Source of the DNA: a virus
Length of the DNA: 64,000 nucleotides
Virus record (IMG/VR): IMGVR_UViG_3300045988_179760
Direction: 5' to 3' (one strand)
The position numbers were made by a program, and so were the translations under genes. Within the stretch, counting starts at the first letter, position 1; the number at the start of each line of letters is the position of its first letter. Shown one piece after another: positions 1 to 64,000 of the stretch. The notes below the pieces were generated by a model. That model had not been told where the DNA came from. It ran no database searches and worked only from the letters and a program-made list of their open reading frames with translations.

Positions 1-422
1 AGAATGATACTGATTTCCCCGACGGAAGTCCGTTGGATGAACTGCACAACGCCACGAACGGTCATGGAACGCCGACTCAATGTTACCTTGTCGCCAAGAT
101 GCAATCGTTCTCCGACGAGATAATCATCCAATTTGGTCACTAGTTCAGCGCCGGTTTCGATGAACGGGTGGAAACTGTTCATCGGGTTCCGCAGGAAGCT
201 TCCTACCTTGTATTGCCAGTCGCGTTCTGCCTCGTGCAGTGTTGCGAATCCGTTTCCTCCAGTCGTTTGCAATCCGTGTTCATCCAGACATAGGTGGGAG
301 TATTCCCAGCCTTTAGGTCGGTAGAGTAGGTACCCGTCCCACATTCCGCACATTTCGTTTTTGGCCTGATATCTGAATTTCGGGGTTCCACTGCAACATG
401 GGCAGGTGAGCAGATTCTTCAC
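1..422 (-). CDS. Zn-ribbon protein (CxxC...C, possibly Lar-like restriction alleviation), partial; its 3' end lies beyond the window start
   Basis: Open minus-strand frame with no stop from GTG at 422 to position 1. The GTG overlaps the upstream stop as GTGA. Translation VKNLLTCPCCSGTPKF...CGMWDGYLLYRPKGWEY. Not in the ORF track because it has no in-window stop. Confidence 0.4.
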   Translation of the reverse strand, partial: MKNLLTCPCCSGTPKFRYQAKNEMCGMWDGYLLYRPKGWEYSHLCLDEHGLQTTGGNGFATLHEAERDWQYKVGSFLRNPMNSFHPFIETGAELVTKLDDYLVGERLHLGDKVTLSRRSMTVRGVVQFIQRTSVGEISII

Positions 423-673
423 GACTGTTCCTCTCTGGTTTCCAGCAGTTTGTCCAGTTTTTCTTCGATGCTTTCCAACCGCAGTCGCAACGCTTGCTGA
501 TTTTCGTAGATAGCCGCAACCTCGCCAGAAACCGCATAGCTTTTGTCGCCATACATGTCGTGCTTGTTGTCGGCTTGTTTCTCAAGCTTCGCTATCTCCC
601 GCTCCCGTTGCGACGGCTTGCGTGATTTCAGATAGTCCCTGCATTCGGGATTGAACATGTCCTCATACCCCAT
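419..673 (-). CDS. hypothetical coiled-coil protein (84 aa)
   Basis: ORF track. Charged heptad-like sequence, co-directional and translationally coupled with neighbours. Confidence 0.5.
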   Translation of the reverse strand: MGYEDMFNPECRDYLKSRKPSQREREIAKLEKQADNKHDMYGDKSYAVSGEVAAIYENQQALRLRLESIEEKLDKLLETREEQS

Positions 674-1258
674 TCAGCGTCCAAACTCCTCTCTACGCAT
701 AGCCTCATACAGCATGTTCTCCTGAGTCGCGTCAGACAAGGCACGATGCTCCTCCACGTCACCGATACCATAGTCGCGGATAAGCACGGCAACCTTATGG
801 CTCGGCTTTTCGGGATGGATTTTCCGACTCATTTCCAACGTGTCCACGAACCGGTGCGGGAAGAAGAACATTCCACCGTTCACGGTTTTCATGGCCGCGT
901 CCAAGAAACTCAAATCGAATGACGCGTTATGCGCCATGATGATGGTTCGCGGGCCAATCCACTTGTCGAATCGGATGATGGCTTGGCTTACGTCGGGTTG
1001 TCCGACGACCATACTGTCGTTGATTCCGGTGAGCGAGGTGATGTATTCGGGGATTGGCTGGTGTGGGTCAATCAGTTGCTCGTATCGGTCTACGAGTTTT
1101 CCGTCATGGATTTTCACGGCTCCGATTTCAATGAGTTTAGCCCCGTTTTCAGGTTTGAAACCGGTGGTTTCGGTATCCAAGACCACGTAATCGTAGAGTG
1201 GTGTTTTCATTGGGTCGATTCTTCTGGGGTCTCGACTTTGGTATTTGTCCCAGCTCAT
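674..1258 (-). CDS. DnaQ-like 3'-5' exonuclease (DEDD family)
   Basis: Exo I motif VVLDTETTGF, plus the ...HNASFDLSFL and ...HRALSDA motifs typical of the DNA Pol III epsilon/DEDDh exonuclease fold. Confidence 0.75.
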   Translation of the reverse strand: MSWDKYQSRDPRRIDPMKTPLYDYVVLDTETTGFKPENGAKLIEIGAVKIHDGKLVDRYEQLIDPHQPIPEYITSLTGINDSMVVGQPDVSQAIIRFDKWIGPRTIIMAHNASFDLSFLDAAMKTVNGGMFFFPHRFVDTLEMSRKIHPEKPSHKVAVLIRDYGIGDVEEHRALSDATQENMLYEAMRREEFGR

Positions 1259-1285
1259 GGTGTGGTCTCCTCGGGTAATTGAATG

Positions 1286-1304
1286 TGTGGACGTTTCTAG
1301 TATA
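1286..1304 (-). promoter_or_regulatory. degenerate copy of the conserved promoter-like motif (tgtggacgtttctagtata)
   Basis: Matches the TATACTnGAAnnGTCCACA variant consensus, upstream of the exonuclease gene start. Confidence 0.4.
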
Positions 1305-1308
1305 ACGC

Positions 1309-1579
1309 CTATTTGGTGATGGCCTTGACACGCCCGTCCAGAACCGTTCTCACGACATCCTCGAAGTCCGTGCCGTCAGGCAATAGGTGGGAGTCTTGGA
1401 GGGTTCCGATAATCTTCAACAGTTCCGTATGCCCGTGCGGAGTGCGCTTATAGTCGCGGGTCGCACCCGCCTTGTATGCGCGACGCAACTGCAACGCCAA
1501 CTGCTCCCGTGTGAGCGTGATGAAGTCTCCTTCCTCGATGGGATACCGTTCTTCCAGTTCTTCGTTGAGAATGCTCATT
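1309..1579 (-). CDS. hypothetical protein (start probably MSILNEELEE)
   Basis: ORF 1309..1623. An internal Met with an AAAGGAAAAA RBS avoids overlap with the upstream gene. Confidence 0.5.
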
Positions 1580-1603
1580 TTTTTGTTTTTCCTTTCTGTT
1601 TTT

Positions 1604-1999
1604 TCAGACGTACATTCCCTCATGCCAGCCGTGTAGCAAACCCCATTCGGATAGTTTCCGGAACCATTTCTCGCATTCGTCAGCCACCTTGTTGGGATAA
1701 TCCAACGTCGGGTTCACGTTGAGTAAATACTGGTAGTCGTAGGGTTGGCAGAAGTTCTCGTCCAACACGTCAATCTGCCAGTCGCTACCGTCCTTGGCAA
1801 TCTCGACATTCAATGTCATGTCATGGTCGGGGGAGACTGAACGGCAGAGGTACCAATACCCCTCACGGTGGTCGGTGAACCCCAGTCGGCGCATGGTCGA
1901 ATCTTCGGCGGAACTCATGCTAAGCGCCGCATTGTTCTGATGCTTCGTGTAGGTGACGCCTATGGTCGAGAATCGAGGCGTGTTCTGATTGTCGGACAT
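1604..1999 (-). CDS. hypothetical protein (131 aa)
   Basis: ORF track. RBS AGGAGAGAAC precedes the ATG. Confidence 0.55.
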   Translation of the reverse strand: MSDNQNTPRFSTIGVTYTKHQNNAALSMSSAEDSTMRRLGFTDHREGYWYLCRSVSPDHDMTLNVEIAKDGSDWQIDVLDENFCQPYDYQYLLNVNPTLDYPNKVADECEKWFRKLSEWGLLHGWHEGMYV

Positions 2000-2007
2000 G
2001 TTCTCTC

Positions 2008-2366
2008 CTATTCTTCGCTTTCGCGCAAGTCGATTACCGGAATATGGGTATCGGCGGAATAGTGGACGGAATAAGGGTCGATTGTCCTATGCCGCCAACT
2101 GACACCACCTTCCACCGGCCAAGCCAACCAGCTTATGCCGTCCAAATAGTTCAGAATGCTGACGTGAGCAATCCAACGGCACCATCTTGCCGGGCATATC
2201 ACGTCGAACATGGGAGTATCCTCGGTTCCCGGTCGGCAGGAATGCCGTTGCCAAGAACGAAGGCATACGCGGTAGAGCGCATAGGAGTCATATGTTGGCA
2301 GTTCCTTGGTGTCGAATACCGCGCGAGTTGGGTGGTCATCGAAGAGGATTCGTTTGCCGAATTTAG
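2008..2366 (-). CDS. hypothetical Cys/Trp-rich protein, probable TTG start
   Basis: The 2008..2571 ORF reads through the promoter motif at 2416-2434. A TTG lies 6 nt after an AAAGGAGGA RBS at 2366. Confidence 0.4.
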
Positions 2367-2415
2367 TTGCTTGATTCAATGCGTCCTCCTTTTTGGGTTT
2401 TGTCTTTGTTTTTGT

Positions 2416-2434
2416 TGTGAACAATCCCACTATA
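2416..2434 (-). promoter_or_regulatory. conserved promoter-like motif copy (tgtgaacaatcccactata)
   Basis: Direct sequence match to the repeated motif, positioned between the GNAT stop and the next gene start. Confidence 0.6.
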
Positions 2435-2467
2435 ACACAAGGGGGTAGAAAAACGCAACACGCAAAC

Positions 2468-2923
2468 CTAAGCCAGCGTCCCGTTAAAAAAGAACTCCCT
2501 CTTCCCAACCCGATACAAACCCACACGAGAGACGGACAGACGAAAATCAAAACGACGGAAGAAACCCTCATACATCGGCAACAACTCTTCCGGCACTGTC
2601 ACCAGAGGGAACCGTTCATCCAGCGATTTCAATGCATATTCGACCAGCGTGGAACCAACCCCTCGACTCCGAAAACCCTCGTAGACATACAAAGTGCAAA
2701 TCTTCCGTTCAGACGGATTTCTCTTGAGAACGCAAAACCCCGCCAACTCACCGTCTATATAGGCTAAAAGAATCACACGGTCTTCCCCCAATGAGGGGAG
2801 AACCGTGCGGTCGAACCAAATATCGAAGCCGGGATAATACGTTCGGATTGTCCCCGGAATGGGAATAGAAGCCGCAGTGCCAGCGTCCCGAACTACACTA
2901 ATCCTCAACGAACTCGAACACAT
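2468..2923 (-). CDS. GNAT family N-acetyltransferase
   Basis: Acetyl-CoA binding-like motif ...LYVYEGFRSRGVGSTLVEYAL..., 151 aa. Confidence 0.7.
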   Translation of the reverse strand: MCSSSLRISVVRDAGTAASIPIPGTIRTYYPGFDIWFDRTVLPSLGEDRVILLAYIDGELAGFCVLKRNPSERKICTLYVYEGFRSRGVGSTLVEYALKSLDERFPLVTVPEELLPMYEGFFRRFDFRLSVSRVGLYRVGKREFFFNGTLA

Positions 2924-3143
2924 GAAAATCCGTCACACGCTCGACGTTGACATGACTCGTATCATCCGGCCAAATATATAAGACCGGCATGTAACCGGAC
3001 AGTTCACGAACTGCGAGATTGCTGAAACCGTCCAAGTAGAGGGTTCCGGCCATGGGTTTGCCGTTCCATTTGAATATCGCGGACTTGCCTTCGAATTCTT
3101 TCCAGTTGATTCCGTCTTGATAGGGAAGTTCTTTTAAGGCCAT
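2898..3143 (-). CDS. hypothetical protein (81 aa)
   Basis: ORF with an AAGGAAAA RBS. A degenerate motif copy lies upstream. Confidence 0.5.
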   Translation of the reverse strand: MALKELPYQDGINWKEFEGKSAIFKWNGKPMAGTLYLDGFSNLAVRELSGYMPVLYIWPDDTSHVNVERVTDFHVFEFVED

Positions 3144-3160
3144 TGGTTTTCCTTTTTTGG

Positions 3161-3179
3161 TGTGGGCTATCTCACTCTA
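3161..3179 (-). promoter_or_regulatory. degenerate copy of the conserved motif (tgtgggctatctcactcta)
   Basis: Partial match to the CACTATAACACA subfamily of the motif. Confidence 0.3.
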
Positions 3180-3224
3180 ACACAACAGGGGTAATGCAAA
3201 GAACGAAAAACCACCTTCCCACAC

Positions 3225-3440
3225 TTAGAATTCCGGCTCCTCAACATTCAACAACACCAGTTTCGGACGGCGGCGCAGAATCCTGCAATCCTCTGCCCAC
3301 GCGTCCAAAATTTCGCAAGCCAATACGGGTGCTTCCGGAGCCAGAGTAGGCATGGTGTTCAGAATCGACTGGACGGAGTCTAAGTCTGCGAAGGGAAGTT
3401 CCGTCGCATTATTGGCTGCATCCAAAAGATAGTGGGGCAT
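3225..3440 (-). CDS. hypothetical protein (start at MPHYLLD with GGAAGGAG RBS)
   Basis: ORF 3225..3500. The internal Met at 3440 has a strong RBS, whereas the upstream Met has none. Confidence 0.5.
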   Translation of the reverse strand: MPHYLLDAANNATELPFADLDSVQSILNTMPTLAPEAPVLACEILDAWAEDCRILRRRPKLVLLNVEEPEF

Positions 3441-3593
3441 TCGTGCTCCTTCCAAAAATTGAAAAGAAAAAGCCTGTGGGCAACGATTTTCCACAGGCAT
3501 TCTTAGCTTATTATTCGATTTCGCGAGGCTTCAGAACTTTGTCTGAAACACCAGCGCAATCGCGCTCAATAATAGACTTTTTTTACCGACTTT

Positions 3594-3756
3594 TATTCGT
3601 CGCACAAGTCGGTGTTGCGTCTGCCATATTCGTTTCGTTTCTTGGCTTGCGGATTCCAAGCGCTACCTGCATCCCATTCGATGTGAGTGGAACGGTTTTC
3701 CCTGTGAGTGTTGTTCTTGTTGGCATTGCCGGTGTTAATCCAGTCGTGGTTGCTCA
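3594..3756 (-). CDS. small hypothetical protein (54 aa, MSNHDWINTGNANKNN...)
   Basis: Hand-translated minus-strand ORF filling the 3.5-3.77 kb gap. Below the track size cut-off. Confidence 0.3.
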
Positions 3757-3769
3757 TTTTTTTCTACTT

Positions 3770-4144
3770 TCAGTAGCAGTCATCGCACCAACCGGTGTCC
3801 CCGCACGGATTCTCGTTTTCGTCGGTTAGCAGACAACCGCAACCGCTGCAATACATGTTGTCCGGATTGTCGGACGAAGCGAAAGAACCTTCCCTGACAA
3901 TGTTACCAGCCAAGTCGGTGATGGTGTAGATTGCCCGAGTGTCGGCTTCCGGTGCGGGATAGCCGGACATGCCTAGAATCCTGTTGTACACGTTCGTCAG
4001 TAGAGTGCGAACGTTTCCCACCTGACGAGTCCCATTCAGAATGGGAGCCGTCAAATGGTCGAAGAATCCTACCGTCGTATCCCAAGAATGCTGACCTTCG
4101 TGGATTTCAATTTCCAGCTTTTCCTTGCCGTCCGTGAATCGCAT
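3770..4144 (-). CDS. hypothetical Cys-rich protein (C-terminal CSGCGC...CGDTGWCDDCY)
   Basis: ORF track. Cys cluster suggests metal binding. Confidence 0.5.
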   Translation of the reverse strand: MRFTDGKEKLEIEIHEGQHSWDTTVGFFDHLTAPILNGTRQVGNVRTLLTNVYNRILGMSGYPAPEADTRAIYTITDLAGNIVREGSFASSDNPDNMYCSGCGCLLTDENENPCGDTGWCDDCY

Positions 4145-4154
4145 TTTCGTTTTT

Positions 4155-4517
4155 CTACAATTCCCTCATGGCCTTGTCTAAATCGGACACAATCGCGTCA
4201 TACAGTCCGTCAACATCCAACGATTCCAGCTTGTGCGACGGCAAATCCACGGGAGTGTATTCCCCGTCGTCGAAAGTCCAATGCTCGACCGAAACCGTGT
4301 ATACTCCTCCACTCCAACGGTAGGAACGTCTGCCGTTATGTTGCGAGTCTGCCACAAGATAGTATTCGAACATCTTGCCCATGTATGGGCATTGGAATGC
4401 GACTTCGATTCCGTCTCCGAAGATGGCGTGGGTGGCGTGTGCGCCGGTCACGTATGGGATTTTGACAAGCTTGTCAATGAGTTTCCGATAGGTGTCTTCG
4501 CTGATTTTCGAGTACAT
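4155..4517 (-). CDS. hypothetical protein (120 aa)
   Basis: ORF track. Lies 10 nt upstream of the next gene (coupled). Confidence 0.5.
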   Translation of the reverse strand: MYSKISEDTYRKLIDKLVKIPYVTGAHATHAIFGDGIEVAFQCPYMGKMFEYYLVADSQHNGRRSYRWSGGVYTVSVEHWTFDDGEYTPVDLPSHKLESLDVDGLYDAIVSDLDKAMREL

Positions 4518-4580
4518 TCTGATTGTCCTTTTTTCGTGTGGTCGGTTTTGTGTGGTTGGGGTTTTTGTGGCGATTGTTTT

Positions 4581-4838
4581 TCAGCAACAGTATTCGTTGA
4601 CTGCGTTGACGAGTTCAGCCATGCTCATGCCGTACACGTCGCTGTGGTGGGCGTAGATGTCTTTTGCGAAGAGTCTGTTTTGCATGACGTCGCGGGCTTC
4701 GGCGCTTTGTGCGAGTTTTACGCTTTCGGGGAATGTGCCTGTGGGGTTGTCATTGATTTGTTTGGCGTATTCGATGGCTTGGGCTTTGGGCATTTTCCTT
4801 ACGTTCATTGCGCCGCCGATGTAGTGGATTGCGTACAT
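4581..4838 (-). CDS. hypothetical protein (start MYAIHYIGG)
   Basis: The ORF 4581..4967 N-terminus is the translated promoter motif. The internal Met lies downstream of the motif. Confidence 0.5.
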   Translation of the reverse strand: MYAIHYIGGAMNVRKMPKAQAIEYAKQINDNPTGTFPESVKLAQSAEARDVMQNRLFAKDIYAHHSDVYGMSMAELVNAVNEYCC

Positions 4839-4871
4839 GTTATGTGCTCCTTTTTGCCTATCGCTCTTTGT

Positions 4872-4890
4872 GTGAACAATTCCACTATAG
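4872..4890 (-). promoter_or_regulatory. conserved promoter-like motif copy (tgtgaacaattccactata)
   Basis: Direct match. Confidence 0.6.
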
Positions 4891-4970
4891 CACACTTGAG
4901 AGAAACCGCAAAACCCCAAAAAACAAAAGCAGGACACCAAAACAGCATCCCGCCTCCCCTCCATCAAACC

Positions 4971-5936
4971 TCAATCGGACAAACCGGCACGGGCACGCAT
5001 CTTGCGTTTAATCTCGCTACCCTTGGCAAACAAGCGCTCCATACGGGCCACGGTCTGCAACGCCTTCTTATACTCCTCCAATCGAGAAGAGATTTGCCAA
5101 TTACGAGGTTCCGCCAACGACTCCTCAATCAGAGAATCGGGAACATCCCACATAAAGGACATAATCCAACGGCGGTTTTCCCCGCCCATGCGACGCCACA
5201 AGCGCACGGCACGCTTACCTTTGACCCATTCCGGATTATTAAACAAGACTTGGATGGCGGATTCGTCGGAGAGGGAGTCCAGCAATGGGTCTATGTCCGT
5301 TTCTTCCGCCAATGGTGCCGATAGGGCGCGAATGGTTTCGTCTTCGCTTTTTACCCAATGCTCGAAGCAGAGCCTATCGGCCAGCTTGTTTTCCACCATG
5401 TAGCGGATAACGTCGTAATCCGTCTCCTCCCAGTACATGCTTGCAACGGTATGCTTTGCGGCGAGCTTGCGTAGTTCGGGGTCTTTGTCCTTGGCGAGAC
5501 CAATCGCGGTCTTATAGTTAAGCTTTCCCTTGTATTCCAAATAGTCGGCCACTTTGCGGCGAACGTCACGACTCCGGTCTTTCAACACGGTTTCACGCAG
5601 TCCGTCGTATATTTTTCCGTCCTCGATTTTCATGTTGTACTTCAACTTGCAGTTGATGTAGTAGTGACGGAATGGTAGGGGGAGCAGAAATATTCTTCCA
5701 CTCCGGTAGATGTTCTTGATGCTTTCCAGCAGGTCGATTCCCTTGTTGGTAAGCTTCCAACGGTCGTGTTCCTTGGTCAGTTCGATTAGGTTGGCTTCCT
5801 TGATTTTGTCTAAGGGCTTCTGGTCGATGTATGCGCTCAGTCGTTGCGAGTGGGTTTCGTTGTCGAAGTCCTCGAAGTAGTAGACGAGGTTGGCGTTCCA
5901 CTTTTTGGTGAGAGTTTTGATTTCGTTGTTGTCCAT
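4971..5936 (-). CDS. HEAT/ARM-like repeat protein (paralog A)
   Basis: 321 aa. Alignable along its length with the 6385..7326 protein (NYYF, ...IRLxAAKN..., ...EYxxAxxxVxxxxxxF...). Confidence 0.6.
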   Translation of the reverse strand: MDNNEIKTLTKKWNANLVYYFEDFDNETHSQRLSAYIDQKPLDKIKEANLIELTKEHDRWKLTNKGIDLLESIKNIYRSGRIFLLPLPFRHYYINCKLKYNMKIEDGKIYDGLRETVLKDRSRDVRRKVADYLEYKGKLNYKTAIGLAKDKDPELRKLAAKHTVASMYWEETDYDVIRYMVENKLADRLCFEHWVKSEDETIRALSAPLAEETDIDPLLDSLSDESAIQVLFNNPEWVKGKRAVRLWRRMGGENRRWIMSFMWDVPDSLIEESLAEPRNWQISSRLEEYKKALQTVARMERLFAKGSEIKRKMRARAGLSD

Positions 5937-5962
5937 GGTTTCTCCTTTTCTGGTATATCTTG

Positions 5963-5981
5963 TGTGAACAATTCCAGTATA
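5963..5981 (-). promoter_or_regulatory. conserved promoter-like motif copy (tgtgaacaattccagtata)
   Basis: Direct match 20 nt upstream of the 5936 start region. Confidence 0.65.
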
Positions 5982-6145
5982 TCATATTTAAGAGAAAGCG
6001 CAAAAGCGCAAAAAACAAAAAGCCGTGCAAATACAAAAAGCATTCACATGACTCGGAAATTTTTCCCACTATTAGTTAGTCAAAGTCCGACGGTTCACCA
6101 TTGACGTAGTTTAAAAACTGGTCGAAGGCATATTGCGCGGTATCT

Positions 6146-6373
6146 TCATAACGGCATGGCTTCGGCTGTGCGTTCTTTTTCCTGCTCTTTCTGCTCTATC
6201 AACTGGTCTATTTGGCTTTGCTCATTGCGGTGCTGCCATGAAAGTGGTTCGTTGCCTTGGGCTAGGTTCTCATACACCGTGTATTCGTGCCCGCGATAGC
6301 TGTAGACAAGATAGACCATATGTGCGTCGTATCCGTGCCCGTAGTATTTTCTGATAAATGTCGCTTTTCGCAT
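6146..6373 (-). CDS. hypothetical protein (start MRKATFIRKYYGHGYD)
   Basis: ORF 6146..6415. The internal Met avoids overlap with the upstream gene. Confidence 0.4.
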   Translation of the reverse strand: MRKATFIRKYYGHGYDAHMVYLVYSYRGHEYTVYENLAQGNEPLSWQHRNEQSQIDQLIEQKEQEKERTAEAMPL

Positions 6374-6384
6374 TGCTATCCCTT

Positions 6385-7326
6385 TCAACCAATCTCGCGC
6401 TCGGCACGCTCCCAAATCTTCCGGCGAATCTCACTGTCCTCGGAGAACATCGTACCCAACTCCAACACTTGACGGACAGCTTCTCGGTATTCCTCCAAAC
6501 GGTCATGCAAGGCCATGTACGCGTCGCTTTTGAACGCCTGATTGATGAATGAGTCCGGCATGTCGCGCATGACCTTGACCAGCCTGTAACGTCCCGCCTC
6601 GTCCGCGTTCTCCCAAGCGTTCATGACTCGTTCACGCGTGGCCCACTGCGGCTTGCAGGCCAGTACATGCGCCACATCCTGTGAGTCGAGGCGGGCCAAC
6701 ACTTCATCCACCTTGCCGTCTTCGGTCAGAAGAGCCGCCTGAACGCGAATCTGACTGTTGGGATTGTCCAGCCAATGTTCGACGCATTCCTCATCGAAAT
6801 TATGGTTATAGATAAGAGTCTTGACCACGCGCTCGTCCGACTCCTCGAAGAAGAGGTGAGGGTCTGCGTTCTTTGCCGCCATGAGTCGAATCTGATAATC
6901 CTCGTCGTGGGCCAAACCGTTCGACGTTTCCTTGTCGAGCTTGCTGAACTTGTTGAGCATTGTGGCCGCTTTCTTGCGAATCTCGGCGCTCCTGTCATGT
7001 AGGGCAACTTTGGATAGTTCCTTGACGGGTAGTTTCTTTTCGTCGTATACGCGCCAGTCGAAGTAGTAGTTACGGACTTTCAGGGGTAGTTCGGAGAGTT
7101 TGCCGGAGTTGAAATGCTGTCTGATGTTGGCGAGTTCGTCTTCGCCTGTTTGGGTGAGAGTCCAGTCGCCCGTCTCGTTTTCCTGAATGAGTCCGGCTTT
7201 GGCGAGTTTGGTGATGTCGCGGTCGGGGAATACTCGGCGTTCGGGTTCACGCTCGAATCGCATGAATTCGTAGACTGCGGTTTCGTTCCAGTTGATGTCG
7301 CTCATTTTTTGCTCCTTGGCTTCCAT
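6385..7326 (-). CDS. HEAT/ARM-like repeat protein (paralog B)
   Basis: The first 14 residues of ORF 6385..7368 are the translated motif. True start is MEAKEQKMSD. Paralog of the 4971..5936 protein. Confidence 0.6.
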   Translation of the reverse strand: MEAKEQKMSDINWNETAVYEFMRFEREPERRVFPDRDITKLAKAGLIQENETGDWTLTQTGEDELANIRQHFNSGKLSELPLKVRNYYFDWRVYDEKKLPVKELSKVALHDRSAEIRKKAATMLNKFSKLDKETSNGLAHDEDYQIRLMAAKNADPHLFFEESDERVVKTLIYNHNFDEECVEHWLDNPNSQIRVQAALLTEDGKVDEVLARLDSQDVAHVLACKPQWATRERVMNAWENADEAGRYRLVKVMRDMPDSFINQAFKSDAYMALHDRLEEYREAVRQVLELGTMFSEDSEIRRKIWERAEREIG

Positions 7327-7333
7327 ATTTTTG

Positions 7334-7352
7334 TGTGAACAATTCCAGTATA
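7334..7352 (-). promoter_or_regulatory. conserved promoter-like motif copy (tgtgaacaattccagtata)
   Basis: Direct match. Confidence 0.65.
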
Positions 7353-7431
7353 CAATTTGCTTGGACAAAACACGCTAAAAAACAAAAAAGCGGGAACTAC
7401 AGCAACAAGCCAATAATCCCCGCAAACCCAA

Positions 7432-7650
7432 TCAGCAGACGCTCGCGGAACCATCATCGCAAAGAGAGCATAACAGGCAACCGATGCCGTTAATATCCCT
7501 TGTCAGATGCACGCCCTTGGTGGAGCCGCACTCCTCACAACGAATGCCACTGCGCTTACGAGCGGTATTGGGAGTGCGGGAGAGGGCAGACCCACGACGG
7601 TAGGTTTCCTTCCTTGGCGTGCCTATGACGTATTCCACACCGTCCAACAC
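7432..7650 (-). CDS. small Cys-rich (Zn-ribbon-like) protein
   Basis: CEECGS...CLLCSLC motif, 72 aa. Confidence 0.4.
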   Translation of the reverse strand: MLDGVEYVIGTPRKETYRRGSALSRTPNTARKRSGIRCEECGSTKGVHLTRDINGIGCLLCSLCDDGSASVC

Positions 7651-7659
7651 GAACGGCTT

Positions 7660-7766
7660 GCTGACCTTGACGGTTTTGTTGCGTGTAAGCCCGGTATTTT
7701 AATGCCGGGTTTGCACGCTATGCGTGTTTTTTGTTGATTACTCAAGGTATATGGTATCATATTGGT
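7660..7766 (+). mobile_element. putative left end of the TnpB-only IS (IS1341-like) with subterminal hairpin CCCGGtattttaatGCCGGG
   Basis: Hairpin immediately upstream of the tnpB start, as in IS200/IS605 left ends. Confidence 0.4.
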
Positions 7767-9185
7767 ATGAGCCAAAAAGTACGAATCCTGAAAGTCCGGC
7801 ATGCGGGGTGCAGTGTGTTCCTCGGCTTGGACTCTTACGGGAATCGTATGTGGACTCGTAGTCCGGAACGTATCATGGACTGGTTGTGCGACGGGTGGAG
7901 AAGCCGGTACAACCAGCATAGGGCGCATCGTCCCCAGCGTAGGCTCGTGGAGGATGTCGAAACCCGTGAGCGTATTTGGGTGGACGTGCCTTTGGGCGGC
8001 GCGGATGTGAAGCCCGCAGTCAAGGACAGTCAGGCACGATTGGATTGTCTTTGGCTGGCGTGCATCCCCTCGCCTATCCTCTCCTCGTGCGAACGTGTCG
8101 AGAATACGGGATGGTTCGCCGGATTGAAACGAAAGAAGACCAGTGGTGGCCGGGTTCCGGGTTTCCGTTCCCGTCATAAGGCTCCTCAGTATTTCGTGTG
8201 CTGGCGTAACCAGTCGAAGACCGGTAACGCCTTGTATTATCGGACGGGCAAGCGTGCCGGTGTGGTCGTCATCACGGGCAGTGTGCCGAGACAGTATCGT
8301 CGTGAGGGTGAGAACGAGGCTCGTTGGCGTATCGCCATTCACGTGCGGGTGAGCCAACCCATTCGTGAATATACAAGTGTGGCGGTGAACTGGACGAACA
8401 GGACACTCGTGTTTACCAATAGTCCACTCCCTATCATCCGAACCGATACCGGTATGATGGTCGGTTTGGATAGGGGTTGCGTGCATACCCTCGCCACGTC
8501 GGATGGACTGTTCCTCGACATGCTGCAACCGTCGGCGAAGGAAGTGGACGAGTATAAGCGTCTGCAACGCAAGCTCGCCCGACAGGACAGGACGAACGAG
8601 AAACGTGGCGGCAGGAACGCCAAATTCGCGTCCAAAAGCCGCAAGCGTACTCTCCAAGCCATGCGGAGCATCCAACGTCGGATAGACAATCGCAAGGACG
8701 ATTGGATAGCCAAAACGACCACCATGCTCGTCCGGGAATACGATTTCATCGCCATGGAACGGTTGAACGTGAAAGCCATGAGCCGAAGCGTCCGACCGAA
8801 ACCAGACCCCGACAATCCGGGACATTATCTCCCCAATGGGCGGAAGAGGAAAAGCGGTTTGAACCGTAGCATCCTCGCCAACCGTTGGACTGACCTCCTG
8901 CATTGTCTCGAATACAAAGCCAAGCTTGCGGGAACCCGACTCGTTCAGGTACCCGCCTATGACACGTCACGCATTTGCAACGTCTGCGGATACTGCGACA
9001 AGAACAACCGTGAAAGCCAAGCGGAGTTCCACTGCCACAATTGCGGACATGAGGCGAACGCCGACGTGAACGCGGCCAAGAACATTCTCAACCGCGCTTT
9101 AGAACCGGAAGGCACGGACGATGCCTACGAGTGGAGACAACAAGCTTCCACACTGGTGAAAACCGATGGGAAGCAACGTCGATGA
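7731..9185 (+). CDS. tnpB: IS605/IS1341-family TnpB (OrfB) RNA-guided nuclease-like transposase accessory protein
   Basis: RuvC-I motif GLDRGCVHTLATSDG, a RuvC-II/III region, and a C-terminal zinc finger CNVCGYC...HCHNCGHEANADVNAAKNI. The start may be MSQKVRIL at 7767. Confidence 0.85.
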   Translation: MLITQGIWYHIGMSQKVRILKVRHAGCSVFLGLDSYGNRMWTRSPERIMDWLCDGWRSRYNQHRAHRPQRRLVEDVETRERIWVDVPLGGADVKPAVKDSQARLDCLWLACIPSPILSSCERVENTGWFAGLKRKKTSGGRVPGFRSRHKAPQYFVCWRNQSKTGNALYYRTGKRAGVVVITGSVPRQYRREGENEARWRIAIHVRVSQPIREYTSVAVNWTNRTLVFTNSPLPIIRTDTGMMVGLDRGCVHTLATSDGLFLDMLQPSAKEVDEYKRLQRKLARQDRTNEKRGGRNAKFASKSRKRTLQAMRSIQRRIDNRKDDWIAKTTTMLVREYDFIAMERLNVKAMSRSVRPKPDPDNPGHYLPNGRKRKSGLNRSILANRWTDLLHCLEYKAKLAGTRLVQVPAYDTSRICNVCGYCDKNNRESQAEFHCHNCGHEANADVNAAKNILNRALEPEGTDDAYEWRQQASTLVKTDGKQRR

Positions 9186-9300
9186 AACTCAAACCCCTGC
9201 AATACCGGTCGGAATCTCTTCCATTAAAAAACATTAAGAAAGACACGTCCGACCGGCAACAGGAATCACGGGATTTCAATCCCGTGAGGAAGTCAAGATG
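9186..9300 (+). ncRNA. candidate TnpB right-end / omega-RNA scaffold region
   Basis: Hairpin CACGGGAtttcaaTCCCGTG lies just 3' of the tnpB stop. IS605-family omegaRNAs derive from this position. Confidence 0.3.
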
Positions 9301-9469
9301 TTCACGTGAGACACCTCGCCGTTGGCTTTGAATACCGGGAACTCGTCGGTTTCACCAGCCTCGCTCCAATTGTCCCACCACTCTTTCGGGATTCGGACTT
9401 TCCAACCGTCCTTTAGCTTCGTCCAAATCGGACGGGGTTCGGTCTTGGCGTCTTCGATAGTTTCACTCA
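9276..9469 (-). CDS. small hypothetical protein (MSETIEDAKTEPRPIW...)
   Basis: Internal Met of ORF 9276..9689 with an AAAGGACAAAAA RBS. Confidence 0.4.
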
Positions 9470-9481
9470 TTTTTTGTCCTT

Positions 9482-9859
9482 TCAGCGAGTGTATCCGATT
9501 TTCCTCAGCACATGGTCTTCGGGGTCGGAGAGATGCTTGATGACCTCTTCCGGCGTAAGGCTGATTCTCTTCGTGTGGAGCAGGGGTTGGAACGAGCAAG
9601 TGCGGAGGAACTTCGTGACCACGCCGTCTCTGCTCATGCGGGAGGGAATCTTCTGGTTTCGATACTGGCGGTAGGTGAAGCGGAGCCAACGAATCGCCTG
9701 TTTCGAATCGATGGTCTTCACATGGGGATTATCAGCGTAGGCTTTCACCCAGTTATTGCGTTCGGTGGCGCTGTGGAAAATCTGGATTAGTGGAATGTTG
9801 TTGTCAGGGTCGAGCTTCTGGTTGGGATGGTTGACTATGGCGGCGTAGTAGGTGTTCAT
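9482..9859 (-). CDS. hypothetical protein (start MNTYYAAIVNHPNQ)
   Basis: ORF 9482..9967 trimmed to the first Met downstream of the motif at 9889-9907. Confidence 0.5.
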   Translation of the reverse strand: MNTYYAAIVNHPNQKLDPDNNIPLIQIFHSATERNNWVKAYADNPHVKTIDSKQAIRWLRFTYRQYRNQKIPSRMSRDGVVTKFLRTCSFQPLLHTKRISLTPEEVIKHLSDPEDHVLRKIGYTR

Positions 9860-9888
9860 GGGTTGCTCCTTTTGTAGACCAAGTTTTT

Positions 9889-9907
9889 GTGTGAACAATC
9901 CCAGTAT
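9889..9907 (-). promoter_or_regulatory. conserved promoter-like motif copy (tgtgaacaatcccagtata)
   Basis: Direct match. Confidence 0.65.
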
Positions 9908-10320
9908 ATATTCAAGAATAGCAATCACGCAAGTCGGCACGTCAAAACAAACTACCCAATCACACAAAAACCAGCAAGCCTATCAATGCAATAATCGACA
10001 GATAGGCCAGAACCATAAGAGACAATCCAACCCGCAGACCCCATCCCCAAGCCAATACGCGAGAATCGTTCTCCCTACCGACCTCTTCCATTTTGCGGCT
10101 CCAAGCCTGAACCTTATCGGTCAACTCGTTCTGCGTGAGCCAATTGCCGTCACGGTCGAACGGGCTAGGCTGATACGGCAGGTAGAAGAATCCCCTCCAT
10201 ATCCAATGGTGGCAATGCCGGATACGGTGGAATATTATGCCGCCAGATTTGCGCGGAACGGCGCAACCCCATACGGAACGCCGGATTACGCACCGTGTCC
10301 AATAAACCCATTTTCTACTC

Positions 10321-10731
10321 CTATCGAAAAGTTAACGGCTCTTCGCCTATCCTCACAAGCAACTCGTTCAGTTCAGGTATGAGAATATCCGTTCCAAGCG
10401 CTTCAACATCATGTTTGGTGAGGTAGAACACTTGCCCGTCCTTGTAACGCAACATGCCGTCAGTGTCGAACGATAGGCTTTCGAACATGGTTTCGACCAT
10501 ATCCCAGAACAGGCTTCCGAACTGCTCTTTAGTCCGTTCGTCATGCAGAACCGTGTACACCGCGCGGGAATACTGTTCACCGCGTTTCAAATCCTTGTTC
10601 AGGCAACGTTCGCAACGATGGCATCCGTCCAAGTCTTTCATGCAGTCGGAGCATAACGGTCGGGAGCATTCGGGGCAGAGGATAGTCCACTTGTTTGTTT
10701 TGCAGATTGCGCAGATTCCGTTGTTCAGCAC
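10321..10731 (-). CDS. Zn-finger protein (CAICKTNKWTILCPECSRPLCSDCMKDLDGCHRCERC)
   Basis: Eight-Cys treble-clef/RING-like N-terminus, 136 aa. Confidence 0.5.
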   Translation of the reverse strand: MLNNGICAICKTNKWTILCPECSRPLCSDCMKDLDGCHRCERCLNKDLKRGEQYSRAVYTVLHDERTKEQFGSLFWDMVETMFESLSFDTDGMLRYKDGQVFYLTKHDVEALGTDILIPELNELLVRIGEEPLTFR

Positions 10732-10781
10732 GTCGAATGCTCCTTACCGTAGTGGGTGTGATTGCTTCCAGATTAACTCAA

Positions 10782-11504
10782 TCAGTCCAACGGTTTGCCG
10801 CGTCCGACAATCTTCTTACCGTCCGCGTTCCGCAACCATGCCAAGCCGTGACCATAGGAAACAACACCAGCTTTGACGGTCGGATTCTGCTGGAACGTGT
10901 AATAAACTTCCACCAGTCCGCCGCCACCGTTCGCTTGCAGAATACGAATCCTGTAATCCTTTTCCACGGCTTTGACGGCCATATCCCGTTCGAGTTCATC
11001 AAACCAACCGTAAAGTGGGAGCATGGCGAAAGCGGCTAATACTCCTACGGTGATGAACCGCCAATATGTTTTGGCCCCTACCAGTAGGGCGATTACCGCC
11101 ACGAGAACGCCGATGATGGCGATTCCGGCCACGAGCTGGCGCCAATTGCCGTTGCAATCGTATTCGACGGGAGCATAGGGATTGGTGAGGGTCGGCGCGG
11201 ATTTGACGGGTTTTGACTGTTTGTGTGGGATGGTCGGCCTGTAGGTCTTCGGCTCTTTCGTGGACACGGTTTCGGTCTTTGCTTTAGGTTCCGTCTTGAC
11301 TGTAGGGTCGTTCTTCGGTTCGACGGGCTTAGGAACGTTCTTCTTTTCAGCTTCCACGGGCGGTGCCGGTGGTTTCAACATTTTCCGTTCCGTCTCTTTG
11401 ACCACTCTTTGAAGTTCGATGGTGGTGGACGAGTCGGGTTCGTCCATCGGTTCCTGACCTAACATCATGAGGTCGTTTTCCAGCGAGACATCCCGTTCTT
11501 TCAT
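10782..11504 (-). CDS. membrane protein with Pro/Lys-rich linker and one TM segment
   Basis: Hydrophobic stretch AGIAIIGVLVAVIALLVGA. Low-complexity PAPPVEAEKK region. Confidence 0.5.
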   Translation of the reverse strand: MKERDVSLENDLMMLGQEPMDEPDSSTTIELQRVVKETERKMLKPPAPPVEAEKKNVPKPVEPKNDPTVKTEPKAKTETVSTKEPKTYRPTIPHKQSKPVKSAPTLTNPYAPVEYDCNGNWRQLVAGIAIIGVLVAVIALLVGAKTYWRFITVGVLAAFAMLPLYGWFDELERDMAVKAVEKDYRIRILQANGGGGLVEVYYTFQQNPTVKAGVVSYGHGLAWLRNADGKKIVGRGKPLD

Positions 11505-11589
11505 ACAAGGCTTCCTTTCTTTTTTGTCGGATATGAGAGAGGGGAGAAGCGGTCTGGATGACGCTTCTCCCCGAGGCTTTTAGCATAGG

Positions 11590-11886
11590 TCAGAGGATTC
11601 GGGTTCCCTTGCGGGTGACGAGCATGATTCTGTTTTCGTAGCGGTTCTCGAAAACGTCCCAGTTGCCGCTCAGGACAGCCAAGCACACATTGCCTTTGAT
11701 GAGGTTCCAACGTTCGTCGCAGTTGGATACGACGTGCTTCCAGTTGATTGGATTGGGCTTGTGGTGGGAGGTTTCCACGATGGCTTCGGTCATAGGCCTG
11801 TCTGCGTAGGCGTGGTCGTAGGTGTTGTCACTCGCGACGATGCTGATGGTGCCGTTGTCGAATGCGATTGGCTGGATGGTGTTCAT
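11590..11886 (-). CDS. hypothetical protein (start MNTIQPIAFDNG)
   Basis: ORF 11590..11940 trimmed so the start lies downstream of the motif at 11926-11944. Confidence 0.5.
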   Translation of the reverse strand: MNTIQPIAFDNGTISIVASDNTYDHAYADRPMTEAIVETSHHKPNPINWKHVVSNCDERWNLIKGNVCLAVLSGNWDVFENRYENRIMLVTRKGTRIL

Positions 11887-11925
11887 GTTTTCTCCTTTTG
11901 TTGTTGTGAGGCCGAACCCTTTTTG

Positions 11926-11944
11926 TGTGGACATGACCACTATA
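11926..11944 (-). promoter_or_regulatory. conserved promoter-like motif copy, variant (tgtggacatgaccactata)
   Basis: Match to the CACTATAACACA subfamily. Confidence 0.5.
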
Positions 11945-11996
11945 ACACATGGTCTGAAATATCACAATACGAAAAACAAAAAATGCCGACCAGCGC

Positions 11997-12188
11997 CTAG
12001 AAGCGGAAGACCAAGCCCTGCGCCCTGACGAAAGACCTCAGAGCCTTCGGGGGGGGGTCGAGGATGGTTCCCCCGTGTTCGTGGGTATACTGTTCGGCGC
12101 TCTCAAGCGAAGTTAAGAGTGTGAGCTGGTCTTCGTATTCGACTGGCCACACCTGCTGTGTCTGCTGGTAGGCGTGTTCTATATACAT
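11997..12188 (-). CDS. small hypothetical protein (63 aa)
   Basis: ORF track. Motif 12216-12234 lies immediately upstream. Confidence 0.45.
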   Translation of the reverse strand: MYIEHAYQQTQQVWPVEYEDQLTLLTSLESAEQYTHEHGGTILDPPPKALRSFVRAQGLVFRF

Positions 12189-12215
12189 GTTGTTCTCCTT
12201 TTTAAATGGTTTTTG

Positions 12216-12234
12216 TGTGGACGATTCCAGTATA
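12216..12234 (-). promoter_or_regulatory. conserved promoter-like motif copy (tgtggacgattccagtata)
   Basis: Direct match. Confidence 0.6.
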
Positions 12235-12313
12235 CCACAGAGGGATAATGCAAAAATCCCTCACTGCACAGCCGCAAAAAGCTAAACCCGTCGAATCCAA
12301 CGGGTTTAGAATC

Positions 12314-12709
12314 TCAGGGAATCAGCTGCCAAATCCGCCAGCCGACCAACCCCAACAGTACGAGCACCCCAATCGCATACATCCACGTGCCCGCGTATCC
12401 GCCCGCGAGGAACGCGCTCATCCGACGTTTCCGTTGCTCCAGCAGTGCGTACCATTCGCTCTCGCAACGGTCGAACATGTCCGCGTCCATGCGGGTGCCT
12501 CCGTACATGTCGAGCCAATCGCGCACGGTCGGCATGGGACCCAACGGGTCACGCAGACGGGCGTGCGGTATGAGGGCTATTTTCAACCCCTGCCACACGC
12601 CCTTGAGAAAGAACGCGGGTAGCCTGTCCCCGGTCATGACAGCTCCCCACATGGTTCGACGGTTTGCCTCAGCCCCCGTTCGACCAGTGCTCTCACCGCC
12701 GCGTTCCAC
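12314..12709 (-). CDS. membrane protein (C-terminal TM segments)
   Basis: YAGTWMYAIGVLVLLGLVGWRIWQLIP hydrophobic C-terminus. Confidence 0.45.
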   Translation of the reverse strand: MERGGESTGRTGAEANRRTMWGAVMTGDRLPAFFLKGVWQGLKIALIPHARLRDPLGPMPTVRDWLDMYGGTRMDADMFDRCESEWYALLEQRKRRMSAFLAGGYAGTWMYAIGVLVLLGLVGWRIWQLIP

Positions 12710-12718
12710 GTGAGTTCG

Positions 12719-12976
12719 TTATCGTCGGCGTACTGCATGGTCAGCCGGTACAGGTCGGCGGGCAACATGACCACACGGTTCACGTTCGGCATCGCGTTGC
12801 CTCCAGAACAGGTGGGCGAGCGAATCGGCGTCGATGTACCGGCGTCGTCCGATTTTGTAGGTGCGTATGCGACCGGCCTTCAGCAGGTCGTACACGTGCT
12901 GGCGTGAGCAGGAGAGGTAGGCCATCGTGTCAGCTATAGTGAGGATGGCTGGCAGTTCCTTGGCTTTGGTTCTCAT
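12719..12976 (-). CDS. Xis/AlpA (MerR-superfamily excisionase-type) HTH DNA-binding protein
   Basis: LTIADTMAYLSCSRQHVYDLLKAGRIRTYKIGRRRYIDADSL matches the excisionase-family HTH pattern (..S..T.Y.L...G.......IGRR....). Start trimmed to MRTKAKELP. Confidence 0.6.
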   Translation of the reverse strand: MRTKAKELPAILTIADTMAYLSCSRQHVYDLLKAGRIRTYKIGRRRYIDADSLAHLFWRQRDAEREPCGHVARRPVPADHAVRRR

Positions 12977-12993
12977 TGTCAAGTCCTCTTTCG

Positions 12994-13383
12994 TTAATAC
13001 CGGCATTCGCAACCGGAATCCAAAAACTCGTGTTCGCCGTCGCTCCACAGCACGGCCTCTATGGTCGAAGGGTCGTTCAGGTCGATGAAAAACGCGGCAA
13101 GCTCGTCCGCCGACAAGCGGGAGAACTCCTCGCCCACGGCTTTATAGAATTCGTCCCAAGCGGCTTGGTCGGCGTCCGATTCCATGAGCGTGGAGAACCG
13201 TTCCGCCAGTTGCGTGGATGGGAGTATGGCATGGGAGAAGCCTTCATCCGTGATATCGAGCCATGCATTCAAGCACCTGTCGGCCAGTTCTCCGACCGGG
13301 AAGGTCAGCATTCTCGTGGCGGTGCCCGTCCACTTGGTTTTTTTTAGAAAACTGACTTCTACGGCCTTGGTCTTGTGTTCCAT
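12994..13383 (-). CDS. acidic hypothetical protein (paralog of 14219..14596)
   Basis: Shared blocks with the 14219..14596 protein: FxKKxxWxGT, ADxCxxAWLDIxD, DSDAxQAxWDEFY, ELAxxFxxLNDPxTI, DSxCE. Confidence 0.55.
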   Translation of the reverse strand: MEHKTKAVEVSFLKKTKWTGTATRMLTFPVGELADRCLNAWLDITDEGFSHAILPSTQLAERFSTLMESDADQAAWDEFYKAVGEEFSRLSADELAAFFIDLNDPSTIEAVLWSDGEHEFLDSGCECRY

Positions 13384-13416
13384 GGTCTAACTCCTATTCA
13401 ATGGCTTTCTGTTTTT

Positions 13417-13435
13417 GTGTGAACGATTCCAGTAT
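13417..13435 (-). promoter_or_regulatory. conserved promoter-like motif copy (tgtgaacgattccagtata)
   Basis: Direct match. Confidence 0.65.
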
Positions 13436-13498
13436 ACATGAATGCACAAGAACGTCAAACCAGCTTCCAGCCAAGCGCGTTTTCAATGCATTAAGGCG

Positions 13499-13714
13499 TC
13501 AAAGCGAACCATGTCCGCGTGTCCTCTCCAAGGCGAACTGATAGGCGACTTCATCCAGTTCCTTGGGTTCCAACCCGTCCAGCACGGCGAGTGCGAACCT
13601 CACACGCTCACGGTCATCGACCGGCAACCAGATGTCGTCGGCTCCCGCGACGACGTGAATGCCCATGCCGTCGTTGTCGCTGATGTAGTCGAATCCGGTG
13701 AACTTGACATTCAT
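13499..13714 (-). CDS. small hypothetical protein (start MNVKFTGFDY)
   Basis: ORF 13499..13792 trimmed downstream of the motif at 13784-13802. RBS GGAGGAAG present. Confidence 0.5.
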   Translation of the reverse strand: MNVKFTGFDYISDNDGMGIHVVAGADDIWLPVDDRERVRFALAVLDGLEPKELDEVAYQFALERTRGHGSL

Positions 13715-13783
13715 GCTTCCTCCTTTTTTCTCAGTCTTCCCCGTTGTCTGAACGATGCGACGTAATACGGTTCCAATGTTTTG

Positions 13784-13802
13784 TGTGAACAATTCCAGTA
13801 TA
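13784..13802 (-). promoter_or_regulatory. conserved promoter-like motif copy (tgtgaacaattccagtata)
   Basis: Direct match. Confidence 0.65.
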
Positions 13803-13884
13803 GCGCACTTTGTAAAACAGGCAACACGGACACGTCAAAAAAACAAAAAGCCCCGCCAAAACGACGAGGCCACAATCCTGAAAA

Positions 13885-14085
13885 CTAACGATTCATGCTC
13901 AAACGAACCTCAACCGCGACGGTCAGCAACACCACCGTAATGGCGCACACGGATACGATACCGAACGTGCGGCCAAACGTGAACAGCCAAGTGCCGAACG
14001 AGTAGATGCCGAACGCGACTGCGGTTGCCACCCCACCGAAAGCGATGGTGACAAGCGTCATAAGCAGAACATCCTTGATATACAT
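13885..14085 (-). CDS. small membrane protein (2 TM)
   Basis: 66 aa, hydrophobic throughout. Motif at 14127-14145 upstream. Confidence 0.45.
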   Translation of the reverse strand: MYIKDVLLMTLVTIAFGGVATAVAFGIYSFGTWLFTFGRTFGIVSVCAITVVLLTVAVEVRLSMNR

Positions 14086-14126
14086 TTTTTCTCCTTTTGG
14101 TGATGGGTTTTACGAACCCTTGTTTG

Positions 14127-14145
14127 TGTGAACAATTCCAGTATA
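14127..14145 (-). promoter_or_regulatory. conserved promoter-like motif copy (tgtgaacaattccagtata)
   Basis: Direct match. Confidence 0.65.
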
Positions 14146-14218
14146 CATCATGTTGGGTACGACACGCCAAACAAAAAGCGCCCCACCCATCCAAGGGAGA
14201 GGCGCTAAAACCCGACGG

Positions 14219-14596
14219 TCAGAACTCATACTCGCAATCGGAATCGAGATACCATTTGTCGCCGTAACCCCAAAGAACACGACGGATGGTCGCAGGGTCG
14301 TTTAGCTCAACGAACTTGGACGCCAGTTCATCCACCGACTTGGCGGAAAAAGCCTTGCCGACGGAAGCGTAGAATTCATCCCATTCCGCCTGTTCGGCGT
14401 CGGAATCGACCAGCTCACGGAACCGTCCGGCAAGCTTCTCGTCCGGCAGTGTCGCTTCCGCAGAATTCGTGTCCTCTATATCCAACCAAGCGCCGAAACA
14501 CTTGTCGGCCAACGATTTAACCGGAATGGTGAGGATGCTGGAATACGTGCCCTTCCAAGCGTTCTTCTTGAAGAAGCTAACGTCTCGTGCCTTCAT
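14219..14596 (-). CDS. acidic hypothetical protein (paralog of 12994..13383)
   Basis: Start MKARDVSFF. Conserved blocks with the 12994..13383 protein. Confidence 0.55.
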   Translation of the reverse strand: MKARDVSFFKKNAWKGTYSSILTIPVKSLADKCFGAWLDIEDTNSAEATLPDEKLAGRFRELVDSDAEQAEWDEFYASVGKAFSAKSVDELASKFVELNDPATIRRVLWGYGDKWYLDSDCEYEF

Positions 14597-14610
14597 TTTC
14601 CCCGTTCCTC

Positions 14611-15105
14611 CTATTCTTCCTCGCCGTCCGCCTGACGGAGCGGAACGATACGGTTCCACTGTTCCTCATACTCGTCCTCCGCGTCCTTGGAACCATTGTC
14701 CAGCAGTTTGTTCAACGTGGCTCGTCCTACGTCGCTGAGACGACTGATGCTGCGGAGAATGCTCGCCACGTCGTCGGCTTCGTATAGTTTATTGCGATTG
14801 TCCGACAGTTCTTGATACTTCGAGTCGGTGAGGTTCCAAACATAGTCTTCCAGCAGTTTCCAGTCTTCTTTTTCGGCAGAGGGTACTGGAATCGGCTTGG
14901 TGAGCCGCCAATCTTCGAGAATGTCCACCCAAAGGTCGGTCTTGACGTTGTATTCGCCAAGGTCTTCCTCGTGGGTGAGTTTTTCGATTCGTTGTTCTTC
15001 GCCGTTCTCGTCCAAGTAGTCTATTGTGAGATATTCACTATCCACTGACAAGGTGGAGAGTTCGCGTAGCTTGGTGATTTTGAGGTTGGTGATTGTGTTA
15101 ATCAT
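14611..15105 (-). CDS. highly acidic hypothetical protein (DNA-mimic-like composition)
   Basis: Start MINTITNLK downstream of the motif. Very D/E-rich, ending ...ADGEEE. Confidence 0.5.
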   Translation of the reverse strand: MINTITNLKITKLRELSTLSVDSEYLTIDYLDENGEEQRIEKLTHEEDLGEYNVKTDLWVDILEDWRLTKPIPVPSAEKEDWKLLEDYVWNLTDSKYQELSDNRNKLYEADDVASILRSISRLSDVGRATLNKLLDNGSKDAEDEYEEQWNRIVPLRQADGEEE

Positions 15106-15136
15106 TTTTGTTCCTCCTTGTTGGAATCTATCTTTT

Positions 15137-15155
15137 GTGTGAACAATCCCAGTAT
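15137..15155 (-). promoter_or_regulatory. conserved promoter-like motif copy (tgtgaacaatcccagtata)
   Basis: Direct match. Confidence 0.65.
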
Positions 15156-15217
15156 ACCATGTTTGTTGGGAAAACAAAAACAGCCCACTCCCCAAAACAA
15201 GGAAGCGGGCTGAAAAG

Positions 15218-16041
15218 TCAGGCATTCAGCAAAGCATGGGACGAAACACCCATTTCAGACAAACCCAAACCCACATTGTTCGCGTCACTCACACCACGAG
15301 CAAAACCATCCTTGCTACCACGAGCAGTGGCCGCACGACCCGGCACCAGCTCAAGCTTGTCAAAATACTCGTTCAGACGCTGACTCTTGCATGACACCAG
15401 CTCACGACCGGAAGGAATGGCGAGACTCTGCTTGCGAAGCTCCTCGAAACGTTCGCTCAAACGTTCGTTGAATCCACCGCGATAACCATAATAGAACTTG
15501 GCGCGTGGATAATCACGACGCATGTACTGTTTGCATTCCGTCAGCGTCGGATAGGATTCACGTCCGTAATGCGTTTCGACGTATTCCTTGTTGTCCTCAT
15601 AGTACGCTTTGGCGTGCTGGTCAATCATGTCCGCGTAGCTAGTGCGGGCGTGGACTGAGCAGTACAGGTCGATGCTTTGGAAGAGAAGGACTGCGGCGTT
15701 CACATCGTCCTCCTCGCCTACGAACATGACGGCACGTTCCTTAATCCTTCCGCCACACCGGCTTTCGTGAATGTAGGCGCGGCATTCGTTAGCTTGGGCG
15801 ATGATGGTCGCAAGGTAGCCTTGCTGATGGTAGATGGTGGTTTTGCTTACGTTCACGCCACGTTCGATGATTGGCTTGTTCGTGCGGGTGCGGTCGCGTT
15901 TCCAGTCTTCGATACGATATTCGTTGATGAGTTTCTGTGCCCGCTCGAACGCCATTTGCGCCTCATTGTCGCTGGAAGCTTCGTTTTCGGCTATTGCCAT
16001 GAGGTTGTTGATGCGTTCGATGATGCTGTCGATGTTGCTCA
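15218..16041 (-). CDS. hypothetical protein (274 aa)
   Basis: ORF 15218..16159 trimmed to MSNIDSIIERINNLM downstream of the motif. Confidence 0.5.
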
Positions 16042-16073
16042 TTTCTTGCTCCTTGGTTTTTCTTTTATCTTTT

Positions 16074-16092
16074 GTGTGAACAATCCCAGTAT
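16074..16092 (-). promoter_or_regulatory. conserved promoter-like motif copy (tgtgaacaatcccagtata)
   Basis: Direct match. Confidence 0.65.
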
Positions 16093-16195
16093 ACAGCGTG
16101 CGAAAAAACGACACACCCAAAAAACTATAAACAACCTCCGAAAAAACAAACCCCTCCAACCTATAAGGGAAGGAAGAGTACTGTTACAGAATCGC

Positions 16196-16510
16196 TCAGG
16201 CGTCCAAGTGGGAATGATGCAGAAGCCTACGAACATTGATATTGTGGACAAACCTATCCTGACCGACAATCCTCGAAGCAAACTCCCTATCGGTATATCC
16301 ACCGTCGGAAACACCGTCCAAAACAGTCTCGGGAATATTGTCCAACATGTAATAGCTGACGCCGGTCTGACTCTCGACATGCTCGAAAAGCATGTAGTAG
16401 ACGCCCTCGGGGTCGTCTGTGAAACGACTCATGACATACGACTTGTCCTTGACTACGAAGATGTTGTAGTCCTCTGCGCCGAACTGCTTGAAGTATGCAG
16501 GCTTATTCAT
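16196..16510 (-). CDS. hypothetical protein (104 aa)
   Basis: ORF track. RBS AAGGAGAAAAA precedes the ATG. Confidence 0.5.
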   Translation of the reverse strand: MNKPAYFKQFGAEDYNIFVVKDKSYVMSRFTDDPEGVYYMLFEHVESQTGVSYYMLDNIPETVLDGVSDGGYTDREFASRIVGQDRFVHNINVRRLLHHSHLDA

Positions 16511-16541
16511 TTTTTTCTCCTTGGTTTTTCAACTTTTTTTA

Positions 16542-16560
16542 TGTGAACGATTCCAGTATA
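16542..16560 (-). promoter_or_regulatory. conserved promoter-like motif copy (tgtgaacgattccagtata)
   Basis: Direct match. Outermost copy of the 2.4-16.6 kb series. Confidence 0.65.
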
Positions 16561-16740
16561 CTCCAAGCGTGGAAACAATACAAAAAAAGAGGGACGGAGA
16601 CCAAAACGGAAACCGTCCCTCAATGCCTTTTAGAAAAGTGACCTTATCTCAAACAAGAATCTATTTTAAACCACTTCCGTTTAGGCCGTCAACCTCTACT
16701 CTCGACAAAGCTGCCCATTATCGAACTTAACCCCTTGGTA

Positions 16741-16795
16741 CATGCTTTTTTAAAGTATTATACTTATTATAATTATTATAAAATCAAGGAAACAG
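16741..16795 (+). promoter_or_regulatory. AT-rich promoter-like island (ttttttaaagtattatacttattataattattataaaatc)
   Basis: About 55 bp of >85% AT in a roughly 58% GC context, directly upstream of the ATPase gene. Confidence 0.35.
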
Positions 16796-16798
16796 ACA

Positions 16799-17955
16799 TG
16801 ACCAACCCATTCAAACCAACCGCCGGACGTATCCCACCGATACTCGTCGGACGAGAAGAAATCATCGAAGACTTCGACTATGCGCTGAAAGACGGTGTAG
16901 GAAGCCCCGGACGGCTGATGTTCCTCACCGGAGCCAGAGGCGTAGGAAAAACAGTCATGCTGGACACGTTAGGAACACACGCGCAAAAGCAAGGCTGGAA
17001 AGTCTATAACGAAAGCGCCGATAGAGGTTTCACCCAAAGACTGGTGGACGCACTTACCGGCAAGGACACGACTCGCATATCCGCCTACGACATGCCTAGC
17101 GTCGGATTGAAAGGTGATGTAGGGAATCTGGAACTGAGTTTGGGGAGAATCGAACTCGAACACAATGAGGAACGTTCCTTGACGCTACGTCAAGCGGTCG
17201 GCAAACGTTTGGACAAGATAAATGAAAGCAAGCAGGGCATTCTCATCACATTGGACGAAGTGCAATCCGGTTCCATGGACGAAATCAGGGCTTTGTCCAC
17301 TGCCGTGCAACATCTTATCCGCGAAGGACGGAACATCGCGTTCATTTTCGCTGGGCTACCGTCCGCCGTGAACGACGTGCTGTCGGATAATGCCATCACC
17401 TTCCTTCAACGGGCAGAACGGTATCATTTGGGTTCCGTGCCAACGGAGAAGGTTCTGAAAGCATTCGAGGAGTCTTTCAGCGGGGAGAAGAAAGCCGGGA
17501 TGGAAACGTTGATACGGTTGACCAATGCCACTCATGGTTATCCGTTCATGATTCAGCTGGTGGGTTATTGGGCTTGGAGGGTTTCCGAAACCAACGGTCA
17601 TGTGAATCAAGTGACCGAGGAGGACGCGGTCAAGGGTATCGAAAAAGCCCAAGCCAAACTAGGGGATATGGTTCACGCCCCAGCATTGCATGGCTTGCCT
17701 TCTCATGCGGTGAACTATCTGCTTGCCATGTCGGTGGATGATACGGTGTCGAATACAGGTGAAATCGCCCGTCGGTTGAACCGTTCGCCGCAGTTCGCCA
17801 ACGTGTATAGAACCAAGCTGATTGAGAACGATTTGATTGAGCCTGTCGGTTACGGTGAAGTCGCTTTCAAAATGCCGTATTTGCGGGATTACTTGCGTGA
17901 GCATGGGGCTTATTTGCAGATGCGGGAGAATATCAGCGAACGCTCGGAGAACTAG
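16799..17955 (+). CDS. AAA-superfamily ATPase (archaeal-ATPase/DUF4143-type) with C-terminal wHTH
   Basis: Walker A LMFLTGARGVGKTVML, Walker B-like ILITLDEV. Likely start MTNPFKPT at 16799. Confidence 0.65.
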
Positions 17956-18028
17956 GTTTTGTTGTTCTGGGCGGTTTAGCATGGACAAGCTGGAAGAATT
18001 CAAGCTTGCCACCATTTGACATTTACCA

Positions 18029-18058
18029 GAAAGCCCCTCAACTAAGGGGCTTTCCTCT
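18029..18058. terminator. hairpin AAAGCCCCTcaactaAGGGGCTTT + T-tract between convergent genes
   Basis: Perfect 9-bp stem followed by cctctttt. Confidence 0.6.
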
Positions 18059-18062
18059 TTTG

Positions 18063-19070
18063 CTATCCCTTGTGCGTTTTCTCATACCATTCCACGAATC
18101 CCAGCATGGCTTGCTGGAATGATGGTTTGAATTCGCCGTTTACGGGAATGTTTCTGTTGAGTGGCGTGGTCTTATAGTTTTCCGGTAAGGGTGTGGCGCA
18201 CCATTCGGGTGGTATCCGGTCGGTGAATGGTTCCTCGCAATCGTCGCTGAACATGAGTCCTACGGGCTTGCCGTTGAGGAGGATTGTTGCGTGGGGGCTG
18301 ATTTGTCCTTTCGCCAACCGGTATTCTCCTCTTGTCGTGTGTATTGGATAGTGGAAGGTTTCAGGCAGTCCTCCCCGCCGGTATTCGTCGCGTAATAGTC
18401 GAATCGGATTATAGTAGCGTTCCAATGCGGGGTATGCCCATTCGCATCCGCTCCAACAGTCGCGTACCCTGTCCATTCCGTCCCAGTTTTCTTTCGGATT
18501 GGGTTGGATGCTGAGTTTGCGGTATCGGTCGGTTTGGCACCAATGGGTGGGATTGTTCAGGGCATAGTTTGGCGTGGTTTGTTCGGCTAACCGTATGAGA
18601 GTGCTGAGGGTGCATGAAGCATAATGTTGCTTGTCGTATCGTGCGACAAGCCGATACGGGTCGGCATCATCCTTGTTGAATACGGGTTTCAACATGCGTA
18701 AATGTTCCTCCGTTACGGGAATATCAAGGTCGGCGGGTAAGCCCAACACTTCCATCCAACCTCCAAGCCTGTTCGTATCCCACTTGTAATCCTTGCAGTA
18801 TTGCGCTTGCAACAGCCAAACCATCCAACGGCGCACATTCCGCATCAGTACGGGATGGGATGCGAATTCGAGAGGACGCCCCAGCATGTCATGATTCACA
18901 TTATCCGGCGTGGTAATACTGGTTCGATTACCGTACTCGTCCACTGCCGTCACGACGATATTGTGTCCGGCGTCCACAGCCTTGAACATGTCGCTGATGT
19001 TGTCTTCCACGAACGTGGGCGGAATGAGACGCGGCTGGACTTGACCATTAATCGGCACGGAGAGCATCAT
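18063..19070 (-). CDS. hypothetical protein (335 aa), co-directional downstream of the DGR RT
   Basis: ORF track. No recognisable motifs. Confidence 0.55.
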   Translation of the reverse strand: MMLSVPINGQVQPRLIPPTFVEDNISDMFKAVDAGHNIVVTAVDEYGNRTSITTPDNVNHDMLGRPLEFASHPVLMRNVRRWMVWLLQAQYCKDYKWDTNRLGGWMEVLGLPADLDIPVTEEHLRMLKPVFNKDDADPYRLVARYDKQHYASCTLSTLIRLAEQTTPNYALNNPTHWCQTDRYRKLSIQPNPKENWDGMDRVRDCWSGCEWAYPALERYYNPIRLLRDEYRRGGLPETFHYPIHTTRGEYRLAKGQISPHATILLNGKPVGLMFSDDCEEPFTDRIPPEWCATPLPENYKTTPLNRNIPVNGEFKPSFQQAMLGFVEWYEKTHKG

Positions 19071-19678
19071 TCACCATCCTCACTATTAGAGGCGAGTCGG
19101 GTTCGGAGTTCCCTCAACCGGCCTAACCGTTCCTCCACAGCCTGAATACGAACGTCAACCGCAGTCAACGTATCACCATCCGGCTCAGACAACTCATACT
19201 TGCCGGACGACAATCGTTCCAGAAAACTGGTGGGAACATCCCATACCAATAATCGGAGTTTGTCGGGACTGAGATTCAACCCCGTATACAAGCCGGTTTT
19301 AGGCCACATGCCATCCACGAGAGCCACATTCGGCATCATGCGCGGTGGACGGTCGGGCTGATATTTTTCGACTAGGATTCGACCAGCGAACCAGATAATG
19401 TCGCTATCCTGCTTGGAGTACGCGTACAAGTAGTCGTAGGGGTCGATGGTGACTGTGACACGCTTTTCAGCGTCCACGCCCTTATGCCACCAGAAGTATT
19501 TGTCTAAAGCTTCGAACACCAGCCTTTCCACACGAACATTGAACGTCCAAGTCTTCAACTTGTCATCAAACGTTCCACCCAACGCGCGGGAGCGACGGGC
19601 GAACAACGGATTATACGGAGCCTTAACCTTCAAACGGCCATCACTGCGAGTGACCGTAATATCATCAAAACCTGCCAT
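19067..19678 (-). CDS. hypothetical protein (203 aa), co-directional downstream of the DGR RT
   Basis: ORF track. 4-nt overlap with the next gene. Confidence 0.55.
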   Translation of the reverse strand: MAGFDDITVTRSDGRLKVKAPYNPLFARRSRALGGTFDDKLKTWTFNVRVERLVFEALDKYFWWHKGVDAEKRVTVTIDPYDYLYAYSKQDSDIIWFAGRILVEKYQPDRPPRMMPNVALVDGMWPKTGLYTGLNLSPDKLRLLVWDVPTSFLERLSSGKYELSEPDGDTLTAVDVRIQAVEERLGRLRELRTRLASNSEDGE

Positions 19679-19948
19679 GACAGTTTCCTTTCACTCAAAC
19701 GGCATACTCTGACCAATGCGCTGATAACCTCTAAAGCCCCACATGGGCGAAGTCCCGAGGAAGGAAATGCAAGTAAACCCAGTGTAACACCAAGCTGGGA
19801 AGAAAAACTAGCCGACAAGCATGCCGATGTGGAATACGATACAATCCAAGCCTCACGAAATCTCATCCAAACGATTGAGGAAGCGGAAGATTCTGCGCCA
19901 CCGCTTCCAGCAGATTACACCCCTCCACCAATCTGGAAAGTCCGGAAA

Positions 19949-21178
19949 TCACGGGTGAAAAGCCAGCTTCCGCATTTCACAATGCCTCCGATACCACGCT
20001 TTCTCCCGAGCGCACAGTCCACGACGGTGAGTTAGACCCGACAGTGTGCTCTCATGGCTCGTCCAAGAATCCTGAACTGTCCGCAATCCCACATGCACGC
20101 CATCATATGAGCGGATAAGGTTACGCGCATGCCGTCGGCTTGCACGCAACGCCTTATGGTGCATGCAGATAAGAATACTGCCGTCATCCTGTACGCTGTA
20201 TACGCGTTTCAGGAATGTGAGTTGACTGGTACGACAGTCCACTATGCGGGTCTTGCGCTTGTTTAACCGCAATCCCAATTGATTGACACGCCGCTCATAA
20301 CCGGCCAGCACACGTTCGGCCTGTTCACGATTCTTGCAGAAACAGTAGGCATCATCCATATACCGTCCGTAGAATCCTTGCGACATGCACCAGTGGTCAA
20401 CCTTGTTCAAATACCAGATAGCCATGGTTTGGCTTGTCTGATTACCTAAACCCAAGTGAGGTTCGTCCAATACGAAGATTCTCAATACGGTTAGAATCCG
20501 TTCCACATCCTGCTTCTCCCGTCCGGTGCGGGCGATGCTCCGGTACAGGGTGGAAATCATATCGAACGCTCGTTGGGAGCTGATACTTCCGAAATAGTTG
20601 GAACAGTCGAAGATGACAGCATACGGATGCTCCCATTTGCCCAAAGCCCGCTTATAGTGTAGTTCGAACCGTTTTCGGGCGAACGATGTTCCACGTTTCG
20701 GTAGGCTTGCCGCATTATCGTATATCAGTTGGCTTTCCACGATGGGGACGAGACTGTTGTCGCATAAGGCGCGTTGCACCACCCGGTCTCGGAAGGATAC
20801 CGCGCTGATGTGGCGGAGTTTGCCTCGTTCGGAAATGTCGAATCGGATTGGCGCTCTCTTCTTGTATGTGCCGTCCTCTAATTCTTGGGCGAGTTTCCAA
20901 CAGTTGACGGCACGCCTATTGTCGAAGTTCAACACTGTGTTTTTCCACGTGACGCCGCGTTTGCATTTTCTTGCGGCTTGGTAGAGCGCGTCGAATCCGA
21001 ATGTTTGTTGGAAGTCGATGTAACGGTGGAGCTTCCTGTACTTATCATCCGAGCGTTGTTGCAGTCTGCGTTGGCGTCTTCTACGTCTTTGACTCGCATT
21101 CACGATTTTAATGCTTCCTTCACTAGGGAAAGAGAAAAGAATGGTTGAGGGCAGGTCGTCGGCAACAACCCAAGACAT
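19949..21178 (-). CDS. diversity-generating retroelement (DGR) reverse transcriptase
   Basis: RT motifs in order: FRDRVVQRAL, NAASLPKRGTSFA, VIFDCSNYFGSIS, GLGNQTSQTMAIWYL (the DGR-specific GNxTSQ block), YGRYMDDAYCFC (YxDD), RLNKRKTRIV. Lies immediately 3' of the TR. Confidence 0.9.
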   Translation of the reverse strand: MSWVVADDLPSTILFSFPSEGSIKIVNASQRRRRRQRRLQQRSDDKYRKLHRYIDFQQTFGFDALYQAARKCKRGVTWKNTVLNFDNRRAVNCWKLAQELEDGTYKKRAPIRFDISERGKLRHISAVSFRDRVVQRALCDNSLVPIVESQLIYDNAASLPKRGTSFARKRFELHYKRALGKWEHPYAVIFDCSNYFGSISSQRAFDMISTLYRSIARTGREKQDVERILTVLRIFVLDEPHLGLGNQTSQTMAIWYLNKVDHWCMSQGFYGRYMDDAYCFCKNREQAERVLAGYERRVNQLGLRLNKRKTRIVDCRTSQLTFLKRVYSVQDDGSILICMHHKALRASRRHARNLIRSYDGVHVGLRTVQDSWTSHESTLSGLTHRRGLCAREKAWYRRHCEMRKLAFHP

Positions 21179-21373
21179 GCAATGATGTTGGACGCCCAGC
21201 TTAAGGGGCGAGTATCCGTCGTTTCCGACAGTCTTAATATCTCCCTCAACCTATTTCACACGCAACCCATTTTTCGAGGGGCCGCGCATTCGACCATATC
21301 CCCTTCCCCTTCGGGAGGCTTTCACCCATTGGGCTACTGGCCTATCTGATGTTAGTTTTTTGGTAAGAGGAAT

Positions 21374-21526
21374 CGGGGACAACGGAGTAGCGATAATTCG
21401 CATTGTTGTTGTTGCTGGGGTCACCGTTCGAGTTGACTTGGAGGAAATTGTTGCTGTTGTTCGGGTTGGGCGAACGCTCCCACCAATTGTTGTTGTTGGC
21501 ACCGGAGGGTGCTGAACCGGAAACGG
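21374..21526 (-). repeat. DGR template repeat (TR), 153 bp
   Basis: Aligns base-for-base with 22163-22315. All 22 mismatches are at TR T on the + strand, which is A on the coding strand. Contains AAC AAC AAC runs. Confidence 0.9.
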
Positions 21527-21560
21527 AAACACCATTTTGGATATGGCCGGTTTTGTTTAG

Positions 21561-22082
21561 TTATATTTGGGGTTGAACCCAAGTATCCATTCTAGTGGTG
21601 GTCTTTGACTCGACGGTTTTGGCTTTCTTCAACTGGTCTCGCTCGTATCGGACTGCCCCCGTGAACACTCCCATGGCTTTGTAGAGTGTGCCCGCATAGT
21701 TGACAAATTTCTTCTCCTTGATTACGGGATTGTAGGTGGGGTCGCCTTCCTGACTGTTCTGGTAGGCTTTCATGTCGCGTTCTCGTGGTGGATAGTCTAT
21801 CCAGTCGTCTACGAGGCCGGAGAGTGCGTTCAGCATTCCTTGGGCCTTGCATAAGAGTTGCAGTTTCATCTTATGCTCTTCGAGGGTGCTCGCGTAGATG
21901 GTGTCGGCGCTGTAGGCGGCTGTGTACATGTCGTAGGCGATGTGCATGACGTGTATGGTTTCGATGTTGTCTCGGCTTTTGGGCCATTTCCGGAAGAGGT
22001 TTCTGGTGGCGTAGAGTACGATTCTCGCTTGGTTCGCATATTCGCTTTTTGCTTTTGTCCGCTTGCTGGCGGGTACTGTCAT
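21561..22082 (-). CDS. Avd-like accessory variability determinant (helix-bundle protein)
   Basis: Position between target gene and TR, and basic/aromatic helical composition. Size (173 aa) is larger than canonical Avd, so the start may be internal. Confidence 0.5.
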   Translation of the reverse strand: MTVPASKRTKAKSEYANQARIVLYATRNLFRKWPKSRDNIETIHVMHIAYDMYTAAYSADTIYASTLEEHKMKLQLLCKAQGMLNALSGLVDDWIDYPPRERDMKAYQNSQEGDPTYNPVIKEKKFVNYAGTLYKAMGVFTGAVRYERDQLKKAKTVESKTTTRMDTWVQPQI

Positions 22083-22110
22083 AGGGGCTTCTTTCGTGTG
22101 ATGTTTTAGC

Positions 22111-22135
22111 GGGGGTGGGGATGAACCCCACCCCC
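22111..22135 (-). other. GC-rich hairpin GGGGGTGGGGatgaaCCCCACCCCC immediately 3' of VR (DGR homing hairpin/cruciform)
   Basis: Perfect 10-bp G/C stem with a 5-nt loop, 28 nt downstream of the VR end on the coding strand. Confidence 0.7.
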
Positions 22136-22148
22136 TAAAGATGGGGGA

Positions 22149-23132
22149 TTAGAAGGAGAAAGCGGGGACAACGGAGAAGCGATAATACGCAGTGCCGCCG
22201 TCGCTGGGGTCACCGCTCGAGCCGACTAGGAGGAAACGGTTGCTGTAGTGCGGGTCGGGCGAACGCTCCCACCAATAGTCGTAGCTGGCACCGGAGGGTG
22301 CTGAACCGGAAACGGTTTCGTAGATTCCAGACAGAATATTATTGTTTGAATAGTTGTGCATCACCTTGCCTTGGAAATACTCGTATTGACTTCCCTCCTG
22401 ACTTAACGCTGGGAAACCGTTATAGCTTTTCCACCCGTCGTATATGGTTGGTACGAGTTCCCTGTAGGAGACGAGCCACACCTTGTCTGCTGTGGCGGAT
22501 GCGGCGGAGCCGGAAGTGTTTCCGTAGTACATGTTGTTGGTTTGCTTCAATACGGTGGTCACGTTGTTTTGGAAGTCGGTGGGGAATTGGTTCCAGATTT
22601 CCCCAGTGTTCATCCATTGGCGGAGGTTGCTGTCGCGCCATCCGCCTTTGTTGGTGTAGCCGTCAGAAGCACACGTAGTGGTGTTGTCATTGGGCATAGT
22701 TCCGTTCATGCAGTACGCTTTCGGCAACGAGTTCCACGCCATGAACGTCAAACCAGCCTTTTTACCGCTACCGTCGGCCTTGTCGTCGTGGAGGATGCCG
22801 ATGAGTTTGAACGGGAGGTTAGACCCGTCCGATAGGGTGAGCGAACCTTGCGTGCCTTTATTAAGGTTGTCTTCCATTTCCGCATAGTAGGAGCTTCCCT
22901 TGCCTTTGTCGCTCAAATCGTCGGCAATCTGCTTCAATCCTGCGGCGTTGTAGCCCGCATAGCAGACCTTGTCCACGCCGGTCGAACATTTGGCCGGTTC
23001 CGAAGCGATGGCGCTACCGGTGATGAGTCCGCCGCAGACCGCCGCCACGATGGCGAGGGTGGCGAGGATTCGTTGTCCCAAGTGGCGGTTCACACGGTTA
23101 CTGGCGTGCATGCCCATTTTTGTTCCTTTCAC
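22149..23132 (-). CDS. DGR target: signal-anchored surface protein with lectin-like domain and C-terminal variable region
   Basis: N-terminal hydrophobic anchor ILATLAIVAAVCGGLITG. VR (22163-22315) encodes the last ~50 aa, just before the stop. Confidence 0.85.
   Translation of the reverse strand: MKGTKMGMHASNRVNRHLGQRILATLAIVAAVCGGLITGSAIASEPAKCSTGVDKVCYAGYNAAGLKQIADDLSDKGKGSSYYAEMEDNLNKGTQGSLTLSDGSNLPFKLIGILHDDKADGSGKKAGLTFMAWNSLPKAYCMNGTMPNDNTTTCASDGYTNKGGWRDSNLRQWMNTGEIWNQFPTDFQNNVTTVLKQTNNMYYGNTSGSAASATADKVWLVSYRELVPTIYDGWKSYNGFPALSQEGSQYEYFQGKVMHNYSNNNILSGIYETVSGSAPSGASYDYWWERSPDPHYSNRFLLVGSSGDPSDGGTAYYRFSVVPAFSF
22163..22315 (-). repeat. DGR variable repeat (VR) at the 3' end of the target gene
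   Basis: See TR. Differences are confined to template-adenine positions. Confidence 0.9.
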
Positions 23133-26100
23133 TTACGGTCTTCCTTTCTCAACAGGATGATTGCGGTGACGAGTCCCAGAATGCTGACGAGTATGAGGAT
23201 TGGCAACAGTAAGCCCATGCCGGTGTGGGGCATGCTCATCATCCATGTTTCTGGTAGGACGCCCGCGTCCACATTCTCCTTGTCCGGCTTATCCTGTGTG
23301 AGGATGATGGTGAACGTGGATTCACCGTACTTGTCGTCGCTCGTGTTCGCGTCGGAGTCGGTGGAACTCGCGTCATTCGGAATGTCCATGTCGTTCGCAT
23401 CCGGCTTGGTGAACTCTTGGTGGGTGACGCGGCTGAATTGGATGGTGTACTGGTCGCCGTCCGCGTCCAAGTGTTCGAACTTGTACTTGCCGTCCTTGTC
23501 GGTCTTGGTGGATGCCACCTGCTTGCCGTCCTTGTCATAGAGAATTACGGTCTGGTTGGCGAACCGTTTCGATTCGCTGTCGCTTCTGACTCCGTCCTTG
23601 TCAGTATCCTCCCAGTAGAGTCCGCTGATGGTGCCGAGCTTCTTCGCGCTGGCGGTCGGGGTGATAGTGGTGCCGACTTGGTCGCAGGAGTCCTCATCAC
23701 CGGTGCTGAACCAGTGTTGGCGTCCATCCTCCGCATAGTCCGAGTCGGTGCGGCATGTCATGTTGCCGGTCACGTCGCTGGTGTTCGAATCCAGTTTGGA
23801 CGCGTCCGGATTGTCCGGCGTGGTTTTACCGTTCGCGTGCGGCGTGCCCGAATATGGCGTGTGTTCGGAGTCGAACCATGCCTGATTGAGGATGGTCTTC
23901 GTATGCTCCTTGACCCATGTGCTGATTTGTTCGTCCGTCCACTTGGTCGTGTCCGTCGTGTCACGGTCAACGGTGCCGGTGAAATGGTAGATGACGTAGC
24001 CTCCCGGTTCAATACCGTATGGCAGATTGTACGTGCGTGTCGTCAACCCCTTCTCCGTGGACTCGCTCAACGGTTCGACCGGTACGGCGGTCGGGTCGGA
24101 CGATACGACCATTCCCTTCAAACCGGTGGAACGTGCGCCACCCGTCTTGCCGTCACCATACGGGTCGAAGCCCGCAATCATGACCTGCTTGCCGACAATG
24201 AGCACGTCACGGTCGCCGCCCGCAACGTCGGATGCGGTAATGCCCGTATCGATTGGCGTGGAAACAATATCCGCGTTGCCGCTCGTACTGCCGTTGGTCC
24301 AATACCTGCCTGTACCGGTCTTACCGTTCGCTAATTGGCCGTCACCATTCCAGCCAGCCGCCCACAAGTGTTGGTTCTTGTCGATGGCGTAGAAAGTGTT
24401 GTATCCGCCACCGATACGGGTGATGTACCTCAGATTAGACACATTGGACTGGTCGATACCGCTATCACCTCCGCCGACGAGCACTATCACTGTACCCGCG
24501 TCAGTCAACCCGTAGGCGTTGCCGAATGAGGCGACAACTTGCGTGAAACCAATAGAGAAAAACTCGTCGCCGTCCACCACACAACCGCCGTAGGACGTCA
24601 ACGCGACCCACCTGTACGTGCTGGCGCTGACCTGCGTGAACGTCTTACCCGACTGGATTTGCGTCCACGTTGAATACGAGGTGGAACTGACTTTTCCGAC
24701 CACCCACAAGGTGCCGTCACTTGCTATCGCCACAGTGAACTGGTTGCCGCACGCCACGTCAACAAACGTCTTATCTTCTGCGACTAGAGTCCACTGGTCA
24801 CGATTATCCGTATCACCCGTACCCAATTGGCCTTTACCGTTCCAACCAGTCGTGTACAAGTGGCCGTCCGTGCTGATGGCGGCGGAGTGTTTGCCACCGG
24901 CGGCGACTTTCAGCCAACTACCGTTCACGATGGTCGGCTTGTTCACGTTCGTTGGGGTAGCGGTATTCGTCGTGTCAGGCTTGAAACCTAATTGACCATA
25001 CTGGTTGTTACCCCACGCATACAACAAGCCCTCGTTCGTCAACACAAACTTATGGTCGCCACTCGTCGCAACCTGCTTCGCGCCACCAGATTCGATGGAA
25101 ACCGTACCGGCGGTAGCGGAAACATCATGCACATCAGCGCTCATACGGTCAGAAACGACACTGGACGTGTCAAAACGGCTAGTGCCAGAATTCTGTACTT
25201 TGACATCCCAGTTGATGACGCATTTCGTGTCGGTGCAGCTGGTGCCGGTGACGGTTTTGTCCACGGTGGCTTTCGGGTCTGGTTTCGCATACCCGTAGTC
25301 CACGTTTTTCTGGTCTGCGCCGATGCCTAGGTGGATGTCGTCGGACGTGTCTTTCGCGTTGGACTTGATTTTGTTCGACCAGCTGCGCGTGTTCGTCACG
25401 TTTTCGAGCTTGTTGTAGTAGGTTTTGACTTGCGTCTGTACGCCATCACCCGTACTGGTGCCAGTGTTGCGTTTCACCGAAGTACGGTAGGTGCCGGAGT
25501 GGAGCAGGTTGAACTCGTAGTAGCCGTCCTTGTCGGTCTTCACCGTTTTGACGGTCTGCCAGCCGCCGCTTGAATCCTGCTTGCCGAGGGTGACTTCCAC
25601 TCCTTCGATGTGCTCCTCATTGTCACCGATGAGCGTGTTCTCATCCTTATCCCACCAGACGGCGCCGCTGATGCTACCGGCCACTACCTTCGCCACGTCA
25701 GGCCACGGCTGGTTGCCCGCCGGTTTGTCGGAAGCGTCGGAATAATAGTTGCGGCCAAGCCACAGCGTGTACTTGTCGTCTTTCACATTGTCGGATGGGG
25801 TGAGCGTGATGGTGCCGTTCACCGCCGAATAGGACAGTTTATCGTCGGACGCGACGACAGTGCTGGTCAGTCGGATGGCGGTGATGTTCTTCTTCTCGGT
25901 GGCGGACAATTCATCCCATGTCTTCCACTCGTAGTCAGCCGGGTTATCCGACTTCTTTCCGGTGGTGGTTGAATAGTAGACGGTCGTACTGGTCGAATTG
26001 TCCATATTGACCGTGACGGGCTGGGTCAGTTCGTAGGAGCCATGATAGTTGCTGTATCCACGCTCATATTCGACCAGCTTGTCCTGCACGTACTTCTCAT

Positions 26101-28519
26101 CACCATTCGCAGGAAGCAGTAGCATGCTATCCATGGTGCCGGTATGGCCGTCGCCCTTGCCGTACACGTTGAACTCCCAAGTAAGCGGGTCGCCGATTTC
26201 AGCCTTTGTGGTCTTCACACGCATGATGCCACTGTTGGTTTCCGCATTGGAGACAGGGAATGGGACGCTGGGCGTATTGCTTTTGATGGTTTGGGCTTGC
26301 AATGCGCCGTTCTCGTCAACGTCCACGCTCATATTCGCACTGGCGGTGACAGTCCCGGTGGCGAGATTGGATACGATGCCACTGAAATGCAGGTCAGGCA
26401 AAGTGGCCGACCCCATACGGTCTACTTCAGGCGTGACTTTGCCGGAACGTGGCGTGAACACGAGATTATTCCCGTCCACTTTCATCTGCCAGAACGAATC
26501 ATCACAGGTCGGATTGTACAAGCCTTTCGGTTTCGGCACCGTGATGGTCGGCGTCATGCTCGTATTGGACAGGAGAATGGTGCGCAACTGTTCCGTGACC
26601 GTATAATCCACTCGCATGCCGGGAGTCAAATCGACTGCGCTTCCGGACGGGTGATTGGAACTGTTGTTCGCATACACTTGATTGCCTTCACCATCGTAGG
26701 CTTTCAGACTGATGTCGATACTGGTGGTCGGGTCTACCGGCTTGGCAATCCACACCCAATTGGTGACGCTCGCCTTATCGTCTTCGGTAAGCCATGCGGT
26801 CAGCGTATCCAAAGCTTCCACATTGCCTTTGGACACGTCGGCTATGGCGAGCGTGTTGAACGTGACCTGAACGTTCGGCGCACCCTTTCCCAAAGTCAAA
26901 GTGTCGGGGTTGAACGTCACCCGAATCTTCTTGACGTTCGGAGCGTCCGTGTCGGATGGTTCCCCGTCATGCCAATTGTCTCTGCTATCAGCCCATTGAA
27001 CTTTGTAGTCGGAAACCGGAGCGCCGTTCTGGGTGACTTCCAAGCTTCCATCCCACCGCATGCGCGTATTATCCCACTCGTCCTGCATGGTCGGCGTAGT
27101 GTTTTTAAGCTTGTCCGCCGTAACGTTCGCCGCATACATTTCCAAAATGGTTTTGACTTGCGTTCTACGGGACACGGTGTCGCCGGAACCGTCGGAATAG
27201 TAATGGTAGATGTCAGCTTTGCCTTCGGCGGCGTCGAACGTCAGATTCTCCTTGTCGAACATGGTCTTGGACGCAGTGTTAGGACGTTGCAGTCCTTTGC
27301 CGAACAGTGGAATCTTGCCAGCTGGAGTCGGCTTGAGCCGTTGGATGATGGCTCGTGACCAGTCATTGTTCGCATACGGGTAGCCTACGCGGGCACCCGT
27401 ATCCTTGTCGTAGGTGCTCTTGTCCCGTCCAATGTTCCAGCCGGGTTCGCCGCCCTTGCCCATGTTCAACAGTGCGTCGCCGTTATCGTCTTTGACACTG
27501 AACACGGTTTCGTCGGGAACAAGGTGGACATCGTAATATTTGACGTCTCCTTCTTTCATGTTTTTGAGCGCGTCGGTTCCGGCGGGAATCCTGTAGCTGA
27601 TTGTCGCCGCCGCACCGTTCTTGCCACTGGATACGGTCAAATACTGTTCTTTATCACTGTTACGGGTAATCCGCTGACCGCCTACAGTCCACACGGTGCC
27701 CTGCGGGAAGTCGGAAATATCCACTTTGGTTGTCCAATCGATGCTGGTGGACGCGCCCTTCGTGGACGAATAACCCGGATAGGTCAACGCGTCGGCACGA
27801 ATAGTGAAATCGCCGGTCGCGTCGGTGTTCTGACTCCAATAAGTACGATGCTCATACGAGTATTGGCCTTTCACCGGATTGCCGCCATTGTCAATGACCA
27901 AGTCAGCCGCCGGAGCGGATACTACAGTCAACTCATCCGTACGATACGTGGTTGACGTTCCACCTTCGCGGGCGACGACGATTTTCGGAATCTGACCCGG
28001 CTTGACCAAGCCTCCCGTGTCTTTTGCTTTCAGATAGAAGGTTTGGGTCATGGTTTCCACGCCACCGGCTGGAACCGTGTAGGAGCAGGAGCCGTCACTG
28101 TTTTTCTTCGCGGTGACGAGTTGTCCCGGCTGGCAGAAGCCACCACCATCAACAGTCTGCAAATACGGCGCGTCGTCCAAGTCGAACTTCACGTTGATGG
28201 TACGCTTGCCCGCCGCGTTGAAGTTCAACGTCAATGAATATTCGACCGTATCACCGGATGCGACCACGCCATCGGTAGGGGAATCATCGCCCGTGGCGAA
28301 CCCGTTCTTCGAATTCACGAACGTTTGCGAACTCGTGCCATGCCCCGTACCGTCGGCTTTCTTAACGATTTTCGCAGTAGCATACGCAGGTTTCAACTCG
28401 TCCGCATGCGCTTTTGGAGAGGCTACCGGATTGGTCATGCATGTCAGGCCGGATGCCAGTGTGGCGATTGCGGCCAATAATGCTACCGGATGTGCCACAT
28501 GCTTTTTGAGAATACTCAT
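23129..28519 (-). CDS. giant (1796 aa) sortase-anchored adhesin / putative pilus tip protein with RCC1-like beta-propeller repeats and Cna-B/SdrD-type domains
   Basis: Signal peptide. RCC1 repeats (GNNQYGQLGF..., GWNGKGQLGTGDTD..., GWNGDGQLANG). Cna-B-like domain (DKDGYYEFNLLHSGTYR, DKDGKYKFEHL). C-terminal sorting signal MPHTG followed by a TM segment and RKEDRK. Confidence 0.85.
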   Translation of the reverse strand: MSILKKHVAHPVALLAAIATLASGLTCMTNPVASPKAHADELKPAYATAKIVKKADGTGHGTSSQTFVNSKNGFATGDDSPTDGVVASGDTVEYSLTLNFNAAGKRTINVKFDLDDAPYLQTVDGGGFCQPGQLVTAKKNSDGSCSYTVPAGGVETMTQTFYLKAKDTGGLVKPGQIPKIVVAREGGTSTTYRTDELTVVSAPAADLVIDNGGNPVKGQYSYEHRTYWSQNTDATGDFTIRADALTYPGYSSTKGASTSIDWTTKVDISDFPQGTVWTVGGQRITRNSDKEQYLTVSSGKNGAAATISYRIPAGTDALKNMKEGDVKYYDVHLVPDETVFSVKDDNGDALLNMGKGGEPGWNIGRDKSTYDKDTGARVGYPYANNDWSRAIIQRLKPTPAGKIPLFGKGLQRPNTASKTMFDKENLTFDAAEGKADIYHYYSDGSGDTVSRRTQVKTILEMYAANVTADKLKNTTPTMQDEWDNTRMRWDGSLEVTQNGAPVSDYKVQWADSRDNWHDGEPSDTDAPNVKKIRVTFNPDTLTLGKGAPNVQVTFNTLAIADVSKGNVEALDTLTAWLTEDDKASVTNWVWIAKPVDPTTSIDISLKAYDGEGNQVYANNSSNHPSGSAVDLTPGMRVDYTVTEQLRTILLSNTSMTPTITVPKPKGLYNPTCDDSFWQMKVDGNNLVFTPRSGKVTPEVDRMGSATLPDLHFSGIVSNLATGTVTASANMSVDVDENGALQAQTIKSNTPSVPFPVSNAETNSGIMRVKTTKAEIGDPLTWEFNVYGKGDGHTGTMDSMLLLPANGDEKYVQDKLVEYERGYSNYHGSYELTQPVTVNMDNSTSTTVYYSTTTGKKSDNPADYEWKTWDELSATEKKNITAIRLTSTVVASDDKLSYSAVNGTITLTPSDNVKDDKYTLWLGRNYYSDASDKPAGNQPWPDVAKVVAGSISGAVWWDKDENTLIGDNEEHIEGVEVTLGKQDSSGGWQTVKTVKTDKDGYYEFNLLHSGTYRTSVKRNTGTSTGDGVQTQVKTYYNKLENVTNTRSWSNKIKSNAKDTSDDIHLGIGADQKNVDYGYAKPDPKATVDKTVTGTSCTDTKCVINWDVKVQNSGTSRFDTSSVVSDRMSADVHDVSATAGTVSIESGGAKQVATSGDHKFVLTNEGLLYAWGNNQYGQLGFKPDTTNTATPTNVNKPTIVNGSWLKVAAGGKHSAAISTDGHLYTTGWNGKGQLGTGDTDNRDQWTLVAEDKTFVDVACGNQFTVAIASDGTLWVVGKVSSTSYSTWTQIQSGKTFTQVSASTYRWVALTSYGGCVVDGDEFFSIGFTQVVASFGNAYGLTDAGTVIVLVGGGDSGIDQSNVSNLRYITRIGGGYNTFYAIDKNQHLWAAGWNGDGQLANGKTGTGRYWTNGSTSGNADIVSTPIDTGITASDVAGGDRDVLIVGKQVMIAGFDPYGDGKTGGARSTGLKGMVVSSDPTAVPVEPLSESTEKGLTTRTYNLPYGIEPGGYVIYHFTGTVDRDTTDTTKWTDEQISTWVKEHTKTILNQAWFDSEHTPYSGTPHANGKTTPDNPDASKLDSNTSDVTGNMTCRTDSDYAEDGRQHWFSTGDEDSCDQVGTTITPTASAKKLGTISGLYWEDTDKDGVRSDSESKRFANQTVILYDKDGKQVASTKTDKDGKYKFEHLDADGDQYTIQFSRVTHQEFTKPDANDMDIPNDASSTDSDANTSDDKYGESTFTIILTQDKPDKENVDAGVLPETWMMSMPHTGMGLLLPILILVSILGLVTAIILLRKEDRK

Positions 28520-29424
28520 TAGTGTTCCTTCTTTGCGTGGTTTTTTCTACGGATGATGAGAATGGTGATGATGATTACCGCAAGCCAGAAGCCGCCGACG
28601 TACAGCATGAGCCATTGGTTCGTGTGGTCTTTCGGCGCGTTTTCGGGTTTGGGTGCGGGGTGCGGCATGCTGGCGCGCGTGCCGGTCACCAAGAGTCGCT
28701 TGTTGTTGATGCCGTATGGCGTGCAGGTCAATAGTGTGGAGAGGTCTTTTCCGGTGACGATTTTCAGTTTAGAAAAGTCGGATGGGTCTACCACGCTAAT
28801 ATCCGTGACCTTGTAGGCGAGCGTATGTCCGGCGGTTATCAGATAGAAGACGTCTCCCTTTTTGGCTTCACTGCCGAAGCCTCGCAGCTTGTCGAACATG
28901 AGCTGGTCGGCCAAACCCGTGTGCGCGGATATGACAGTATGCGTGTTCTTGCCGCCGACGGGGAGACTGGAACCGTATAAGTGTCCGGCTCCAGCGGCCA
29001 ACACGTTTTGCGACGTGCCATGCCGGATGGGCAGGTTGATGCCCAAGCGTGGATATTTGACGGTAGCCATGACCCCATCCTTGGGGGTGGATAGTTGCTT
29101 CCGATACGTGTTGTCCGTTTCGGACTTGTTGACGCCCGTCCAAGGGTCTTCCGCCTCACCAAGAATGGGTTGGCCTTCCTCGTATAGGCGTTGATTGTAG
29201 GCTTGCGCGTCCGCATACTCTTGGGCGATTCGTTTCACGTCGGTGTTTTCCACGGCTTGCGTGTGGGAGTCGGTCAACCGGTTGGATTGGCTGCTGTTCG
29301 AAATCATGAGAATGAATGGGATGGTTCCGGACAGGGCGGATAGGATTAGGCAGAGAAGTCCCGCTATGGCTCGATTTCCCAAGCCTTTCGGTTTCGCCGT
29401 ATGTTTTCCCAAAACCCCTCCCAT
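28519..29424 (-). CDS. srtC: class C (pilus-polymerising) sortase
   Basis: Catalytic region ...HTGLAD... and TLLTCTPYG. N- and C-terminal TM anchors. Confidence 0.85.
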   Translation of the reverse strand: MGGVLGKHTAKPKGLGNRAIAGLLCLILSALSGTIPFILMISNSSQSNRLTDSHTQAVENTDVKRIAQEYADAQAYNQRLYEEGQPILGEAEDPWTGVNKSETDNTYRKQLSTPKDGVMATVKYPRLGINLPIRHGTSQNVLAAGAGHLYGSSLPVGGKNTHTVISAHTGLADQLMFDKLRGFGSEAKKGDVFYLITAGHTLAYKVTDISVVDPSDFSKLKIVTGKDLSTLLTCTPYGINNKRLLVTGTRASMPHPAPKPENAPKDHTNQWLMLYVGGFWLAVIIITILIIRRKNHAKKEH

Positions 29425-29559
29425 GCGGTTATAAAGAATCTAAAAGGTGGCGTGTCGATATTTGGGTTCCCGACACGCCAAGCGGAACATTTCATGCTTT
29501 TCCAACCGTCAAACGGTCAGAAAAGTTTTCTCATACGGCAGTATTCCAATCTTCCAATC

Positions 29560-31278
29560 TCACGCTTTGCGACGAAGCAGCAGGGCGGAAGCGCCAGCCA
29601 ACAGGACGGTCATCACGCCGAAGATGGACAGCCAGACCGCACCGGTCTTCGGCATGTCAGCGATGTTGCGGGCGTTGATGACGGTCACTCCATCGTCACT
29701 GCTCTTGGAGGCCAGCTTGTTCGAATCTTGTCCGAATGCGGTGAGGGACGAAGTGCTGGTGTTATGGTCTGTGGACTGGGCCACGCCAACGGTCAGAGTG
29801 AACTCCGGCAGAATGCTGCCGCCGAACGGACTCTTGGTTTCAGTCACCGTGTAGGCACCGTACATGCCCTTCAAGGTGATGACGCCATTTTTCTCATCGG
29901 TGGTGGTGATGTCGGCGCTTGCGGTAGCGGCCTCAGTCGAGTCGGCAACACGATACTCGTTATTGCCCACCTTGACGAACTTGACGGGAGTGTTCTTGGC
30001 ATCCTTGATGTTGAACACGGCACCCGCGAGAGGAACGTTGTTCGTATCGGTCTTGGTCAGAGTGAACTTGCCGACGTACACGTAAGTGGTGTCGCCCGGA
30101 GTCTTCTGATGGTCGGTGACGGTGTTCGGATTGTGGGAGTATTCGACCTCGCTCGTGTTGGTGTCAACACCGTCCACGTGGGCGTTCTTGTTCACGGTCA
30201 TGTCATAAGTGACAAGCACTTTCGCACCGACCGGGAACGTGGTCTTGGCGGCGATGATGTCGGAAGAATTGTCAGCGGTCGGGGCGAACAGGATATGGAA
30301 CTTGCCTGTCTCGTTCGTCACCTTGTAATCCTTGCCAGCAGTCAAAGCCTTACCACCGACAGTGACTTTCACACTATCCGCGTTGAACGTCAGACCATCC
30401 GAATACGTATCGTTGAGCGCATAATAGTAGTGGTCGTAGCCAGTCCAAACAGGCACCCAGCTGGTCATCTTGAAAGAGACCTTCTTGCCGATGGAGGTCT
30501 TGGCTACCGCATATTCGCCACTAGACTCTTCCCTCTCAAGTTTGATTTCCTCTTCCTTGACACCATCCTCAACACCGGTGATAGCCTTCCTGACTGCGGT
30601 GTCACTCACCTTATAGTCCACGGTGCCCAGCGTGTAGGTCTTGGCGCCGTTCTTCAACGCCAACGTGGTCTTGCCGTCGATGCCGGTGCCGTTGAACATG
30701 ACGATGGACGCCTGACCGGTCTTGGTGGTGTCCACGACCGCGTACACGCCCGGACGGACGGATGCGGTCATATGCTTGACGTCGGCGCCCTTGGCGAACG
30801 CGGTGCCCTTGTCGCCGGTGACGGCGGCCTCGTTCTTCAACTGGTCGATGAAGTCACGAAGCTTGCCAGCCCACGGACTGTACTCGGAATCAAGGAGATT
30901 CTGCACGACCCACACCATCGGATTGGACGCATTATAGTCGTATCCGGCAGTCTGGTCTTTCTTGGACTTAGTGTCAATATTGGCTTTAGTCAATGCGTCA
31001 GCAATAGCAGAAGCCTTACCGGCGTCAATCAGGTCAAAGCCGGTAATATTAGTGCCATCAGTCTGCGCATACGAATAGTAGGCGAGCGGCACAGCCTTCA
31101 ACGTGCGATTGCTAATATCACCATTAGCAGCGACGGTCAACGTCTGACGAGCAGCCGCACCAAGCTTGGATGCGTCAACACGAGTATCAGCCGCCATGGC
31201 GGAGCCGACTCCAGCCAAACCCATGGCACCGGCCACAAGCGTGGCGACCGTTGCCTTCAACAGGTTTTGGTTTTTCAC
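29560..31278 (-). CDS. major pilin subunit (SpaA/FimA-like) with sorting signal
   Basis: Signal peptide. Isopeptide-domain-like YTLGTVDYKV and KFVKVGNNEYRV motifs. C-terminal MPKTG followed by a TM segment and RRKA. Confidence 0.75.
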   Translation of the reverse strand: MKNQNLLKATVATLVAGAMGLAGVGSAMAADTRVDASKLGAAARQTLTVAANGDISNRTLKAVPLAYYSYAQTDGTNITGFDLIDAGKASAIADALTKANIDTKSKKDQTAGYDYNASNPMVWVVQNLLDSEYSPWAGKLRDFIDQLKNEAAVTGDKGTAFAKGADVKHMTASVRPGVYAVVDTTKTGQASIVMFNGTGIDGKTTLALKNGAKTYTLGTVDYKVSDTAVRKAITGVEDGVKEEEIKLEREESSGEYAVAKTSIGKKVSFKMTSWVPVWTGYDHYYYALNDTYSDGLTFNADSVKVTVGGKALTAGKDYKVTNETGKFHILFAPTADNSSDIIAAKTTFPVGAKVLVTYDMTVNKNAHVDGVDTNTSEVEYSHNPNTVTDHQKTPGDTTYVYVGKFTLTKTDTNNVPLAGAVFNIKDAKNTPVKFVKVGNNEYRVADSTEAATASADITTTDEKNGVITLKGMYGAYTVTETKSPFGGSILPEFTLTVGVAQSTDHNTSTSSLTAFGQDSNKLASKSSDDGVTVINARNIADMPKTGAVWLSIFGVMTVLLAGASALLLRRKA

Positions 31279-31457
31279 CTTTGTTTTCCTTTCCTTACTA
31301 GACCCGGCGCGCGTTCATTCATCGAACGGGGTCAATATCGGATTACATTCCTAATATACCGCACGCACCCTCATTAAAAACCTTGAAAGAACGCTTTCAG
31401 CCCTTAAAAATAAGGAGGGCATGGCTTCCCATACCCTCCAACATGCCCCTGAACAGG

Positions 31458-32854
31458 TTAGTTTCCGGACTGTTCGGAAACTTTCCCACCTAGTGCGGAA
31501 CCGGCGGCATGACCGGCCACCATACTGTTCAGCAAAGCTTTCAAATCGATGCCCAAGGATTGCGACAAGCCTTCGCTCAACTGGCTCACACTGTTCACCG
31601 TGTCGCCCACGAGCTTCGTGCTGTTTCCGTCGCCGTACATGGTGATGTGGTCAACCTTGGTGAGCGGTTCGGCGGCGGCTCGAACCATGTCGGGGAGAAT
31701 CTGAATATACTGTTGGGCGAGGATGTACGTGTTGTTCATCGCATTGTAGGCTCGGCCTTGGGCGCGGATTGCCTCGGCTTCGCCCACACCCTTCGCCTGT
31801 GCGGCGGAACCCTCGGCCTTGCCTTTGACTTCGGTCGCGTGTGCGTCCGCGTCGGCGGTGGATTGGGTGGCCTGAGCCTCCTGCTGGCGTAGATACAGTT
31901 CCGCATCCGCATGCTTGCGGGTCGTGTACATCTGCGCGTCGGCCTGCTGTTCGGCGGCGTATCTGTCGGCGTCGGCCTTCTTGCGGATGGTCGCGTTCAG
32001 TTTCTGCTCTTCGATTTCGGCGTTCTTCTGTTCGAGGACTGCCTTCTTTTCGGCGGCGGCGATTTCCGCCTCCTGCTCCTTGACCTTGAGAGTCTTGGAC
32101 TGTTCGGCGGCGGTGATGCCCTTCACCGCGTCGGCCTCGGCCTGCGCCTTGTCGGAGATGGATTGGAGTTCGGCTCGTTTCAGGTCGAGCTGGTTCTGAC
32201 GGACGGCCACGTCCTGTTCCGCGTTGATGGACGCGAGCTTCGCATTCCGGCTGATTTCGGCGGCCATTTCAGTGCCCATGTTGGCGATGACGTTCTGACG
32301 GTCGGTGAAGTCTTGAATGTTGAACGTGGTCAATTGAAGGCCAAGCCGTTCCATGTCCACACGGGCGGATTCGGCCACGGTCGCGGCGAACGTGTCCCTG
32401 TTCTCCATGAGCTCCTTCAACTCGGTCTTGCCGATGACCTCGCGCAGCTTGCCCAAGAGCACCTGCGTCACGTCCTTCTCCATTCGCTCCTTGGACTGGT
32501 CAGATAGTTCTTGGCGGCGTTCTCCAACGCCTTCACCTGTTTACCGTTCTCGTCCACGGTCATGGTCTCGGACGCTATCTGGAAGTTCGCGACGGCGTTC
32601 ACGTCGATGAGGATTGCGTCCTTCGTCGGAATCGGCGTGTCGGTTCTCAGGAGCGACTGCACCGCTCCGAGGGAGAGCCAGTCCACGCGCATGATGAACG
32701 GTATGATGAACGCGCTTCCGCCGGAAACGAAGCGTCGTCCACCCGGCCCGGTGATGACCATTACCCGGTCGGCGGGGCAGACCTTGTAGCTTGCGGTCGC
32801 GAGCAGGATGATGAGTATCGCCACTGCCGCGACGATTATCAATGTTGTTGGCAT
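31458..32854 (-). pseudogene. flotillin (SPFH/band-7, FloT-like) gene interrupted by a single-base frameshift near 32468-32483
   Basis: ORFs 32468..32854 (N-terminal SPFH half, ending ...AKNYL) and 31458..32483 (continuation SKERMEKDVTQVLLGKLREV...) are consecutive parts of one flotillin. The 16-nt overlap around ccagtcc indicates a +/-1 indel. Confidence 0.6.
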
Positions 32855-32904
32855 TGACTTTTCCTTTCTTTTTTGTGGGCGTACCCACTATGACAGAACT
32901 TGTT

Positions 32905-34245
32905 TCAGAACTCGTTTTCGAAGTCTGCGGCCATGTCCGCGAATTTGGAGCATTCGCCCATGAACGCGAGATTGAACGTTTCGGTAGGCCCGTTGCGATG
33001 TTTGGCGAGAATCACGTCGGCTTCGCCCGGACGTTCCTCACGGTCGTAGTATTCGGGACGATGCACAAGAAACACCATGTCGGCGTCCTGTTCGATGGAA
33101 CCGGACTCTCGCAGGTCGGACAGTTCCGGTCTTTTGTCGGCGCGTTGTTCCGCATTACGGTTCAACTGGGAGAGCACGACCACGGGGCATTGCAGTTCCT
33201 TGGCGAGCATTTTGCATTGGCGGGAGAAGTTCGATACTTCCTGCTGACGGTTCTCGACGGTTTTACCGGAGGACATGAGTTGCAGATAATCGATGACGAT
33301 AAGCTTCAACCCGTTGACCTTGCGGCTGAGAGCACGGCATTTCGCACGGATGGTGCTCATGTTGATGATGGCGGAATCATCAACCCACAATGGTGCCTTC
33401 TCGACCTGATGGCAAAGCGCGTTGAGTTTGTTCCAATCATTCGAGTTCAGATTCTCGGGATGTTGGAACGATGCGAGACGGATGCCTGTTTCGGCTGCGA
33501 ACATGCGTTGCATGAGTTCGTGACCGCCCATTTCCAGACTGAAAATCACAGTCGGCAGACCCTTGTGCAGTGCGGCGTTACGCGCGAAATCCATGCCGAG
33601 AGTACTCTTGCCCATGCCCGGACGGCCCGCGACTATGACCATTTGTCCGGCTTGCAATCCGTGCGTCAACGCGTCGATGTCACGGAAGCCGGTGGGTGTT
33701 CCGAACTCGTTCGGATTCTGTGACATTTCATCCAACTGTTGGAGCATTTCGTCGGACAGGCGGTATGCGGTCTTCAACTCGTCGTCTTCGGAACGGCTTG
33801 AATCCTCCAACGAGAACGCGGCCTCCAACGATTTGCTGAGCACGTCTTCGGCTGACGCGTCGGATACGTTGCTCATCTGTTGCAACTGCTGTCCGACCAC
33901 GTTGATGTGGCGGAGGATGGCCGCGTCACGAATCTGCTTGATGAAATAGTCACTGTTGTTCGACGTGGGCGCGGAGCCGACAAGCTGGGCGATGTAGTCG
34001 ATGCCGCCAACCTGTTCCAACTGTCCGTTGTCCATCATGTGCGAGGACAGCATTTGCGCGTCCACACGGTTATTGTCTGCGGCCAGTTCCTTTATATTAT
34101 GGAAGATGGTCTGGTTGGTCGGCTGGTAGAAGTCCTCTTCGGAAAGTTGGCTGATGACCTTGTCCAACGTTTCCGCGTCTTGAAGCATGGCCCCCAACAA
34201 CACTTGTTCGGCCATGTCCTTGTGGATTGGTGTGGGGACGCTCAC
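32905..34245 (-). CDS. dnaB: DnaB-family replicative DNA helicase
   Basis: Walker A VIVAGRPGMGKSTLGMD, Walker B LIVIDYLQLM, 446 aa. Confidence 0.85.
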   Translation of the reverse strand: MSVPTPIHKDMAEQVLLGAMLQDAETLDKVISQLSEEDFYQPTNQTIFHNIKELAADNNRVDAQMLSSHMMDNGQLEQVGGIDYIAQLVGSAPTSNNSDYFIKQIRDAAILRHINVVGQQLQQMSNVSDASAEDVLSKSLEAAFSLEDSSRSEDDELKTAYRLSDEMLQQLDEMSQNPNEFGTPTGFRDIDALTHGLQAGQMVIVAGRPGMGKSTLGMDFARNAALHKGLPTVIFSLEMGGHELMQRMFAAETGIRLASFQHPENLNSNDWNKLNALCHQVEKAPLWVDDSAIINMSTIRAKCRALSRKVNGLKLIVIDYLQLMSSGKTVENRQQEVSNFSRQCKMLAKELQCPVVVLSQLNRNAEQRADKRPELSDLRESGSIEQDADMVFLVHRPEYYDREERPGEADVILAKHRNGPTETFNLAFMGECSKFADMAADFENEF

Positions 34246-34607
34246 TTGTCGCCGTTCTCCTTCTTGTCAGGATTGGTTTGCTTGTTGTTCAACGTCTCAT
34301 ATAGGCGGTGTTCCGCTTGCCAACGTCTGATACGGGTTTTGCTGGGATGGTTGACCCACCGGTATATGCAACGTTCTATGCGCTTGTATCCGAGGACTTC
34401 CGGTCCGAGATTGTGACTGCGGAATATCTCCGAGGGACGTTCCCCTTGCAGATATCGGAGGGTCACTTCGTCTTGGAATTGGGTGGTGAAGATTACCCAC
34501 CATCCGTGCTTGTTTTTCAAGACGTTGACGACTTCCGGTCGTCTTCCCAAGGCCAAAGCCTCGTCTGCGGTCAGAAGCTTCGCCGGGGATGTGTTCGGTT
34601 TTTCGAC
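34242..34607 (-). CDS. hypothetical protein (start uncertain)
   Basis: ORF 34242..34712 overlaps the upstream gene by 79 nt. The internal Met MVEKPNTSP is the probable start. Confidence 0.4.
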   Translation of the reverse strand, partial: VEKPNTSPAKLLTADEALALGRRPEVVNVLKNKHGWWVIFTTQFQDEVTLRYLQGERPSEIFRSHNLGPEVLGYKRIERCIYRWVNHPSKTRIRRWQAEHRLYETLNNKQTNPDKKENGDK

Positions 34608-34633
34608 CATGCTTTTGTTCGTCCTTTCCAAGG

Positions 34634-36397
34634 TCAGATTGCGTCCGGGAACTGTTCGTTCGGAGAGAATTTGAGGAGTTTCACAGTCGCTCCCCCACGC
34701 CATTTGTTCCACGCTTTGATGGTGATTCCGACGATGCGTCGGCGGGTTGGACGGTCGCTGTGCGCTCCACGCTTATTGATATCGAACAGCGTGTTGCGGA
34801 GTACGAGAATGGGGCTTCCCTCGTCAAGGTTAGCGCCGGAGGCGAGCATGTCGAAGAACCGTTCGCACGCCTCACCGTCGATTTCGTTGAACGTCCAGTA
34901 GAGGAGCGCGGCCATGCTGGTGGACATGAGATGATTGCTTTTCGTGTAGAACGTGCTGGCCTGTCGTAGCGTATCCTCCAATTGCGGAGTGCTTTCGATG
35001 AACGTCAGCAGTTCATTTCGGGTCGGTGACATGTTGTTGACGCATGCGGCTTCCACACCCAACTGTTCGCTCAGATAGATGGAACGGGCCACGGTGGAAA
35101 GCTGTTTGGCGTTGTTACGGCCTTTCAGTTCGAGCACGTTAGCCATGGTGCGGCTCTTGCCTGCATCCATGGTCTCCTGCGTGTCTTCGGGCAGTCCGCG
35201 AATGACCAGAGTGCGGAACGGAACACCGGATTCGACGCATGCGAGGAGCCTGTGCTGGCCGTCCAACAAGCGTCCCGTGTTGCTGAATTTGATGGCTTCG
35301 CCGTTCATTTTCCAAGCCTTCTGCGCCATGGTTCGGGCGAACAGTTCGACCTGTGTGCGGCTCACGTTGCGGTTGTTGGTGTTCACGCCGAGCATTTCCT
35401 TGGCAACGTCCGGGGTGATGGTTTCAACCCGTCCGGTGATGCTGTCCCAATCGTATTCGTCGGTTTCACCGGCGTAGGATGGCGTGGCCTTGGGTGCTGG
35501 CTCTTCCGGTTTCAAATGGATAAGCAACGTGGTTTTCGGAGCGCCGGAATGCCGTCTGATTTCGGTTTTCGGTGGTTTCACTTCGACCGTCTCGTACTGT
35601 TCGGATTCCTCGACCTGATTCATGGCGAACGCGAACGCGGTCATGGTGAACGCGAGCATGAACCTGTCCACGCTTCGTTTCGGAGGGAACTGTCTCATCC
35701 CGTCGATGATGCGGGTGGCGTCCGAATGGGTGATGTATGGGCAGTGGTTCACAACCGTGTCCAGTCCGCCCTCGTATTCCTTATGGGTGAGGAAGACGAA
35801 TGGTGCGAGGGGAGTACTCGCCTGTGCCATTCCCTTGAAGCATTGTCCGACCTCATTGTAGATTTCACCAACCTGACGGTAACGTGAAACAGTGTCGATG
35901 CCATACTCGTCCACGGGATTCGTGTACTCGTATTCGTTGCTTTTGAAGATGCGTTCGTTGTATCGGCTGGCTTCGCGTAGTCCGGGGCAACGTCCGAAAC
36001 CGAGCGTGGTTCCGTTGCCTTTCGTACCGTCAGTCCGTTTCAGATTGTCCTTGCTCAGCCAGTAGGCTTCCATGTCCGCGATGAATGTTTTCGCCGCGAC
36101 TTTCTTGGTGAGGTTCCGTCCGGTCATACGGGCGAAGTATTCTCCTTCGACGCCGGTGAGTACCGGCAGTCCGGTTCCGACGAACAGATTATCAGGCAGG
36201 AGGCCGTACCATTCGGGGTTGATTTCATGGTCGCTCATGTAGGAGAGAATCCGTCCCACGCTGTCACGGTCGATGAACACGGTTCGCGCGTTGGCGAACG
36301 GGTCAACGTCGAGATTCAACGCCTTGCATGTCGGGAGGAGGTCTTTCTGAATCATGGTCATGAACCGTGGTTCGGTTTTGATGTCTTTGTTAGGCAT
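34634..36397 (-). CDS. ParB/Srx nuclease-domain protein (587 aa)
   Basis: ParB-N motif FSNTGRLLDGQHRLLACV...LVIRGL in the middle third. Confidence 0.65.
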   Translation of the reverse strand: MPNKDIKTEPRFMTMIQKDLLPTCKALNLDVDPFANARTVFIDRDSVGRILSYMSDHEINPEWYGLLPDNLFVGTGLPVLTGVEGEYFARMTGRNLTKKVAAKTFIADMEAYWLSKDNLKRTDGTKGNGTTLGFGRCPGLREASRYNERIFKSNEYEYTNPVDEYGIDTVSRYRQVGEIYNEVGQCFKGMAQASTPLAPFVFLTHKEYEGGLDTVVNHCPYITHSDATRIIDGMRQFPPKRSVDRFMLAFTMTAFAFAMNQVEESEQYETVEVKPPKTEIRRHSGAPKTTLLIHLKPEEPAPKATPSYAGETDEYDWDSITGRVETITPDVAKEMLGVNTNNRNVSRTQVELFARTMAQKAWKMNGEAIKFSNTGRLLDGQHRLLACVESGVPFRTLVIRGLPEDTQETMDAGKSRTMANVLELKGRNNAKQLSTVARSIYLSEQLGVEAACVNNMSPTRNELLTFIESTPQLEDTLRQASTFYTKSNHLMSTSMAALLYWTFNEIDGEACERFFDMLASGANLDEGSPILVLRNTLFDINKRGAHSDRPTRRRIVGITIKAWNKWRGGATVKLLKFSPNEQFPDAI

Positions 36398-36941
36398 GGT
36401 TTCCTTCCTTCAATCGTTTCAGTATCCGGTAGGTTTTGGGGGCGCAACCGGATGGATTGTGTTCCTCTTTCCGATACTGTTTTTCGAGTTCGTCCCAATG
36501 GTCGATGATGGTTTTCCAATCGTCCGACACATCGCGCATGAGACTCAGATAGGCACGTGCGACTGGCACCATGTCGAACATTCCGAGTATCCGACGTAGG
36601 TCTCCGGGGTCTTTCGGAGTGTCCTCGCAACCATGTTTGCGCGTGCCGTTCACGGTCATTGTGATTCCGGTGAGCCGTTGGACGATGGCGAGCGAGCTGA
36701 TGCCCACGTCACCGTTGGCGAGCCATGCGGCGAACAGTTCCAACGGAAGTCTGGGACTGTCCGTCATGCCGTCGGAGGCTGGGTTGAGGTTGGCAACGAG
36801 CCTGTTCTTCGGAACGTCCGCGATGATGTCCGGCTGGGTTTCGGAGTCGGGCATCCGACCGTAGACGAGATGGTTGTTGACGAGTATGGACGGTTGTCGG
36901 CCACCATATACGCCGATGGTGCAGACGGTGTCTTCGACCAT
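36390..36941 (-). CDS. hypothetical protein (183 aa)
   Basis: ORF track. Overlap coupling with the ParB-like gene. Confidence 0.5.
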   Translation of the reverse strand: MVEDTVCTIGVYGGRQPSILVNNHLVYGRMPDSETQPDIIADVPKNRLVANLNPASDGMTDSPRLPLELFAAWLANGDVGISSLAIVQRLTGITMTVNGTRKHGCEDTPKDPGDLRRILGMFDMVPVARAYLSLMRDVSDDWKTIIDHWDELEKQYRKEEHNPSGCAPKTYRILKRLKEGNHA

Positions 36942-36944
36942 GGT

Positions 36945-37169
36945 TCACGCTTCCATCCAGCGGATGCTTTCGTTGAGGAAGTCTCTGATTTTGCGGAGGG
37001 TTTCTATATCGTTGACGACGACGCTGGTCGCGGTGTCGCTGTCGGTGATGGTGAACATGAGTTCCTTGCCGAAGCTGGGGGATTGGAGGATGGTGAGCTT
37101 GTTTGTTCCCTCGTTGTCGATGACTTGGAGTGCGGATGTGTTGCCGTTGTCGTATTCGGTTGCGCTCAT
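36945..37169 (-). CDS. small hypothetical protein (74 aa)
   Basis: ORF track. First gene of the minus operon reading away from the divergent promoter region at 37.2 kb. Confidence 0.45.
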   Translation of the reverse strand: MSATEYDNGNTSALQVIDNEGTNKLTILQSPSFGKELMFTITDSDTATSVVVNDIETLRKIRDFLNESIRWMEA

Positions 37170-37206
37170 TGTTTTTGTGGTCTTTTCCGTTCCTGTGGAA
37201 TGTTTT

Positions 37207-37225
37207 GTGTGGGCGAGGTCAGCTT
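37207..37225 (-). promoter_or_regulatory. degenerate minus-strand copy of the conserved motif (tgtgggcgaggtcagctta...acacac)
   Basis: Partial match. Divergent partner of the plus-strand copy at 37299. Confidence 0.35.
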
Positions 37226-37298
37226 AACACACTAGGTGGGGGTATGCAAGCGTTCGGAGATTCGCAGTCGGATGATTTGCGTTCGACCACACCCTTTG

Positions 37299-37317
37299 TT
37301 ATACTGGAAACGTCCAC
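37299..37317 (+). promoter_or_regulatory. plus-strand copy of the conserved promoter-like motif (TATACTGGAAACGTCCACA)
   Basis: Direct match in the + orientation, 50 nt upstream of the first plus-strand gene. Confidence 0.6.
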
Positions 37318-37368
37318 AAAAAAGGGAGCCACACACTCCCCAACACGCCAGAACAAAAAGAAGAAACC

Positions 37369-37548
37369 ATGAGCAAACAGACGGAAAACAACATCAACCT
37401 GACACTGACACTCATCACAATCGTCAGCGCACTCCTCATGTGGAGACAGGATTACGGACACGTGGTAATGGCAATCACCAGCATCACATTCCTACTCAGC
37501 TCCACCGCACTGTTCGCTCACTTCATCAAGAAACTCGACGCCTAAAAC
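37369..37548 (+). CDS. small membrane protein (59 aa, 2 TM)
   Basis: Hand-translated MSKQTENNINLTLTLITIVSALLMW...ITSITFLLSSTALFAHFIKKLDA. Below the track cut-off. Confidence 0.35.
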
Positions 37549-37613
37549 AAACAGGAATGCCCCAGCCCGAACGGACTGGGGCATAGGCATGTTCGCAGGA
37601 ATGAAGGAAACCA

Positions 37614-37994
37614 ATGGACGATAAAAACAACACCGAACGAGAGCCGAGAACCGAAGTGGAACGACTCCTGTTCAAGAACGAACGCATGCAGGACGCGCTG
37701 CTCGACCTCAAGGACACCATGAGCAGAATGATTGGCGAAGGCCGACTGCCAAACGACGACGAGGTACACCAATGGTTTGAGGGAATCGACCGCAAACTCG
37801 AACACGAAGCCGCCGACCGTGAGGTGTTGCTGTTCAACCATGGGGCCATGACCACAGTGCTCCCGAAGTCCACTGAACGATACCAACCCGACCTTCAAGT
37901 CCGATATCAGGAAATCCTCACCACATGCAACAAAGCGTATGCGGACGCCGACTACAAATATTGGATTGGCCGTTTCCAACAGGCCGGACTCTGA
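37614..37994 (+). CDS. hypothetical protein (126 aa)
   Basis: ORF track. Confidence 0.5.
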   Translation: MDDKNNTEREPRTEVERLLFKNERMQDALLDLKDTMSRMIGEGRLPNDDEVHQWFEGIDRKLEHEAADREVLLFNHGAMTTVLPKSTERYQPDLQVRYQEILTTCNKAYADADYKYWIGRFQQAGL

Positions 37995-38394
37995 CCTGAA
38001 AAACGCAATCCGAGCACAGTGGACAACACGAAAGGAGTATTCGGACAGGACAATGCCGGAAACCATACAGACATACCATCCAACGTTCGAGAAGGCCAAG
38101 AAGCTCTTCAACCTGCGTAAAAGATTGTGGGAGATAGCCGACGGTAAAAGCGACGGAACAATCTCATATGAGGAGGCGAACCATCTCGCCGTGGACGCGG
38201 TGGCGACCACCAACGGAGGAATGCCACGAGCCACGAGCGGCCCCATGGTACGACTCTGCAAGCTTTGCACCAACGGTTGGATTCGTGAAGCGGCAAATGA
38301 GATGGGCTTGGTTTACCCGGACTTGGACTATCCGGAACGGTGGGGCAAACATCGAGACCATAGCCGTAAAAAGGAAAGGAAGGCAACGATTTGA
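37939..38394 (+). CDS. hypothetical protein with ENGWIREA C-terminal motif (paralog 1; start possibly MPETIQTY at 38053)
   Basis: Shares KxFNLRxRL...GKISxxxANxxAV...CxNGWIREAxxxxxxxYPxLDxP with the next gene. Confidence 0.5.
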   Translation: MRTPTTNIGLAVSNRPDSDLKNAIRAQWTTRKEYSDRTMPETIQTYHPTFEKAKKLFNLRKRLWEIADGKSDGTISYEEANHLAVDAVATTNGGMPRATSGPMVRLCKLCTNGWIREAANEMGLVYPDLDYPERWGKHRDHSRKKERKATI

Positions 38395-38732
38395 GCGGCA
38401 ACGGATTCGGCAAGGAAGACATAAGCAGAACAGCCATTCCGGCACGCCCATACGCCAAGGATATGGCTACCATCAACCGTCTGATAGCAAGGTTGCAAAC
38501 CATTTCGGACGATAAGGCCAAAGGGAAAATCACATTCCAACAGGCGAACAAGAAGGCTGTGGAAGCAATCCACAAGGCACGGAACACCAAGTCGAAGTCC
38601 CTGCAACGCAAGCCATTAGATTATTTAGAACGTATCTGCGAGAACGGTTGGATTCGGGAAGCTGTGCGAAAGATTCCCGAACTGTACCCGTATCTCGACC
38701 ATCCAGATTTGTGGCTTCGTAAAGGCGTCTGA
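38391..38732 (+). CDS. hypothetical protein with ENGWIREA motif (paralog 2)
   Basis: Tandem paralog of the preceding gene. Confidence 0.5.
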   Translation: MSGNGFGKEDISRTAIPARPYAKDMATINRLIARLQTISDDKAKGKITFQQANKKAVEAIHKARNTKSKSLQRKPLDYLERICENGWIREAVRKIPELYPYLDHPDLWLRKGV

Positions 38733-38962
38733 TGTATTCCAAAGAGCAGATATGTTGCATGGTTTCTCTCATAATATTGTCGGCGTTGAGCTTGACCGCG
38801 CTGGTGCATTACGCTCGACTGTCGATAGGAAGAATGAGTCGGATGCCTGACGAGAAATCCCGTTCAGACCTGTTCAACTATCGGCTGATGACCGTCGTGT
38901 CACTGCTGGTGTTGTCGGTTTCGGTGGGTTCCATCATCGTCTATGGTTCCTCTCTCAAATAA
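38732..38962 (+). CDS. small membrane protein (2 TM)
   Basis: Hydrophobic 76-aa ORF, start overlapping the previous stop. Confidence 0.45.
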   Translation: MYSKEQICCMVSLIILSALSLTALVHYARLSIGRMSRMPDEKSRSDLFNYRLMTVVSLLVLSVSVGSIIVYGSSLK

Positions 38963-39058
38963 TTGGAAGACTGCCGTATTTATATTTCCTTCTACTTCCC
39001 AAACATTGACCATAACGTTTATTGACAAGAATCATTTTCAGAAAGCAGGAAGGTCAGT

Positions 39059-40015
39059 ATGTTAAACAGCACGGAAATGCTTCGACTGGTCAGAGCTGCA
39101 TGCAACGGAGACCATTTGAAATTTGCACAGCAAATCGAACTGCTTGCGGATTCTGCGGAGAAAGCCAAGCCGACCGCTTACACCACGAATCTACGTCGGC
39201 TGGCGGAGTCGGAACGCGAGAAGGGACTGGCTGTCAATGCGAGTCTGGTACCGGTTGACGGGTTGACCGAACCGTTGCTCCCACCGGACGGTACTCATAA
39301 GCCTGTGTGGGATAAGACCGTGCGGGAACTATTGGACGGACTGGTTGCCGAGTATAAGAAACTGGATGTTCTGACAGCGCATAATCTCGCTCCCCGTAAT
39401 CGAATCATACTCACTGGAGCGCCCGGTACGGGCAAGACCACCTTTGCTTCCATCCTGTCGGAGAGGCTTGGACTGGACGGTGTTATTCTTCGTGCAGACC
39501 GTGTTATCAGCAGTCAGCTCGGTAAGACGTTAACCAATATCGCCTTGGTGTTCGACCGGCTACACGTGGAACGAAAGCTCCTGTTCATAGACGAATGCGA
39601 CATGCTTCTTGCCCGACGCGACAACTCCCATGACGTTGCCGAAATGCGTCGAGCCACCAATCTCGTACTCCAGAAAATCGACACGCTACCAGATGATTGC
39701 ATTCTCGTCTGCGCCACCAACATGAGCAGTCTTATAGACCGTGCCGCATGGCGTAGGTTCGACGTCCGGGTTCATATGACACTACCGGACAAGGCGACTT
39801 CAAGACTCATCATCATGCGCCGACTCAAGGAGTTGAACATCCAAGCCGACGTTCAACCGCTCGACATCGACATAGAAGACGTTAGTCCGGCCCTGCTTGT
39901 CCAAACCGTGGACAATCTGTCCCGTAAGACTTTGATTTCCGGTTCGGAAACCATTCCGACCGACCTGTTCGTCAATGCTTTCAACTCTCTGAAGATGGAG
40001 GTTTCCAACCAGTGA
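39059..40015 (+). CDS. AAA+ ATPase (classic AAA, CbbX/FtsH-like module)
   Basis: Walker A ILTGAPGTGKTT, Walker B LLFIDECDML, sensor-1 ILVCATN. Confidence 0.75.
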   Translation: MLNSTEMLRLVRAACNGDHLKFAQQIELLADSAEKAKPTAYTTNLRRLAESEREKGLAVNASLVPVDGLTEPLLPPDGTHKPVWDKTVRELLDGLVAEYKKLDVLTAHNLAPRNRIILTGAPGTGKTTFASILSERLGLDGVILRADRVISSQLGKTLTNIALVFDRLHVERKLLFIDECDMLLARRDNSHDVAEMRRATNLVLQKIDTLPDDCILVCATNMSSLIDRAAWRRFDVRVHMTLPDKATSRLIIMRRLKELNIQADVQPLDIDIEDVSPALLVQTVDNLSRKTLISGSETIPTDLFVNAFNSLKMEVSNQ

Positions 40016-40278
40016 ACCGTGACGGATACAAGTTCGATATCAATGTCCGCAGAAACGGTTTCATGTCATATCTGTGGAGCGCCGAAGTGGAAGATGAAGG
40101 ATTCTTCACTCCCATTGCGAACGGTACTGCCCACACTCTCAACGGCGGCAAGAAAGCCGCTATGAAACAAGCGAGAAAGTGGGCGCAACACCAGCTCGCC
40201 CACCCCAGTGAAAAGGAAAGGTGGGCGGAATGTGCGACGATGAGCAACACCAAAACCAGACACCGGCGAAGTCACTGA
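40012..40278 (+). CDS. small hypothetical protein coupled to the AAA ATPase
   Basis: ORF track. 4-nt start/stop overlap. Confidence 0.45.
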   Translation: MNRDGYKFDINVRRNGFMSYLWSAEVEDEGFFTPIANGTAHTLNGGKKAAMKQARKWAQHQLAHPSEKERWAECATMSNTKTRHRRSH

Positions 40279-40529
40279 AACGTTCCGGAAGGCAACCGAA
40301 ACTATCCGATGTCGTCATGCTCGACCGGGGTTGTCAACTGTGGATTCGTGAAGCCCGTAAAGGGAACATCACGGACACGTCGAAGACCTTGGAGAAGATT
40401 CGGTATCAGCTTCGATTGGAACGTCGTGTGGCCGGACAATCCGGTTCTGGACTTCGTAGACCTGTGGGTAGGGATAAAAAACCCGATACGGATGGGAACG
40501 GTTTAAAGCCGGATAGGAAAGACTTATAA
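40221..40529 (+). CDS. hypothetical basic protein
   Basis: ORF track. Followed by the terminator at 40538. Confidence 0.35.
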   Translation: MGGMCDDEQHQNQTPAKSLKRSGRQPKLSDVVMLDRGCQLWIREARKGNITDTSKTLEKIRYQLRLERRVAGQSGSGLRRPVGRDKKPDTDGNGLKPDRKDL

Positions 40530-40537
40530 CCTATAAG

Positions 40538-40575
40538 GGTGCCGGTGGACGATGCTGTCAACCGGCACCTTTTGG
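40538..40575 (+). terminator. rho-independent terminator GGTGCCGGT...ACCGGCACC + TTTT
   Basis: 9-bp perfect stem, 14-nt loop, T-run. Confidence 0.6.
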
Positions 40576-40653
40576 TATCCGACCTCACAATACTGGGGGT
40601 ATCATTGTGTTATCGACGGAACCACACGCCCGTCATTTTTATAAGGAGACACA

Positions 40654-41418
40654 ATGAACGAAGGAACCTATGGGCTGGAGACCCTGAAAGCCGACTATCA
40701 TACGATACTCGGCTACGATATCGGCTATCTCACCGCGGAATCCTATCCACTGTTCGCACCCTATCGTGCGAAAACCAAGAACAGTTTCTCCGGTAGAGTA
40801 CCGAGACTGTTAAGCATAATCATCACCACTCTCATCAACACGCCAAGCCGCGAATGGGATGCGGAAACCCGCACGCTCACCATCGGTGACGACTTCTTCT
40901 TCCTCGCCAACAAATGCGGGTTGAACAGTGGAGGAGACGGACGCACTACCGTCCGGAACCAGCTTCTCATGCTCTCGTCAATCCAGTTCACCGGAGCGGA
41001 CGGAGTCAAAGTCACGCCGGTCGAACACACCGAAATCACCGCCGACAGTCTCACTATCGAGCATCGGAAAATCACGTTCACGGAACCGTTCGTAAAAATG
41101 ATGACAAGGAACGTCCGGCAGATGCCGTTGAAGTGTCTGTACCCCAACGCGGGTAGCGCCATAGCGATAGACCTGCTCGTATTGGCGGCATTGTATTGTC
41201 CGAACGACCATAGGCTCATCATCGAACGGGCAGACCTTCCATCACTGCTTCCAGCAAGCAGGCAAAGCCTCTCCAAGCAGAATCTTCTAAATAGATTCAA
41301 GGAGTTGAACGACAGTCAGAACGAGTGGACGTATCGTATAACGAAATACAGCGTGACCATCAGCCCGTTCGGAGTGTACTCGTCCGAAGACGCTTTGAGA
41401 TTACGTCGCAGACAATAG
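40654..41418 (+). CDS. hypothetical protein, possibly replication-initiator-like
   Basis: ORF with a good RBS (AAGGAGACACA). The functional call is a weak inference from context only. Confidence 0.3.
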   Translation: MNEGTYGLETLKADYHTILGYDIGYLTAESYPLFAPYRAKTKNSFSGRVPRLLSIIITTLINTPSREWDAETRTLTIGDDFFFLANKCGLNSGGDGRTTVRNQLLMLSSIQFTGADGVKVTPVEHTEITADSLTIEHRKITFTEPFVKMMTRNVRQMPLKCLYPNAGSAIAIDLLVLAALYCPNDHRLIIERADLPSLLPASRQSLSKQNLLNRFKELNDSQNEWTYRITKYSVTISPFGVYSSEDALRLRRRQ

Positions 41419-41484
41419 TCCAAGCTTGAAAAGAGGGGAGCCGACCGTAAGGCCGACTCCCCTCAATGATGTCGGAATGGGAAC

Positions 41485-42207
41485 TCAGATTTTCAGCTCA
41501 TCGATAACGGAAAGGTCAACACCGTCACCCCAATTATCGACAATCTTGCTCAGGTTCTTACGCATTCCGGCAGGAGACTGGTCGTCAACTGGACGGCCGA
41601 AATTCTTCTCCGGCGCGACCGCGTTCAGCACGGAGAACAGCAGGTTGGTCATATCCTTGCCCTGCGCGAACACCAACGTCACCTCTGCGGCAATCATGCC
41701 CGGCTCGGCTGTAGCCAACCCTTCCAACGCGGACGCGAACTCGGAGATTCGACGTTGGTTCTTCGGCTCGGTCAATGCGTCCAGCACTGCTTCCGGAGTG
41801 CTCTTCTTCGTATCGGTCAACGCCTTGGCAAGAGAAACCACACGCTCGTCATCCAACGATTTGACAAGAGGAATCAGCTTCTTGCCGAACTGTTCCTCGA
41901 TGTGCGGCATGGTCTTTTCACGCGGTTTGCGATTGGAACGGCCCTTACCTTTCCCCTTCGGCTTGTCTTCGGTTTCAGTGGACTCAGCGTCCACGTTCAT
42001 GTCCTCACCATCAGCCGGTGCGGACACGTCAGCGACAGGTTCCGAACTCTCCTGATTAAGAGAATCGGATTCCGTCTGCGACTCCTCGACAGAAGACTGC
42101 TCCGGTTCAGCATAATTGTCGGAACCGTAACCATTGTCCTGCTCCGACTGCTGGTTGTTGTTGAATCCCCAATTGGTGAAGTCTGGCATCATACCTTCTT
42201 TCGTCAT
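41485..42207 (-). CDS. hypothetical protein with acidic N-terminal low-complexity region
   Basis: ORF track. The plus-strand alternative (41426..42055) is Ser-rich and looks spurious. Confidence 0.5.
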   Translation of the reverse strand: MTKEGMMPDFTNWGFNNNQQSEQDNGYGSDNYAEPEQSSVEESQTESDSLNQESSEPVADVSAPADGEDMNVDAESTETEDKPKGKGKGRSNRKPREKTMPHIEEQFGKKLIPLVKSLDDERVVSLAKALTDTKKSTPEAVLDALTEPKNQRRISEFASALEGLATAEPGMIAAEVTLVFAQGKDMTNLLFSVLNAVAPEKNFGRPVDDQSPAGMRKNLSKIVDNWGDGVDLSVIDELKI

Positions 42208-42439
42208 ATCCAGCGAACACTCCGGTCGTACAGGCTGTTAACAGTCGGAACGAGGTGTTCTGTATTTTCAATTTACGAGTGTAACGCCCGACGGCATCCC
42301 TAAACGGGGAAAACGGGAAAAACAATTCCCCGCGCCGCCCGCGCCGGTAGTTCCAACAGAAAAGCGGAACCAAAAAGAGTCCCCAACAAATATGAAAAAA
42401 GGAACAGCACCTGACCATTATCAGAAAAACCATGAAAAC

Positions 42440-43110
42440 CATCCAGTCCACGCCGGTAGGTCAACATGAATAGCAGACTCAAAAAAGAAAAGAGAAAAAC
42501 CAAAAAACAAAAAGACAAAAAGATAGAAAACACTCCCCACCAAAAATCAGAAAACAAACACCATCACATCAAAAAGAAGAACCAAGAAAACCAGAAAGAA
42601 AAGAAAAAAAAAGAAAAAGAAGAACATAAGAGAAATAAGAGAAGACATCCTAAGCAAATAGAAGCAACAGAAGAACAGGACAATACTCAGCAACATAATC
42701 AGGAAAGGAACAACAGAGAAAAGGACAATAGAAGAAGAAACGTCTACCCCTAAATCGGGAATACAACGTATGAAAACAACAGAGGCAACGCAACCATCCA
42801 CCAAAAGAACAACATATCAACCCATATGACATACAGGACAGAAGAACAACAGTACCCAAACGCCCCAAGAAACAAGAAAAGCAACAAGCCACACCATCAC
42901 AAGACAAACCGAACACCAGTATCAACACGACGGCACACAACAACCACAGCACAAAACGACAACAGCGAAAAGGTCAATAGTCTCACTAACAAGGTCAACG
43001 ACAATCAGAACAAGGTAACATCAATACAGGAACAGCCAATGCAATGAAAAAAGCAACAGCAAAACCAACAAAAAACTAAATATCAAAAACTATAAATGCC
43101 AGAACTCGGA
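42440..43110 (+). repeat. ~650-bp A+C-rich low-complexity tract with extreme strand asymmetry
   Basis: Top strand is almost entirely A and C with few T. Runs such as aaaagaaaagagaaaaaccaaaaaacaaaaagacaaaaag. Sits in an otherwise roughly 58% GC element. Confidence 0.8.
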
Positions 43111-43145
43111 CAAAACCGTAAACGTTCCGATGAAAACAACGGAAC

Positions 43146-44360
43146 ATGACCCATCAGGAGGCGGTCTTATTGGAAAAACGAACGATTTCCCTGATAATCG
43201 GCTCCGGAGGGCTACTCACAACCATCAAAAAGGCCCTTACGAGAGCCGGAAACATGCGTTGGCAGGTGCCCGCCGCAGACAATATTCAAGCACAGGCCGA
43301 CTATCTGATAAGACATCCGGTGCCCTCCGGGTTCAAAGGAATCATCTTCACCGACAGGGCTGGAAACTGGCTTCCGATAGCCAACGCCGGATACATGGTC
43401 TACTGGTGCAACACCGGTCAGATACCGGTCGGAGCCATGGGCATGAGCGAACAGATGTTACGCATGAGCGTGGCTGATTTCGCACGGACTTATTGGGGAA
43501 TCCAGCTTGCGGACAAGCGTCTCGTAGTCGATATCCTCCAAAACAAAGTGAAGGAGACTGCGGTTCTCCTACCCATCACATCCAACACCGGAGGAGTGGG
43601 GAAGACCACGTCCAGCCGACAGTTGGCAGACCGTGCGTCGCAAGCCGGATTGCGTGTTCTACTCATCGACGGGAACATCCGGCAGTCCAGCCAACGTAGT
43701 TTTTTTGACCCGAGACAGGACAAGCCATTGCATACGATAGCCGACTGGCGACCGGGCATGCAGGTGCAGGTTGGAGCCAATCGAGGACGTGACCTTGGGG
43801 TTCCATACGATATCTGTTTCGCACCTCCAGCGGGCGTCGGAGTGGACTGGCAGATATACCGTCAGTACATCCAAGCGGCACGCCGACTGTGGGATTTCGT
43901 CGTGCTCGACCTTGACCGAATCAGCGCGGACGATTTGGATGATAGGGAGAATATCGCCAACGGTTTACTGCTTCCATACATTCAATCGGGAGACCCTTGT
44001 CTGGTTATCGTCAAGGCTGGAAGGCAGACGCAGATAGACGCGTTGAATCTGCTGACGGCCTTGGCTGAGCATCATCTTCCGAAGGAACTCATCGGCATCA
44101 AGGACACTGTTCCGGTCGGATTGCAAGGTTACAGGCGACTCGACTATACGAGATACGGAACGTTTCTCGGAACCGAATATCAGACGGTCGAGGCAAGCAA
44201 CCATATCGCCAACGGTGATGTCAGATGGGATGACCCCGGTCTTGCTTTTGCTAGGGAGAACATTCTTAACTGGGCTTTGCCCGACCGTGGTTTTAATCCG
44301 GAAAGATTCAATCCGAACGCTAAGAACAGTGAAGGAAAGAAAGGTCGTGGGCGTAAGTGA
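43146..44360 (+). CDS. ParA/MinD-family ATPase with N-terminal extension (CpaE/TadZ-like architecture)
   Basis: Deviant Walker A ITSNTGGVGKTTSS about 150 aa from the N-terminus. LLIDGN follows the P-loop. Confidence 0.65.
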   Translation: MTHQEAVLLEKRTISLIIGSGGLLTTIKKALTRAGNMRWQVPAADNIQAQADYLIRHPVPSGFKGIIFTDRAGNWLPIANAGYMVYWCNTGQIPVGAMGMSEQMLRMSVADFARTYWGIQLADKRLVVDILQNKVKETAVLLPITSNTGGVGKTTSSRQLADRASQAGLRVLLIDGNIRQSSQRSFFDPRQDKPLHTIADWRPGMQVQVGANRGRDLGVPYDICFAPPAGVGVDWQIYRQYIQAARRLWDFVVLDLDRISADDLDDRENIANGLLLPYIQSGDPCLVIVKAGRQTQIDALNLLTALAEHHLPKELIGIKDTVPVGLQGYRRLDYTRYGTFLGTEYQTVEASNHIANGDVRWDDPGLAFARENILNWALPDRGFNPERFNPNAKNSEGKKGRGRK

Positions 44361-45553
44361 CATTCGATGACCGTTTTCTTTTCGACCCGAACGACGAGAA
44401 TCTTTGGAAGACCGGAAGCATTGCCGACTGGTATAAAGGCAACGACATGTTCGAGATGGAGCATCCCGGATTGTTCGCGCAGACCCACCCGTGGTTCGTT
44501 GCGAACAAACTGTTCGCGGAGACAATGGTGAAAGCGAACAGCGAACTCGTTTCGAGTATCCTCGGAGCATTGTTCACGTGGAAGACATGCACGGTTGACC
44601 AACTACGTGCGGGACTTTCCATCAAAGGCGCTCCCGCTTTCGAACGTGACGAACCGAACCTGTATGGTGCGATGAACCGTTTGGGAATCATCAACGTCGG
44701 TTTCAGTCAGGCGGAACGATTGTACGGTCAGACCGTGAATCATGTTTGGCTTTCACCGTCGAACAGTCCACGTCTTATCAACCGTGCGATGAAATTGTAC
44801 GGGATGGAAAAGTGGATGCGTGAGACGATGGCGGTTTCCTATTACGCGGGGAATCGTTTCCATGTTCGGCATAACACTTATGCGGCGCACGCGGGATTGA
44901 TGTTGGCACGCGATTCACGTGTGAAATTTTCATCCGGTGATGGTTGGGGGAAATTCCGTAGCGTTGACCCACAGGCTGTTGCCGAGTCGAAGGTTGGCAA
45001 GGCTTGCGCTACCGATGTGGTGACGTTGTGCCGGAACAATGTGTTGGCGGGTATCGAAATCCAAACGTCCAACAGCGAATTGGATAAGAAGATGCAGAAC
45101 TGGGCGAAGATGCTCGCCTACTCTCCGATGAAACGTCGCGGACTCATCTGCGTATGGTTGCAGATACCGAAGGCGAACGAAGGTTACGAATCGTTCAATG
45201 CGGTGATACAACGCACGCAAGGCATGACGGAAATGGTCGTGGGCAATCCGACCGTGTCGCAACGAATGGGAGTCGCGGTTTGGGATGAATGGTTCGAGCA
45301 TGGGATGCCGACCGACAGGTTCGGTGAATATACGGACATGAGTGGAACACGGCGCAACATTTTCTCCGACGAGTGGGTGCAATACACTCCGCAGGTTCGT
45401 GACGTTCGCAAAGTCAGCGAATGGGGTTGGGACGTGACGCGGGACATCATCAAAAAGGATTGGGGTTGGGACGTTTCCGGTTGGACGATGCCGGAAGCGT
45501 ACCGTGGCGGTTTCTACGGTTTCATTGGAAAGGATTGCGATGGTCTCCACTGA
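44357..45553 (+). CDS. hypothetical protein (398 aa) in the transfer-like operon
   Basis: ORF track. Coupled to flanking genes. Confidence 0.55.
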   Translation: MTFDDRFLFDPNDENLWKTGSIADWYKGNDMFEMEHPGLFAQTHPWFVANKLFAETMVKANSELVSSILGALFTWKTCTVDQLRAGLSIKGAPAFERDEPNLYGAMNRLGIINVGFSQAERLYGQTVNHVWLSPSNSPRLINRAMKLYGMEKWMRETMAVSYYAGNRFHVRHNTYAAHAGLMLARDSRVKFSSGDGWGKFRSVDPQAVAESKVGKACATDVVTLCRNNVLAGIEIQTSNSELDKKMQNWAKMLAYSPMKRRGLICVWLQIPKANEGYESFNAVIQRTQGMTEMVVGNPTVSQRMGVAVWDEWFEHGMPTDRFGEYTDMSGTRRNIFSDEWVQYTPQVRDVRKVSEWGWDVTRDIIKKDWGWDVSGWTMPEAYRGGFYGFIGKDCDGLH

Positions 45554-45980
45554 GGAATCATTCCAACAGACGCAGGACGCGTTGGATGTAGCAAGATTGG
45601 AACGTGCGCGGGCTTTGCAACAGGTTCAGACATTATGTGAGACGGGACGTAGACATTTGGTCATTCCGTTTCTGATGGCGAACATGCAACGTGTTCCCGC
45701 ATTACGGAAGATACGACTCTGGCAGTTGGATTCGATAATGTTCAACACTTCCCGGCGGATTGCGAACAAAACAATCCGCGTCATGCGTGAAACCATCAAC
45801 GATGATTCGAGTGTGAACGATGGTTACGTGACATTGGGTTGGGCTTTGGAGTCGAAGGAGAAAACCGTCCGGATGACTACATGGCTTCTCCAATTGTCGT
45901 TACGTGAGAAGCTTTCCACTTTCCAGAAGCCGGAAGGTTTTCCATACGCGCAGTTGTATCAGCAGAGCACGAATGATTAA
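45540..45980 (+). CDS. hypothetical protein
   Basis: ORF 45504..45980. Start probably MVSTEESFQQ. Confidence 0.45.
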   Translation: MVSTEESFQQTQDALDVARLERARALQQVQTLCETGRRHLVIPFLMANMQRVPALRKIRLWQLDSIMFNTSRRIANKTIRVMRETINDDSSVNDGYVTLGWALESKEKTVRMTTWLLQLSLREKLSTFQKPEGFPYAQLYQQSTND

Positions 45981-46006
45981 ACAAAAAAAGGAAAGGAAGG
46001 TAAAAC

Positions 46007-48667
46007 ATGGGTAATCCGAACTGGTATCAGATAACCAGAACATTGCAACAGCTTGACGCGGACGAGCAACGTTCGAAAATGGAAAGCATTCCAGCCGAAC
46101 TGGATGGTTGCACCCTTCTCCTCATCAAGAAGGGCGAGGAGCCGGTCAAGGAATACATTTACGGCGACGGCGAGGGAATCATCAACGCCGGACAGTTGGC
46201 TGGATTCGATGCGAAATTGGTCGAAGACGACGACGGGCCGGTGTTGCCGGATGGCGTGAACAGTGCGGCACATCCTCTTGTACCATTCCGCGCCCGGTTG
46301 AACTCGAAAAGCAACATGGAGAAAATGCGGACGAACTATTCCGGTGTTCGTACAAGTATCGAGAAGGTCATGCCGCCGGACAGTTACGTGAGCATCACCC
46401 TTCGCAATCAGGGATACTTCGAGCAGATTCGTATTCGCAATTGGATTAGCGACGAATACAATGCGGTGGAGGATTCAAGCGAACTCGCTTCGACCAACAC
46501 GATGTGCGCCCGTGTGAGTTTCGGTTGCCGTCAGGCTTCGCGTAACCGACAGCTTGCGCAGAAGATTGGTCAAATCATCTGCCCGCTCATATCCAACATG
46601 TCCAGTCATGCGAGCCGTCCGAAATTCGGGTTGCTGTTCGTCACCATGCTGTTGGAAGTGTTGTCCGTGATTTGGAGTGTGTGCGGTCTTGCAAGAGGAT
46701 ACGTGATGGATGGGATTTTCCCATTGTTCCATTCCGCTTGGGGTTTCGGAATCGCGCTTCCGTTGCTTGCTGTGACGTTGGTCGTGTTCCTGTTCCTCAT
46801 GCTGTTGTCGTGCATTCCGTTCGTTTACATTCCAAGACCTCAGATTGCCGGTGGCGCGGTGGCGCTCATGCTTTACCTGCTGTTGGGGTTGCTTCCGCTC
46901 CCGACATTCATTCCGATTCTTTTCGTTCCTCTTCTTGTATTCGCGTTCATCCGTTGGAAGAACTGGACGTTGTGGGATGACATTTTCCAAACGCCACGAA
47001 GATATTATGCGATTGCGAACGACCGTGGCGCGAACGAGTCCGATAATCAGACCCGTCTTGGCGTGCGCACGCATAAGGAGCGCGTGTCGGCTTATGGTGC
47101 GCAACGTACCACGTTGATTCTTCCTCCGATTATCGTAAGCTCCGTGTTCACTCCGGTCACTCAGGGAGTGGCGATGAAACAGGAATTGCATCCCGTTCCG
47201 GAAGTATTGTCGCATGATGGCATCTTCCTTGGGAAGGATGATACGGGACGTAACTGTTATCTTGACCCGTCGCAATTGTTCGGCGGTATCGCCATCAACG
47301 GCGAGGCCGGTTCCGGTAAGACCGTGCTCACCCATGGCATCAGCCAGTGGGCCATCAGCGCACGCGAGACCACCAGTCCGAAAATCTGGGGGCGCGACTC
47401 CCGTATCATCCATTTTTGGATGAAGGATGATACCGGTGTTAACGTGTTGGAACGTTATCGCAAACGTCACGTTTTCACCAGTCCGCAACGCGTCGTCTAT
47501 TTGGCCGACCCGAACAGTGTGTGCTTGGACATGCTCGGCATGAAGGACGGGAATAATGCGATGGAGACTGCGGCGAGCGTGGCGAAGACCATGCGTTACT
47601 CGTTCGATGACGGTGATATTCTGAACGACTCGCAGAACATCATCACCCAAGCGTTGACCATCGGCGTGGCGGTTGACCGTTACGTGCAGGAGGAACGCAA
47701 GCATAATCCCGAATCCGCGAACAAGGATTGGGAAAGCGAGATTGTGAAACGTTGCCATCAGCTCGAACAATCGTATCCGGGTGCGGAACAGTTGCGAATG
47801 CAGTTGAGTCCAATCGGATGGGCCGTCGTCGCATTATGCGGTTCCGACGGTCAGGCCGGTTCCGCGAAAGCGTTGGGTCATGTGTGCCGCGCGTTGAGTA
47901 TGGAATTGAAGAGTGGCTACATGTTCGAGGAGATGACGTATGCCGCCCGTGCCGCCGAGCAATTGTATGGCCGTCCGGACGCGGCTGGTCATACGGTTCG
48001 TTCCGACCGTGACATTCTCGCCAAGACGAACGCCTCGTTGAACAAGGTGAATCAGTTCCTTCCCATCGAACACATGTTCACGGCACGTCGTGGCAGAGTG
48101 ACTTGGACGAACATTCTCGACCATGCTGGCGATTATCACATTGTGCTCGCACCTCATAATGGTTATTCGTTGCCGGAACGTATGGATAAGATTCTCGGCG
48201 GCTGGCTCATGTACCGTTTCTGGAATACGGTGTTCGCGCATTGCAAGGATTGGGATAAGGCTGGCAAGTGGACGATGCTCGTGTGTGACGAGTTGAGCTT
48301 GTTGGCTAACGGCAATGACGGTATCATGCCCGCGTTGCGTGAGCAGGGTCGTTCGTTCGGTCTTCTTCTCGTGTTCGCCACCCAGTATCCGACCCAGTTG
48401 TCCGACGCGATGTTGGATTCGTTCATCGGCTATTCGACGTTCATCACATACAATACGACGATTCCGCGTATTGCCGATATGACGGCGAAACGTTTGACAA
48501 ACAATGACGGTGAGGATGGTTGGCGTTCGGGCGCGGTCATGAATCTTCCACGTTATGCGGCGGCTGTTCGCACTCGAACCCAAGAACAGTTGCAACCGAC
48601 ATTCCTTGTTCATGTGAACGATTTCGATAACGGTTATCGCAATGGTGACATGGACGATGATGACTAG
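46007..48667 (+). CDS. FtsK/SpoIIIE/VirD4-like P-loop ATPase with internal TM segments (putative conjugative DNA translocase/coupling protein)
   Basis: Walker A GIAINGEAGSGKTVLT, Walker B WTMLVCDELS, LVFATQYPTQL. Four predicted TM helices at aa ~205-320. Confidence 0.7.
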   Translation: MGNPNWYQITRTLQQLDADEQRSKMESIPAELDGCTLLLIKKGEEPVKEYIYGDGEGIINAGQLAGFDAKLVEDDDGPVLPDGVNSAAHPLVPFRARLNSKSNMEKMRTNYSGVRTSIEKVMPPDSYVSITLRNQGYFEQIRIRNWISDEYNAVEDSSELASTNTMCARVSFGCRQASRNRQLAQKIGQIICPLISNMSSHASRPKFGLLFVTMLLEVLSVIWSVCGLARGYVMDGIFPLFHSAWGFGIALPLLAVTLVVFLFLMLLSCIPFVYIPRPQIAGGAVALMLYLLLGLLPLPTFIPILFVPLLVFAFIRWKNWTLWDDIFQTPRRYYAIANDRGANESDNQTRLGVRTHKERVSAYGAQRTTLILPPIIVSSVFTPVTQGVAMKQELHPVPEVLSHDGIFLGKDDTGRNCYLDPSQLFGGIAINGEAGSGKTVLTHGISQWAISARETTSPKIWGRDSRIIHFWMKDDTGVNVLERYRKRHVFTSPQRVVYLADPNSVCLDMLGMKDGNNAMETAASVAKTMRYSFDDGDILNDSQNIITQALTIGVAVDRYVQEERKHNPESANKDWESEIVKRCHQLEQSYPGAEQLRMQLSPIGWAVVALCGSDGQAGSAKALGHVCRALSMELKSGYMFEEMTYAARAAEQLYGRPDAAGHTVRSDRDILAKTNASLNKVNQFLPIEHMFTARRGRVTWTNILDHAGDYHIVLAPHNGYSLPERMDKILGGWLMYRFWNTVFAHCKDWDKAGKWTMLVCDELSLLANGNDGIMPALREQGRSFGLLLVFATQYPTQLSDAMLDSFIGYSTFITYNTTIPRIADMTAKRLTNNDGEDGWRSGAVMNLPRYAAAVRTRTQEQLQPTFLVHVNDFDNGYRNGDMDDDD

Positions 48668-48697
48668 CTTTTAGCGTTCATCATATCGCTTTTCAAA

Positions 48698-48735
48698 ATC
48701 CGTTCGGAACTTTCAACTTCCGGACGGATTTTTTA
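48698..48735 (+). terminator. rho-independent terminator (ATCCGTTCGG...CCGGACGGAT + TTTTTT)
   Basis: 10-bp stem with one G-U pair, then a T-run. Confidence 0.6.
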
Positions 48736-48833
48736 TACCTAAAAACCTCGCTATGGCTGGAAACAACCGCGTAGGTTGATAGGATGAAAAATGCAGGAGA
48801 GTTCCGTTTGGAAAACGAAAGGGAACTCAAAAA

Positions 48834-49178
48834 ATGGGTGGAACCATTACCTTGGCTGGAAGCAGCCTTGAGAGCACCTATCATAAGATGTTCGACACCA
48901 TTTTGAGCAGTAGCGCGGGAACCGTGTTGACCAACATCGGTCTTGCCGCAGCAGTGCTTCTCGCACTCGGCCTTATCGCCGGTGGCATTTGCAAGGCGTT
49001 GGGACGCCAAAACAAGCTCGTGCAGATGTTCTGCCCGAACATCGGACGTATTCTCGTCGTCCTCGCAGTCGGATTCATTCTCGCTGGCCCGACCATCACC
49101 ATTCCGGCAATTCTTAAGTTGATTGACTGGTTCGTTGACGCGGTTGGCGGCAGTGGAAAGACCTATCTGGGAATCTGA
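48834..49178 (+). CDS. small membrane protein (candidate VirB2/pilin-like or T4SS small subunit)
   Basis: 114 aa with two long hydrophobic helices. Confidence 0.4.
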   Translation: MGGTITLAGSSLESTYHKMFDTILSSSAGTVLTNIGLAAAVLLALGLIAGGICKALGRQNKLVQMFCPNIGRILVVLAVGFILAGPTITIPAILKLIDWFVDAVGGSGKTYLGI

Positions 49179-49190
49179 CATCCGCAGAGG

Positions 49191-49255
49191 GAAAACCGGA
49201 GTGGATATGCGAAGAGGACCTTTCCGGTTCTGTTCCCACTCCGGTTTTCTTTTAA
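49191..49255 (+). terminator. long hairpin GAAAACCGGAGTGG...CCACTCCGGTTTTC + TTTT
   Basis: 14-bp perfect arms with a 31-nt loop. Confidence 0.5.
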
Positions 49256-49283
49256 GAACCTTACGTACGAAAAGAGTTGAATC

Positions 49284-49706
49284 ATGAGCGATGAGGAAGA
49301 CGAAGGATACAAAGGTCCCTTGCATCCGAGGTTGACGATGGACGACATCACGGAAGTGTCCGGCCCGGAGGAAATCGAACGGAAGAACACGTTCCAGATA
49401 ACCAAGAACACTGAGGCCCGTTCCAAAACCGTGTTCTCCGTTATCGTCGGCGCATTGGCGGGCTTGGCTCTTTGCCTCATATTCGCCCCGTTGCTCGGAT
49501 ACATGTTCAGCTCGTTCTTCGTACTGTTGGGCGGAATACTGGCTCCGTTCTTCGCAGTCGGCACCATTAGAGACCGCACCCAACAGACACGGTGGAAGAG
49601 AACCTTGCAGGATATGAAGAGCCGCAAGATTGAAGGGCAGGTCTTCTACCCGAATTCCACTCAGCCGGAAAACATTATCGACCTTCAAGAAATGGAAATC
49701 CGTTGA
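49284..49706 (+). CDS. membrane protein (2-3 TM)
   Basis: ORF track. Hydrophobic core VFSVIVGALAGLALCLIFAPLLGYMFSSFFVLLGGILAPFFAV. Confidence 0.5.
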   Translation: MSDEEDEGYKGPLHPRLTMDDITEVSGPEEIERKNTFQITKNTEARSKTVFSVIVGALAGLALCLIFAPLLGYMFSSFFVLLGGILAPFFAVGTIRDRTQQTRWKRTLQDMKSRKIEGQVFYPNSTQPENIIDLQEMEIR

Positions 49707-52700
49707 ATACAAAATATCGAGACCCAGTGAAACGGGCGGGTAGAAGGAACCTGCTCGTCATTCTGATGTTGTGCGTGGTCATGACATTGTTCGTCTTGCC
49801 GTCCAGCGTGTTCGCCGCACAGGTCAACGATTCGACCACGACGATAACATGCGCCAACGGCGGGACTGACAGTGCTACATCAGACATCTCTAGTTGTCTT
49901 CCTTCCGGACGTTGGGGAAACTACGTTGGGGAAATCACTTCGCGTACGGAACCGTACAGTGGCAGCGATGTCGCCGGTTGGTTCTCGAACGTCAAGCAGA
50001 CCATCAGCTCGCAGACCCATATCGTCCTTCCCAACATTCTGATGCAGTTGACTCAGGTCTGCTGGTCTTCCGCATTGTCCATCAGCCAGTTCGCCGCTTC
50101 GTTCGAACCGATGAAACAGGCTGGTGCGAACATCGACTCCGCAGTGTCCACCATGGTGACGAGTCTGATGGACGGCGGTATCCCCGCCACCATCGCAGTG
50201 CTCGGCATCGTGGCTTGGGTTGGCGCGGCTGGATTCCAAATAGGCACCGTCAAAGAGGCGAGCAAACGAATCGTCATCATGGTTCTCTGCTTCGCTTCAA
50301 TCACGATGCTTGGAGCTGGAGCGGCCAAGACCGGGAAGAACGCCACAGAACCGGCGACCGGAAGCCCATGGTGGGTCGTGCAGACAATCAACAACACCAT
50401 CAACAAGCTTTCGGTCAACCTCGACCTTGACGGTATGGCCGACAGTGATAAAAACATGATGTCCTACCATCATGCGGCGAACGGTGCGAAAACCAATTGT
50501 CAGGATTACCTGTACTTCATGCATCAGGCGTATGACGAACAGGCGAAGTCCAACGGCAATCAGGATACAAGCAACGTCACCAAGGCCATCAACCGTATTT
50601 GGGAGGAGACCTCTCTTCGCTCGTTCGTGACCATGCAGTACGGAAACCCGCAGACCACCGGAACATCCTCGTTCCGTATCGCGGAAAACGCCCGGCAAGG
50701 TTACTGCCACGTGTTGGAGATGAAAGCCAACACGAACACGACCATCCAGAAGGATTTGACCAACAAGGCCATGGCGTTGCATATCAGCGACCAGCGAGCC
50801 AAATGGTTGTTCTCCGTGGACGGTTGGGTAGACCCGCGTAATCCTTACTTCACCGACAAGCCGTTGGAAAGGGAGAACGCGACATATCTCAGCCGTGCGG
50901 GCGTGTTCTGGGAAACCTGTGGCACGAAACGCAATCAGGAAATCTACGCGCGAGCCGGATGGGCGACACTCATCAACAATCTCGGTGACACGGGAACCAA
51001 GAACATCAAGAACGGCAGTACGAAAGTACGTGTCAAAATTGACGACTTGGACAATGTGAAACCGACCAACGGTGGCAAAGGCGTGATGGACGCGAAACAG
51101 AACGGCAGTGAAGACGAAACCATCCAACAGACCACTTCGGTCTGCCAGACGATTCTCAAACAGGGTTCCGTAATCTTCTCCCGTTCCACCGATATCAACA
51201 AGGAGGACGACGGAACCTATAAAGACCAGCAGAACGACACAAACTGGGGTGACTCCGCCACGGTCGGATGGCGTTTCGACGTGCCGAACGTTTCCGGAAC
51301 TTGGAGTGAGGCGAATCTTCGTGACGCTCAGGATGATTCCACTGTCACGGGCGGTGCGAAGAAAACCATCGACTACATGTATGGCAACAACAACGTCGAT
51401 ACGTTGGGTGCTTGCGGAACACTTATCGGAGGCATCGTCAATCTTGTGGTCTGGGGATTGTTGAGCCTTGTTCTAATACTGACGAAGCTCATGATGATAA
51501 TGATGGCGTTGTTCCTCGTGGTCACGTTCCTTGTCCAAGCGTTCCCGATTGGCGAGAAGCCGAAGAAGGCGTTGAAGAACTGGGCGACGTACACCTGCCA
51601 GTTGAGTATGGTAGGAGCGTTGTACGGTGCGCTCGGCGCTCTCGCAACATTCATTTGTGGCCTGACGTTGAAGTTCACCTCTGCCAGCAGTGGTTCGTTC
51701 ACCTACCAGTTGATTGCGGGATTGAGTCCGCTGTTGGCTCTCGCCGCAATCGGCATGTTCTGTTCGAAAGTGTTGAAGTGTGGTAATCCGTTCAGCGTCA
51801 ACGCTCTCATGGGCATGGCGGGTGGAACCGCAATGGCGTCCGGTCTTCGCAAGGGAATGCACATGATTGGACAGTACCGTATGATGCAAGCCATGCGTGG
51901 CGGATTCCGTCGTGGCGGCAATGGTGTCGGACGTTTGTCCACGAACGGTACCGGCGCTGGCATGGCCCATAACGGAGCACGTCAAAGCGAGACCGTCCTA
52001 AGCAAGATGAGCCGCGCGCAACAGGATTCGTTGAGTCAGGGCGATAGGAATCTGATGAATCGTAACGCCAAGGAGTTCGAGGCGATTCAGACGCGCGGAC
52101 GCGGAAGCAAGAACTGGGCACGAATGGACAAGAACACGGTGAGAGGAAGTCTTGCCGGTGCGAAACTCCATTTTGAGGATTCCACGGGCAAGTTCAAGGG
52201 ACGGTTGAACAAAGCCGTTTCCAAGTTCCATGGCGAGGACAATACGGAGGCGTTCGCCCATAGTATCGCCCAACGTCACCCGGGCATGTCCCTCAACGAT
52301 GTGCAACGCAAAGCGCAAAGGATGAACCATCTGAACAATGCCGGACGCAAACTCCAAGGTGCGGCAAGAGTCGCCGGAGCCGGAGCCGCAATGGCCGGTG
52401 CTGGTCTCGCTTTCGCCGCACGAGCCGCGAAGAGCGCGCCTTTGCGTAACGTAGCCGCACGCGGGGCGAAGGTCGCCGCGAAAGCCGCTGTCACCGGAGC
52501 TTTGTTCTCCAATCCGATTACCGCACCGTTGGGATTGATTGCCGCTGGAAAGCTGGCTACCGACCGTGACGCGTGGCATGGTGCCGCACAAGTAGGTAAA
52601 GGCATCGCGCACGCTGGTGGGAAGGGATTGCAGTTAGGCCATGACGCTTTGCAGAAGCGACTCGACCGCACTCAGAGAATCATCGACATGGCTAACGGTG

Positions 52701-53659
52701 ACGCTCCGTTGCCGTCGCCGTTCACTGGAACTGGTGATGGCAATGGGGGAGCCGGTGGTCCGGTTCCCACACCGTCCGGTTCGGATAATGGAGCCGGTAG
52801 TGCGATGCCGACTTCGGATGGGGCGCCGACCGAAACGATTCCAACTTCCGATGGAGCGCAACAGGCTCCCCGAATGGGAGAGAACGAAGCGTTCAATCAG
52901 GTACGTGCGGGAATGATGGCCGACTTCGTGGATAACCAGCACATGTCTCAAGAGGATGCGGAACAGGCTTTCCAAGAAGCCGTGGCCTCCGGTGAAGTCG
53001 ATAATTCTGTCCAAGCGTATATAAGCCAAAACAATCAATCTCCTATCGAGAATGCGACGGCTCAACCTGAGATGAATGCCAATCAGCCGGTGTACAACAC
53101 TGAGACAGGTGAGATTGTCGGTGAGACCCTACCCTCCGGAACGATGGACGCCGCCGTGTCCGCCGCCTCCACTTGGCAGAACGCGACCGGAAACACGACT
53201 CCGATGCCTGAATCGGTGAACAATGCACTGCAACAGGCATACATGCGCGAGAATCCGGTACAGCAGTCTCCGGAAGAGCATTTGCGGATGGCGCAGGAGG
53301 AGTGGACTAGGACGACTGGTCTTCCGAGCGATATGATGCCTGCGAGTGCGGAACGTGCCATGAATCCGAATGGAATTCAGCCGAGTAGAGAATTCACGGT
53401 TGATTCCGGTCGGACGCAACAGCAGGGTTCGGTACAGGCGCAAGCTCCGCGACAGCAGTCTCAACCGCAGCCACAAGCTCAGGTGAGGCAGCAGCCGTCG
53501 GTTCGAATGCAACCGCCAACCACACCGTCACCGACCGTCAAACAGCCAGTGGACGCCAACCCGTCAAACCTGACAGGTTTCCCCTCCGTAGGCAATCTTC
53601 ACATGAAGAAACCGCCGACCGGAGGACAGCCGACACCCAAACCGCCGTTCATGAAGTGA
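49703..53659 (+). CDS. 1318-aa polytopic membrane protein with long Ala/Gly/Gln/Pro-rich C-terminal low-complexity tail (candidate VirB6/TrbL-like channel component)
   Basis: Signal peptide. TM clusters at aa ~140-200 and ~570-690. C-terminal 500 aa low complexity (AARVAGAGAAMAGAGLAFAARAA..., QQSQPQPQAQVRQQ). The functional call is an inference. Confidence 0.55.
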   Translation: MNTKYRDPVKRAGRRNLLVILMLCVVMTLFVLPSSVFAAQVNDSTTTITCANGGTDSATSDISSCLPSGRWGNYVGEITSRTEPYSGSDVAGWFSNVKQTISSQTHIVLPNILMQLTQVCWSSALSISQFAASFEPMKQAGANIDSAVSTMVTSLMDGGIPATIAVLGIVAWVGAAGFQIGTVKEASKRIVIMVLCFASITMLGAGAAKTGKNATEPATGSPWWVVQTINNTINKLSVNLDLDGMADSDKNMMSYHHAANGAKTNCQDYLYFMHQAYDEQAKSNGNQDTSNVTKAINRIWEETSLRSFVTMQYGNPQTTGTSSFRIAENARQGYCHVLEMKANTNTTIQKDLTNKAMALHISDQRAKWLFSVDGWVDPRNPYFTDKPLERENATYLSRAGVFWETCGTKRNQEIYARAGWATLINNLGDTGTKNIKNGSTKVRVKIDDLDNVKPTNGGKGVMDAKQNGSEDETIQQTTSVCQTILKQGSVIFSRSTDINKEDDGTYKDQQNDTNWGDSATVGWRFDVPNVSGTWSEANLRDAQDDSTVTGGAKKTIDYMYGNNNVDTLGACGTLIGGIVNLVVWGLLSLVLILTKLMMIMMALFLVVTFLVQAFPIGEKPKKALKNWATYTCQLSMVGALYGALGALATFICGLTLKFTSASSGSFTYQLIAGLSPLLALAAIGMFCSKVLKCGNPFSVNALMGMAGGTAMASGLRKGMHMIGQYRMMQAMRGGFRRGGNGVGRLSTNGTGAGMAHNGARQSETVLSKMSRAQQDSLSQGDRNLMNRNAKEFEAIQTRGRGSKNWARMDKNTVRGSLAGAKLHFEDSTGKFKGRLNKAVSKFHGEDNTEAFAHSIAQRHPGMSLNDVQRKAQRMNHLNNAGRKLQGAARVAGAGAAMAGAGLAFAARAAKSAPLRNVAARGAKVAAKAAVTGALFSNPITAPLGLIAAGKLATDRDAWHGAAQVGKGIAHAGGKGLQLGHDALQKRLDRTQRIIDMANGDAPLPSPFTGTGDGNGGAGGPVPTPSGSDNGAGSAMPTSDGAPTETIPTSDGAQQAPRMGENEAFNQVRAGMMADFVDNQHMSQEDAEQAFQEAVASGEVDNSVQAYISQNNQSPIENATAQPEMNANQPVYNTETGEIVGETLPSGTMDAAVSAASTWQNATGNTTPMPESVNNALQQAYMRENPVQQSPEEHLRMAQEEWTRTTGLPSDMMPASAERAMNPNGIQPSREFTVDSGRTQQQGSVQAQAPRQQSQPQPQAQVRQQPSVRMQPPTTPSPTVKQPVDANPSNLTGFPSVGNLHMKKPPTGGQPTPKPPFMK

Positions 53660-53674
53660 CGTCGGTTTGACCAT

Positions 53675-53728
53675 CCGGCGTCGAATGTTTTGAGCATCTT
53701 CCACAGCATTCGACGCCGGTTTCCCTTT
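53675..53728 (+). terminator. rho-independent terminator (CCGGCGTCGAATG...CATTCGACGCCGG + TTTCCCTTT)
   Basis: 13-bp perfect stem. Confidence 0.6.
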
Positions 53729-53760
53729 CGTAAACCTTCCAACGTCAAGGAGATTAGAAA

Positions 53761-54114
53761 ATGGAAGAGGTAGGAAACCAAGCCGCTGACACTGCGGGAC
53801 GAACGTTGGGTGACGTGCTCACTGTGTTCTTCTCTTGGGTGTTCACACCGACGGGCGCAATCCTCACTTTGTTGATGATTATTATTTGCGCCGGTAGTGT
53901 CGTGTTCGCAATCTTGCAGAAAAGCACCCGCGCGTTGATGACCGCGTTGACCATCTGCGCGTTCCTGTTGTTCGTGTGGATTATCACCGGTGTCTTGGAG
54001 GTCATGGGTTTGCCCGTGCGTGAATGGATGAAGGATATCGCGGCCCAGATGCCTGATATCGGTTCACTGTTCATGGAGTTCCTTCGCAAACTGGTGTTCA
54101 CCGCTACCGAATGA
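53761..54114 (+). CDS. membrane protein (3 TM)
   Basis: ORF track, hydrophobic. Confidence 0.5.
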   Translation: MEEVGNQAADTAGRTLGDVLTVFFSWVFTPTGAILTLLMIIICAGSVVFAILQKSTRALMTALTICAFLLFVWIITGVLEVMGLPVREWMKDIAAQMPDIGSLFMEFLRKLVFTATE

Positions 54115-54351
54115 TTTTTGTTCGGCGGTAAAAACGAAAGAAGGCCGTATCCGTTTCATCGCGGACGCGGCTTTCTGTTTTTCTGTTCCGCCTGTAAACT
54201 TGTACGCCGTTCAACTGTTTTACTGGAATGTTTCTCCGAACGGTTTTCTGGTTCGGCGTGCCGACTTTTCGCCGTTGTTATCATCGAAACAAAAAGACAT
54301 ACCCCCACCATGATTCCGTCCACACCGGAAGCAGAAAAAGGAAACCAGAAC

Positions 54352-55014
54352 ATGAGAGTCAAAAACCATACGGTCATCATCACCGTCGCAATCATCAAAG
54401 GCGGTTCAGGAAAAACAACCACATCAATGGCATTGGCCGAACTATTGCACAAACGCGGGGAACAAGTCACAGTCTTGGACTCCGACAACACGGGCGGCGC
54501 GACCATGTGGGAAATGTACGTCGAACAGGAAAACCGCAGACGCAGACAGGACAATCCGGACGCGGAACCATACACGCTCGGCTTCCCCGTCGTGCAAACC
54601 AACGAAGCCGTATTGAACAATCCGGAACTCATCCGCGAAAAATATTCAGGCTGGGTCATCATCGACACCCCACCGTCCGACGCGGGAGTGGTGCAGGCGG
54701 CGATAAACGCGGGCGACGTGGTGATAATCCCATGCCAGCCATCCGTATCCGATTTGACCCACGCGGGACGCACATACGCGGCGGCACGCAACGGCATCGT
54801 CCTGTTGACACGCGTGAAGCCGAGAACGAAACTCGCCCGGAACAGCATCAGCGAACTGGATGAGGAAGGCATCGCACGGTTCGAAACCGTCATCACGGAA
54901 CGTGAAGCCGTCAAGAACATGTACGGCACAACCGAAATCGACAACAAGGAATATTCCAGCGTCGTGCAGGAACTCATCGACTATCTGTCTGAAATCAATC
55001 TGGTGGAAGAATAA
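54352..55014 (+). CDS. parA: ParA/Soj-family plasmid partition ATPase
   Basis: Start MRVKNHTVIITVAIIKGGSGKTTTSMALA (deviant Walker A KGGSGKTT). DSDNTGG. ORF 54118..55014 trimmed to this Met. Confidence 0.8.
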   Translation: MRVKNHTVIITVAIIKGGSGKTTTSMALAELLHKRGEQVTVLDSDNTGGATMWEMYVEQENRRRRQDNPDAEPYTLGFPVVQTNEAVLNNPELIREKYSGWVIIDTPPSDAGVVQAAINAGDVVIIPCQPSVSDLTHAGRTYAAARNGIVLLTRVKPRTKLARNSISELDEEGIARFETVITEREAVKNMYGTTEIDNKEYSSVVQELIDYLSEINLVEE

Positions 55015-55044
55015 AAACAGGAGCAGGGGAGTAAGTAGGCAATC

Positions 55045-55500
55045 ATGGTCAAGAACATCAAACGCAACGCTTTCGCAACAGGAATGCAGGACAAGCGTGA
55101 CATGCGCCCATTGGAATCACCGGAAAACATTAGCGAACCGAACACGGAGCAGGAACCGACACAGGCCGTTCCTGAAACGCGGGAACCGTCAGACCAGTCA
55201 GTCCAAACGTCCGCCGACATGCATGCCCAAACGCTCACGGAGGAAGAAGCCGACCGTCGGGCACGGCTCATCACCGACATAACCCATCCTGAAACACCGG
55301 CACCATCCGAAACGCATCAGCCGCCGAAAGAGAAAAGAATCGGAAGCAACGTCACCGTCGAGAACTGGCGGGCATGGAAATTGAAAAGCATCGAATACGG
55401 GACGAAACAGGCTGTATTGTTGAATGCCGCGATGGACTACTGCTTCCAGCAGGGGCACTTCGACCAGACGCTCATCGACAAATATGAGCAGAAGGATTAG
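55045..55500 (+). CDS. ParG-like ribbon-helix-helix partition/centromere-binding protein
   Basis: Follows parA. C-terminal RHH-like KRIGSNVTVENWRAWKLKSIEYGTKQAVLLNAAMDYCF. Confidence 0.5.
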   Translation: MVKNIKRNAFATGMQDKRDMRPLESPENISEPNTEQEPTQAVPETREPSDQSVQTSADMHAQTLTEEEADRRARLITDITHPETPAPSETHQPPKEKRIGSNVTVENWRAWKLKSIEYGTKQAVLLNAAMDYCFQQGHFDQTLIDKYEQKD

Positions 55501-55608
55501 GCTCCGGTATATTAATATTCGGATGAACAAAAAGACTTCACCGGAGTTTTCCAGATGGGGCGACACTCACAACAGAGCGGACGCCCCATTGGTTTCTCTA
55601 AAACACAG

Positions 55609-56478
55609 TCAGGATACGAACGGGTTCATCGGCTCTTCATCATCCGCCACGCCCGCGTCCGTGTCGGCATCATCGTTAGCCGACTGGATGGAAGGAAGAC
55701 TGGGACGGACTATGACACCGGTTTCCGTGATTTCGGCTTTCAATTCCGGCCATGCGAGCTGAATCTTCTCCAACGCTCTTCTGAACTTGCGTCTGAATTC
55801 ACGCATCGGATACCCGTCGTACTTGAACTGCATCAACAAGGCTTCCCATGTCACGCGCGTCTCATGGCGCATGGCATGGGCACGGAACGCGAGCCACTGG
55901 TATACGTCCAACGCGAGGGCATCGTTGCGAAGCTGGCGAACGATGGATGGGTTGAGAGGAACGCAGTTCTCGGTCAGCAGTGCCCACATCTCGGGGGAGA
56001 ACTTTATGTAAGACTTCTTCGCCCCGTCATCGTCGTAGTTGAGTGACACTATGTTGGCAACGAAGAAAGAGTGGGCTGTGAATCCGCCAGTGGACCAGTT
56101 TTCAAGGACGATGGAGGTTGTCGCTAGATTCCTGACCATGTTCATCACCGTCTCCTTGCTGGACCCTGAATAGTGGATTCCAGTGCTCTTGCAGAATGAA
56201 CGATAGGTGTCGTCCAAGTAGACGGTATGATTCTCTGCGTCCACACAGTCGCTACTGTTCTTGATGAGAGAACGGATGTGGATGAGGAACATTCTGGGGG
56301 CTGCTCCGTATGCCCATTCTCCGGTGGAGGCCGAGACTGTGATTGACGAGTTTCCGTTAATTTTTCTCATGGACTGAGATTCCGGTTTCGACTGCGGCAG
56401 GAAACTCAGCTTAGACATAACCGACGGCGTGTAGTTGTATGTATTCGACTTGTAGAGGTCTTTGCTATGATTGGTCAT
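55609..56478 (-). CDS. repA: plasmid replication initiator RepA (iteron-type theta replicon)
   Basis: Block ALDVYQWLAFRAH typical of RepA_C initiators. Adjacent iterons and AT-rich region. Confidence 0.7.
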   Translation of the reverse strand: MTNHSKDLYKSNTYNYTPSVMSKLSFLPQSKPESQSMRKINGNSSITVSASTGEWAYGAAPRMFLIHIRSLIKNSSDCVDAENHTVYLDDTYRSFCKSTGIHYSGSSKETVMNMVRNLATTSIVLENWSTGGFTAHSFFVANIVSLNYDDDGAKKSYIKFSPEMWALLTENCVPLNPSIVRQLRNDALALDVYQWLAFRAHAMRHETRVTWEALLMQFKYDGYPMREFRRKFRRALEKIQLAWPELKAEITETGVIVRPSLPSIQSANDDADTDAGVADDEEPMNPFVS

Positions 56479-56718
56479 GTGACCACGACTCCTTCAGTGT
56501 TAGGTGGTTGCCATTCCCCGGCTGGTTCCAACAGTGCGGGGATTTTCTTTTCTCAGAACAGTATACGTCACTACCTACCCCTTATAGATTCTTTTCTACC
56601 CTCCGTCTTTTTGTAGCTTCGAACTGCTTACGAAAAAGGTCGAACGGGGCATGAGGAAGTGCCACAGAACGTGAGAAAGCGGAACCAAAAGTTGGAACTT
56701 CTGACACACATAGACAAA

Positions 56719-56784
56719 AAAGTGGGCACTTTCGACACGGAAAGTGGGCACTTTCGACACGGAAAGTGGGCACTTTCGACACGC
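56719..56784. repeat. three tandem 22-bp iterons (AAAGTGGGCACTTTCGACACGG)
   Basis: Perfect copies at 56719, 56741 and 56763 (the last ends ACGC), plus a partial fourth copy. Confidence 0.85.
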
Positions 56785-56799
56785 TTTCGACCCGAAACG

Positions 56800-57115
56800 C
56801 CTACTCCCATAAGGGATTTCGACACCTGCAAAAGATATACAAAAGATTACAAAAGATATTAATATCCCTTGTATTCCCTTCTTTTTCAAAAAACAAGTTT
56901 TTCAAAAAGAAGCAAAAAATCAAAAAATTAGAATAAAACCATTTTTTTGATTCTACGTTCAGACAGGTCTAAACCTGCTTAAGGGTATCTTCAAAGCTTT
57001 TAAGAAAAAAAGTCATGTCAATATGACCGTTCAGACAGGGTGAACCCTGAGCGACGATTATCCTCAATGCTGTTTTTCGTTTCAACAACGTTGGCGTTTA
57101 GACAGGTCTGAATGT
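56800..57115. promoter_or_regulatory. AT-rich putative origin of replication with three CGTT(C/T)AGACAGG boxes
   Basis: Roughly 70% AT stretch. Boxes at 56956, 57027 and 57095, each followed by a short inverted repeat (cagg..cctg). Confidence 0.5.
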
Positions 57116-57282
57116 TTTCGAGGGAAGAGAGAAAAAGAAAAGTTCCGGAAAAAGAAAAACAGAGAAGCCAGCACGGCCGGTGGATGCATGTCGAAAACCC
57201 CGAAGCCGATATAGGAAACCTCGGACGGAAGGTAGACTTGAAGACAGTGCATGACAAACGGAAATGAATTCGGAGCGGAACT

Positions 57283-58563
57283 GTGTTCGGAAGCAAGAAA
57301 GACAAGAACGGCAAACAGCCGATGGGCCAGCAAAAGGCGAAGCAGAACCCGAACAATGAGACCGACCTGTTCGCTGACGAAAAAGAACGCAAGGACGAGA
57401 TAGAACTCACCGCGTGGAAGAAGGCGTTGAAGAACACCCAGAAGTGGAAGGTTCTCATCATCCTGTTCATCTGCACCGGTCTGGTCGCTCCGATGATTTC
57501 CGTCCGCGCAATCAACACGTTGAACGAAATGGGTTCCTACCTGACGGAGAAGTACAAGGAAATCAGCGGCGACAAGCCCGGCAAGCAGGTCGCGTTGCAA
57601 GCCGTGTACAGTTGGCTGGATGATGACAAGGGCGCTTTCCAATACGGGTATGCGAATTTGTGGTGGAATGGTGCCACCGAGGTCAGCACATCCACTTCGG
57701 ACGATTCCAACGGTTCCACCACCCAGTATTGGAGCCATCAGATGTCCCTCACTGACAAGTCGGATGGAAGCACGAGGGATATCACCCAGCTTGTCGCCGT
57801 CACCGACGGAGTGGCTACTGCGGTGGGAACGCCGACCGTGCTTCCAAAGACCGTCACTTCGAACAGCAATACGGACACGTACCGTCCCGACGATTACATT
57901 CAGCTTGACCAGAACACGAGCCTGACAAACGTGGTCAGCGCTTGGTCTAAAGCATACATCGGCAAAGACTCCAACGCTTTGACGGTTCTTGTCGGAGACC
58001 CGAACAGCGACCACATGTACCAGCCAGCAAGCTTGGGTTCGTATCTGAACTCGTCCCTCGACTGGCTTGTGCAATGCACCAAGGACGGCAAGACCGTTGA
58101 CAAGCAGAACAAGTCCGACAATCCCGAATGGGCGGCGGCAAGCGTCAGCATCTCGTTCAAACCCTACGAGAAGAAGGTTGATGCGAGTACGGCCAACGAC
58201 CCGAACGCGGACACTGGTTCAACGAGCGACGTGGAAACGAGCGTCACCGTCCTCATCCATAATCCGACCCGTGGTAGCGCGAAAATCGTTGACTGGGGTG
58301 CCGAAGGCAGTCTGACCACGTTGAAGGCGTTCAGCAATGCCATCGACCGTTCGCTGATTGGCTCCTCCAGCAGTGATGACGATGATGATTCTTCCGATTC
58401 CAGTTCATCGGATTCCGATAGCGGTTCCGGTGATGACGGTTCCGACAATGACGATTCCGACTCCTCCGATTCGGATTCGTCCGACAACAACAGCAGTAGT
58501 TCATCCCAGAATTCCGATGACGGTTCCGTAACCGGCGACCCCAATGAGGGGCCGAACGACTAA
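57283..58563 (+). CDS. bitopic membrane/secreted protein with C-terminal poly-Asp/Ser tail
   Basis: TM WKVLIILFICTGLVAPMI. C-terminal SSSDDDDDSSDSSSSDSDSGSGDDGSDNDDSDSSDSDSSDNNSS. Confidence 0.55.
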   Translation: MFGSKKDKNGKQPMGQQKAKQNPNNETDLFADEKERKDEIELTAWKKALKNTQKWKVLIILFICTGLVAPMISVRAINTLNEMGSYLTEKYKEISGDKPGKQVALQAVYSWLDDDKGAFQYGYANLWWNGATEVSTSTSDDSNGSTTQYWSHQMSLTDKSDGSTRDITQLVAVTDGVATAVGTPTVLPKTVTSNSNTDTYRPDDYIQLDQNTSLTNVVSAWSKAYIGKDSNALTVLVGDPNSDHMYQPASLGSYLNSSLDWLVQCTKDGKTVDKQNKSDNPEWAAASVSISFKPYEKKVDASTANDPNADTGSTSDVETSVTVLIHNPTRGSAKIVDWGAEGSLTTLKAFSNAIDRSLIGSSSSDDDDDSSDSSSSDSDSGSGDDGSDNDDSDSSDSDSSDNNSSSSSQNSDDGSVTGDPNEGPND

Positions 58564-58738
58564 TCCGAAAGGAAAACTAAATTGACAGGACATAACAAGC
58601 CCAGTGAGGGTGACAAGTTCGCTGAGTTCATCAACAGCAATGGCCCGTTGACCGGTGCGATTATCGCCATCGCGTTCATCGTGTGTCTCGTCATCAGCAT
58701 CATCCTGAACCTGTGATGAGTTTTTTTGGAGGTTTCCT

Positions 58739-59764
58739 ATGGCTAAGAAGAAAGGCGGCATGTCCGCCGGTTCGTTGATTGGCAGCATTCTGGTCGTGTT
58801 GACGGCCATGGTGCTCATCGTGAATCTGGGATTGTGGACTCCCATGTCGAAGATTTTCGGATTGCCGGAAATCAACAGTCTATCCCAGTTGATGCCGGGT
58901 GAGGATTCCAAGGTAAAGCCGGATGTGAAATTGGGGTTGAAGGAGCCTTCCTTGAAGTCGTCCGGCTCCAATTCGCAAACCAATACTCCAGAAGCCACAG
59001 AAACGCCCTCAGAAACGACGCAGACACAAAACGGGGACAATTCCTCAAGTCAAACACAAAAAGCCTCTACAAGCGTTCCTGAAGGTGCTTTAAGCCCCAT
59101 CACCACGAAACAGGCGCTTGACAAACTCGCTGACATCGAAACCGCAACCCCGCACACCAAAGGATACAACCGCAAAACCGACTTCGGCACATGGCAGAAC
59201 AGCAACCAGCTCTGCGGTTACGGCACCACCCGCGACTACATCCTCAAACGCGATATGACCGACGTGACCATGGACAAGAATTGCAAGGTGCTCACCGGCA
59301 CCCTCCAAGACCCATATACAGGCAATGTCATCAAATTCCAGCGCGACACCTACGAGACCGTCAACGGCAAACAGAAGAAAACAGGCGGAGACAGTATGGC
59401 CGTCCAAATCGACCATGTGGTGGCGGTCAACGACGCTTGGGCCAGCGGACTGTGGAAGGACTCGCGCAAGGGCGACCGCATCACCTATGCGAACGACCCG
59501 GAAGTGCTCGTCGCGTCCGAAGGAGAAGCGAACAACATCAAACAGCAGGGCGTGAACCTTGTTAAGGACGAGGCGTTGAACGGTTCCTCGACCAAGTGGA
59601 AGGACGCAACGCCCAGCATTTGGCTCCCGTCCAACAAGACGTACCAATGCTCGTATATGGCTAAACGCGTGTACATCAAAGACAAGTACAAACTGTCCAT
59701 GAGCAGTTGGGAGAAGGCCGAAACGAAGTCGTTCCTCACGCAATGCGTGGCCGACGGCAACTGA
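58739..59764 (+). CDS. membrane-anchored extracellular HNH/His-Me-finger nuclease-like protein (DUF1524-type)
   Basis: N-terminal TM anchor, then ...GYNRKTDFGTWQNSNQLCGYGTTRDYILKRD... and QIDHVVAVNDAW, characteristic of the DUF1524/GmrSD-C nuclease fold. Confidence 0.5.
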   Translation: MAKKKGGMSAGSLIGSILVVLTAMVLIVNLGLWTPMSKIFGLPEINSLSQLMPGEDSKVKPDVKLGLKEPSLKSSGSNSQTNTPEATETPSETTQTQNGDNSSSQTQKASTSVPEGALSPITTKQALDKLADIETATPHTKGYNRKTDFGTWQNSNQLCGYGTTRDYILKRDMTDVTMDKNCKVLTGTLQDPYTGNVIKFQRDTYETVNGKQKKTGGDSMAVQIDHVVAVNDAWASGLWKDSRKGDRITYANDPEVLVASEGEANNIKQQGVNLVKDEALNGSSTKWKDATPSIWLPSNKTYQCSYMAKRVYIKDKYKLSMSSWEKAETKSFLTQCVADGN

Positions 59765-59925
59765 TTTTGGTTAGAAAAACTTTTCCTGTTTTTCCGGTTT
59801 TTCACCAGATGAATGTTCGAAGTCGTTTACTGTAACAGTTGAGACCGGGTTTTCGTGGTATATCTTCCACCATCTGGTTTCTTCCCCGGTCTCTGTGGAA
59901 AGCTCCTCTCGGGGAGTGTGTTTCG

Positions 59926-59970
59926 GGTTCCGCCACCCGTGTGTGGATTCTTTTTTTGGGTGGCGGAACC
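59926..59970. other. perfect 13-bp inverted repeat GGTTCCGCCACCC-N19-GGGTGGCGGAACC
   Basis: Seen directly in sequence. The loop contains T7. Confidence 0.7.
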
Positions 59971-60018
59971 ATTTCCTTTCCTAATCGGCATTGTGGCGAT
60001 TCGAGAAGAAAATGATGT

Positions 60019-60037
60019 TATACTAGAAGTGTTCACA
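60019..60037 (+). promoter_or_regulatory. plus-strand copy of the conserved promoter-like motif (TATACTAGAAGTGTTCACA)
   Basis: Match in the + orientation, 34 nt upstream of the ATG at 60071. Confidence 0.6.
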
Positions 60038-60070
60038 CAATAATAGAAAAAGCCAGCCAAGGAGAAAAAC

Positions 60071-60442
60071 ATGAGCAACTACTTCAACAGCATCGAACAC
60101 CAAATCAACCTCATGCTCGACAGGGAACAAGACCTCCAAGACGAACAGGAACAGCGTCTACGGGATATTCACGACGGCATCGGAGACTACGTGCTGTTGC
60201 CCGAAGGCGACCCGTGGAACATCGATGACTACGAGCAAGACCCACAGCCCACCAACATCAACAACACTTGCAGTCACGGACTCTATGTTGACGAAGGTGT
60301 GAAATCTGGAACCATGTATCATCTCAACCCCGACCTCGGACTGTGGGCGGCTTGCGACGACTACGAGGACATAGAAAAAATGGTCAGGGAAGGCAAGACG
60401 CTCACCCAGCCCATCGACGATTACGATTCGAAGCTCGCCTGA
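60071..60442 (+). CDS. acidic hypothetical protein (123 aa)
   Basis: ORF track. RBS AAGGAGAAAAAC. Confidence 0.5.
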   Translation: MSNYFNSIEHQINLMLDREQDLQDEQEQRLRDIHDGIGDYVLLPEGDPWNIDDYEQDPQPTNINNTCSHGLYVDEGVKSGTMYHLNPDLGLWAACDDYEDIEKMVREGKTLTQPIDDYDSKLA

Positions 60443-60487
60443 GAAAGAATTTTTCCTGCAACCTTCCTTGTTTGCGAAAAACTACGT

Positions 60488-60506
60488 TATAGTGGAACCA
60501 GTCACA
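60488..60506 (+). promoter_or_regulatory. plus-strand copy of the conserved motif (TATAGTGGAACCAGTCACA)
   Basis: Variant match, upstream of the next plus-strand gene. Confidence 0.5.
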
Positions 60507-60527
60507 AACAAGGAAGGTTCCTTTTTG

Positions 60528-60857
60528 AACACCGAAACGGACATCACGGACAGTCAAACCCAAGAACGTTCCCGTCCACGCAAAGACCTTGACACCGTAG
60601 GAGGGTTTCTTGACTCCTGCAAGGACGAGACACCAATCCTGATTTACTTCAACACAAACGACGGAATACAAAGAATCCCCCACATCCTAGGAGACCCGCC
60701 CACCGTCGGGCAACTCCGACTCAACAAATATCTGCGGCCACTGAAAATCCAACGAAGAGTCCGCTACCAGATTGCCGGAACCAGCGACACCGGCTGGGTC
60801 ATCCGGGTCGATGAACGATTCAAGAAAAAGAAATACATCAAAGCGTCGAAAGCCTGA
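60528..60857 (+). CDS. hypothetical protein (probable TTG start after AAGGAAGG RBS)
   Basis: The first Met of ORF 60468..60857 lies upstream of the promoter motif. A TTG at 60528 with a strong RBS is more plausible. Confidence 0.4.
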   Translation, partial: NTETDITDSQTQERSRPRKDLDTVGGFLDSCKDETPILIYFNTNDGIQRIPHILGDPPTVGQLRLNKYLRPLKIQRRVRYQIAGTSDTGWVIRVDERFKKKKYIKASKA

Positions 60858-61611
60858 ACTTTTGGATAATCAAGACTACACCGTGAACAAAACCCCTTTA
60901 CGTTCCAACGGAGACCGGGAAGCGGTCTTGCAGACCATCTTCCGTAGGGGAGTCCTGCCGCAAGCCGTGGTGTACGCGCTCGGACTACTGGTGGCGGTAT
61001 GTCTCCTCGCATATTCGAACTCCCTGACGGGAGGATGGAAAATCATCTTCCTGTTCCTGTCCATCCTGAATTTCGTGGCGGGAATCCGGGGACTCGTCAA
61101 GGTAAGCGCCAGCTGGACTACAGTCCGTGACTGCGCGTATCCGAACATCGACGCGAACGCGGCTGAAACATGGGATTTGGCAGTATGGCTCGCCAACAGT
61201 CCGCAATTCGGAGGAACCCCAATCCGGGATATGCGACAGCAGGAACTACGTGAGGCATTGGATGAGTACGGGACACTGTTCCAAGCGAACAATCCGGAAG
61301 ACGTGACCGTCCAACTGAACCGGTTGGAACGGCTCATGCATGACGTGGATTGGACAGGCCAATACGTTCATGCGCTCCTTCTATTCCGACAGTTGAAAGA
61401 CTCACATCTCAAATATTGGAGCCAACTGGACGGAGCCTACCGTCAAACGTTAATAAAACTGACGTCAGGCATGCGTTTGGAAAACCTACGCGAGGACGTG
61501 CAACTCTCCCCACACCGCATGGTCATCTTGGACGGATTGCAGATTAACTGCGGACTGCATGGTACCGCAGGAAAGTACACCGTCGGCTATGAGGACGGCG
61601 GTGTACTGTGA
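60772..61611 (+). CDS. membrane protein (2 TM); start uncertain (ATG 60772 overlaps the previous gene; in-frame GTG at 60883)
   Basis: Hydrophobic VVYALGLLVAVCLLAY and IIFLFLSILNFVAGI. Confidence 0.45.
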   Translation: MPEPATPAGSSGSMNDSRKRNTSKRRKPELLDNQDYTVNKTPLRSNGDREAVLQTIFRRGVLPQAVVYALGLLVAVCLLAYSNSLTGGWKIIFLFLSILNFVAGIRGLVKVSASWTTVRDCAYPNIDANAAETWDLAVWLANSPQFGGTPIRDMRQQELREALDEYGTLFQANNPEDVTVQLNRLERLMHDVDWTGQYVHALLLFRQLKDSHLKYWSQLDGAYRQTLIKLTSGMRLENLREDVQLSPHRMVILDGLQINCGLHGTAGKYTVGYEDGGVL

Positions 61612-61925
61612 ACTATCAGATGCTACGGGACGTTCGTAGTGGACGAATCCACATGTTCTCCGACAACTGCTGGATGCTCCGGGACTGGGTGGCAAAAAAC
61701 ATCGGACTGGAAGAGAACGGCGTAGCACTCATACGCAGACTCGACCTGTTGGAAATGAAAAAATACTCCACCAAAATGATGGACAATCCCGAATCGTCCA
61801 GCGAGGAATACTGGCAAGCGAAAACCATGCATGACGGCGTGGTCAGAACATTCAAAGAACTCTCGCCGGTGGCGCGACTCGAATACTGGGACTGTCTGAA
61901 CGACACTCCCGTCAACATCCTCTGA
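61608..61925 (+). CDS. hypothetical protein (105 aa)
   Basis: ORF track. 4-nt overlap coupling. Confidence 0.5.
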   Translation: MNYQMLRDVRSGRIHMFSDNCWMLRDWVAKNIGLEENGVALIRRLDLLEMKKYSTKMMDNPESSSEEYWQAKTMHDGVVRTFKELSPVARLEYWDCLNDTPVNIL

Positions 61926-61962
61926 GCTTAGAAAAAACCCAAAACCTCTGAAAGGAGCAGCA

Positions 61963-62406
61963 TTGGACGAACAATCTTCCACCCAACGTTTCCGTGTTCT
62001 CATGGCCGGTATCAGCGAAGGTGAGACCAGAATCCTCTACAACATCGAAAAAGGAAGGCTGACAGCCGACATCCTCAAAAGCAACATCGGCAGACGACTG
62101 CTGGATGCCGGACTCATCCTCTGTAACAAACAATCCAATCCGACCCTCACCAAGGATGGAACACGCCTAGTGACCCTGCTCTCCCAAGGAGAAGGAGACC
62201 GTCCAATCCACCTGTACGAGCACAATAGCGAAGACCTGCTCCGCCAAGCCGGACAAGGAACAGCCAACGCATACAAGACCGGTTTCGAAAACGCCGCCGT
62301 CGAACTGTTGACTGACCGGCTTGTCCGACTTGACATCGCCTCCGGAACCCTCACCCTGCTTCCTGCGGGAACGGAACTCCTGTCCAAGCTCGACAAGGCG
62401 GCTTGA
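61963..62406 (+). CDS. hypothetical protein (147 aa)
   Basis: ORF track. Confidence 0.5.
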   Translation: MDEQSSTQRFRVLMAGISEGETRILYNIEKGRLTADILKSNIGRRLLDAGLILCNKQSNPTLTKDGTRLVTLLSQGEGDRPIHLYEHNSEDLLRQAGQGTANAYKTGFENAAVELLTDRLVRLDIASGTLTLLPAGTELLSKLDKAA

Positions 62407-62407
62407 C

Positions 62408-62611
62408 ATGCTGGGCTGGCTGACTCAACAGAACGTGCTTGTGGCGATTGCTATTGGAGCCATCATCCTACTGCTCATGTTCCTCATCCCCGCCATCGAG
62501 GAACTGGTCGGCACGTATACTCCGTTGGGAGAATTCTGCGAAAGGCCGAACATGAGATGGGCTGTGGTCATCCTGACCATCGTAGCGGTTCTCACGGTAG
62601 TGGTCATCTGA
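62408..62611 (+). CDS. small membrane protein (2 TM)
   Basis: MLGWLTQQNVLVAIAIGAIILLLMFLIPA...WAVVILTIVAVLTVVVI. Confidence 0.45.
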   Translation: MLGWLTQQNVLVAIAIGAIILLLMFLIPAIEELVGTYTPLGEFCERPNMRWAVVILTIVAVLTVVVI

Positions 62612-62623
62612 CTTTTCCTTGAC

Positions 62624-62654
62624 GGGGACGGCTTGATGCCGTCCCCTTTTTTTT
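62624..62654 (+). terminator. rho-independent terminator GGGGACGGCttgatGCCGTCCCC + T8
   Basis: 9-bp G/C stem followed by tttttttt. Confidence 0.8.
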
Positions 62655-62699
62655 GTTTCCCGAATTGAAAACCGGTGGCAAGTTCCGACGGATATTCTG

Positions 62700-62870
62700 G
62701 AAATAAAAGTACCTAAAAAAGAAAGTTGAAGTATCGTGAAAGACTTCATGATTTTTTGGCGAGGATACCCCACCTCTTGTGGGTGGGGAGGAATCGCCTT
62801 TCTTTTTTCACTAGTATGCTATAATTATAGCAGTTATTGAAAGTATGACGGACGGCAAAGGAGGATTGGA
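62700..62870 (+). mobile_element. putative left end of the second TnpB element (hairpins CCCCACCtcttgtGGGTGGGG and palindrome GCTATAATTATAGC containing TATAAT)
   Basis: Structured region immediately upstream of tnpB. Confidence 0.35.
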
Positions 62871-63995
62871 ATGCTCAGCACGCTCACCTACGCGGTGCGG
62901 GTCAAAACTACCTCCACCCAGTCAGAAATACTCGACGCCACCTGCTCCGCCTACCTCGACTGCTGCAACATGGTCAGCAAAACAGCGTGGGAACATAAGA
63001 CGTTAAGTCAGAAAACCCTCAACCAGCTCGCCTACCACAGGCTCCGCGACGAATACCATGTCGGAGCGCAAATGGCGCAATCCTCCATCATCCGCGTCAT
63101 CGGCAACTATCGGACAATCAAAGAGACGCATGGAACCCCTTGGGCGACCAGCCAGCCGGAATACCATTCCCTTGGATACGACCTTGTATGGAACAGGGAT
63201 TACAGCATCCTAAAAGACGGACGGTTGAGTGTGAACACGCTCGAAGGGCGAATCAAATTCCCTATCGACTGGACGCACATGCCGGAAACCTATCGTCACG
63301 GAAAATTCGGCACGGCCCGACTATTGAACCGGAACGGGGAATGGCTACTGCTTATCCCCAGCACCATAGAACTTCCCCACCCATCCCAACCACAGCAGGT
63401 GGTCGGAGTGGATTTGGGCATACGTTTCCTCACCACCACCTACGACAGTGACGGCCATACCGACTTCTATGACGGGAAGGAGGTGAAGAACAAGCGCGAG
63501 CATTACAAGAGGCTTCGCATCACCCTCCAGAAGAAGGGGACGCGTAGCGCGAGACGCAGACTCAGGAACATCGGCAACAGAGAAAACCGTTGGATGCGGG
63601 ACGTGAACCATCAGGTCTCGAAGGCACTCGTCAACCGACAGTCAAAGCCTACGCTCTTCGCGTTGGAAAACCTCGAAGGCATTCGCCACGCCACGGAAAA
63701 AGTTCGCAGACAAGACCGGTATACGCAAGTCAGCTGGGCATTCCACCAGCTACGCCAGATGATTGAATACAAGGCTCTGAAAGCCGGGCATTCCACCATT
63801 GCGGTTGACCCGCATTACACGAGTCAGACCTGTCCGAAATGCGGCATGATACGCAAGGCGAACAGGAACAAACGGTTGCACGAATACCAATGCTCGAACT
63901 GCGGCTACAGGTCCAATGACGACCGTGTGGCCGCTATGAACATTCAACGGCTCGGATATCAGAGTCTAGTTGAATCCCATTCGGACAAGCTCTGA
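62871..63995 (+). CDS. tnpB: IS605-family TnpB (OrfB)
   Basis: RuvC-I GVDLGIRFLTTTYDSDG, RuvC-II ...ALENLEGI..., zinc finger CPKCGMIRKANRNKRLHEYQCSNCGYRSNDDRVAAMNI. Unrelated in sequence to the TnpB at 7731. Confidence 0.85.
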   Translation: MLSTLTYAVRVKTTSTQSEILDATCSAYLDCCNMVSKTAWEHKTLSQKTLNQLAYHRLRDEYHVGAQMAQSSIIRVIGNYRTIKETHGTPWATSQPEYHSLGYDLVWNRDYSILKDGRLSVNTLEGRIKFPIDWTHMPETYRHGKFGTARLLNRNGEWLLLIPSTIELPHPSQPQQVVGVDLGIRFLTTTYDSDGHTDFYDGKEVKNKREHYKRLRITLQKKGTRSARRRLRNIGNRENRWMRDVNHQVSKALVNRQSKPTLFALENLEGIRHATEKVRRQDRYTQVSWAFHQLRQMIEYKALKAGHSTIAVDPHYTSQTCPKCGMIRKANRNKRLHEYQCSNCGYRSNDDRVAAMNIQRLGYQSLVESHSDKL

Positions 63996-64000
63996 ATTGG

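Follow-up and report, generated by a model that had tools for sequence, protein, structure and literature searches.

A fast-changing array of small co-oriented genes on a large Bifidobacterium plasmid of the gut, related to pMP7017

The array at the start of the 64,000-nt stretch of DNA analysed here (the window) is a real and fast-changing set of about 31 small genes, all on the same strand, on a large gut Bifidobacterium plasmid. Our preferred reading, to which we assign a probability of roughly 0.55, is that this is plasmid cargo with a role in establishment, counter-defence or host manipulation, and that the window holds the promoter-proximal half of about 30 kb of it on a plasmid of about 222 kb. 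Phage early genes and plasmid anti-defence islands are the comparison for such an array, which sits directly upstream of T4SS genes, and its genes most plausibly serve establishment together with either counter-defence or host manipulation.

Sequence comparison places the element in the family of the conjugative Bifidobacterium megaplasmid pMP7017, as a new and diverged lineage with amino acid identities of 30-70%. The window from 32.9 to 61.6 kb is collinear with pMP7017 from 60.3 to 34.8 kb at this level of identity, a 1318-aa window protein has matches on pMP7017-type Bifidobacterium plasmids (44-48% identity), and public sources attach Bifidobacterium names to relatives of the array proteins. 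Identical array proteins are found on contigs of 217-231 kb in a large number of human-gut metagenome assemblies. The sequence-only reading had given the element transfer, partition and replication functions; DnaB, RepA_C and ParA genes elsewhere in the window, outside the array, agree with the last two, but no transfer genes were recognised within the window itself.

IMG/VR lists the element as viral, along with lineage contigs of up to 217 kb. In one rival reading the element is phage-like, a jumbo phage or phage-plasmid; the array would be its early or nucleic-acid-metabolism module, and the small genes would act in phage-style host takeover and have nothing to do with conjugation. Among the array products, the exonuclease g3, the acetyltransferase g7, the excisionase-type HTH protein g26 and the DUF2786 protein g32 match PHROG families, the continuation of the array encodes an RNA ligase and DUF3310, and the arrangement of terminator, promoter and small cassettes is like that in the hyperplastic regions of T4-like phages (PMC2839356, PMC4122927). 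However, there is no capsid, terminase or tail gene among the larger proteins of the window, the backbone is collinear with that of a plasmid described as conjugative and theta-replicating, and the array abuts a gene for a VirB4-like AAA_10 ATPase, with FtsK-type genes also present on pMP7017. Sortase-dependent pilus genes, together with RepA_C and ParA, are likewise plasmid-like features, and we regard a phage-like origin as very improbable.

Between positions 1 and 16600 we count 30 intact genes on the minus strand, together with a gene that an insertion sequence has split and another that is cut off by the left edge (Table 1). The dense co-oriented array first noticed from the sequence alone is confirmed: genes called independently on metagenome contigs of near-identical sequence match those of the array, and the sole plus-strand insertion is a TnpB insertion sequence that splits one array gene. 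The array does occupy the interval 1-16600 first proposed for it, but it does not end at position 1: at least 10 kb more lies leftward, with genes for an RNA ligase, an ATP-grasp-like protein and DUF3310 just past the edge. In a 98.5%-identical relative (L055), from which rather than from the window's own contig this junction is taken, the array runs straight into a same-strand VirB4-like T4SS ATPase gene. This gene is orthologous to the one for the AAA_10 ATPase on pMP7017 (66% identity), and beyond it come homologs of the genes that follow on pMP7017, among them the one annotated as lysozyme. Two large genes lie in the stretch from the array to the VirB4-like gene; they encode repeat proteins of 417 and 393 aa, and no relaxase-like gene was recognised in this interval. 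On pMP7017 the array is likewise upstream of the VirB4-like gene and in the same direction. Same-strand arrays of small genes make up a large share of pMP7017-type plasmids.

Table 1. Genes, promoter boxes and insertion in the first part of the window.
Feature	Position	Strand	Remarks
189-aa gene, 5' part (140 codons)	1..422	-	runs off left edge; full gene L018:10252-10821
g2, 84 aa	419..673	-	RBS; no family match
g3, DnaQ/DEDDh 3'-5' exonuclease, 194 aa	674..1258	-	RNase_T E 1e-32; phrog_192 E 2e-45
Box, unit 14 (g3, g2, 189-aa gene)	1284..1304	-	4 mismatches
g4, 89 aa	1309..1578	-	
g5, 131 aa	1604..1999	-	acidic
g6, 123 aa	2008..2379	-	TTG start after RBS
Box, unit 13 (g6-g4)	2414..2434	-	4 mismatches
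g7, GNAT acetyltransferase, 151 aa	2468..2923	-	Acetyltransf_1 E 7e-9; phrog_13728 E 1e-17
g8, 81 aa	2898..3143	-	42% identical to part of pMP7017 32196-32744
g9, 71 aa	3225..3440	-	acidic
g10, 54 aa	3593..3757	-	
g11, 124 aa	3770..4144	-	acidic, Cys-rich C-terminus; no family match
g12, 120 aa	4155..4517	-	
g13, 85 aa	4581..4838	-	followed by ArdC-like gene in variants L014, L021
Box, unit 12 (g13-g7)	4869..4889	-	terminator hairpin upstream, 4957-4925
g14, HEAT/LRV-like repeat protein, 321 aa	4971..5936	-	weak HEAT_2 match; g16 paralog
Box, unit 11	5961..5981	-	also homology breakpoint in variant L020
g15, 75 aa	6146..6373	-	
g16, HEAT/LRV-like repeat protein, 306 aa	6385..7305	-	g14 paralog
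Box, unit 10	7332..7352	-	recombination breakpoint in variants L013, L014
IS-split gene, 3' fragment (Zn-ribbon part)	7432..7650	-	intact 137-aa gene at L020:1640-2053
TnpB-only IS200/IS605-type insertion	7673..9296	+	TnpB ORF 7731-9185; interrupts array, not part of it
IS-split gene, 5' fragment	9276..9470	-	intact copy in L020
g19, 125 aa	9482..9859	-	basic
Box, unit 9	9888..9908	-	
g20, 136 aa	10321..10731	-	9 Cys, zinc-finger-like N-terminal region; weak B-box/HIT matches, E ~0.03
g21, 240 aa, probable membrane protein	10782..11504	-	hydrophobic stretches in sequence
g22, 98 aa	11590..11886	-	
Box, unit 8 (g22-g20)	11924..11944	-	5 mismatches
g23, 63 aa	11997..12188	-	
Box, unit 7	12214..12234	-	terminator hairpin upstream, 12309-12282
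g24, 107-112 aa	12314..12652	-	hydrophobic C-terminal stretch; 37% identical to pMP7017 132957-133289
g25, 52 aa	12634..12792	-	start uncertain
g26, excisionase/MerR-type HTH, 85 aa	12719..12976	-	HTH_17 E 9e-12; TIGR01764 E 3e-7
g27, 129 aa	12994..13383	-	acidic; g30 paralog
Box, unit 6 (g27-g24)	13416..13436	-	
g28, 71 aa	13499..13714	-	acidic
Box, unit 5	13782..13802	-	L014 homology breakpoint; terminator upstream, 13871-13849
g29, 66 aa	13885..14085	-	hydrophobic, probably membrane-spanning
Box, unit 4	14125..14145	-	partner of 7332-7352 in L013 deletion
g30, 125 aa	14219..14596	-	acidic; g27 paralog
g31, 164 aa	14611..15105	-	most acidic protein (24% D+E, net charge -20); lineage-restricted; no known fold
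Box, unit 3 (g31, g30)	15136..15156	-	terminator upstream, 15212-15181
g32, DUF2786 + DUF7168, 274 aa	15218..16042	-	Pfam E 7e-9, 8e-8; phrog_421 E 9e-30
Box, unit 2	16073..16093	-	
g33, 104 aa	16196..16510	-	first array gene
Box, unit 1	16540..16560	-	divergent from AAA_16 ATPase gene 16735-17955

Two sets of candidate ORFs were rejected as separate genes: the ORF at 203-391 is spurious, and those at 9276-9470 and 7432-7650 are the halves of one 137-aa gene with the TnpB element (7673-9296) between them. The start of g25 is uncertain, since this gene overlaps the tail of g26.

The DnaQ-type exonuclease, the GNAT and the Xis-type HTH protein predicted from the sequence were all recovered by profile searches, and the two predicted pairs of paralogs are genuine (g14 and g16 at 31% identity, g27 and g30 at 54%). 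The exonuclease g3 is 56% identical to the pMP7017 exonuclease (82026-82622), g14 is 22% identical to the product of pMP7017 79231-80163, and g32 is 30% identical to that of a box-driven pMP7017 gene (27466-28245) beside two methyltransferase genes. A 59-aa ortholog of g26 is named as an HTH-domain protein in B. pseudocatenulatum, and g7 is missing from the L020 gene calls. About 25 of the roughly 31 array genes have no family, name or structural match, and a counter-defence or establishment role is argued for them from their context only.

The array is organised in 14 transcription units with the box TATACTGGAATTGTTCACACA at the head of each. The window contains 12 copies of this box at three mismatches or fewer, compared to 0 expected, and a looser scan gives 14 copies between 1284 and 16560, all on the coding strand and each upstream of an RBS; outside the array the looser scan finds only two more in the window, at 37300 and 60019. 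The box is made up of the -10 hexamer TATACT followed by GGAATTGTTCACACAAA, and lies 15-30 nt ahead of the ribosome-binding site. It corresponds to a 34-bp promoter motif already described for pMP7017, of which it is the form found in this lineage; the published counterpart, AWAYATGYTATACTGAATATGTCCACATAAAAWA, overlaps the -10 element. The published motif heads about one quarter of the genes on pMP7017 and is found among its most highly expressed genes in log phase in an established host, and our scan of that plasmid found 24 copies scattered over both strands, including copies ahead of ssb, the exonuclease gene and the DUF2786 gene.

A conserved motif had been said to promote each gene individually. 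The motif is real, but one promoter per gene is not what is found, as 14 boxes for about 31 genes give units of 1 to 7 genes. Terminator hairpins stand directly upstream of several of the boxes, and the array can be pictured as a chain of short units, each a box followed by its small genes, with a hairpin before several of them. The box probably marks a plasmid-specific regulon that a plasmid-encoded factor, whose existence we infer, would help to read; no regulator of the box was identified, and the box could be a 5'-UTR element instead of a promoter.

In searches of Pfam, PHROG and NCBIfam no window gene matched a named anti-defence family, in agreement with the sequence-only reading. That reading did point to a Lar-like Zn-ribbon protein, the product of the 189-aa gene with its start at 422, whose N-terminus reads CPCCSGTPKF and whose homologs are found in this lineage only. 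It has no Lar match in Pfam or NCBIfam, and its blastp alignment with the pMP7017 Lar covers 15 residues only (E 0.11), a resemblance at the level of a motif. The variants L014 and L021 carry an anti-restriction gene of ArdC type (ArdcN E 1.6e-12, Peptidase_M78 E 9e-9), which belongs to a sister variant and not to the window studied; like the gain and loss of cassettes at the boxes, it points to counter-defence. On pMP7017, the g24 homolog (132957-133289) is the gene directly after the annotated Lar gene and the g32 homolog adjoins two orphan methyltransferase genes; anti-restriction genes, SSBs and methyltransferases are hallmarks of leading-region islands (PMC11541004).

The three proteins described as strongly acidic and DNA-mimic-like (g27, g30 and g31) are indeed acidic, with pI values of 4.39, 4.56 and 4.35 and net charges of -14, -8 and -20, but this does not set them apart, as 10 of the 33 candidate ORFs have a pI below 5. 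AlphaFold gives confident folds for both acidic families tested (pLDDT ~82), and neither family has fold similarity to any solved structure, which is among the points against an anti-defence leading region.

Loci that share 99.8% identity elsewhere differ in the structure of the array, with cassettes gained and lost at copies of the box. In the L013 deletion the box at 14125-14145 is fused to the identical one at 7332-7352, further homology breakpoints lie at 13777, 7352 and 5981, and about 5 of the 12 non-IS breakpoints are no more than 5 nt from a box; the boxes and their margin take up about 2.6% of the sequence. Since its copies are direct repeats, the box also serves as a recombination point, at which cassettes are deleted, swapped and duplicated, and the array thus turns over quickly between otherwise identical plasmids. 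Turnover alone is no proof of an arms race, since recombination between box repeats is expected whatever the genes do.

This turnover could also suit an array with no coherent function, a tolerated dumping ground in which the repeated boxes ease the insertion and deletion of genes and insertion sequences. Most genes are restricted to the lineage (27 of the 33 candidate ORFs have no pMP7017 homolog), insertion sequences lie inside array genes, and natural variants such as L013 tolerate large deletions. The array genes nevertheless have intact frames, RBSs and promoters and terminators of their own; their families keep 53-100% identity and many invariant positions across diverged relatives; the predicted folds are confident in both families tested; exact proteins recur across a large number of assemblies, as with g2 (1673 index blocks); and the equivalent promoters on pMP7017 belong to highly expressed genes. 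We therefore consider a dumping ground unlikely.

A first-to-enter anti-defence role of the array is plausible. In the F plasmid the leading genes, oriT and the tra genes follow one another on one strand, and the order of array and VirB4-like gene resembles this layout. A true leading region would have oriT at or near the junction of array and T4SS genes, so that the array enters first, is read from the transferred strand and neutralises recipient defences early. The single strand and shared direction with the VirB4-like gene, the ArdC gene of the sister variant, the pMP7017 homologs beside Lar and the orphan methyltransferases, the ssb gene under the same box on that plasmid, the conjugative description of the founding member and the high cassette turnover all point this way. 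Against it, neither oriT nor a relaxase could be identified: the papers on pMP7017 mention neither, Pfam recognises no relaxase in 10 large pMP7017 proteins, the MOB-suite typing in PLSDB is 'non-mobilizable', and no relaxase-like gene was recognised in the stretch from the array to the VirB4-like gene, whose two large genes encode repeat proteins. Folding of the box regions is no stronger than that of shuffled sequence, and they have no Frpo-like single-strand promoter structure. On pMP7017 the box is found around the whole plasmid on both strands and in genes highly expressed in log phase, which is a poor fit with strictly transient early expression. The lack of known anti-defence families in the window and the prevalence of same-strand arrays on these plasmids also weigh against a true leading region, which remains a tentative reading and, on balance, a rather doubtful one. 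Cargo with an establishment, counter-defence or host-manipulation role is the reading we prefer.

The TnpB insertion is missing from L020, which sets its boundaries at 7673-9296, and a B. longum plasmid carries a TnpB gene to which it is 88% identical in nucleotide sequence. In L012, g20 is interrupted by a different insertion sequence.

The gene array in 1-16600 is probably a rapidly shuffling set of cargo genes that belongs to a family-specific promoter regulon, lies beside type IV secretion system (T4SS) genes and serves establishment or counter-defence. The observation on which the sequence-only reading was built is real and beyond chance, and its interpretation as a conjugative leading region rich in anti-defence genes is partly supported. 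The array is not a new kind of system.

The gene set was defined from ORF lists, ribosome-binding site (RBS) checks and a codon score, which gave 33 candidates (g1 to g33, numbered from left to right), most of them supported by gene calls on near-identical metagenome contigs. The final tally, with 30 genes intact, one disrupted and one partial, every one on the minus strand, bears out the dense one-strand run of small genes that had been read from the sequence. Candidate g1 was rejected as spurious because the real gene uses another frame, as a 189-aa ORF running off the left edge, and g17 was rejected as a Zn-ribbon gene in its own right, being the remnant of a gene broken by an IS insertion. 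Candidates g18 and g17 are the halves of a single 137-aa gene that is split by a plus-strand, TnpB-only insertion sequence and is intact in one variant locus (L020). When all small proteins were run as concatenated queries against Pfam, PHROGs and NCBIfam, the previously named exonuclease, GNAT and excisionase-type HTH proteins were recovered (RNase_T/DEDDh in g3, GNAT in g7, HTH_17/excisionase in g26), together with DUF2786+DUF7168 in g32 and weak HEAT matches in g14 and g16. Beyond the exonuclease, GNAT, HTH and DUF2786/DUF7168 no family was named by these three libraries, and a PDB sequence search with 30 small proteins gave no match, in keeping with the earlier statement that no ORF falls in a named anti-defence family. 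The two paralog pairs also held, with 31% identity between g14 and g16 and 54% between g27 and g30. The conjugative megaplasmid pMP7017 of Bifidobacterium breve JCM7017 has homologs of 6 of the 33 candidate ORFs and none of the other 27. Megablast of the array against a phage collection, a scan of genome contigs with g32 and Pfam searches of the cassettes specific to variants all returned nothing.

If up to 3 mismatches are allowed, the window has 12 copies of a conserved promoter motif, the box (TGTGTGAACAATTCCAGTATA; reverse complement TATACTGGAATTGTTCACACA), where 0 are expected. A looser scan of the window finds 16 copies, 14 of them on the array coding strand and the only two others each before a plus-strand gene. 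Every copy stands 15-30 nt ahead of an RBS, and strong terminator-like hairpins lie directly upstream of several. From the 14 boxes and the terminators it therefore follows that the array divides into 14 transcription units holding 1 to 7 genes each, several of them insulated by terminators; contrary to the earlier proposal, the genes are not individually promoted.

The box has a precedent in pMP7017, where a 34-bp motif (AWAYATGYTATACTGAATATGTCCACATAAAAWA) overlapping the -10 element was found via the genes with the highest log-phase expression in an established host; 19 copies were reported and said to drive 56 genes, ~24% of coding capacity, and bifidobacterial chromosomes are without the motif (Dineen et al. 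2024, PMC10832533). Our own scan of pMP7017 found 24 copies, distributed over the entire plasmid and both its strands; among the genes that they precede are ssb and the orthologs of the exonuclease and DUF2786 genes. The window consensus agrees with the published motif at most positions, with TATACT and a downstream box upstream of the RBS. The window box, a diverged counterpart of the 34-bp motif, is already known in kind. The two plasmids share the promoter architecture, TATACT and then, 15-30 nt ahead of the RBS, a conserved box that heads runs of small and mostly unknown genes, and in each of them a box drives the orthologs of the exonuclease and DUF2786 genes. The box itself has drifted, however (GGAATTGTTCACACA in the window, GAATATGTCCACATA in pMP7017), and its copies are dispersed in pMP7017, whereas within this window they are concentrated in the array. 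In the search for a regulator of the box, Pfam on the conserved small backbone proteins gave nothing. The gene of an AAA_16 ATPase, whose C-terminus resembles a winged-helix DNA-binding domain, diverges from the array's first box, and the pMP7017 ortholog (52% identity) diverges from a box copy too; speculatively, this ATPase is a candidate box-reading factor. The pMP7017 homolog of a 126-aa window gene adjoins a divergent pair of boxes.

Positions of features in the window and in related sequences
Feature	Position	Strand	Observation
Candidate g1	203-391		rejected
189-aa ORF	start 422, off left edge	-	partial gene
Array boxes (14)	1284 to 16560	-	looser scan
Terminator-like hairpins	15212-15181; 13871-13849; 12309-12282; 4957-4925	-	directly upstream of boxes
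Boxes joined in L013	14125-14145; 7332-7352	-	identical boxes
Further homology breakpoints	13777; 7352; 5981
g17	7432-7650	-	half of 137-aa gene
TnpB element, first	7673-9296	+	no adjacent TnpA in window; interrupts array gene
g18	9276-9470	-	half of 137-aa gene
AAA_16 ATPase	16735-17955	+	pMP7017 ortholog 173878-175044, box at 173725
Reverse transcriptase operon	18063-21178	-	three genes
GC skew turns	~18-20 kb; ~56-58 kb
Segment collinear with pMP7017	32.9-61.6 kb		pMP7017 60.3 to 34.8 kb
Non-array boxes	37300-37320; 60019-60039	+	head conserved-backbone genes
126-aa gene	37614-37994		pMP7017 boxes at 56070 and 56120
IetA-like ATPase	39059-40015	+	318 aa
ORF after IetA-like gene	40012-40278		88 aa
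Conserved backbone module	43146-55500	+
1318-aa protein	49703-53659	+	in backbone module
RepA_C gene	55609-56478		near second skew turn
TnpB gene, second	62871-63995	+	no adjacent TnpA in window
Paralogous repeat proteins	L055:12774-15226		between array and VirB4-like gene
Small-gene array of pMP7017	73.6-84.7 kb of pMP7017		box-headed; VirB4-like gene at 84.8 kb

Gene turnover shows in a comparison of the window with 16 loci to which it is otherwise ~99.8% identical. One variant (L013) has a 6.8-kb deletion whose junction is a clean join of two identical boxes, two (L014 and L021) share a multi-cassette replacement, another (L020) has a multi-cassette replacement and is without the TnpB element and the GNAT gene, and one more (L012) carries an extra insertion sequence within g20. 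By our own estimate about 5 of 12 non-IS breakpoints lie within 5 nt of a box, and boxes plus margin make up ~2.6% of the sequence. The replacement in L014/L021 contains an ArdC-type gene (ArdcN, E 1.6e-12; Peptidase_M78, E 9e-9), the sole recognised anti-restriction family linked to the array and found in these two sister variants only. Since other variants carry further IS200/IS605 insertions, such elements are active in this plasmid population.

Promoter-terminator (PeSL) cassettes are known to mediate modular shuffling in T4-type phages (PMC2839356, PMC4122927). As in the hyperplastic regions of those phages, a terminator hairpin and a conserved promoter, repeated as a composite, flank cassettes of small unknown genes, and it is at these repeats that the breakpoints of insertions, deletions and replacements lie. 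The repeat sequences are unrelated, however, some units of the array are without a terminator, and the PeSL regions are phage-borne whereas the array sits on an actinobacterial plasmid. By comparison with them, the array works like a PeSL-type modular region, its terminator and promoter repeats flanking the cassettes and its indel breakpoints lying on the repeats.

The plasmid itself can be placed through its backbone. The 1318-aa protein is 44-48% identical to those of pMP7017-type Bifidobacterium megaplasmids, its only relatives in PLSDB, and nucleotide and protein searches of that database returned pMP7017-type Bifidobacterium plasmids only, a TnpB match apart; in megablast of the array the TnpB element alone matched (88%). 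The backbone is collinear with that of pMP7017, and 26 non-IS window proteins map to it at 28-70% identity with their order largely kept. The element of the window measures ~222 kb, however, and the proteins of the collinear segment are only 30-70% identical. Dineen et al. (PMC10832533) count a genome as pMP7017-positive at ≥70% identity to the backbone proteins; here one small protein reaches 70.4% and the remaining backbone proteins are 28-66% identical. These proteins, bar that one, lie below the cut-off, and the element is a separate lineage of the pMP7017 family. Exact copies of g2, g31 and g32 occur on 217-231 kb contigs in a great many metagenome assemblies from the human gut (1110 to 1673 blocks listed in the index), and relatives of array proteins are named as Bifidobacterium proteins, B. 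pseudocatenulatum included. The window also carries DnaB, a RepA_C initiator homolog, ParA-type ATPases, and sortase and pilin genes. Contigs of this lineage, up to 217 kb (L022-L079), are catalogued in IMG/VR as viral genomes, which is probably a misclassification because none of the window's larger proteins was recognised as a virion protein. Cumulative GC skew turns twice in the window. The first turn lies between the array and the block of pilus and DnaB genes, although the two share the minus strand, and may reflect an old inversion or a replication landmark; the second is the counterpart of a skew switch reported at 37.4 kb in pMP7017.

The array runs on for at least 10 kb beyond the left edge of the window on the same strand, where it holds an RNA ligase (62% identical to that of pMP7017), an ATP-grasp-like protein and a DUF3310 protein. 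Walking outward with the DUF3310 protein we reached the junction with the T4SS genes on an IMG/VR contig (L055) that is collinear with this continuation at 98.5% identity. A few further box-driven genes are followed there by two LRV/HEAT-like paralogs (417 and 393 aa) and then by an 886-aa VirB4-like ATPase, the ortholog of pMP7017 AAA_10 (66% identity), after which come homologs of the next pMP7017 genes, an annotated lysozyme gene included. Because L055 continues the array into the VirB4-like gene, the whole array, as read from this close relative, would span ~30 kb directly upstream of the T4SS genes and in the same direction. In pMP7017, too, a small-gene array leads into the VirB4-like gene, although it is ~11 kb there compared to ~30 kb in the lineage of the window. 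When viral contigs were scanned with the VirB4-like protein of pMP7017, single or as an alignment, only close pMP7017 relatives were reached. The 417/393-aa pair is without a pMP7017 homolog and loosely like g14 and g16; in the PDB the 393-aa protein weakly matches a leucine-rich-repeat-variant protein. The conserved backbone module of the window encodes a CobQ/ParA-like ATPase, another ATPase of 886 aa that neither Pfam nor PDB searches matched, small proteins that weakly resemble transmembrane-region families, the 1318-aa protein and a ParA, and may be a second secretion or transfer apparatus.

An array upstream of T4SS genes and on the same strand resembles the layout of the F plasmid, and by this analogy its position is compatible with an F-plasmid-like arrangement. 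Samuel & Burstein 2024 (PMC11541004) give criteria for leading regions, and as in their islands the array is a one-strand run of small genes with variable content that adjoins transfer genes. The downstream VirB4-like gene lies on the strand of the array genes as well. Further likenesses are the ArdC gene in the sister variant and the methyltransferase, Lar and ssb genes of pMP7017, which are linked to array-gene homologs or to the box. Within 1-16600, however, Pfam, PHROGs, NCBIfam and the PDB sequence search found no known anti-defence, orphan methyltransferase, SSB or toxin-antitoxin genes, and the ArdA, KlcA, Ocr, Lar and anti-CRISPR families had no match, permissive thresholds included. 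The promoters also differ from those of leading-region islands, being double-strand-type sites of the ordinary sort that carry a conserved box; the box promoters of pMP7017 are active in established cells. No Frpo/ssi-type single-strand promoters (long hairpins with -35 and -10) were found, with one short inverted repeat in 17 kb; folds of box-containing intergenic single-strand DNA gave z scores of about -1 to +1.5, strong structure occurred at terminators and IS ends only, and Rfam named no family. The dispersed and highly expressed motif regulon of pMP7017 argues against strictly early, transient expression of the array. Neither oriT nor a relaxase is mentioned in the pMP7017 literature searched, from which the original 2015 paper is excluded, and the MOB-suite typing in PLSDB is non-mobilizable. 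A relaxase domain was absent from 10 large pMP7017 proteins, where Pfam gave AAA_10 and FtsK only, and PDB searches found no relaxase among four large window proteins (no match) or two large L055 proteins (one leucine-rich-repeat-variant match only).

The strongly acidic proteins had been described as DNA-mimic-like in composition. Their acidity is confirmed, with 24% D+E and a net charge of -20 over 164 aa in g31 and a milder 19% D+E in g27 and g30, but acidity is not unusual in an array in which 10 of the 33 candidate ORFs have a pI below 5. Homologs of g31 are confined to this lineage (53-100% identity), and a profile search of 1.84 billion representative proteins gave only 55 clusters for the g27/g30 family; Pfam on ten of the longer proteins from these clusters yielded nothing informative. 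AlphaFold models are confident for both families (pLDDT ~82), and Foldseek of g27/g30 against the PDB found no match. Kinship with ArdA/Ocr-type families failed the structure check, as the acidic proteins showed neither a family-model match nor fold similarity. The g31 and g27/g30 proteins therefore lie outside every structurally known anti-defence family. Their likeness to the ArdA/Ocr mimics is one of composition only, g31 being likewise small and strongly acidic and g27/g30 similar in a milder form, and it is possible that they are a new DNA mimic. The "Lar-like Zn-ribbon" label on the 189-aa protein had to be dropped. A CPxC-GTP motif is all that it shares with the annotated pMP7017 Lar; there was no Pfam match at E up to 0.1 and no NCBIfam Lar match, blastp between the two aligned 15 residues (E 0.11), and its homologs are unnamed and without a Pfam domain.

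Taken as a whole, the array could be the region by which a T4SS megaplasmid of Actinobacteria leads or establishes itself on entry, with several unrecognised anti-defence families that include the lineage-restricted, novel-fold g31 and g27/g30, a single plasmid-specific regulon and cassette shuffling at the box; we give this full reading a probability of about 0.2. Bifidobacteria are key gut commensals and are genetically hard to manipulate owing to their defence systems. The array offers ~25 small genes of no known function on a very common gut plasmid. Should even a few of these act against restriction-modification, CRISPR or further defences, they would count as new actinobacterial anti-defence families and could become practical tools for DNA delivery into bifidobacteria. 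The box-bounded cassettes also suggest, by analogy, how plasmids, like T4-type phages, might maintain a rapidly changing gene set.

Two further loci in the window resemble defence systems. The AAA ATPase at 39 kb matches IetA of the IetAS system (PADLOC, E 1e-62); the next ORF has no Pfam match and is unlike the expected protease partner, so IetAS looks incomplete or variant. Adjoining the array, a three-gene operon encodes a 409-aa reverse transcriptase (RVT_1), with matches to defence-type reverse transcriptases at E 1e-25 and 1e-16, and then unknown proteins of 203 and 335 aa. This operon is truncated or has different neighbours in some variants, and it may be a reverse transcriptase-based defence system.

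Follow-up and report, generated by a model that had tools for sequence, protein, structure and literature searches.

A short sequence recurs in front of many small genes in a 64,000-nt stretch of DNA (hereafter, the window) from the IMG/VR virus record IMGVR_UViG_3300045988_179760, raising the question of what this repeat is and what reads it. A scan of the window for the consensus TATACTGGRATYGTTCACACAAA with up to three mismatches yielded 14 matches, compared to none in 100 dinucleotide-preserving shuffles. A position weight matrix (PWM) trained on 16 copies and applied at a threshold of 8 bits recovered 16 strong sites (29-45 bits; 14 on the minus strand and two on the plus strand) and three weak ones (12.5-14.2 bits; 3155(-), 32868(-), and 60488(+)). 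The weak sites are borderline by score alone, as the best score over 20 shuffles was 12.9 bits. The copy at 37207(-) is degenerate and fell under the PWM threshold, yet a repeat search placed 37199-37233 in the family at 71% identity to the reference. All 19 coordinates listed in the original prediction lie inside motif sites; the weak copy at 32868(-) was absent from that list (Table 1).

Table 1. Copies of the promoter motif in the window, with the genes that follow them and, where identified, the corresponding loci of megaplasmid pMP7017.
Feature	Position	Strand	Score (bits)	Downstream genes and context	pMP7017 counterpart
Motif promoter TATACTAGAAACGTCCACACATTCA	1280-1304	-	29.0	3'-5' exonuclease gene 674-1258 (RNase_T domain)	Orthologue 82026-82622, motif at 81979
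Motif promoter, TATAGT variant	2410-2434	-	35.5	Gene 2008-2379; AAGGAGG RBS, TTG start	
Weak copy TAGAGTGAGATAGCCCACACCAAAA	3155-3179	-	12.5	2898-3143 and GNAT gene 2468-2923 (GNAT domain found), a TacA/TacT-like pair	
Motif promoter	4865-4889	-	39.7	Gene 4581-4838; terminator-like hairpin 4957-4925 just upstream	
Motif promoter	5957-5981	-	38.5	Gene 4971-5936 (321 aa, HEAT-like, weak HEAT match)	
Motif promoter	7328-7352	-	45.3	Gene 6385-7305; one arm of L064 recombination junction	
Motif promoter	9884-9908	-	43.7	Genes 9482-9859 and 9276-9470	
Motif promoter, TATAGT variant	11920-11944	-	32.7	Gene 11590-11886	
Motif promoter	12210-12234	-	42.3	Gene 11997-12188; terminator 12309-12282 upstream	
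Motif promoter	13412-13436	-	44.0	12994-13383 (acidic, 129 aa) and HTH_17/excisionase-like gene 12719-12976 (HTH_17 domain)	
Motif promoter	13778-13802	-	42.0	Gene 13499-13714; longest leader; terminator 13871-13849 upstream	
Motif promoter	14121-14145	-	42.6	Gene 13885-14085; hairpin upstream in ssDNA fold	
Motif promoter	15132-15156	-	41.8	Genes 14611-15105 and 14219-14596; terminator 15212-15181 upstream	
Motif promoter	16069-16093	-	41.8	DUF2786/DUF7168 gene 15218-16042 (Pfam domains); other arm of L064 junction	DUF2786 orthologue 27466-28245, motif at 28266
Motif promoter, first of the array	16536-16560	-	40.8	16196-16510; divergent from AAA+ ATPase gene 16798-17955	Same divergent arrangement: motif 173701, ATPase 173878-175044
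Weak copy CATAGTGGGTACGCCCACAAAAAAG	32868-32892	-	14.2	32468-32854; directly after dnaB	
Degenerate copy TAAGCTGACCTCGCCCACACAAAAC	37199-37233	-		36390-36941 and neighbours; repeat family D1, 71% identity; divergent promoter pair with 37300(+)	Same divergent pair, 56046(-)/56120(+)
Motif promoter	37300-37324	+	36.1	Small membrane-peptide ORF (start near 37369) and gene 37614-37994	Orthologous promoter at 56046
Motif promoter	60019-60043	+	36.8	Gene 60071-60442	Orthologue 34788-35150, motif at 35172
Weak copy TATAGTGGAACCAGTCACAAACAAG	60488-60512	+	13.9	Gene 60525-60857	Orthologue 35792-36070, likewise weak copy at 36094

The motif is tied to gene starts rather than to random positions: a ribosome-binding site (RBS) and a start codon lie downstream of every site in the matching orientation. 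The distance from the motif end to the start codon is mostly 22-46 nt, so the proposed 25-45 nt was roughly right, but not "each time", as there is a single outlier of ~65 nt at 13780. In the array at 1-17 kb, 15 motif promoters serve 29 predicted genes and nearly all co-directional gaps of at least 81 nt contain one. The units are short, many are bracketed by terminators, and their products are mostly small, acidic, and unannotated. A supposed variant subfamily, CACTATAACACA, turned out to be the reverse complement of TGTGT plus TATAGTG and belongs to the same family, its -10 box reading TATAGT. We confirmed that some 20 gene units of this plasmid-like element are headed by a 23-base box of promoter plus first transcript bases.

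The motif family has already been published. Dineen et al. (2024; Microb Biotechnol 17:e14405, PMC10832533) described a 34-bp motif, AWAYATGY-TATACT-GAATATGTCCACATAAAAWA, in the Bifidobacterium breve megaplasmid pMP7017. That motif has RNA-seq support and overlaps the -10 of 19 promoters of highly expressed units, several of them ranking with the most strongly expressed at steady state; it was reported missing from bifidobacterial chromosomes, strong promoters included, and was attributed to a "presumed pMP7017-specific regulon" with no regulator named (PMC10832533). The element-wide promoter set of the original prediction agrees with this description. The window is a diverged relative of this conjugative megaplasmid, holding a local sister variant of the motif, TATACTGGRATYGTTCACACAAAA. 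The DnaB proteins are 54% identical and the backbone is syntenic; the lineages are separate, with proteins 30-59% identical and a nucleotide match only in a TnpB element. The window repeat is very probably homologous to the pMP7017 motif. The PWM gave 26 hits in pMP7017, each upstream of a gene, and in six orthologous gene-promoter pairs the motif was 54-83% identical, compared to a background of 20-42% in the upstream 60 nt. At the 37300 promoter, the corresponding values were 83% and 20%. In pMP7017 as well as in B. callitrichidarum, the motif precedes a DUF2815 gene, with proteins just 31% identical. One pMP7017 copy, 120545(+), has no ORF behind it and faces a tRNA array, indicating that the element is not translation-specific.

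The motif is restricted to the element family of the window and pMP7017. Among 185,579 species, each represented by one genome, multiple exact hits were found in B. callitrichidarum only, and the motif was present on many IMG/VR contigs of 100-217 kb. No capsid or terminase genes were found among the window proteins scanned, though IMG/VR lists the contigs as viral. Neither CRISPR guides nor TnpB guides were supported as the identity of the motif.

The anatomy of the motif was drawn from 148-183 non-redundant copies on many related contigs, with the transcription start (+1) predicted. The layout comprises TTG (-35), a 17-bp spacer, TG, TATACT followed by G, a semi-variable 5-nt gap, and a nearly invariant G-T-Y-C-A-C-A-Y-A-A-A (block 2), which occupies predicted +1 to +11 exactly. 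Among 172 copies selected by block 2 alone, the hexamer was TATACT in 122 and TATAAT in none; C was found at -8 in 146/172 and G at -6 in 157/172. The T and G at -15 and -14 were present in 109 and 123 copies, respectively, and each of -35 and -34 was T in 90; -1 was a pyrimidine in 152/172, and +1 was G in 167/172. Conversely, 131 copies selected by the -10 block alone (~19 expected by chance) carried C+4 (120/131), A+5 (118/131), C+6 (128/131), and A+7 (129/131). The -10 register is rigid, with a TAnnnT-like hexamer 5-7 nt upstream in 233 of 254 distinct block-2 copies, while leader length varies (median 38 nt, 5th-95th percentiles 25-53 nt). The earlier description of the conserved unit as a -10 box joined to the start of the transcribed sequence holds: an invariant purine follows the hexamer by 7 nt via the fixed 5-nt gap. 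The accompanying statement that the upstream flank is not conserved holds only in part: the flank does contain a weak -35 TTG, at a spacing of 17 bp, and an extended -10 TG.

These features identify the repeats as promoters of the kind read by the host housekeeping sigma factor. If the motif instead served a sigma factor or single-subunit RNA polymerase of the element's own, comparable to the 23-bp T7-type promoter, this would account for how long and sharply bounded the conserved block is and for a TATACT that is invariant though non-consensus. However, the -35 TTG and extended -10 TG were enriched without being selected for, pointing to the host housekeeping holoenzyme, and no such domain was detected among ~70 predicted window proteins. 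Two large Pfam-less proteins are unlike polymerases (one is a membrane-anchored, Walker-motif protein similar to a coupling ATPase, and the other is similar to a membrane T4SS protein), and no sigma factor or polymerase of this kind is annotated in pMP7017. We therefore regard a dedicated sigma factor, as suggested earlier, or polymerase as very unlikely. Even less probable are single-strand (Frpo-like) promoters firing on the transferred strand in a recipient, also suggested earlier. Arrays of small, mostly acidic genes do resemble plasmid leading regions, but eight 150-nt regions folded as ssDNA were no stabler than shuffles (z -1.5 to +1.1), robust folding was confined to upstream terminators, and the motif and -35 region lay outside long hairpins. 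The architecture is that of normal double-strand promoters, which are active in established cells in pMP7017 (PMC10832533).

Ordinary promoter rules appear to fail for C at -8 and for the near-invariant T-Y-C-A-C-A-Y-A-A-A at +2 to +11, kept in fixed register 5 nt after TATACTG. Our best explanation overall, with a probability of roughly 0.45, is that these form a putative cis site for an element-encoded factor, which would sit on the DNA across the -10 box and transcription start and bind ~20 window promoters (26 in pMP7017) into a single regulon. Such a regulon would cover establishment and accessory genes such as the exonuclease and DUF2786 genes, joined in pMP7017 by ssb, methyltransferases, Lar, and cas genes. 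The factor would most likely damp or time expression, as global repressors do on other conjugative plasmids. If it represses, it does so loosely, since several pMP7017 motif promoters are highly expressed in steady state. That some element-encoded trans factor reads the motif is probable; that the motif is specifically a DNA operator is more tentative, at somewhat less than even odds. As C-8 and G-6 are absent from the RNA, the constraint must operate at least partly at the DNA level. The short site lacks symmetry, with neither the dyad nor the direct repeat that dimeric repressors use, and an operator would not need the rigid -10 register, for which an RNA element at the 5' end, or RNA polymerase itself, would account. 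No DNA-binding protein common to the window and pMP7017 was found in a search of 64 kb of the ~220-kb replicon, coverage that makes this weak evidence. The Xis-like HTH protein at 12719-12976, proposed as a candidate, does not fit a universal factor, being present only in close relatives of the window and missing from pMP7017.

The register and the position of block 2 would also suit an ordinary promoter whose transcripts all begin with the same 11 nt (G-U-Y-C-A-C-A-Y-A-A-A). This tag would be recognised at the RNA level, whether by a protein or small RNA of the element or by an RNA-decay enzyme of the host, giving a plasmid-wide post-transcriptional regulon. Block 2 starts exactly at predicted +1, and its distance is rigid to the -10 box and variable to the RBS. 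The two degenerate positions, when left unconstrained in selecting copies, are pyrimidines in 182/183 and 171/183 copies, and U and C both pair with G, but transition-biased drift or protein readout would equally give this pattern. In 148 folded leaders, +5 to +11 were predicted to be unpaired at 0.85-0.96, compared to 0.63 for the remaining leader, and five pMP7017-type contigs conserve, in the intercistronic leader after the dnaB operon, a copy of block 2 that has no recognisable -10 box. Such a tag leaves the invariant C-8 and the missing TATAAT unexplained, as those bases are untranscribed; no complementary RNA or RNA-binding protein was found, Rfam gave no hit in the window, and we know of no precedent on bacterial plasmids. 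We consider it rather unlikely.

Doubtful to a greater degree is a module without a dedicated factor, in which the -10, discriminator, and initial transcribed sequence simply make a strong, precisely starting promoter for host polymerase, kept uniform by expression selection and recombination among copies, and spread with gene cassettes. The upstream features all obey housekeeping-promoter rules, and the pMP7017 copies are among the most active. Copies do recombine: relative L064 (99.8% identical) lacks window 7355-16030, with the junction within the shared leader and motif, and of 46 homology-block endpoints, 18 fall no more than 45 nt from a motif, compared to 10% expected (p = 1.7e-7). In phage T5, early promoters have conserved transcribed regions that affect promoter clearance. 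Nevertheless, C+6 and A+7 are kept in ~98% of copies over lineages with saturated flanks, which exceeds known initial-transcribed-sequence effects; the consensus hexamer TATAAT is never seen; and the motif is reported missing from bifidobacterial chromosomes (PMC10832533) and is absent from the genomes of other species.

The asymmetric block could instead contain the target of one of the element's many DNA methyltransferases, in which case established DNA would differ in expression from DNA that has just been transferred and is unmethylated or hemimethylated. Asymmetric 6-7 bp sites are characteristic of type IIL and type I enzymes, and pMP7017 encodes several methyltransferases, orphan and type IIL, some of them downstream of motif promoters. 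With no methyltransferase gene detected among the scanned window proteins and a conserved block longer than a typical methylation site, we give this switch very little chance. Between an operator at the transcription start, a 5'-terminal RNA tag, and an intrinsic initial-transcribed element, the operator is most likely.

The closest known system is pMP7017 itself. The two elements share the core and register TATACT-G-N5-GTYCACAYAAAA over the -10 box, <60 bp from start codons. Each replicon carries tens of copies, the backbones are related, and orthologous genes (exonuclease, DUF2786, and four backbone genes) follow the motif in both. They differ in consensus (GAATAT-GTCCACAT in pMP7017, GGRATY-GTTCACAC in the window); of the upstream AWAYATGY, the window keeps TG alone, and the leader to the RBS (AATCGAAAGAGGAAA) is conserved in pMP7017 but not in the window.

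Operator networks of conjugative plasmids, namely KorA/KorB of IncP RK2 and the CUP repeat promoters of the IncN pKM101 leading region under ArdK/ArdR, likewise place one short sequence at many promoters, overlapping the core promoter, and join maintenance, establishment, and anti-restriction genes in one regulon. Their operators are palindromic with identified repressors, and CUP repeats are ~100 bp or longer, whereas the window site is asymmetric and locked to the predicted transcription start, and its regulating factor is putative. Near-identical early promoter families in phages (T5 and T7 early, the SPO1 host-takeover module, and phiC31 early) also put many small uncharacterised genes each behind the same strong promoter with terminators between, and in T5 conservation reaches into the transcribed region; the window element, in contrast, is related to a conjugative plasmid and lacks capsid and terminase genes among the scanned proteins. 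Like the window motif, mycobacteriophage L5 stoperators and cluster K start-associated sequences are asymmetric 13-bp-class sites in dozens of copies, found in short intergenic regions and always in the orientation of transcription. Stoperators are promoter-independent and block elongation, whereas the present motif follows a -10 box at a fixed distance of 5-7 nt in 92% of copies.

The window was scanned with a PWM built from 16 copies of the repeated motif, which consists of a -10 box (TATACT), a gap of five bases (N5) and a second block, GTYCACAYAAA, at predicted positions +1 to +11 (block 2; positions are numbered from the predicted start). The scan returned 16 strong sites of 29–45 bits, set apart from all else, and three weak sites at 3155(-), 32868(-) and 60488(+). 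The copy at 37207(-) is a degenerate member that belongs to repeat family D1. As the PWM recovers the sites and 37207(-) falls in this repeat family, the 19 coordinates of the original prediction are all real; 32868(-) is an additional copy, giving a total of 20 copies in 64 kb. The sequence TATACTGGRATYGTTCACACAAA had 14 matches in the window at ≤3 mismatches versus zero in 100 shuffles. A tie to gene starts, also predicted, was confirmed at every window site by an AGGAG-type ribosome-binding site (RBS) and a start codon downstream on the same strand. The 1–17 kb array contains 15 motif promoters for 29 predicted genes, with the motif in almost all co-directional gaps of ≥81 nt, and a hairpin with a T-run lies upstream of several window motif promoters. 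The proposed CACTATAACACA subfamily is not separate: it is the reverse complement of the TATAGT version of the motif with TGTGT in front.

By its proteins, the window is related to the conjugative Bifidobacterium breve megaplasmid pMP7017 but has diverged from it. The DnaB proteins share 54% identity, and window 37–60.5 kb is syntenic with pMP7017 56–35 kb. The syntenic stretch encodes a ParA/TadZ-like ATPase, an 886-aa coupling-type ATPase, a 1318-aa membrane protein, ParA, a RepA_C protein, a DUF1524 nuclease and T4SS components, mostly at 30–59% identity (up to ~70% for two small T4SS-region proteins). Neither the 886-aa nor the 1318-aa protein has a Pfam match; the former is similar to a coupling ATPase and the latter to a membrane T4SS protein, and both are homologues of products of pMP7017 conjugation genes. 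At the nucleotide level, a distant search found a single plasmid match, the TnpB element (88% identical to a B. longum megaplasmid), and a phage database search found none. No capsid or terminase domains were seen among the window proteins scanned. DNA near-identical to the window is catalogued in IMG/VR as viral contigs, and the IMG/VR loci L019–L130 of our set of relatives, from contigs of 100–217 kb that carry the motif many times, are likewise catalogued as viral genomes. The exact DnaB sequence was found in 533 blocks of the sequence collection and on contigs of 215–230 kb, the longest of which came from several ENA metagenome assemblies. Features of the window and its relatives are collected in the table.

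Coordinates of features in the window and in related plasmids (L-numbers denote loci of relatives; L002 and L003 are stretches of pMP7017)
Feature	Window	Relative	Remark
Orthologous motif gene, exonuclease			window and pMP7017
Orthologous motif gene, DUF2786			window and pMP7017
Orthologous motif gene	60071	pMP7017 34788	
Orthologous motif gene	60525	pMP7017 35792	copy weak in both
Orthologous motif gene	37614	pMP7017 55527	
Orthologous motif promoter			divergent from AAA+ ATPase gene in window and pMP7017
GNAT acetyltransferase gene with small upstream gene	2468-3143(-)		the two genes overlap and look like a TacA/TacT-type toxin-antitoxin pair driven by weak copy 3155
SPFH/Band_7 gene	31458-32854(-)		two ORFs (128 aa and 341 aa), perhaps frameshifted, as most metagenomic relatives have one 465-aa gene; weak copy 32868 just upstream
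First TnpB gene (IS200/IS605-type)	7731-9185(+)		with flanks (7666-9301), sole stretch with B. longum megaplasmid nucleotide match; interrupts small-gene array
Second TnpB gene (IS200/IS605-type)	62871-63995(+)		
Reverse transcriptase gene (RVT_1, 409 aa)	19949-21178(-), with 18063-19678		two unannotated genes downstream; between small-gene array and pilus/sortase cluster; could be a defence-type or retron-type RT
Direct repeat, 167 nt	21360-21526 and 22149-22315		84% identical, 789 nt apart; adjoins DUF6273 gene
RepA_C gene	55609-56478(-)		
Tandem 22-bp repeats (AAAGTGGGCACTTTCGACACGG)	56719-56784		three, perfect or near-perfect, upstream of RepA_C gene; like the direct repeats bound by RepA at its own promoter in pMP7017
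Spaced repeats	56956-57116		three further repeats upstream of RepA_C gene
L064 junction arms	7302-7352 and 16039-16093	L064:640-840	
Motif promoter facing tRNA array		pMP7017 120545-120569(+) (L003:20545-20569)	abuts start codon of replication gene on opposite strand
Block-2 copy (GTCCACATAAA) without recognisable -10 box		L002:10372, L025:6868, L079, L121, L126	kept after dnaB operon; CCACAATCCACAACAACT in front, then RBS and ATG
CRISPR arrays		pMP7017 (L002) 67.7-68.3 kb and 72.6-73.5 kb	
Matches of self-matching I-E spacers		pMP7017 (L002) 81718-81750 and 4383-4411	33/33 nt and 28/29 nt

When the PWM was applied to pMP7017, as the original prediction had suggested for related plasmids, it found 26 sites, each upstream of an RBS and start codon. 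The motif precedes six orthologous genes in both the window and pMP7017. In these six pairs the motif is 54–83% identical, while the 60 nt upstream are at background (20–42%), and on these alignments its presence in both plasmids reflects homology, not convergence. In Bifidobacterium callitrichidarum TRI 5, which represents a third lineage, the motif reads TATACTG-N5-GTCCACACAAA. A DUF2815 gene lies behind the motif in both B. callitrichidarum and pMP7017, with proteins just 31% identical. When 185,579 species were scanned with one genome apiece, more than one exact match was found only in B. callitrichidarum, on contigs of 33–178 kb (plasmid or chromosome); elsewhere matches were singletons.

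The constraint on each base was assessed on motif copies from IMG/VR, where a scan found the motif in at least 112 stretches, from contigs as long as 217 kb. Removal of copies with flanks ≥80% identical left 148–183 independent copies, and sites were selected in three ways, to free the reading of every position from selection bias. When only block 2 was used for selection (n = 172), the -10 box was TATACT in 122 copies, TATAGT in seven, TATATT in six, TACACT in six and TATAAT in none, with C at -8 in 146 and G at -6 in 157. The same set showed an extended -10 (T at -15 in 109, G at -14 in 123), a -35 TTG at a 17-bp spacer (T at -35 and T at -34 in 90 each), a pyrimidine at -1 (152) and G at +1 (167). 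Selection on the -10 block only (n = 131, ~19 of these sites being expected by chance) gave C+4 in 120, A+5 in 118, C+6 in 128 and A+7 in 129. The third selection (n = 183), which left positions 12–14 and 19–22 free, gave T+2 in 177, a pyrimidine at +3 in 182 and at +8 in 171, and A at +9, +10 and +11 in 168, 149 and 154, respectively. A TAnnnT-like hexamer was located 5–7 nt upstream in 233 of 254 distinct block-2 copies, and the RBS and start codon were a median of 38 nt downstream of the predicted +1. The five bases between the blocks are semi-conserved, and freely variable in B. callitrichidarum. The -35 element, spacer, TG, TAnnnT, G-rich discriminator, -1 pyrimidine and +1 purine are all as expected of a housekeeping promoter of the sigma-70 type. 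Ordinary promoter rules do not explain what is left over: the exclusive C at -8 and the T-Y-C-A-C-A-Y-A-A-A at +2 to +11, a block conserved at least as strongly as the -10 box.

We tentatively propose that the motif is a cis site read by an element-encoded factor, which would act on DNA over the -10 box and start point and would tie the motif promoters into a single regulon of establishment and accessory genes. We assign this operator reading a probability of about 0.4. It draws on the constraint at C-8, which is not transcribed, on the motif's occurrence in this plasmid family only, and on precedents for plasmid-wide operators such as KorA/KorB in RK2 and CUP/ArdK in pKM101. The original interpretation finds support in part, as a promoter and start region with an element-wide regulon, and not in its single-strand promoter and dedicated sigma factor. 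A classical repressor at the site is disfavoured. The site is asymmetric, with no dyad above 3–4 bp of the KorA/KorB or ArdK operator type on inspection of the consensus, and the N5 gap differs between lineages. A register exact to the nucleotide and high steady-state activity are further evidence against a repressor: pMP7017 motif promoters are active in established cells by steady-state RNA-seq, several highly so.

Asymmetry, register and activity also keep two other explanations alive. The first, which we consider unlikely, is a 5'-terminal RNA tag. In its full form, every regulon transcript, including non-coding ones, would begin with the same 11-nt G-U-Y-C-A-C-A-Y-A-A-A, to be read by an element-encoded factor; this version seems distinctly doubtful. 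If true, a ~200-kb conjugative element would label its own mRNAs and regulate them together post-transcriptionally, and we know of no such leader-tag system in bacterial plasmids. Folding of 148 leader RNAs predicted CACAYAAA to be unpaired at 0.85–0.96 versus 0.63 elsewhere, and the leaders, from +1 to the start codon, measure 25–53 nt (5th–95th percentiles), a variability which argues that block 2 is fixed to the transcription start and not to the RBS. Leader RNA structure and RBS sequestration were rejected, as block 2 is mostly unpaired and lies at a variable distance from the RBS. Translation-specific roles were examined too: one motif promoter of pMP7017, 120545(+), has no ORF behind it and faces an 18-gene tRNA array. 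The replication gene has a published start 131 nt upstream (PMC8313286); if that start is used, the 120545(+) transcript may be antisense to the rep leader. The second explanation is an intrinsic initial-transcribed element, in which block 2 would need no reader. We regard it as improbable, and each remaining mechanism as highly improbable.

Candidates for a protein acting at the putative operator were sought among ~70 predicted window proteins, and no sigma factor, polymerase or shared DNA-binding protein was found. A dedicated sigma factor or phage-type polymerase was rejected on this lack of a domain and on the -35 TTG and extended -10 TG of the promoters. The HTH_17 protein (12719-12976), put forward earlier as Xis-like, has the only clear DNA-binding domain within the 64-kb window, and was rejected as a universal regulator, being absent from pMP7017 and confined to close relatives of the window. 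The HTH, ImmA and HigA genes of pMP7017 were not found in the window-type sequences examined. Its WhiB is common only to B. callitrichidarum, and no WhiB-like ORF adjoins the homologous neighbour gene in L110, a relative. The AAA+ ATPase (16798-17955) was rejected as a regulator; its similarity to Orc1/Cdc6/DnaA is only weak and makes a replication-related role more likely.

Other readings of the motif itself were also rejected. Single-strand (Frpo/ssi) promoters, raised in the original prediction, are not supported: 150-nt ssDNA folds at eight sites were no stabler than shuffles (z -1.5 to +1.1), and the motif lay outside any stable stem. A search of Rfam 15 gave no match at gathering score anywhere in the window. 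CRISPR interference by the I-E system of pMP7017, a plasmid whose PLSDB gene table lists no cas3, was dismissed as zero of 25 spacers share a 10-mer with the motif. For TnpB/TldR-like RNA-guided binding, the right-end flank of the first TnpB near 9300 shares only TGTTCAC with the motif; the gene is on the plus strand and its guide region has no match. By eye, TCACA/CCACA has no partner half-site that would make it CRP-like, LexA-like or omega-heptad-like, in comparison with the consensus sequences of those three families.

The motif also marks sites of rearrangement. L064 (IMGVR_UViG_3300045988_175724), a relative 99.8% identical to the window, lacks window 7355-16030 (~8.7 kb), which holds a TnpB element and eight motif units, and its junction falls inside the RBS, leader and motif common to the 7328 and 16069 promoters. 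Among 46 distinct endpoints of homology blocks between the window and its relatives, 18 were within 45 nt of a motif (10% expected, p = 1.7e-7), an enrichment to be read knowing that intergenic regions are module borders anyway. Together, the junction and the enrichment indicate that the repeated promoter is also a recombination joint for the gain and loss of cassettes.

Bifidobacteria of the infant and adult gut commonly carry these megaplasmids, and about a quarter of the coding capacity of pMP7017 depends on this promoter type. The motif itself is already known; new here is the cross-lineage dissection of its bases and spacings, which narrows a 34-bp motif to two blocks, TATACTG and +1 to +11, and yields specific mutations and spacing changes for tests. 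With bases and spacings defined, the hunt for the regulator, whether a protein or an RNA, can be planned directly. Metagenomes can be screened for this plasmid family with the motif as a practical marker, and the motif may also provide a portable strong promoter for Bifidobacterium genetics.

The 34-bp promoter motif of pMP7017 was described in a transcriptome study by Dineen et al. 2024 (PMC10832533), at six highly expressed genes first and 13 more afterwards. It was predicted to drive 56 genes (24% of coding capacity), termed a presumed pMP7017-specific regulon, and was read as a likely transcription-factor site, present in related plasmids and reportedly absent from bifidobacterial chromosomes (PMC10832533). 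No regulator is named there, and we found no later paper extending that work. The window version matches the published motif, AWAYATGY-TATACT-GAATATGTCCACATAAAAWA, and this match to a described motif, together with the 26 PWM sites in pMP7017, makes it the sister-lineage version of that motif. As in pMP7017, many copies stand ahead of comparable genes on a related megaplasmid and overlap the -10 box near translation starts. The two consensus sequences share the core TATACTG-N5-GTYCACAYAAA and differ mainly at positions 7–11, 14 and 19, and of the upstream AWAYATGY of pMP7017 only the TG is retained in the window.

Follow-up and report, generated by a model that had tools for sequence, protein, structure and literature searches.

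The 64,000-nt stretch of DNA analyzed here (the window) contains a diversity-generating retroelement (DGR) that is canonical and complete and very probably active. Its host is apparently a Bifidobacterium megaplasmid, and what it rewrites is apparently the tip of a lectin-like, secreted protein whose gene closes a pilus operon. In mechanism it follows textbook DGRs and is not new to DGR biology; the pilus-operon setting and a disguised helper protein of Avd fold appear to be undescribed. The cassette consists of the following elements:

19949..21103, minus strand: DGR reverse transcriptase (RT), 384 aa, pI 10.3, Arg-rich N-terminus
21104..21359, minus strand: spacer from TR/IMH* to the RT start, presumed 3' part of the DGR RNA
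21360..21386, minus strand: IMH* at the 3' end of the TR, TCCGTTGTCCCCG then ATTCCTCTTACCAA
21374..21526, minus strand: template repeat (TR), 153 nt, 42 adenines, 12 AAC codons
21561..22082, minus strand: accessory variability determinant (Avd-fold) protein, 173 aa, pI 9.4, four-helix bundle
22111..22135: GC-rich hairpin 3' of the VR, 10-bp stem, 5-nt loop
22149..22175, minus strand: IMH at the 3' end of the VR, including the target stop codon
22163..22315, minus strand: variable repeat (VR), encoding roughly the last 50 target residues, with 21 adenine-site substitutions relative to the TR
22149..23117, minus strand: DGR target gene, 322 aa; Sec signal peptide, N-terminal alpha/beta domain, C-terminal DUF6273

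The minus-strand order of target-VR, GC hairpin (22111-22135), accessory ORF, TR, and RT is as given in a preliminary description of this DNA.

Repeat pair and reverse transcriptase

The TR and VR are 153-bp copies offset by 789 bp, at the coordinates claimed earlier. Alignment and tabulation demonstrated the adenine specificity that the preliminary description had proposed. All mismatches (21/21) fall at a plus-strand T, which is A on the coding strand, and they comprise 12 A>G, 6 A>T, and 3 A>C changes from TR to VR. With 42 adenines in 153 nt, the hypergeometric probability of this restriction is P = 1.5e-14. The preliminary count of 22 was reduced to 21 within the 153 bp; the additional mismatch is probably the A/C difference at 21373/22162, one base outside the range. 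This difference is identical in 11/11 loci, and therefore is a fixed IMH/IMH* difference and not a product of mutagenesis. By codon position, there were 12 mismatches at position 1 and 11 at position 2, and the sole position-3 mismatch lies beyond the IMH boundary. The AAC runs described in the TR correspond to 12 AAC codons (16 AAY), and adenine substitution in the TR codons can create no stop. Counted along the 327-aa ORF, the diversified target residues are 283-319. Probes from the TR 5' end and from the IMH found no second target in the window.

The most likely start of the RT is GTG 21103 rather than ATG 21178. The GTG has a GAAGGAAG SD, and the resulting N-terminus agrees with those of two related loci (L013 and L015); the open frame reaches upstream to ATG 21178, but this extension is unsupported. 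DGR RTs were recognized by YxDD together with [LIV]GxxxSQ, the latter standing where group II and retron RTs have QGxxxSP. All three proposed DGR-specific blocks (GNQTSQ, RYMDD, and KRGTSFA) were found. LGNQTSQ and RYMDD are invariant across the RT clade, and a cyanobacterial DGR RT beside an annotated avd has IGNLTSQ and RYVDD. The protein matches Pfam RVT_1 (1.6e-13) and PHROG 1423 (8e-57), its best solved relative is a DGR RNP reverse transcriptase (8ub7_A), and the nearest annotated plasmid RT adjoins avd. Motifs, solved structure, and annotated neighbors all point to an RT of DGR type. The RT relatives listed are all below 60% identity, and Bifidobacterium is absent from the listed matches and from the ten most frequent genera. 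A single-sequence RT search of representative genomes found nothing, and a search with the clade RT alignment returned only Raoultibacter MAGs and weak Clostridia matches.

Could the copies instead be an ordinary duplication or gene-conversion tract, lying next to an unrelated retron, group II intron, or defense RT? The best NCBIfam family match of the RT is indeed a group II intron RT model (88 bits), accompanied by weak Drt and retron matches. However, these scores are far under the cutoffs (TIGR04416, 88 vs 300; Drt4, 43 vs 450; retron St85, 26 vs 235), and no group II intron, retron, or Drt family of NCBIfam scored above its curated cutoff. An Rfam search of the region matched neither a group II intron RNA nor any other family. 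Moreover, mismatches confined to adenines recur in 12 other loci, and the closest solved and annotated relatives of the RT belong to DGRs. We regard this alternative as already effectively refuted, with a negligible residual probability.

Accessory protein and noncoding elements

The protein encoded between the target and the TR/RT has a basic four-helix fold with a beta-hairpin insert at aa 100-119. No Pfam match was obtained for it or for any of 19 family members, the Avd profile PF05635 included, and NCBIfam gave no match. Searches of PHROGs, of the PDB with phmmer, and of the PDB with profiles detected no Avd homology. The sequence searches all failed, and the Avd question was settled only by fold comparison. 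The earlier label "Avd-like" accordingly stands at the level of fold and fails at the level of sequence, where no Avd HMM or solved Avd sequence matches. This Avd lineage is probably missed by standard HMM-based DGR finders, since no tested Pfam, NCBIfam, or PHROG profile recognized it as Avd. The accessory family has 27 members, and its alignment was so divergent that a scan could not be seeded from it. The element is common in gut metagenomes, with one accessory-protein sequence by itself present on 197 contigs. A weak PHROG match to a homing endonuclease (E 1e-4, 54 residues) was uninformative and was set aside. Counting against the assignment, four-helix bundles are a common fold, and sequence homology to Avd could not be detected in the accessory protein.

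The sequence contains an IMH, a differing IMH*, and a GC hairpin downstream. The IMH, present as one copy in the window, shares with IMH* a 13-nt GC-rich block that is followed by differences fixed in 11/11 loci. In L001-L010 the hairpin, presumed to be a target-recognition hairpin or cruciform, carries a compensatory substitution of T-A for G-C, and L011 has a different variant; at the equivalent place, L013 and L015 have hairpins of unrelated sequence (8 bp and 12 bp, respectively). Comparison with the latter two loci indicates that the spacer is noncoding, and the TR-RT spacers of distant loci cannot be aligned. A 270-nt fold (21104-21373, including the first 14 nt of IMH*) had an MFE of -88.2 kcal/mol and a z of -2.0 relative to shuffles, which weakly suggests a structured spacer.

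By analogy with the Bordetella and Bacteroides paradigms, minus-strand transcription would run through the accessory gene, TR, and spacer. The TR RNA would then be copied into cDNA by a complex of the 384-aa RT and the basic four-helix Avd-fold protein, with misincorporation opposite template adenines; on the Bordetella model, the spacer may act in priming. The cDNA would replace the VR at the 3' end of the target gene, and directionality would be set by the IMH, which is absent from the TR side, where IMH* stands, and by the GC hairpin just downstream. Through this process, ~20 codons for the ligand-binding face of the secreted DUF6273 lectin-like protein would acquire a very large repertoire, amounting to ~1e23 theoretical sequences from the 42 adenines, in which stop codons would be impossible.

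The Bordetella phage BPP-1 DGR shares with this locus the order of target-VR, IMH, GC hairpin, avd, TR, spacer, and RT, adenine mutagenesis, an AAC-rich TR, a C-terminal VR in a C-type-lectin fold, and a basic four-helix accessory protein. Among solved structures, its bRT and bAvd rank as the closest relatives of the window proteins, or nearly so. By contrast, the window RT is distant from bRT (E 6e-13) and longer (384 aa vs 328 aa), with an Arg-rich N-terminal extension, and the accessory protein lacks sequence similarity to bAvd and is also longer (173 aa vs ~128 aa), with its beta-hairpin insert. The carriers differ as well (plasmid vs phage), as do the targets (a secreted bacterial protein vs a tail-fiber tip).

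Turnover of the VR in related loci

Related loci demonstrate recent VR turnover in natural populations on a constant background. L002 and L005 differ at 1/7,842 flanking positions, 0/161 TR positions, and 24/121 VR positions. The turnover appears recent because unrelated VRs stand on near-identical backbones; it is seen between samples, not within one population. The VR is hypervariable among members of the target clusters (753-1229 distinct sequences) and across 10 metagenome loci. The TR is nearly invariant among related loci, except for erosion of adenine sites in L007 and L010. The few non-adenine differences in related loci and cluster members could stem from differences between TRs, from ordinary mutation, or from noise in the assemblies.

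One alternative is a frozen DGR, whose VR was diversified formerly and which was recently inactivated, so that no homing now occurs in this window. Decayed versions are known. In L011 and L012 (one contig from a B. pseudocatenulatum isolate, one from a metagenome), the VR, IMH, and hairpin persist, while the accessory gene is truncated at codon 52 and the TR and RT are absent. In the window, however, an open RT frame carries every catalytic motif, the accessory gene has its full length, 42 adenines remain in the TR, and neither the IMH nor the hairpin is disrupted. Very recent VR turnover in near-identical relatives of the window cassette likewise argues against inactivation, which we consider very improbable.

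Target protein, pilus operon, and carrier

The target most likely starts at ATG 23117 (322 aa) and not at GTG 23132. The lectin-like character proposed earlier was supported by a DUF6273 (C-type-lectin-like) domain, of which the VR forms the C-terminal strands, as in CLec-fold DGR variable proteins; the predicted structure matches phage DUF6273 proteins by Foldseek. The N-terminus resembles a cleavable Sec signal (AIA|SEP), and in the family alignment A41, A43, E45, and P46 are invariant (consensus ALADEP). The preliminary description had called the target a signal-anchored surface protein. The signal was found, but anchoring was not upheld, as the N-terminus appears cleavable and there is no LPXTG motif. 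The protein contains neither a sorting signal nor a pilin (Cna-B/SpaA) domain that would mark a sortase-pilus subunit, and it ends (...VVPAFSF*) inside the VR/IMH. Judged from these sequence features, the target is probably secreted and not anchored; any surface retention is something that we infer.

The adjoining pilus locus was identified by Pfam matches for pilin, sortase, and adhesin:

23129..31278, minus strand: sortase-dependent pilus operon, upstream of the target
29560-31278, minus strand: backbone pilin with MPKTG sorting signal
28519-29424, minus strand: class C-type sortase
23129-28519, minus strand: RCC1/SdrD_B adhesin, 1796 aa, with MPHTG sorting signal

The order of the pilus operon is the same in L001-L013 and L015. 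Conserved synteny alone leads us to infer that the target works with the pilus, in which case the target and the pilus/adhesin may cooperate in adhesion to host glycans or other cells. More specifically, and only tentatively, we propose that the diversified lectin could be a noncovalent, exchangeable specificity subunit of the sortase pilus, docking, for example, on the RCC1 beta-propeller of the tip adhesin. If so, the plasmid would continually re-tune what its host cell adheres to (host glycans, or recipients during conjugation). Such a system would parallel, in Gram-positive bacteria and by means of a retroelement, both the IncI shufflon/PilV system and the Type V pilus DGRs of Bacteroides. 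In that case the sortase-adhesin-target-Avd-RT order, deeply conserved in Bifidobacterium and Coriobacteriia, would define a new class of pilus-coupled DGR module with its own cryptic Avd family.

Alternatively, the DGR is real and its adjacency to the pilus incidental, the target being a domesticated lectin of phage receptor-binding type that acts independently, for instance as an unattached lectin released by secretion or as a phage or IgA decoy. This reading, which we think possible rather than probable, agrees with the absence of an LPXTG motif or pilin domain from the target, and with fold relatives that are phage tail-fiber and RBP proteins and a functionally unassigned N-terminal domain of IgA peptidase. 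The IgA-peptidase match was rejected as a clue to the ligand, as the paper on that enzyme shows its DUF6273 domain to be dispensable and without an assigned function. In Bacteroides, moreover, pili do not incorporate some of the DGR targets that are related to pilus tips. Against an incidental adjacency, the order of sortase, RCC1 adhesin, target, accessory gene, and RT is kept despite identities of only 26-31% (accessory protein) and 42-47% (RT), and it spans GC contents from 52% to 69%. In all those loci the target starts 3-11 nt from the adhesin stop. Such conservation of order and spacing across divergent loci would be difficult to account for if the genes were not functionally coupled.

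The Bacteroides Type V pilus DGRs, which are active in human gut populations, resemble this system in occurring on a mobile element of a gut commensal, in their genetic link to an adhesive pilus, and in diversifying a lectin-fold surface that binds ligands. They differ in belonging to Bacteroidota with Type V pili, where the target is a pilin-domain tip subunit or a periplasmic relative; the window belongs to Actinomycetota and has a Gram-positive sortase pilus and a separate signal-peptide target without pilin domain or sorting signal. "Gram-positive" and "Actinobacteri" are absent from the text of the Bacteroides pilus-DGR paper. Diversification of pilus-associated proteins by DGRs, which has been demonstrated by experiment in Bacteroides, would be extended to Gram-positive sortase pili. 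Gut-phage DGRs (tentaclin/target2; Faecalibacterium prophages; Toutatisvirus) have targets of the same domain family, with the VR at the C-terminus of DUF6273. Those targets are phage tail, RBP, or capsid-decoration proteins, whereas the window target lies in a plasmid pilus operon, with no phage genes near it in the window.

The preliminary description left the carrier as a conjugative plasmid or ICE. The plasmid half of this claim held, although conjugation genes were not found in the window. An ICE was rejected, as the window has no integrase or conjugation genes and contig sizes and homology to pMP7017 favor a plasmid. Neither the cassette nor 25 kb of backbone gave a megablast match in the plasmid and phage collections, and reverse transcriptase, retroelement, and DGR are absent from the text of the pMP7017 transcriptome paper. 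A megaplasmid with a distant relationship to pMP7017 is the best description of the carrier. Bifidobacteria are keystone colonizers of the infant gut, for whose persistence adhesion is central, and the mobile megaplasmid would gain built-in variation of a lectin-like binding protein linked to a pilus. Megaplasmids of the pMP7017 type, from the same host genus, lack nucleotide-level similarity to the window, but they are of comparable size (169-198 kb vs contigs of 185-231 kb) and their backbone proteins are homologous at 44-48% identity.

Repeats and cis-acting signals of the retroelement

The preliminary description had proposed a diversity-generating retroelement (DGR) with a template repeat (TR) and a variable repeat (VR). 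In the present analysis, the 3' ends of TR and VR carry the cis elements IMH* and IMH, respectively. The corresponding features are as follows.

21374-21526, minus strand: TR, 153-bp ungapped copy of the VR
22163-22315, minus strand: VR, 153-bp ungapped copy of the TR, offset by 789 bp
21360-21386, TR side: IMH*, ATTCCTCTTACCAA after a shared 13-mer
22149-22175, VR side: IMH, CTTTCTCCTTCTAA after the shared 13-mer
22111-22135: hairpin, 10-bp GC stem and 5-nt loop, 14 nt past the target stop codon
21104-21359: spacer between IMH* and the reverse transcriptase (RT) gene, 256 nt, non-coding
21561-22082: accessory ORF, 173 aa, in the Avd position

The two 153-bp copies thus lie where they had been placed. 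Tabulated by base, the TR/VR alignment contains 21 differences rather than the 22 counted earlier, and, as claimed, every one falls at a TR adenine (12 A>G, 6 A>T, 3 A>C; P = 1.5e-14, given 42 adenines in the 153-nt TR). They fall in codon positions 1 and 2. The AAC runs noticed in the TR correspond to 12 AAC codons (16 AAY codons), no TR codon can reach a stop codon by adenine substitution, and the computed theoretical VR repertoire is ~1e23 peptides. Probes from the TR 5' end and the IMH detected no copies in the 64-kb window beyond these two, which implies a single target.

Alignment of the window with ten related metagenome loci placed an invariant GC-rich 13-mer, TCCGTTGTCCCCG, directly after the last diversified codon. 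The IMH/IMH* differences, including A/C at 21373/22162, are the same in all 11 loci, and because of this identity they are best read as fixed directional signals, not mutagenesis. The A/C difference is probably what had been scored as the 22nd mismatch. The hairpin varies: one stem pair is altered on both sides (G-C to T-A) in loci L001-L010, another variant occurs in the decayed locus L011, and in the distant loci L013 and L015 the equivalent position is taken by hairpins that are unrelated in sequence, with stems of 8 and 12 bp, respectively. The IMH/IMH*/hairpin arrangement is established for the paradigm DGR of Bordetella, and the layout deduced here agrees with it.

Reverse transcriptase and accessory protein

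The RT ORF matched Pfam RVT_1 and PHROG 1423 (8e-57), and scored far under the cutoffs of the group II intron, Drt, and retron models, which argues against the retron or group II affinity that the preliminary description had named as grounds for refutation. Its nearest plasmid-borne relatives are cyanobacterial (27-29% identity), and the top one adjoins an annotated avd gene and FGE-family genes. The DGR-type blocks seen earlier held up, in that GNQTSQ and RYMDD are invariant across the RT clade, with GNLTSQ and RYVDD in the top cyanobacterial relative. Comparison with L013 and L015 placed the RT start at GTG 21103, downstream of a Shine-Dalgarno sequence (GAAGGAAG), instead of at ATG 21178 (a 409-aa ORF); the resulting protein has 384 aa, is very basic, and has an Arg-rich N-terminus. 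The folding of the 270 nt at 21104-21373 is slightly more favourable than that of shuffled sequences (z = -2.0), and no Rfam family was matched; spacers of distant loci did not align. In L013, the TR-RT gap is ~1.3 kb (L013:9001-10297) compared to ~230-270 nt elsewhere. No convincing ORF was found in this gap, which could represent either an insertion or a DGR RNA spacer of unusual length.

The Avd-like gene is the weakest portion of the original claim. Neither the accessory ORF nor 19 aligned family members and their profile matched any Pfam, NCBIfam, or PDB sequence, and an exhaustive HMMER scan of 1.84 billion representatives returned only 27 relatives. Structure prediction based on the family alignment was confident (pLDDT 90) and gave a bundle of four helices, with a beta-hairpin inserted between helices 3 and 4; the protein is basic (pI 9.4). 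The claim thus stands for fold and position and fails for sequence: the protein is classed as having an Avd fold in the Avd position, and not as a sequence-level member of Avd/PF05635.

Diversification in natural populations

Target clusters at 90% identity contain 753 and 1229 distinct sequences, whereas one accessory-protein sequence recurs on 197 contigs. Outside the VR, the 15 members of the closest target cluster show simple two-lineage variation; residues 283-319 (numbered on a 327-aa ORF) differ in all 15, exactly at adenine-containing TR codons. At the DNA level, each of the ten metagenome loci (contigs of 203-231 kb) has a unique VR, with 13-25 of 18-26 mismatches per locus at TR adenines. 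Between loci L002 and L005, differences affect 1 of 7,842 flanking bases, 0 of 161 TR bases, and 24 of 121 VR bases. Such divergence of the VR between near-identical flanks and TRs from different samples indicates that diversification was very recent relative to plasmid divergence.

Compared to L002 and L005, the TRs of two other metagenome loci (L007:6557-6719 and L010:6557-6719) are changed at adenines only. The L007 TR has 9 differences from that of L002 (AAC to TAC or AGC, AAT to TAT or CGT) and the L010 TR has 3; just 3 bases differ across the 7.8-kb flanks, and several of the TR changes are common to the VR of the same locus. This pattern suggests that IMH* discrimination is leaky and permits occasional self-homing into the TR, or that gene conversion transfers VR sequence to the TR; either would diminish the capacity for mutagenesis. 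In P0128 (328 aa), a member of the P0007 target cluster, the "VR" is the exact TR-encoded peptide, all Asn and including the IMH*-encoded end D-S-S-Y, reflecting either assembly collapse of the VR onto the TR or real VR-TR recombination deleting the accessory gene.

The RT of the window (19949-21103) is 98% identical to those of L001-L004 (L001:6982-8136), the adjoining accessory protein is 82% identical to theirs, and the nearest target homologues range from 96% down to ~72% identity. These disparate values suggest mosaic recombination within the cassette.

Target, pilus operon, and carrier

The target gene (22149-23117, minus strand) most likely starts at ATG 23117, preceded by an AAAGGAA Shine-Dalgarno sequence and located 11 nt beyond the point where the upstream adhesin gene stops; the product has 322 aa, as do its nearest homologues. 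Its N-terminus combines a basic n-region with a hydrophobic core and an AxA site (AIA|SEP), with A41, A43, E45, and P46 invariant in the family (consensus ALADEP), and an LPXTG motif is absent. The target is thus probably secreted rather than signal-anchored as first proposed. Its lectin-like character is supported by a DUF6273 match over residues 158-326. Lower-ranking matches comprised numerous C-type lectin domains, among them those of the DGR variable proteins TvpA and TaqVP, as well as models of phage DUF6273, tail-fibre, and RBP proteins. The matching domain in an IgA peptidase was reported as dispensable for catalysis, with function unassigned. This target type is already known, because DUF6273 has been published as a C-lectin-like target domain of gut-phage DGRs, with the VR at its C-terminus.

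A pilus locus next to the target, also part of the earlier reading, was found upstream on the same strand, comprising a backbone pilin (sorting motif MPKTG), a sortase, and an adhesin whose sorting signal is MPHTG. Farther along the window are DnaB and two ParA-type genes.

23129-28519, minus strand: adhesin, 1796 aa, RCC1-like beta-propeller and SdrD_B/SpaA-type domains, non-canonical MPHTG
46007-48667, plus strand: large ORF, 886 aa, no Pfam domain
49703-53659, plus strand: large ORF, 1318 aa, no Pfam domain
58739-59764, plus strand: GmrSD_C-type restriction endonuclease domain protein
16735-17955, plus strand: AAA_16/STAND-like ATPase

The last two may be plasmid-borne defence genes. The RCC1-propeller adhesin stands beside the DGR target in all related loci. 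In L013 (55% GC) and L015 (69% GC), where the accessory-family members are just 26-31% identical, the order sortase, RCC1 adhesin, target, accessory gene, TR, and RT is unchanged and the TR/VR pairs are adenine-biased; a Raoultibacter MAG contains the target, accessory, and RT module. Synteny conserved at such depth is the main reason to infer a joint function of the lectin and the pilus or adhesin.

The 1318-aa backbone protein is 44-48% identical to proteins, annotated as hypothetical, of pMP7017-type megaplasmids (169-198 kb) of B. longum and B. breve, including B. breve record NZ_KM406416.1 (190,178 bp, in agreement with the published 190 kb of pMP7017). No nucleotide-level similarity to these megaplasmids was found. 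In an RT tblastn against a plasmid collection, every match was below 60% identity, and Bifidobacterium was absent from the named matches and the ten most frequent genera. Together, these results imply that the carrier is a distinct megaplasmid lineage, abundant in gut metagenomes.

Prophage tail-associated RT candidates have been reported in bifidobacteria, prophage DGRs in Bacillota "Hodor" megaplasmids, and ICE-borne DGRs diversifying Type V pilus tips in Bacteroides. The literature found on DGRs together with Bifidobacterium, sortase, pilus, or megaplasmid does not describe this element, although large computational DGR catalogues may contain it. We conclude that the preliminary observation and interpretation hold in essence, after minor corrections of numbers and coordinates and with softer Avd and anchoring claims. 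In mechanism the element is an ordinary DGR, and its target domain is known; the new aspect is its lineage, in which a Gram-positive DGR on a megaplasmid is consistently appended to a sortase-pilus operon and has an accessory protein undetected by Avd profiles.

In two decayed loci, L011 and L012, an intact VR, IMH, and hairpin are accompanied by an accessory gene that is cut short at codon 52, and neither TR nor RT is present. L011 (L011:10001-11123) comes from a cultured B. pseudocatenulatum isolate (NCBI GCA_020526265.1, contig JAHXEL010000008.1) and retains the pilus operon, target, and diversified VR, with an IS605-family TnpB gene ~3 kb downstream of the decayed DGR. In one related plasmid, an IS200/IS605 element (L006:8495-10318; Y1 transposase and TnpB/Cas12f-like gene) takes the place of two small genes directly downstream of the RT.
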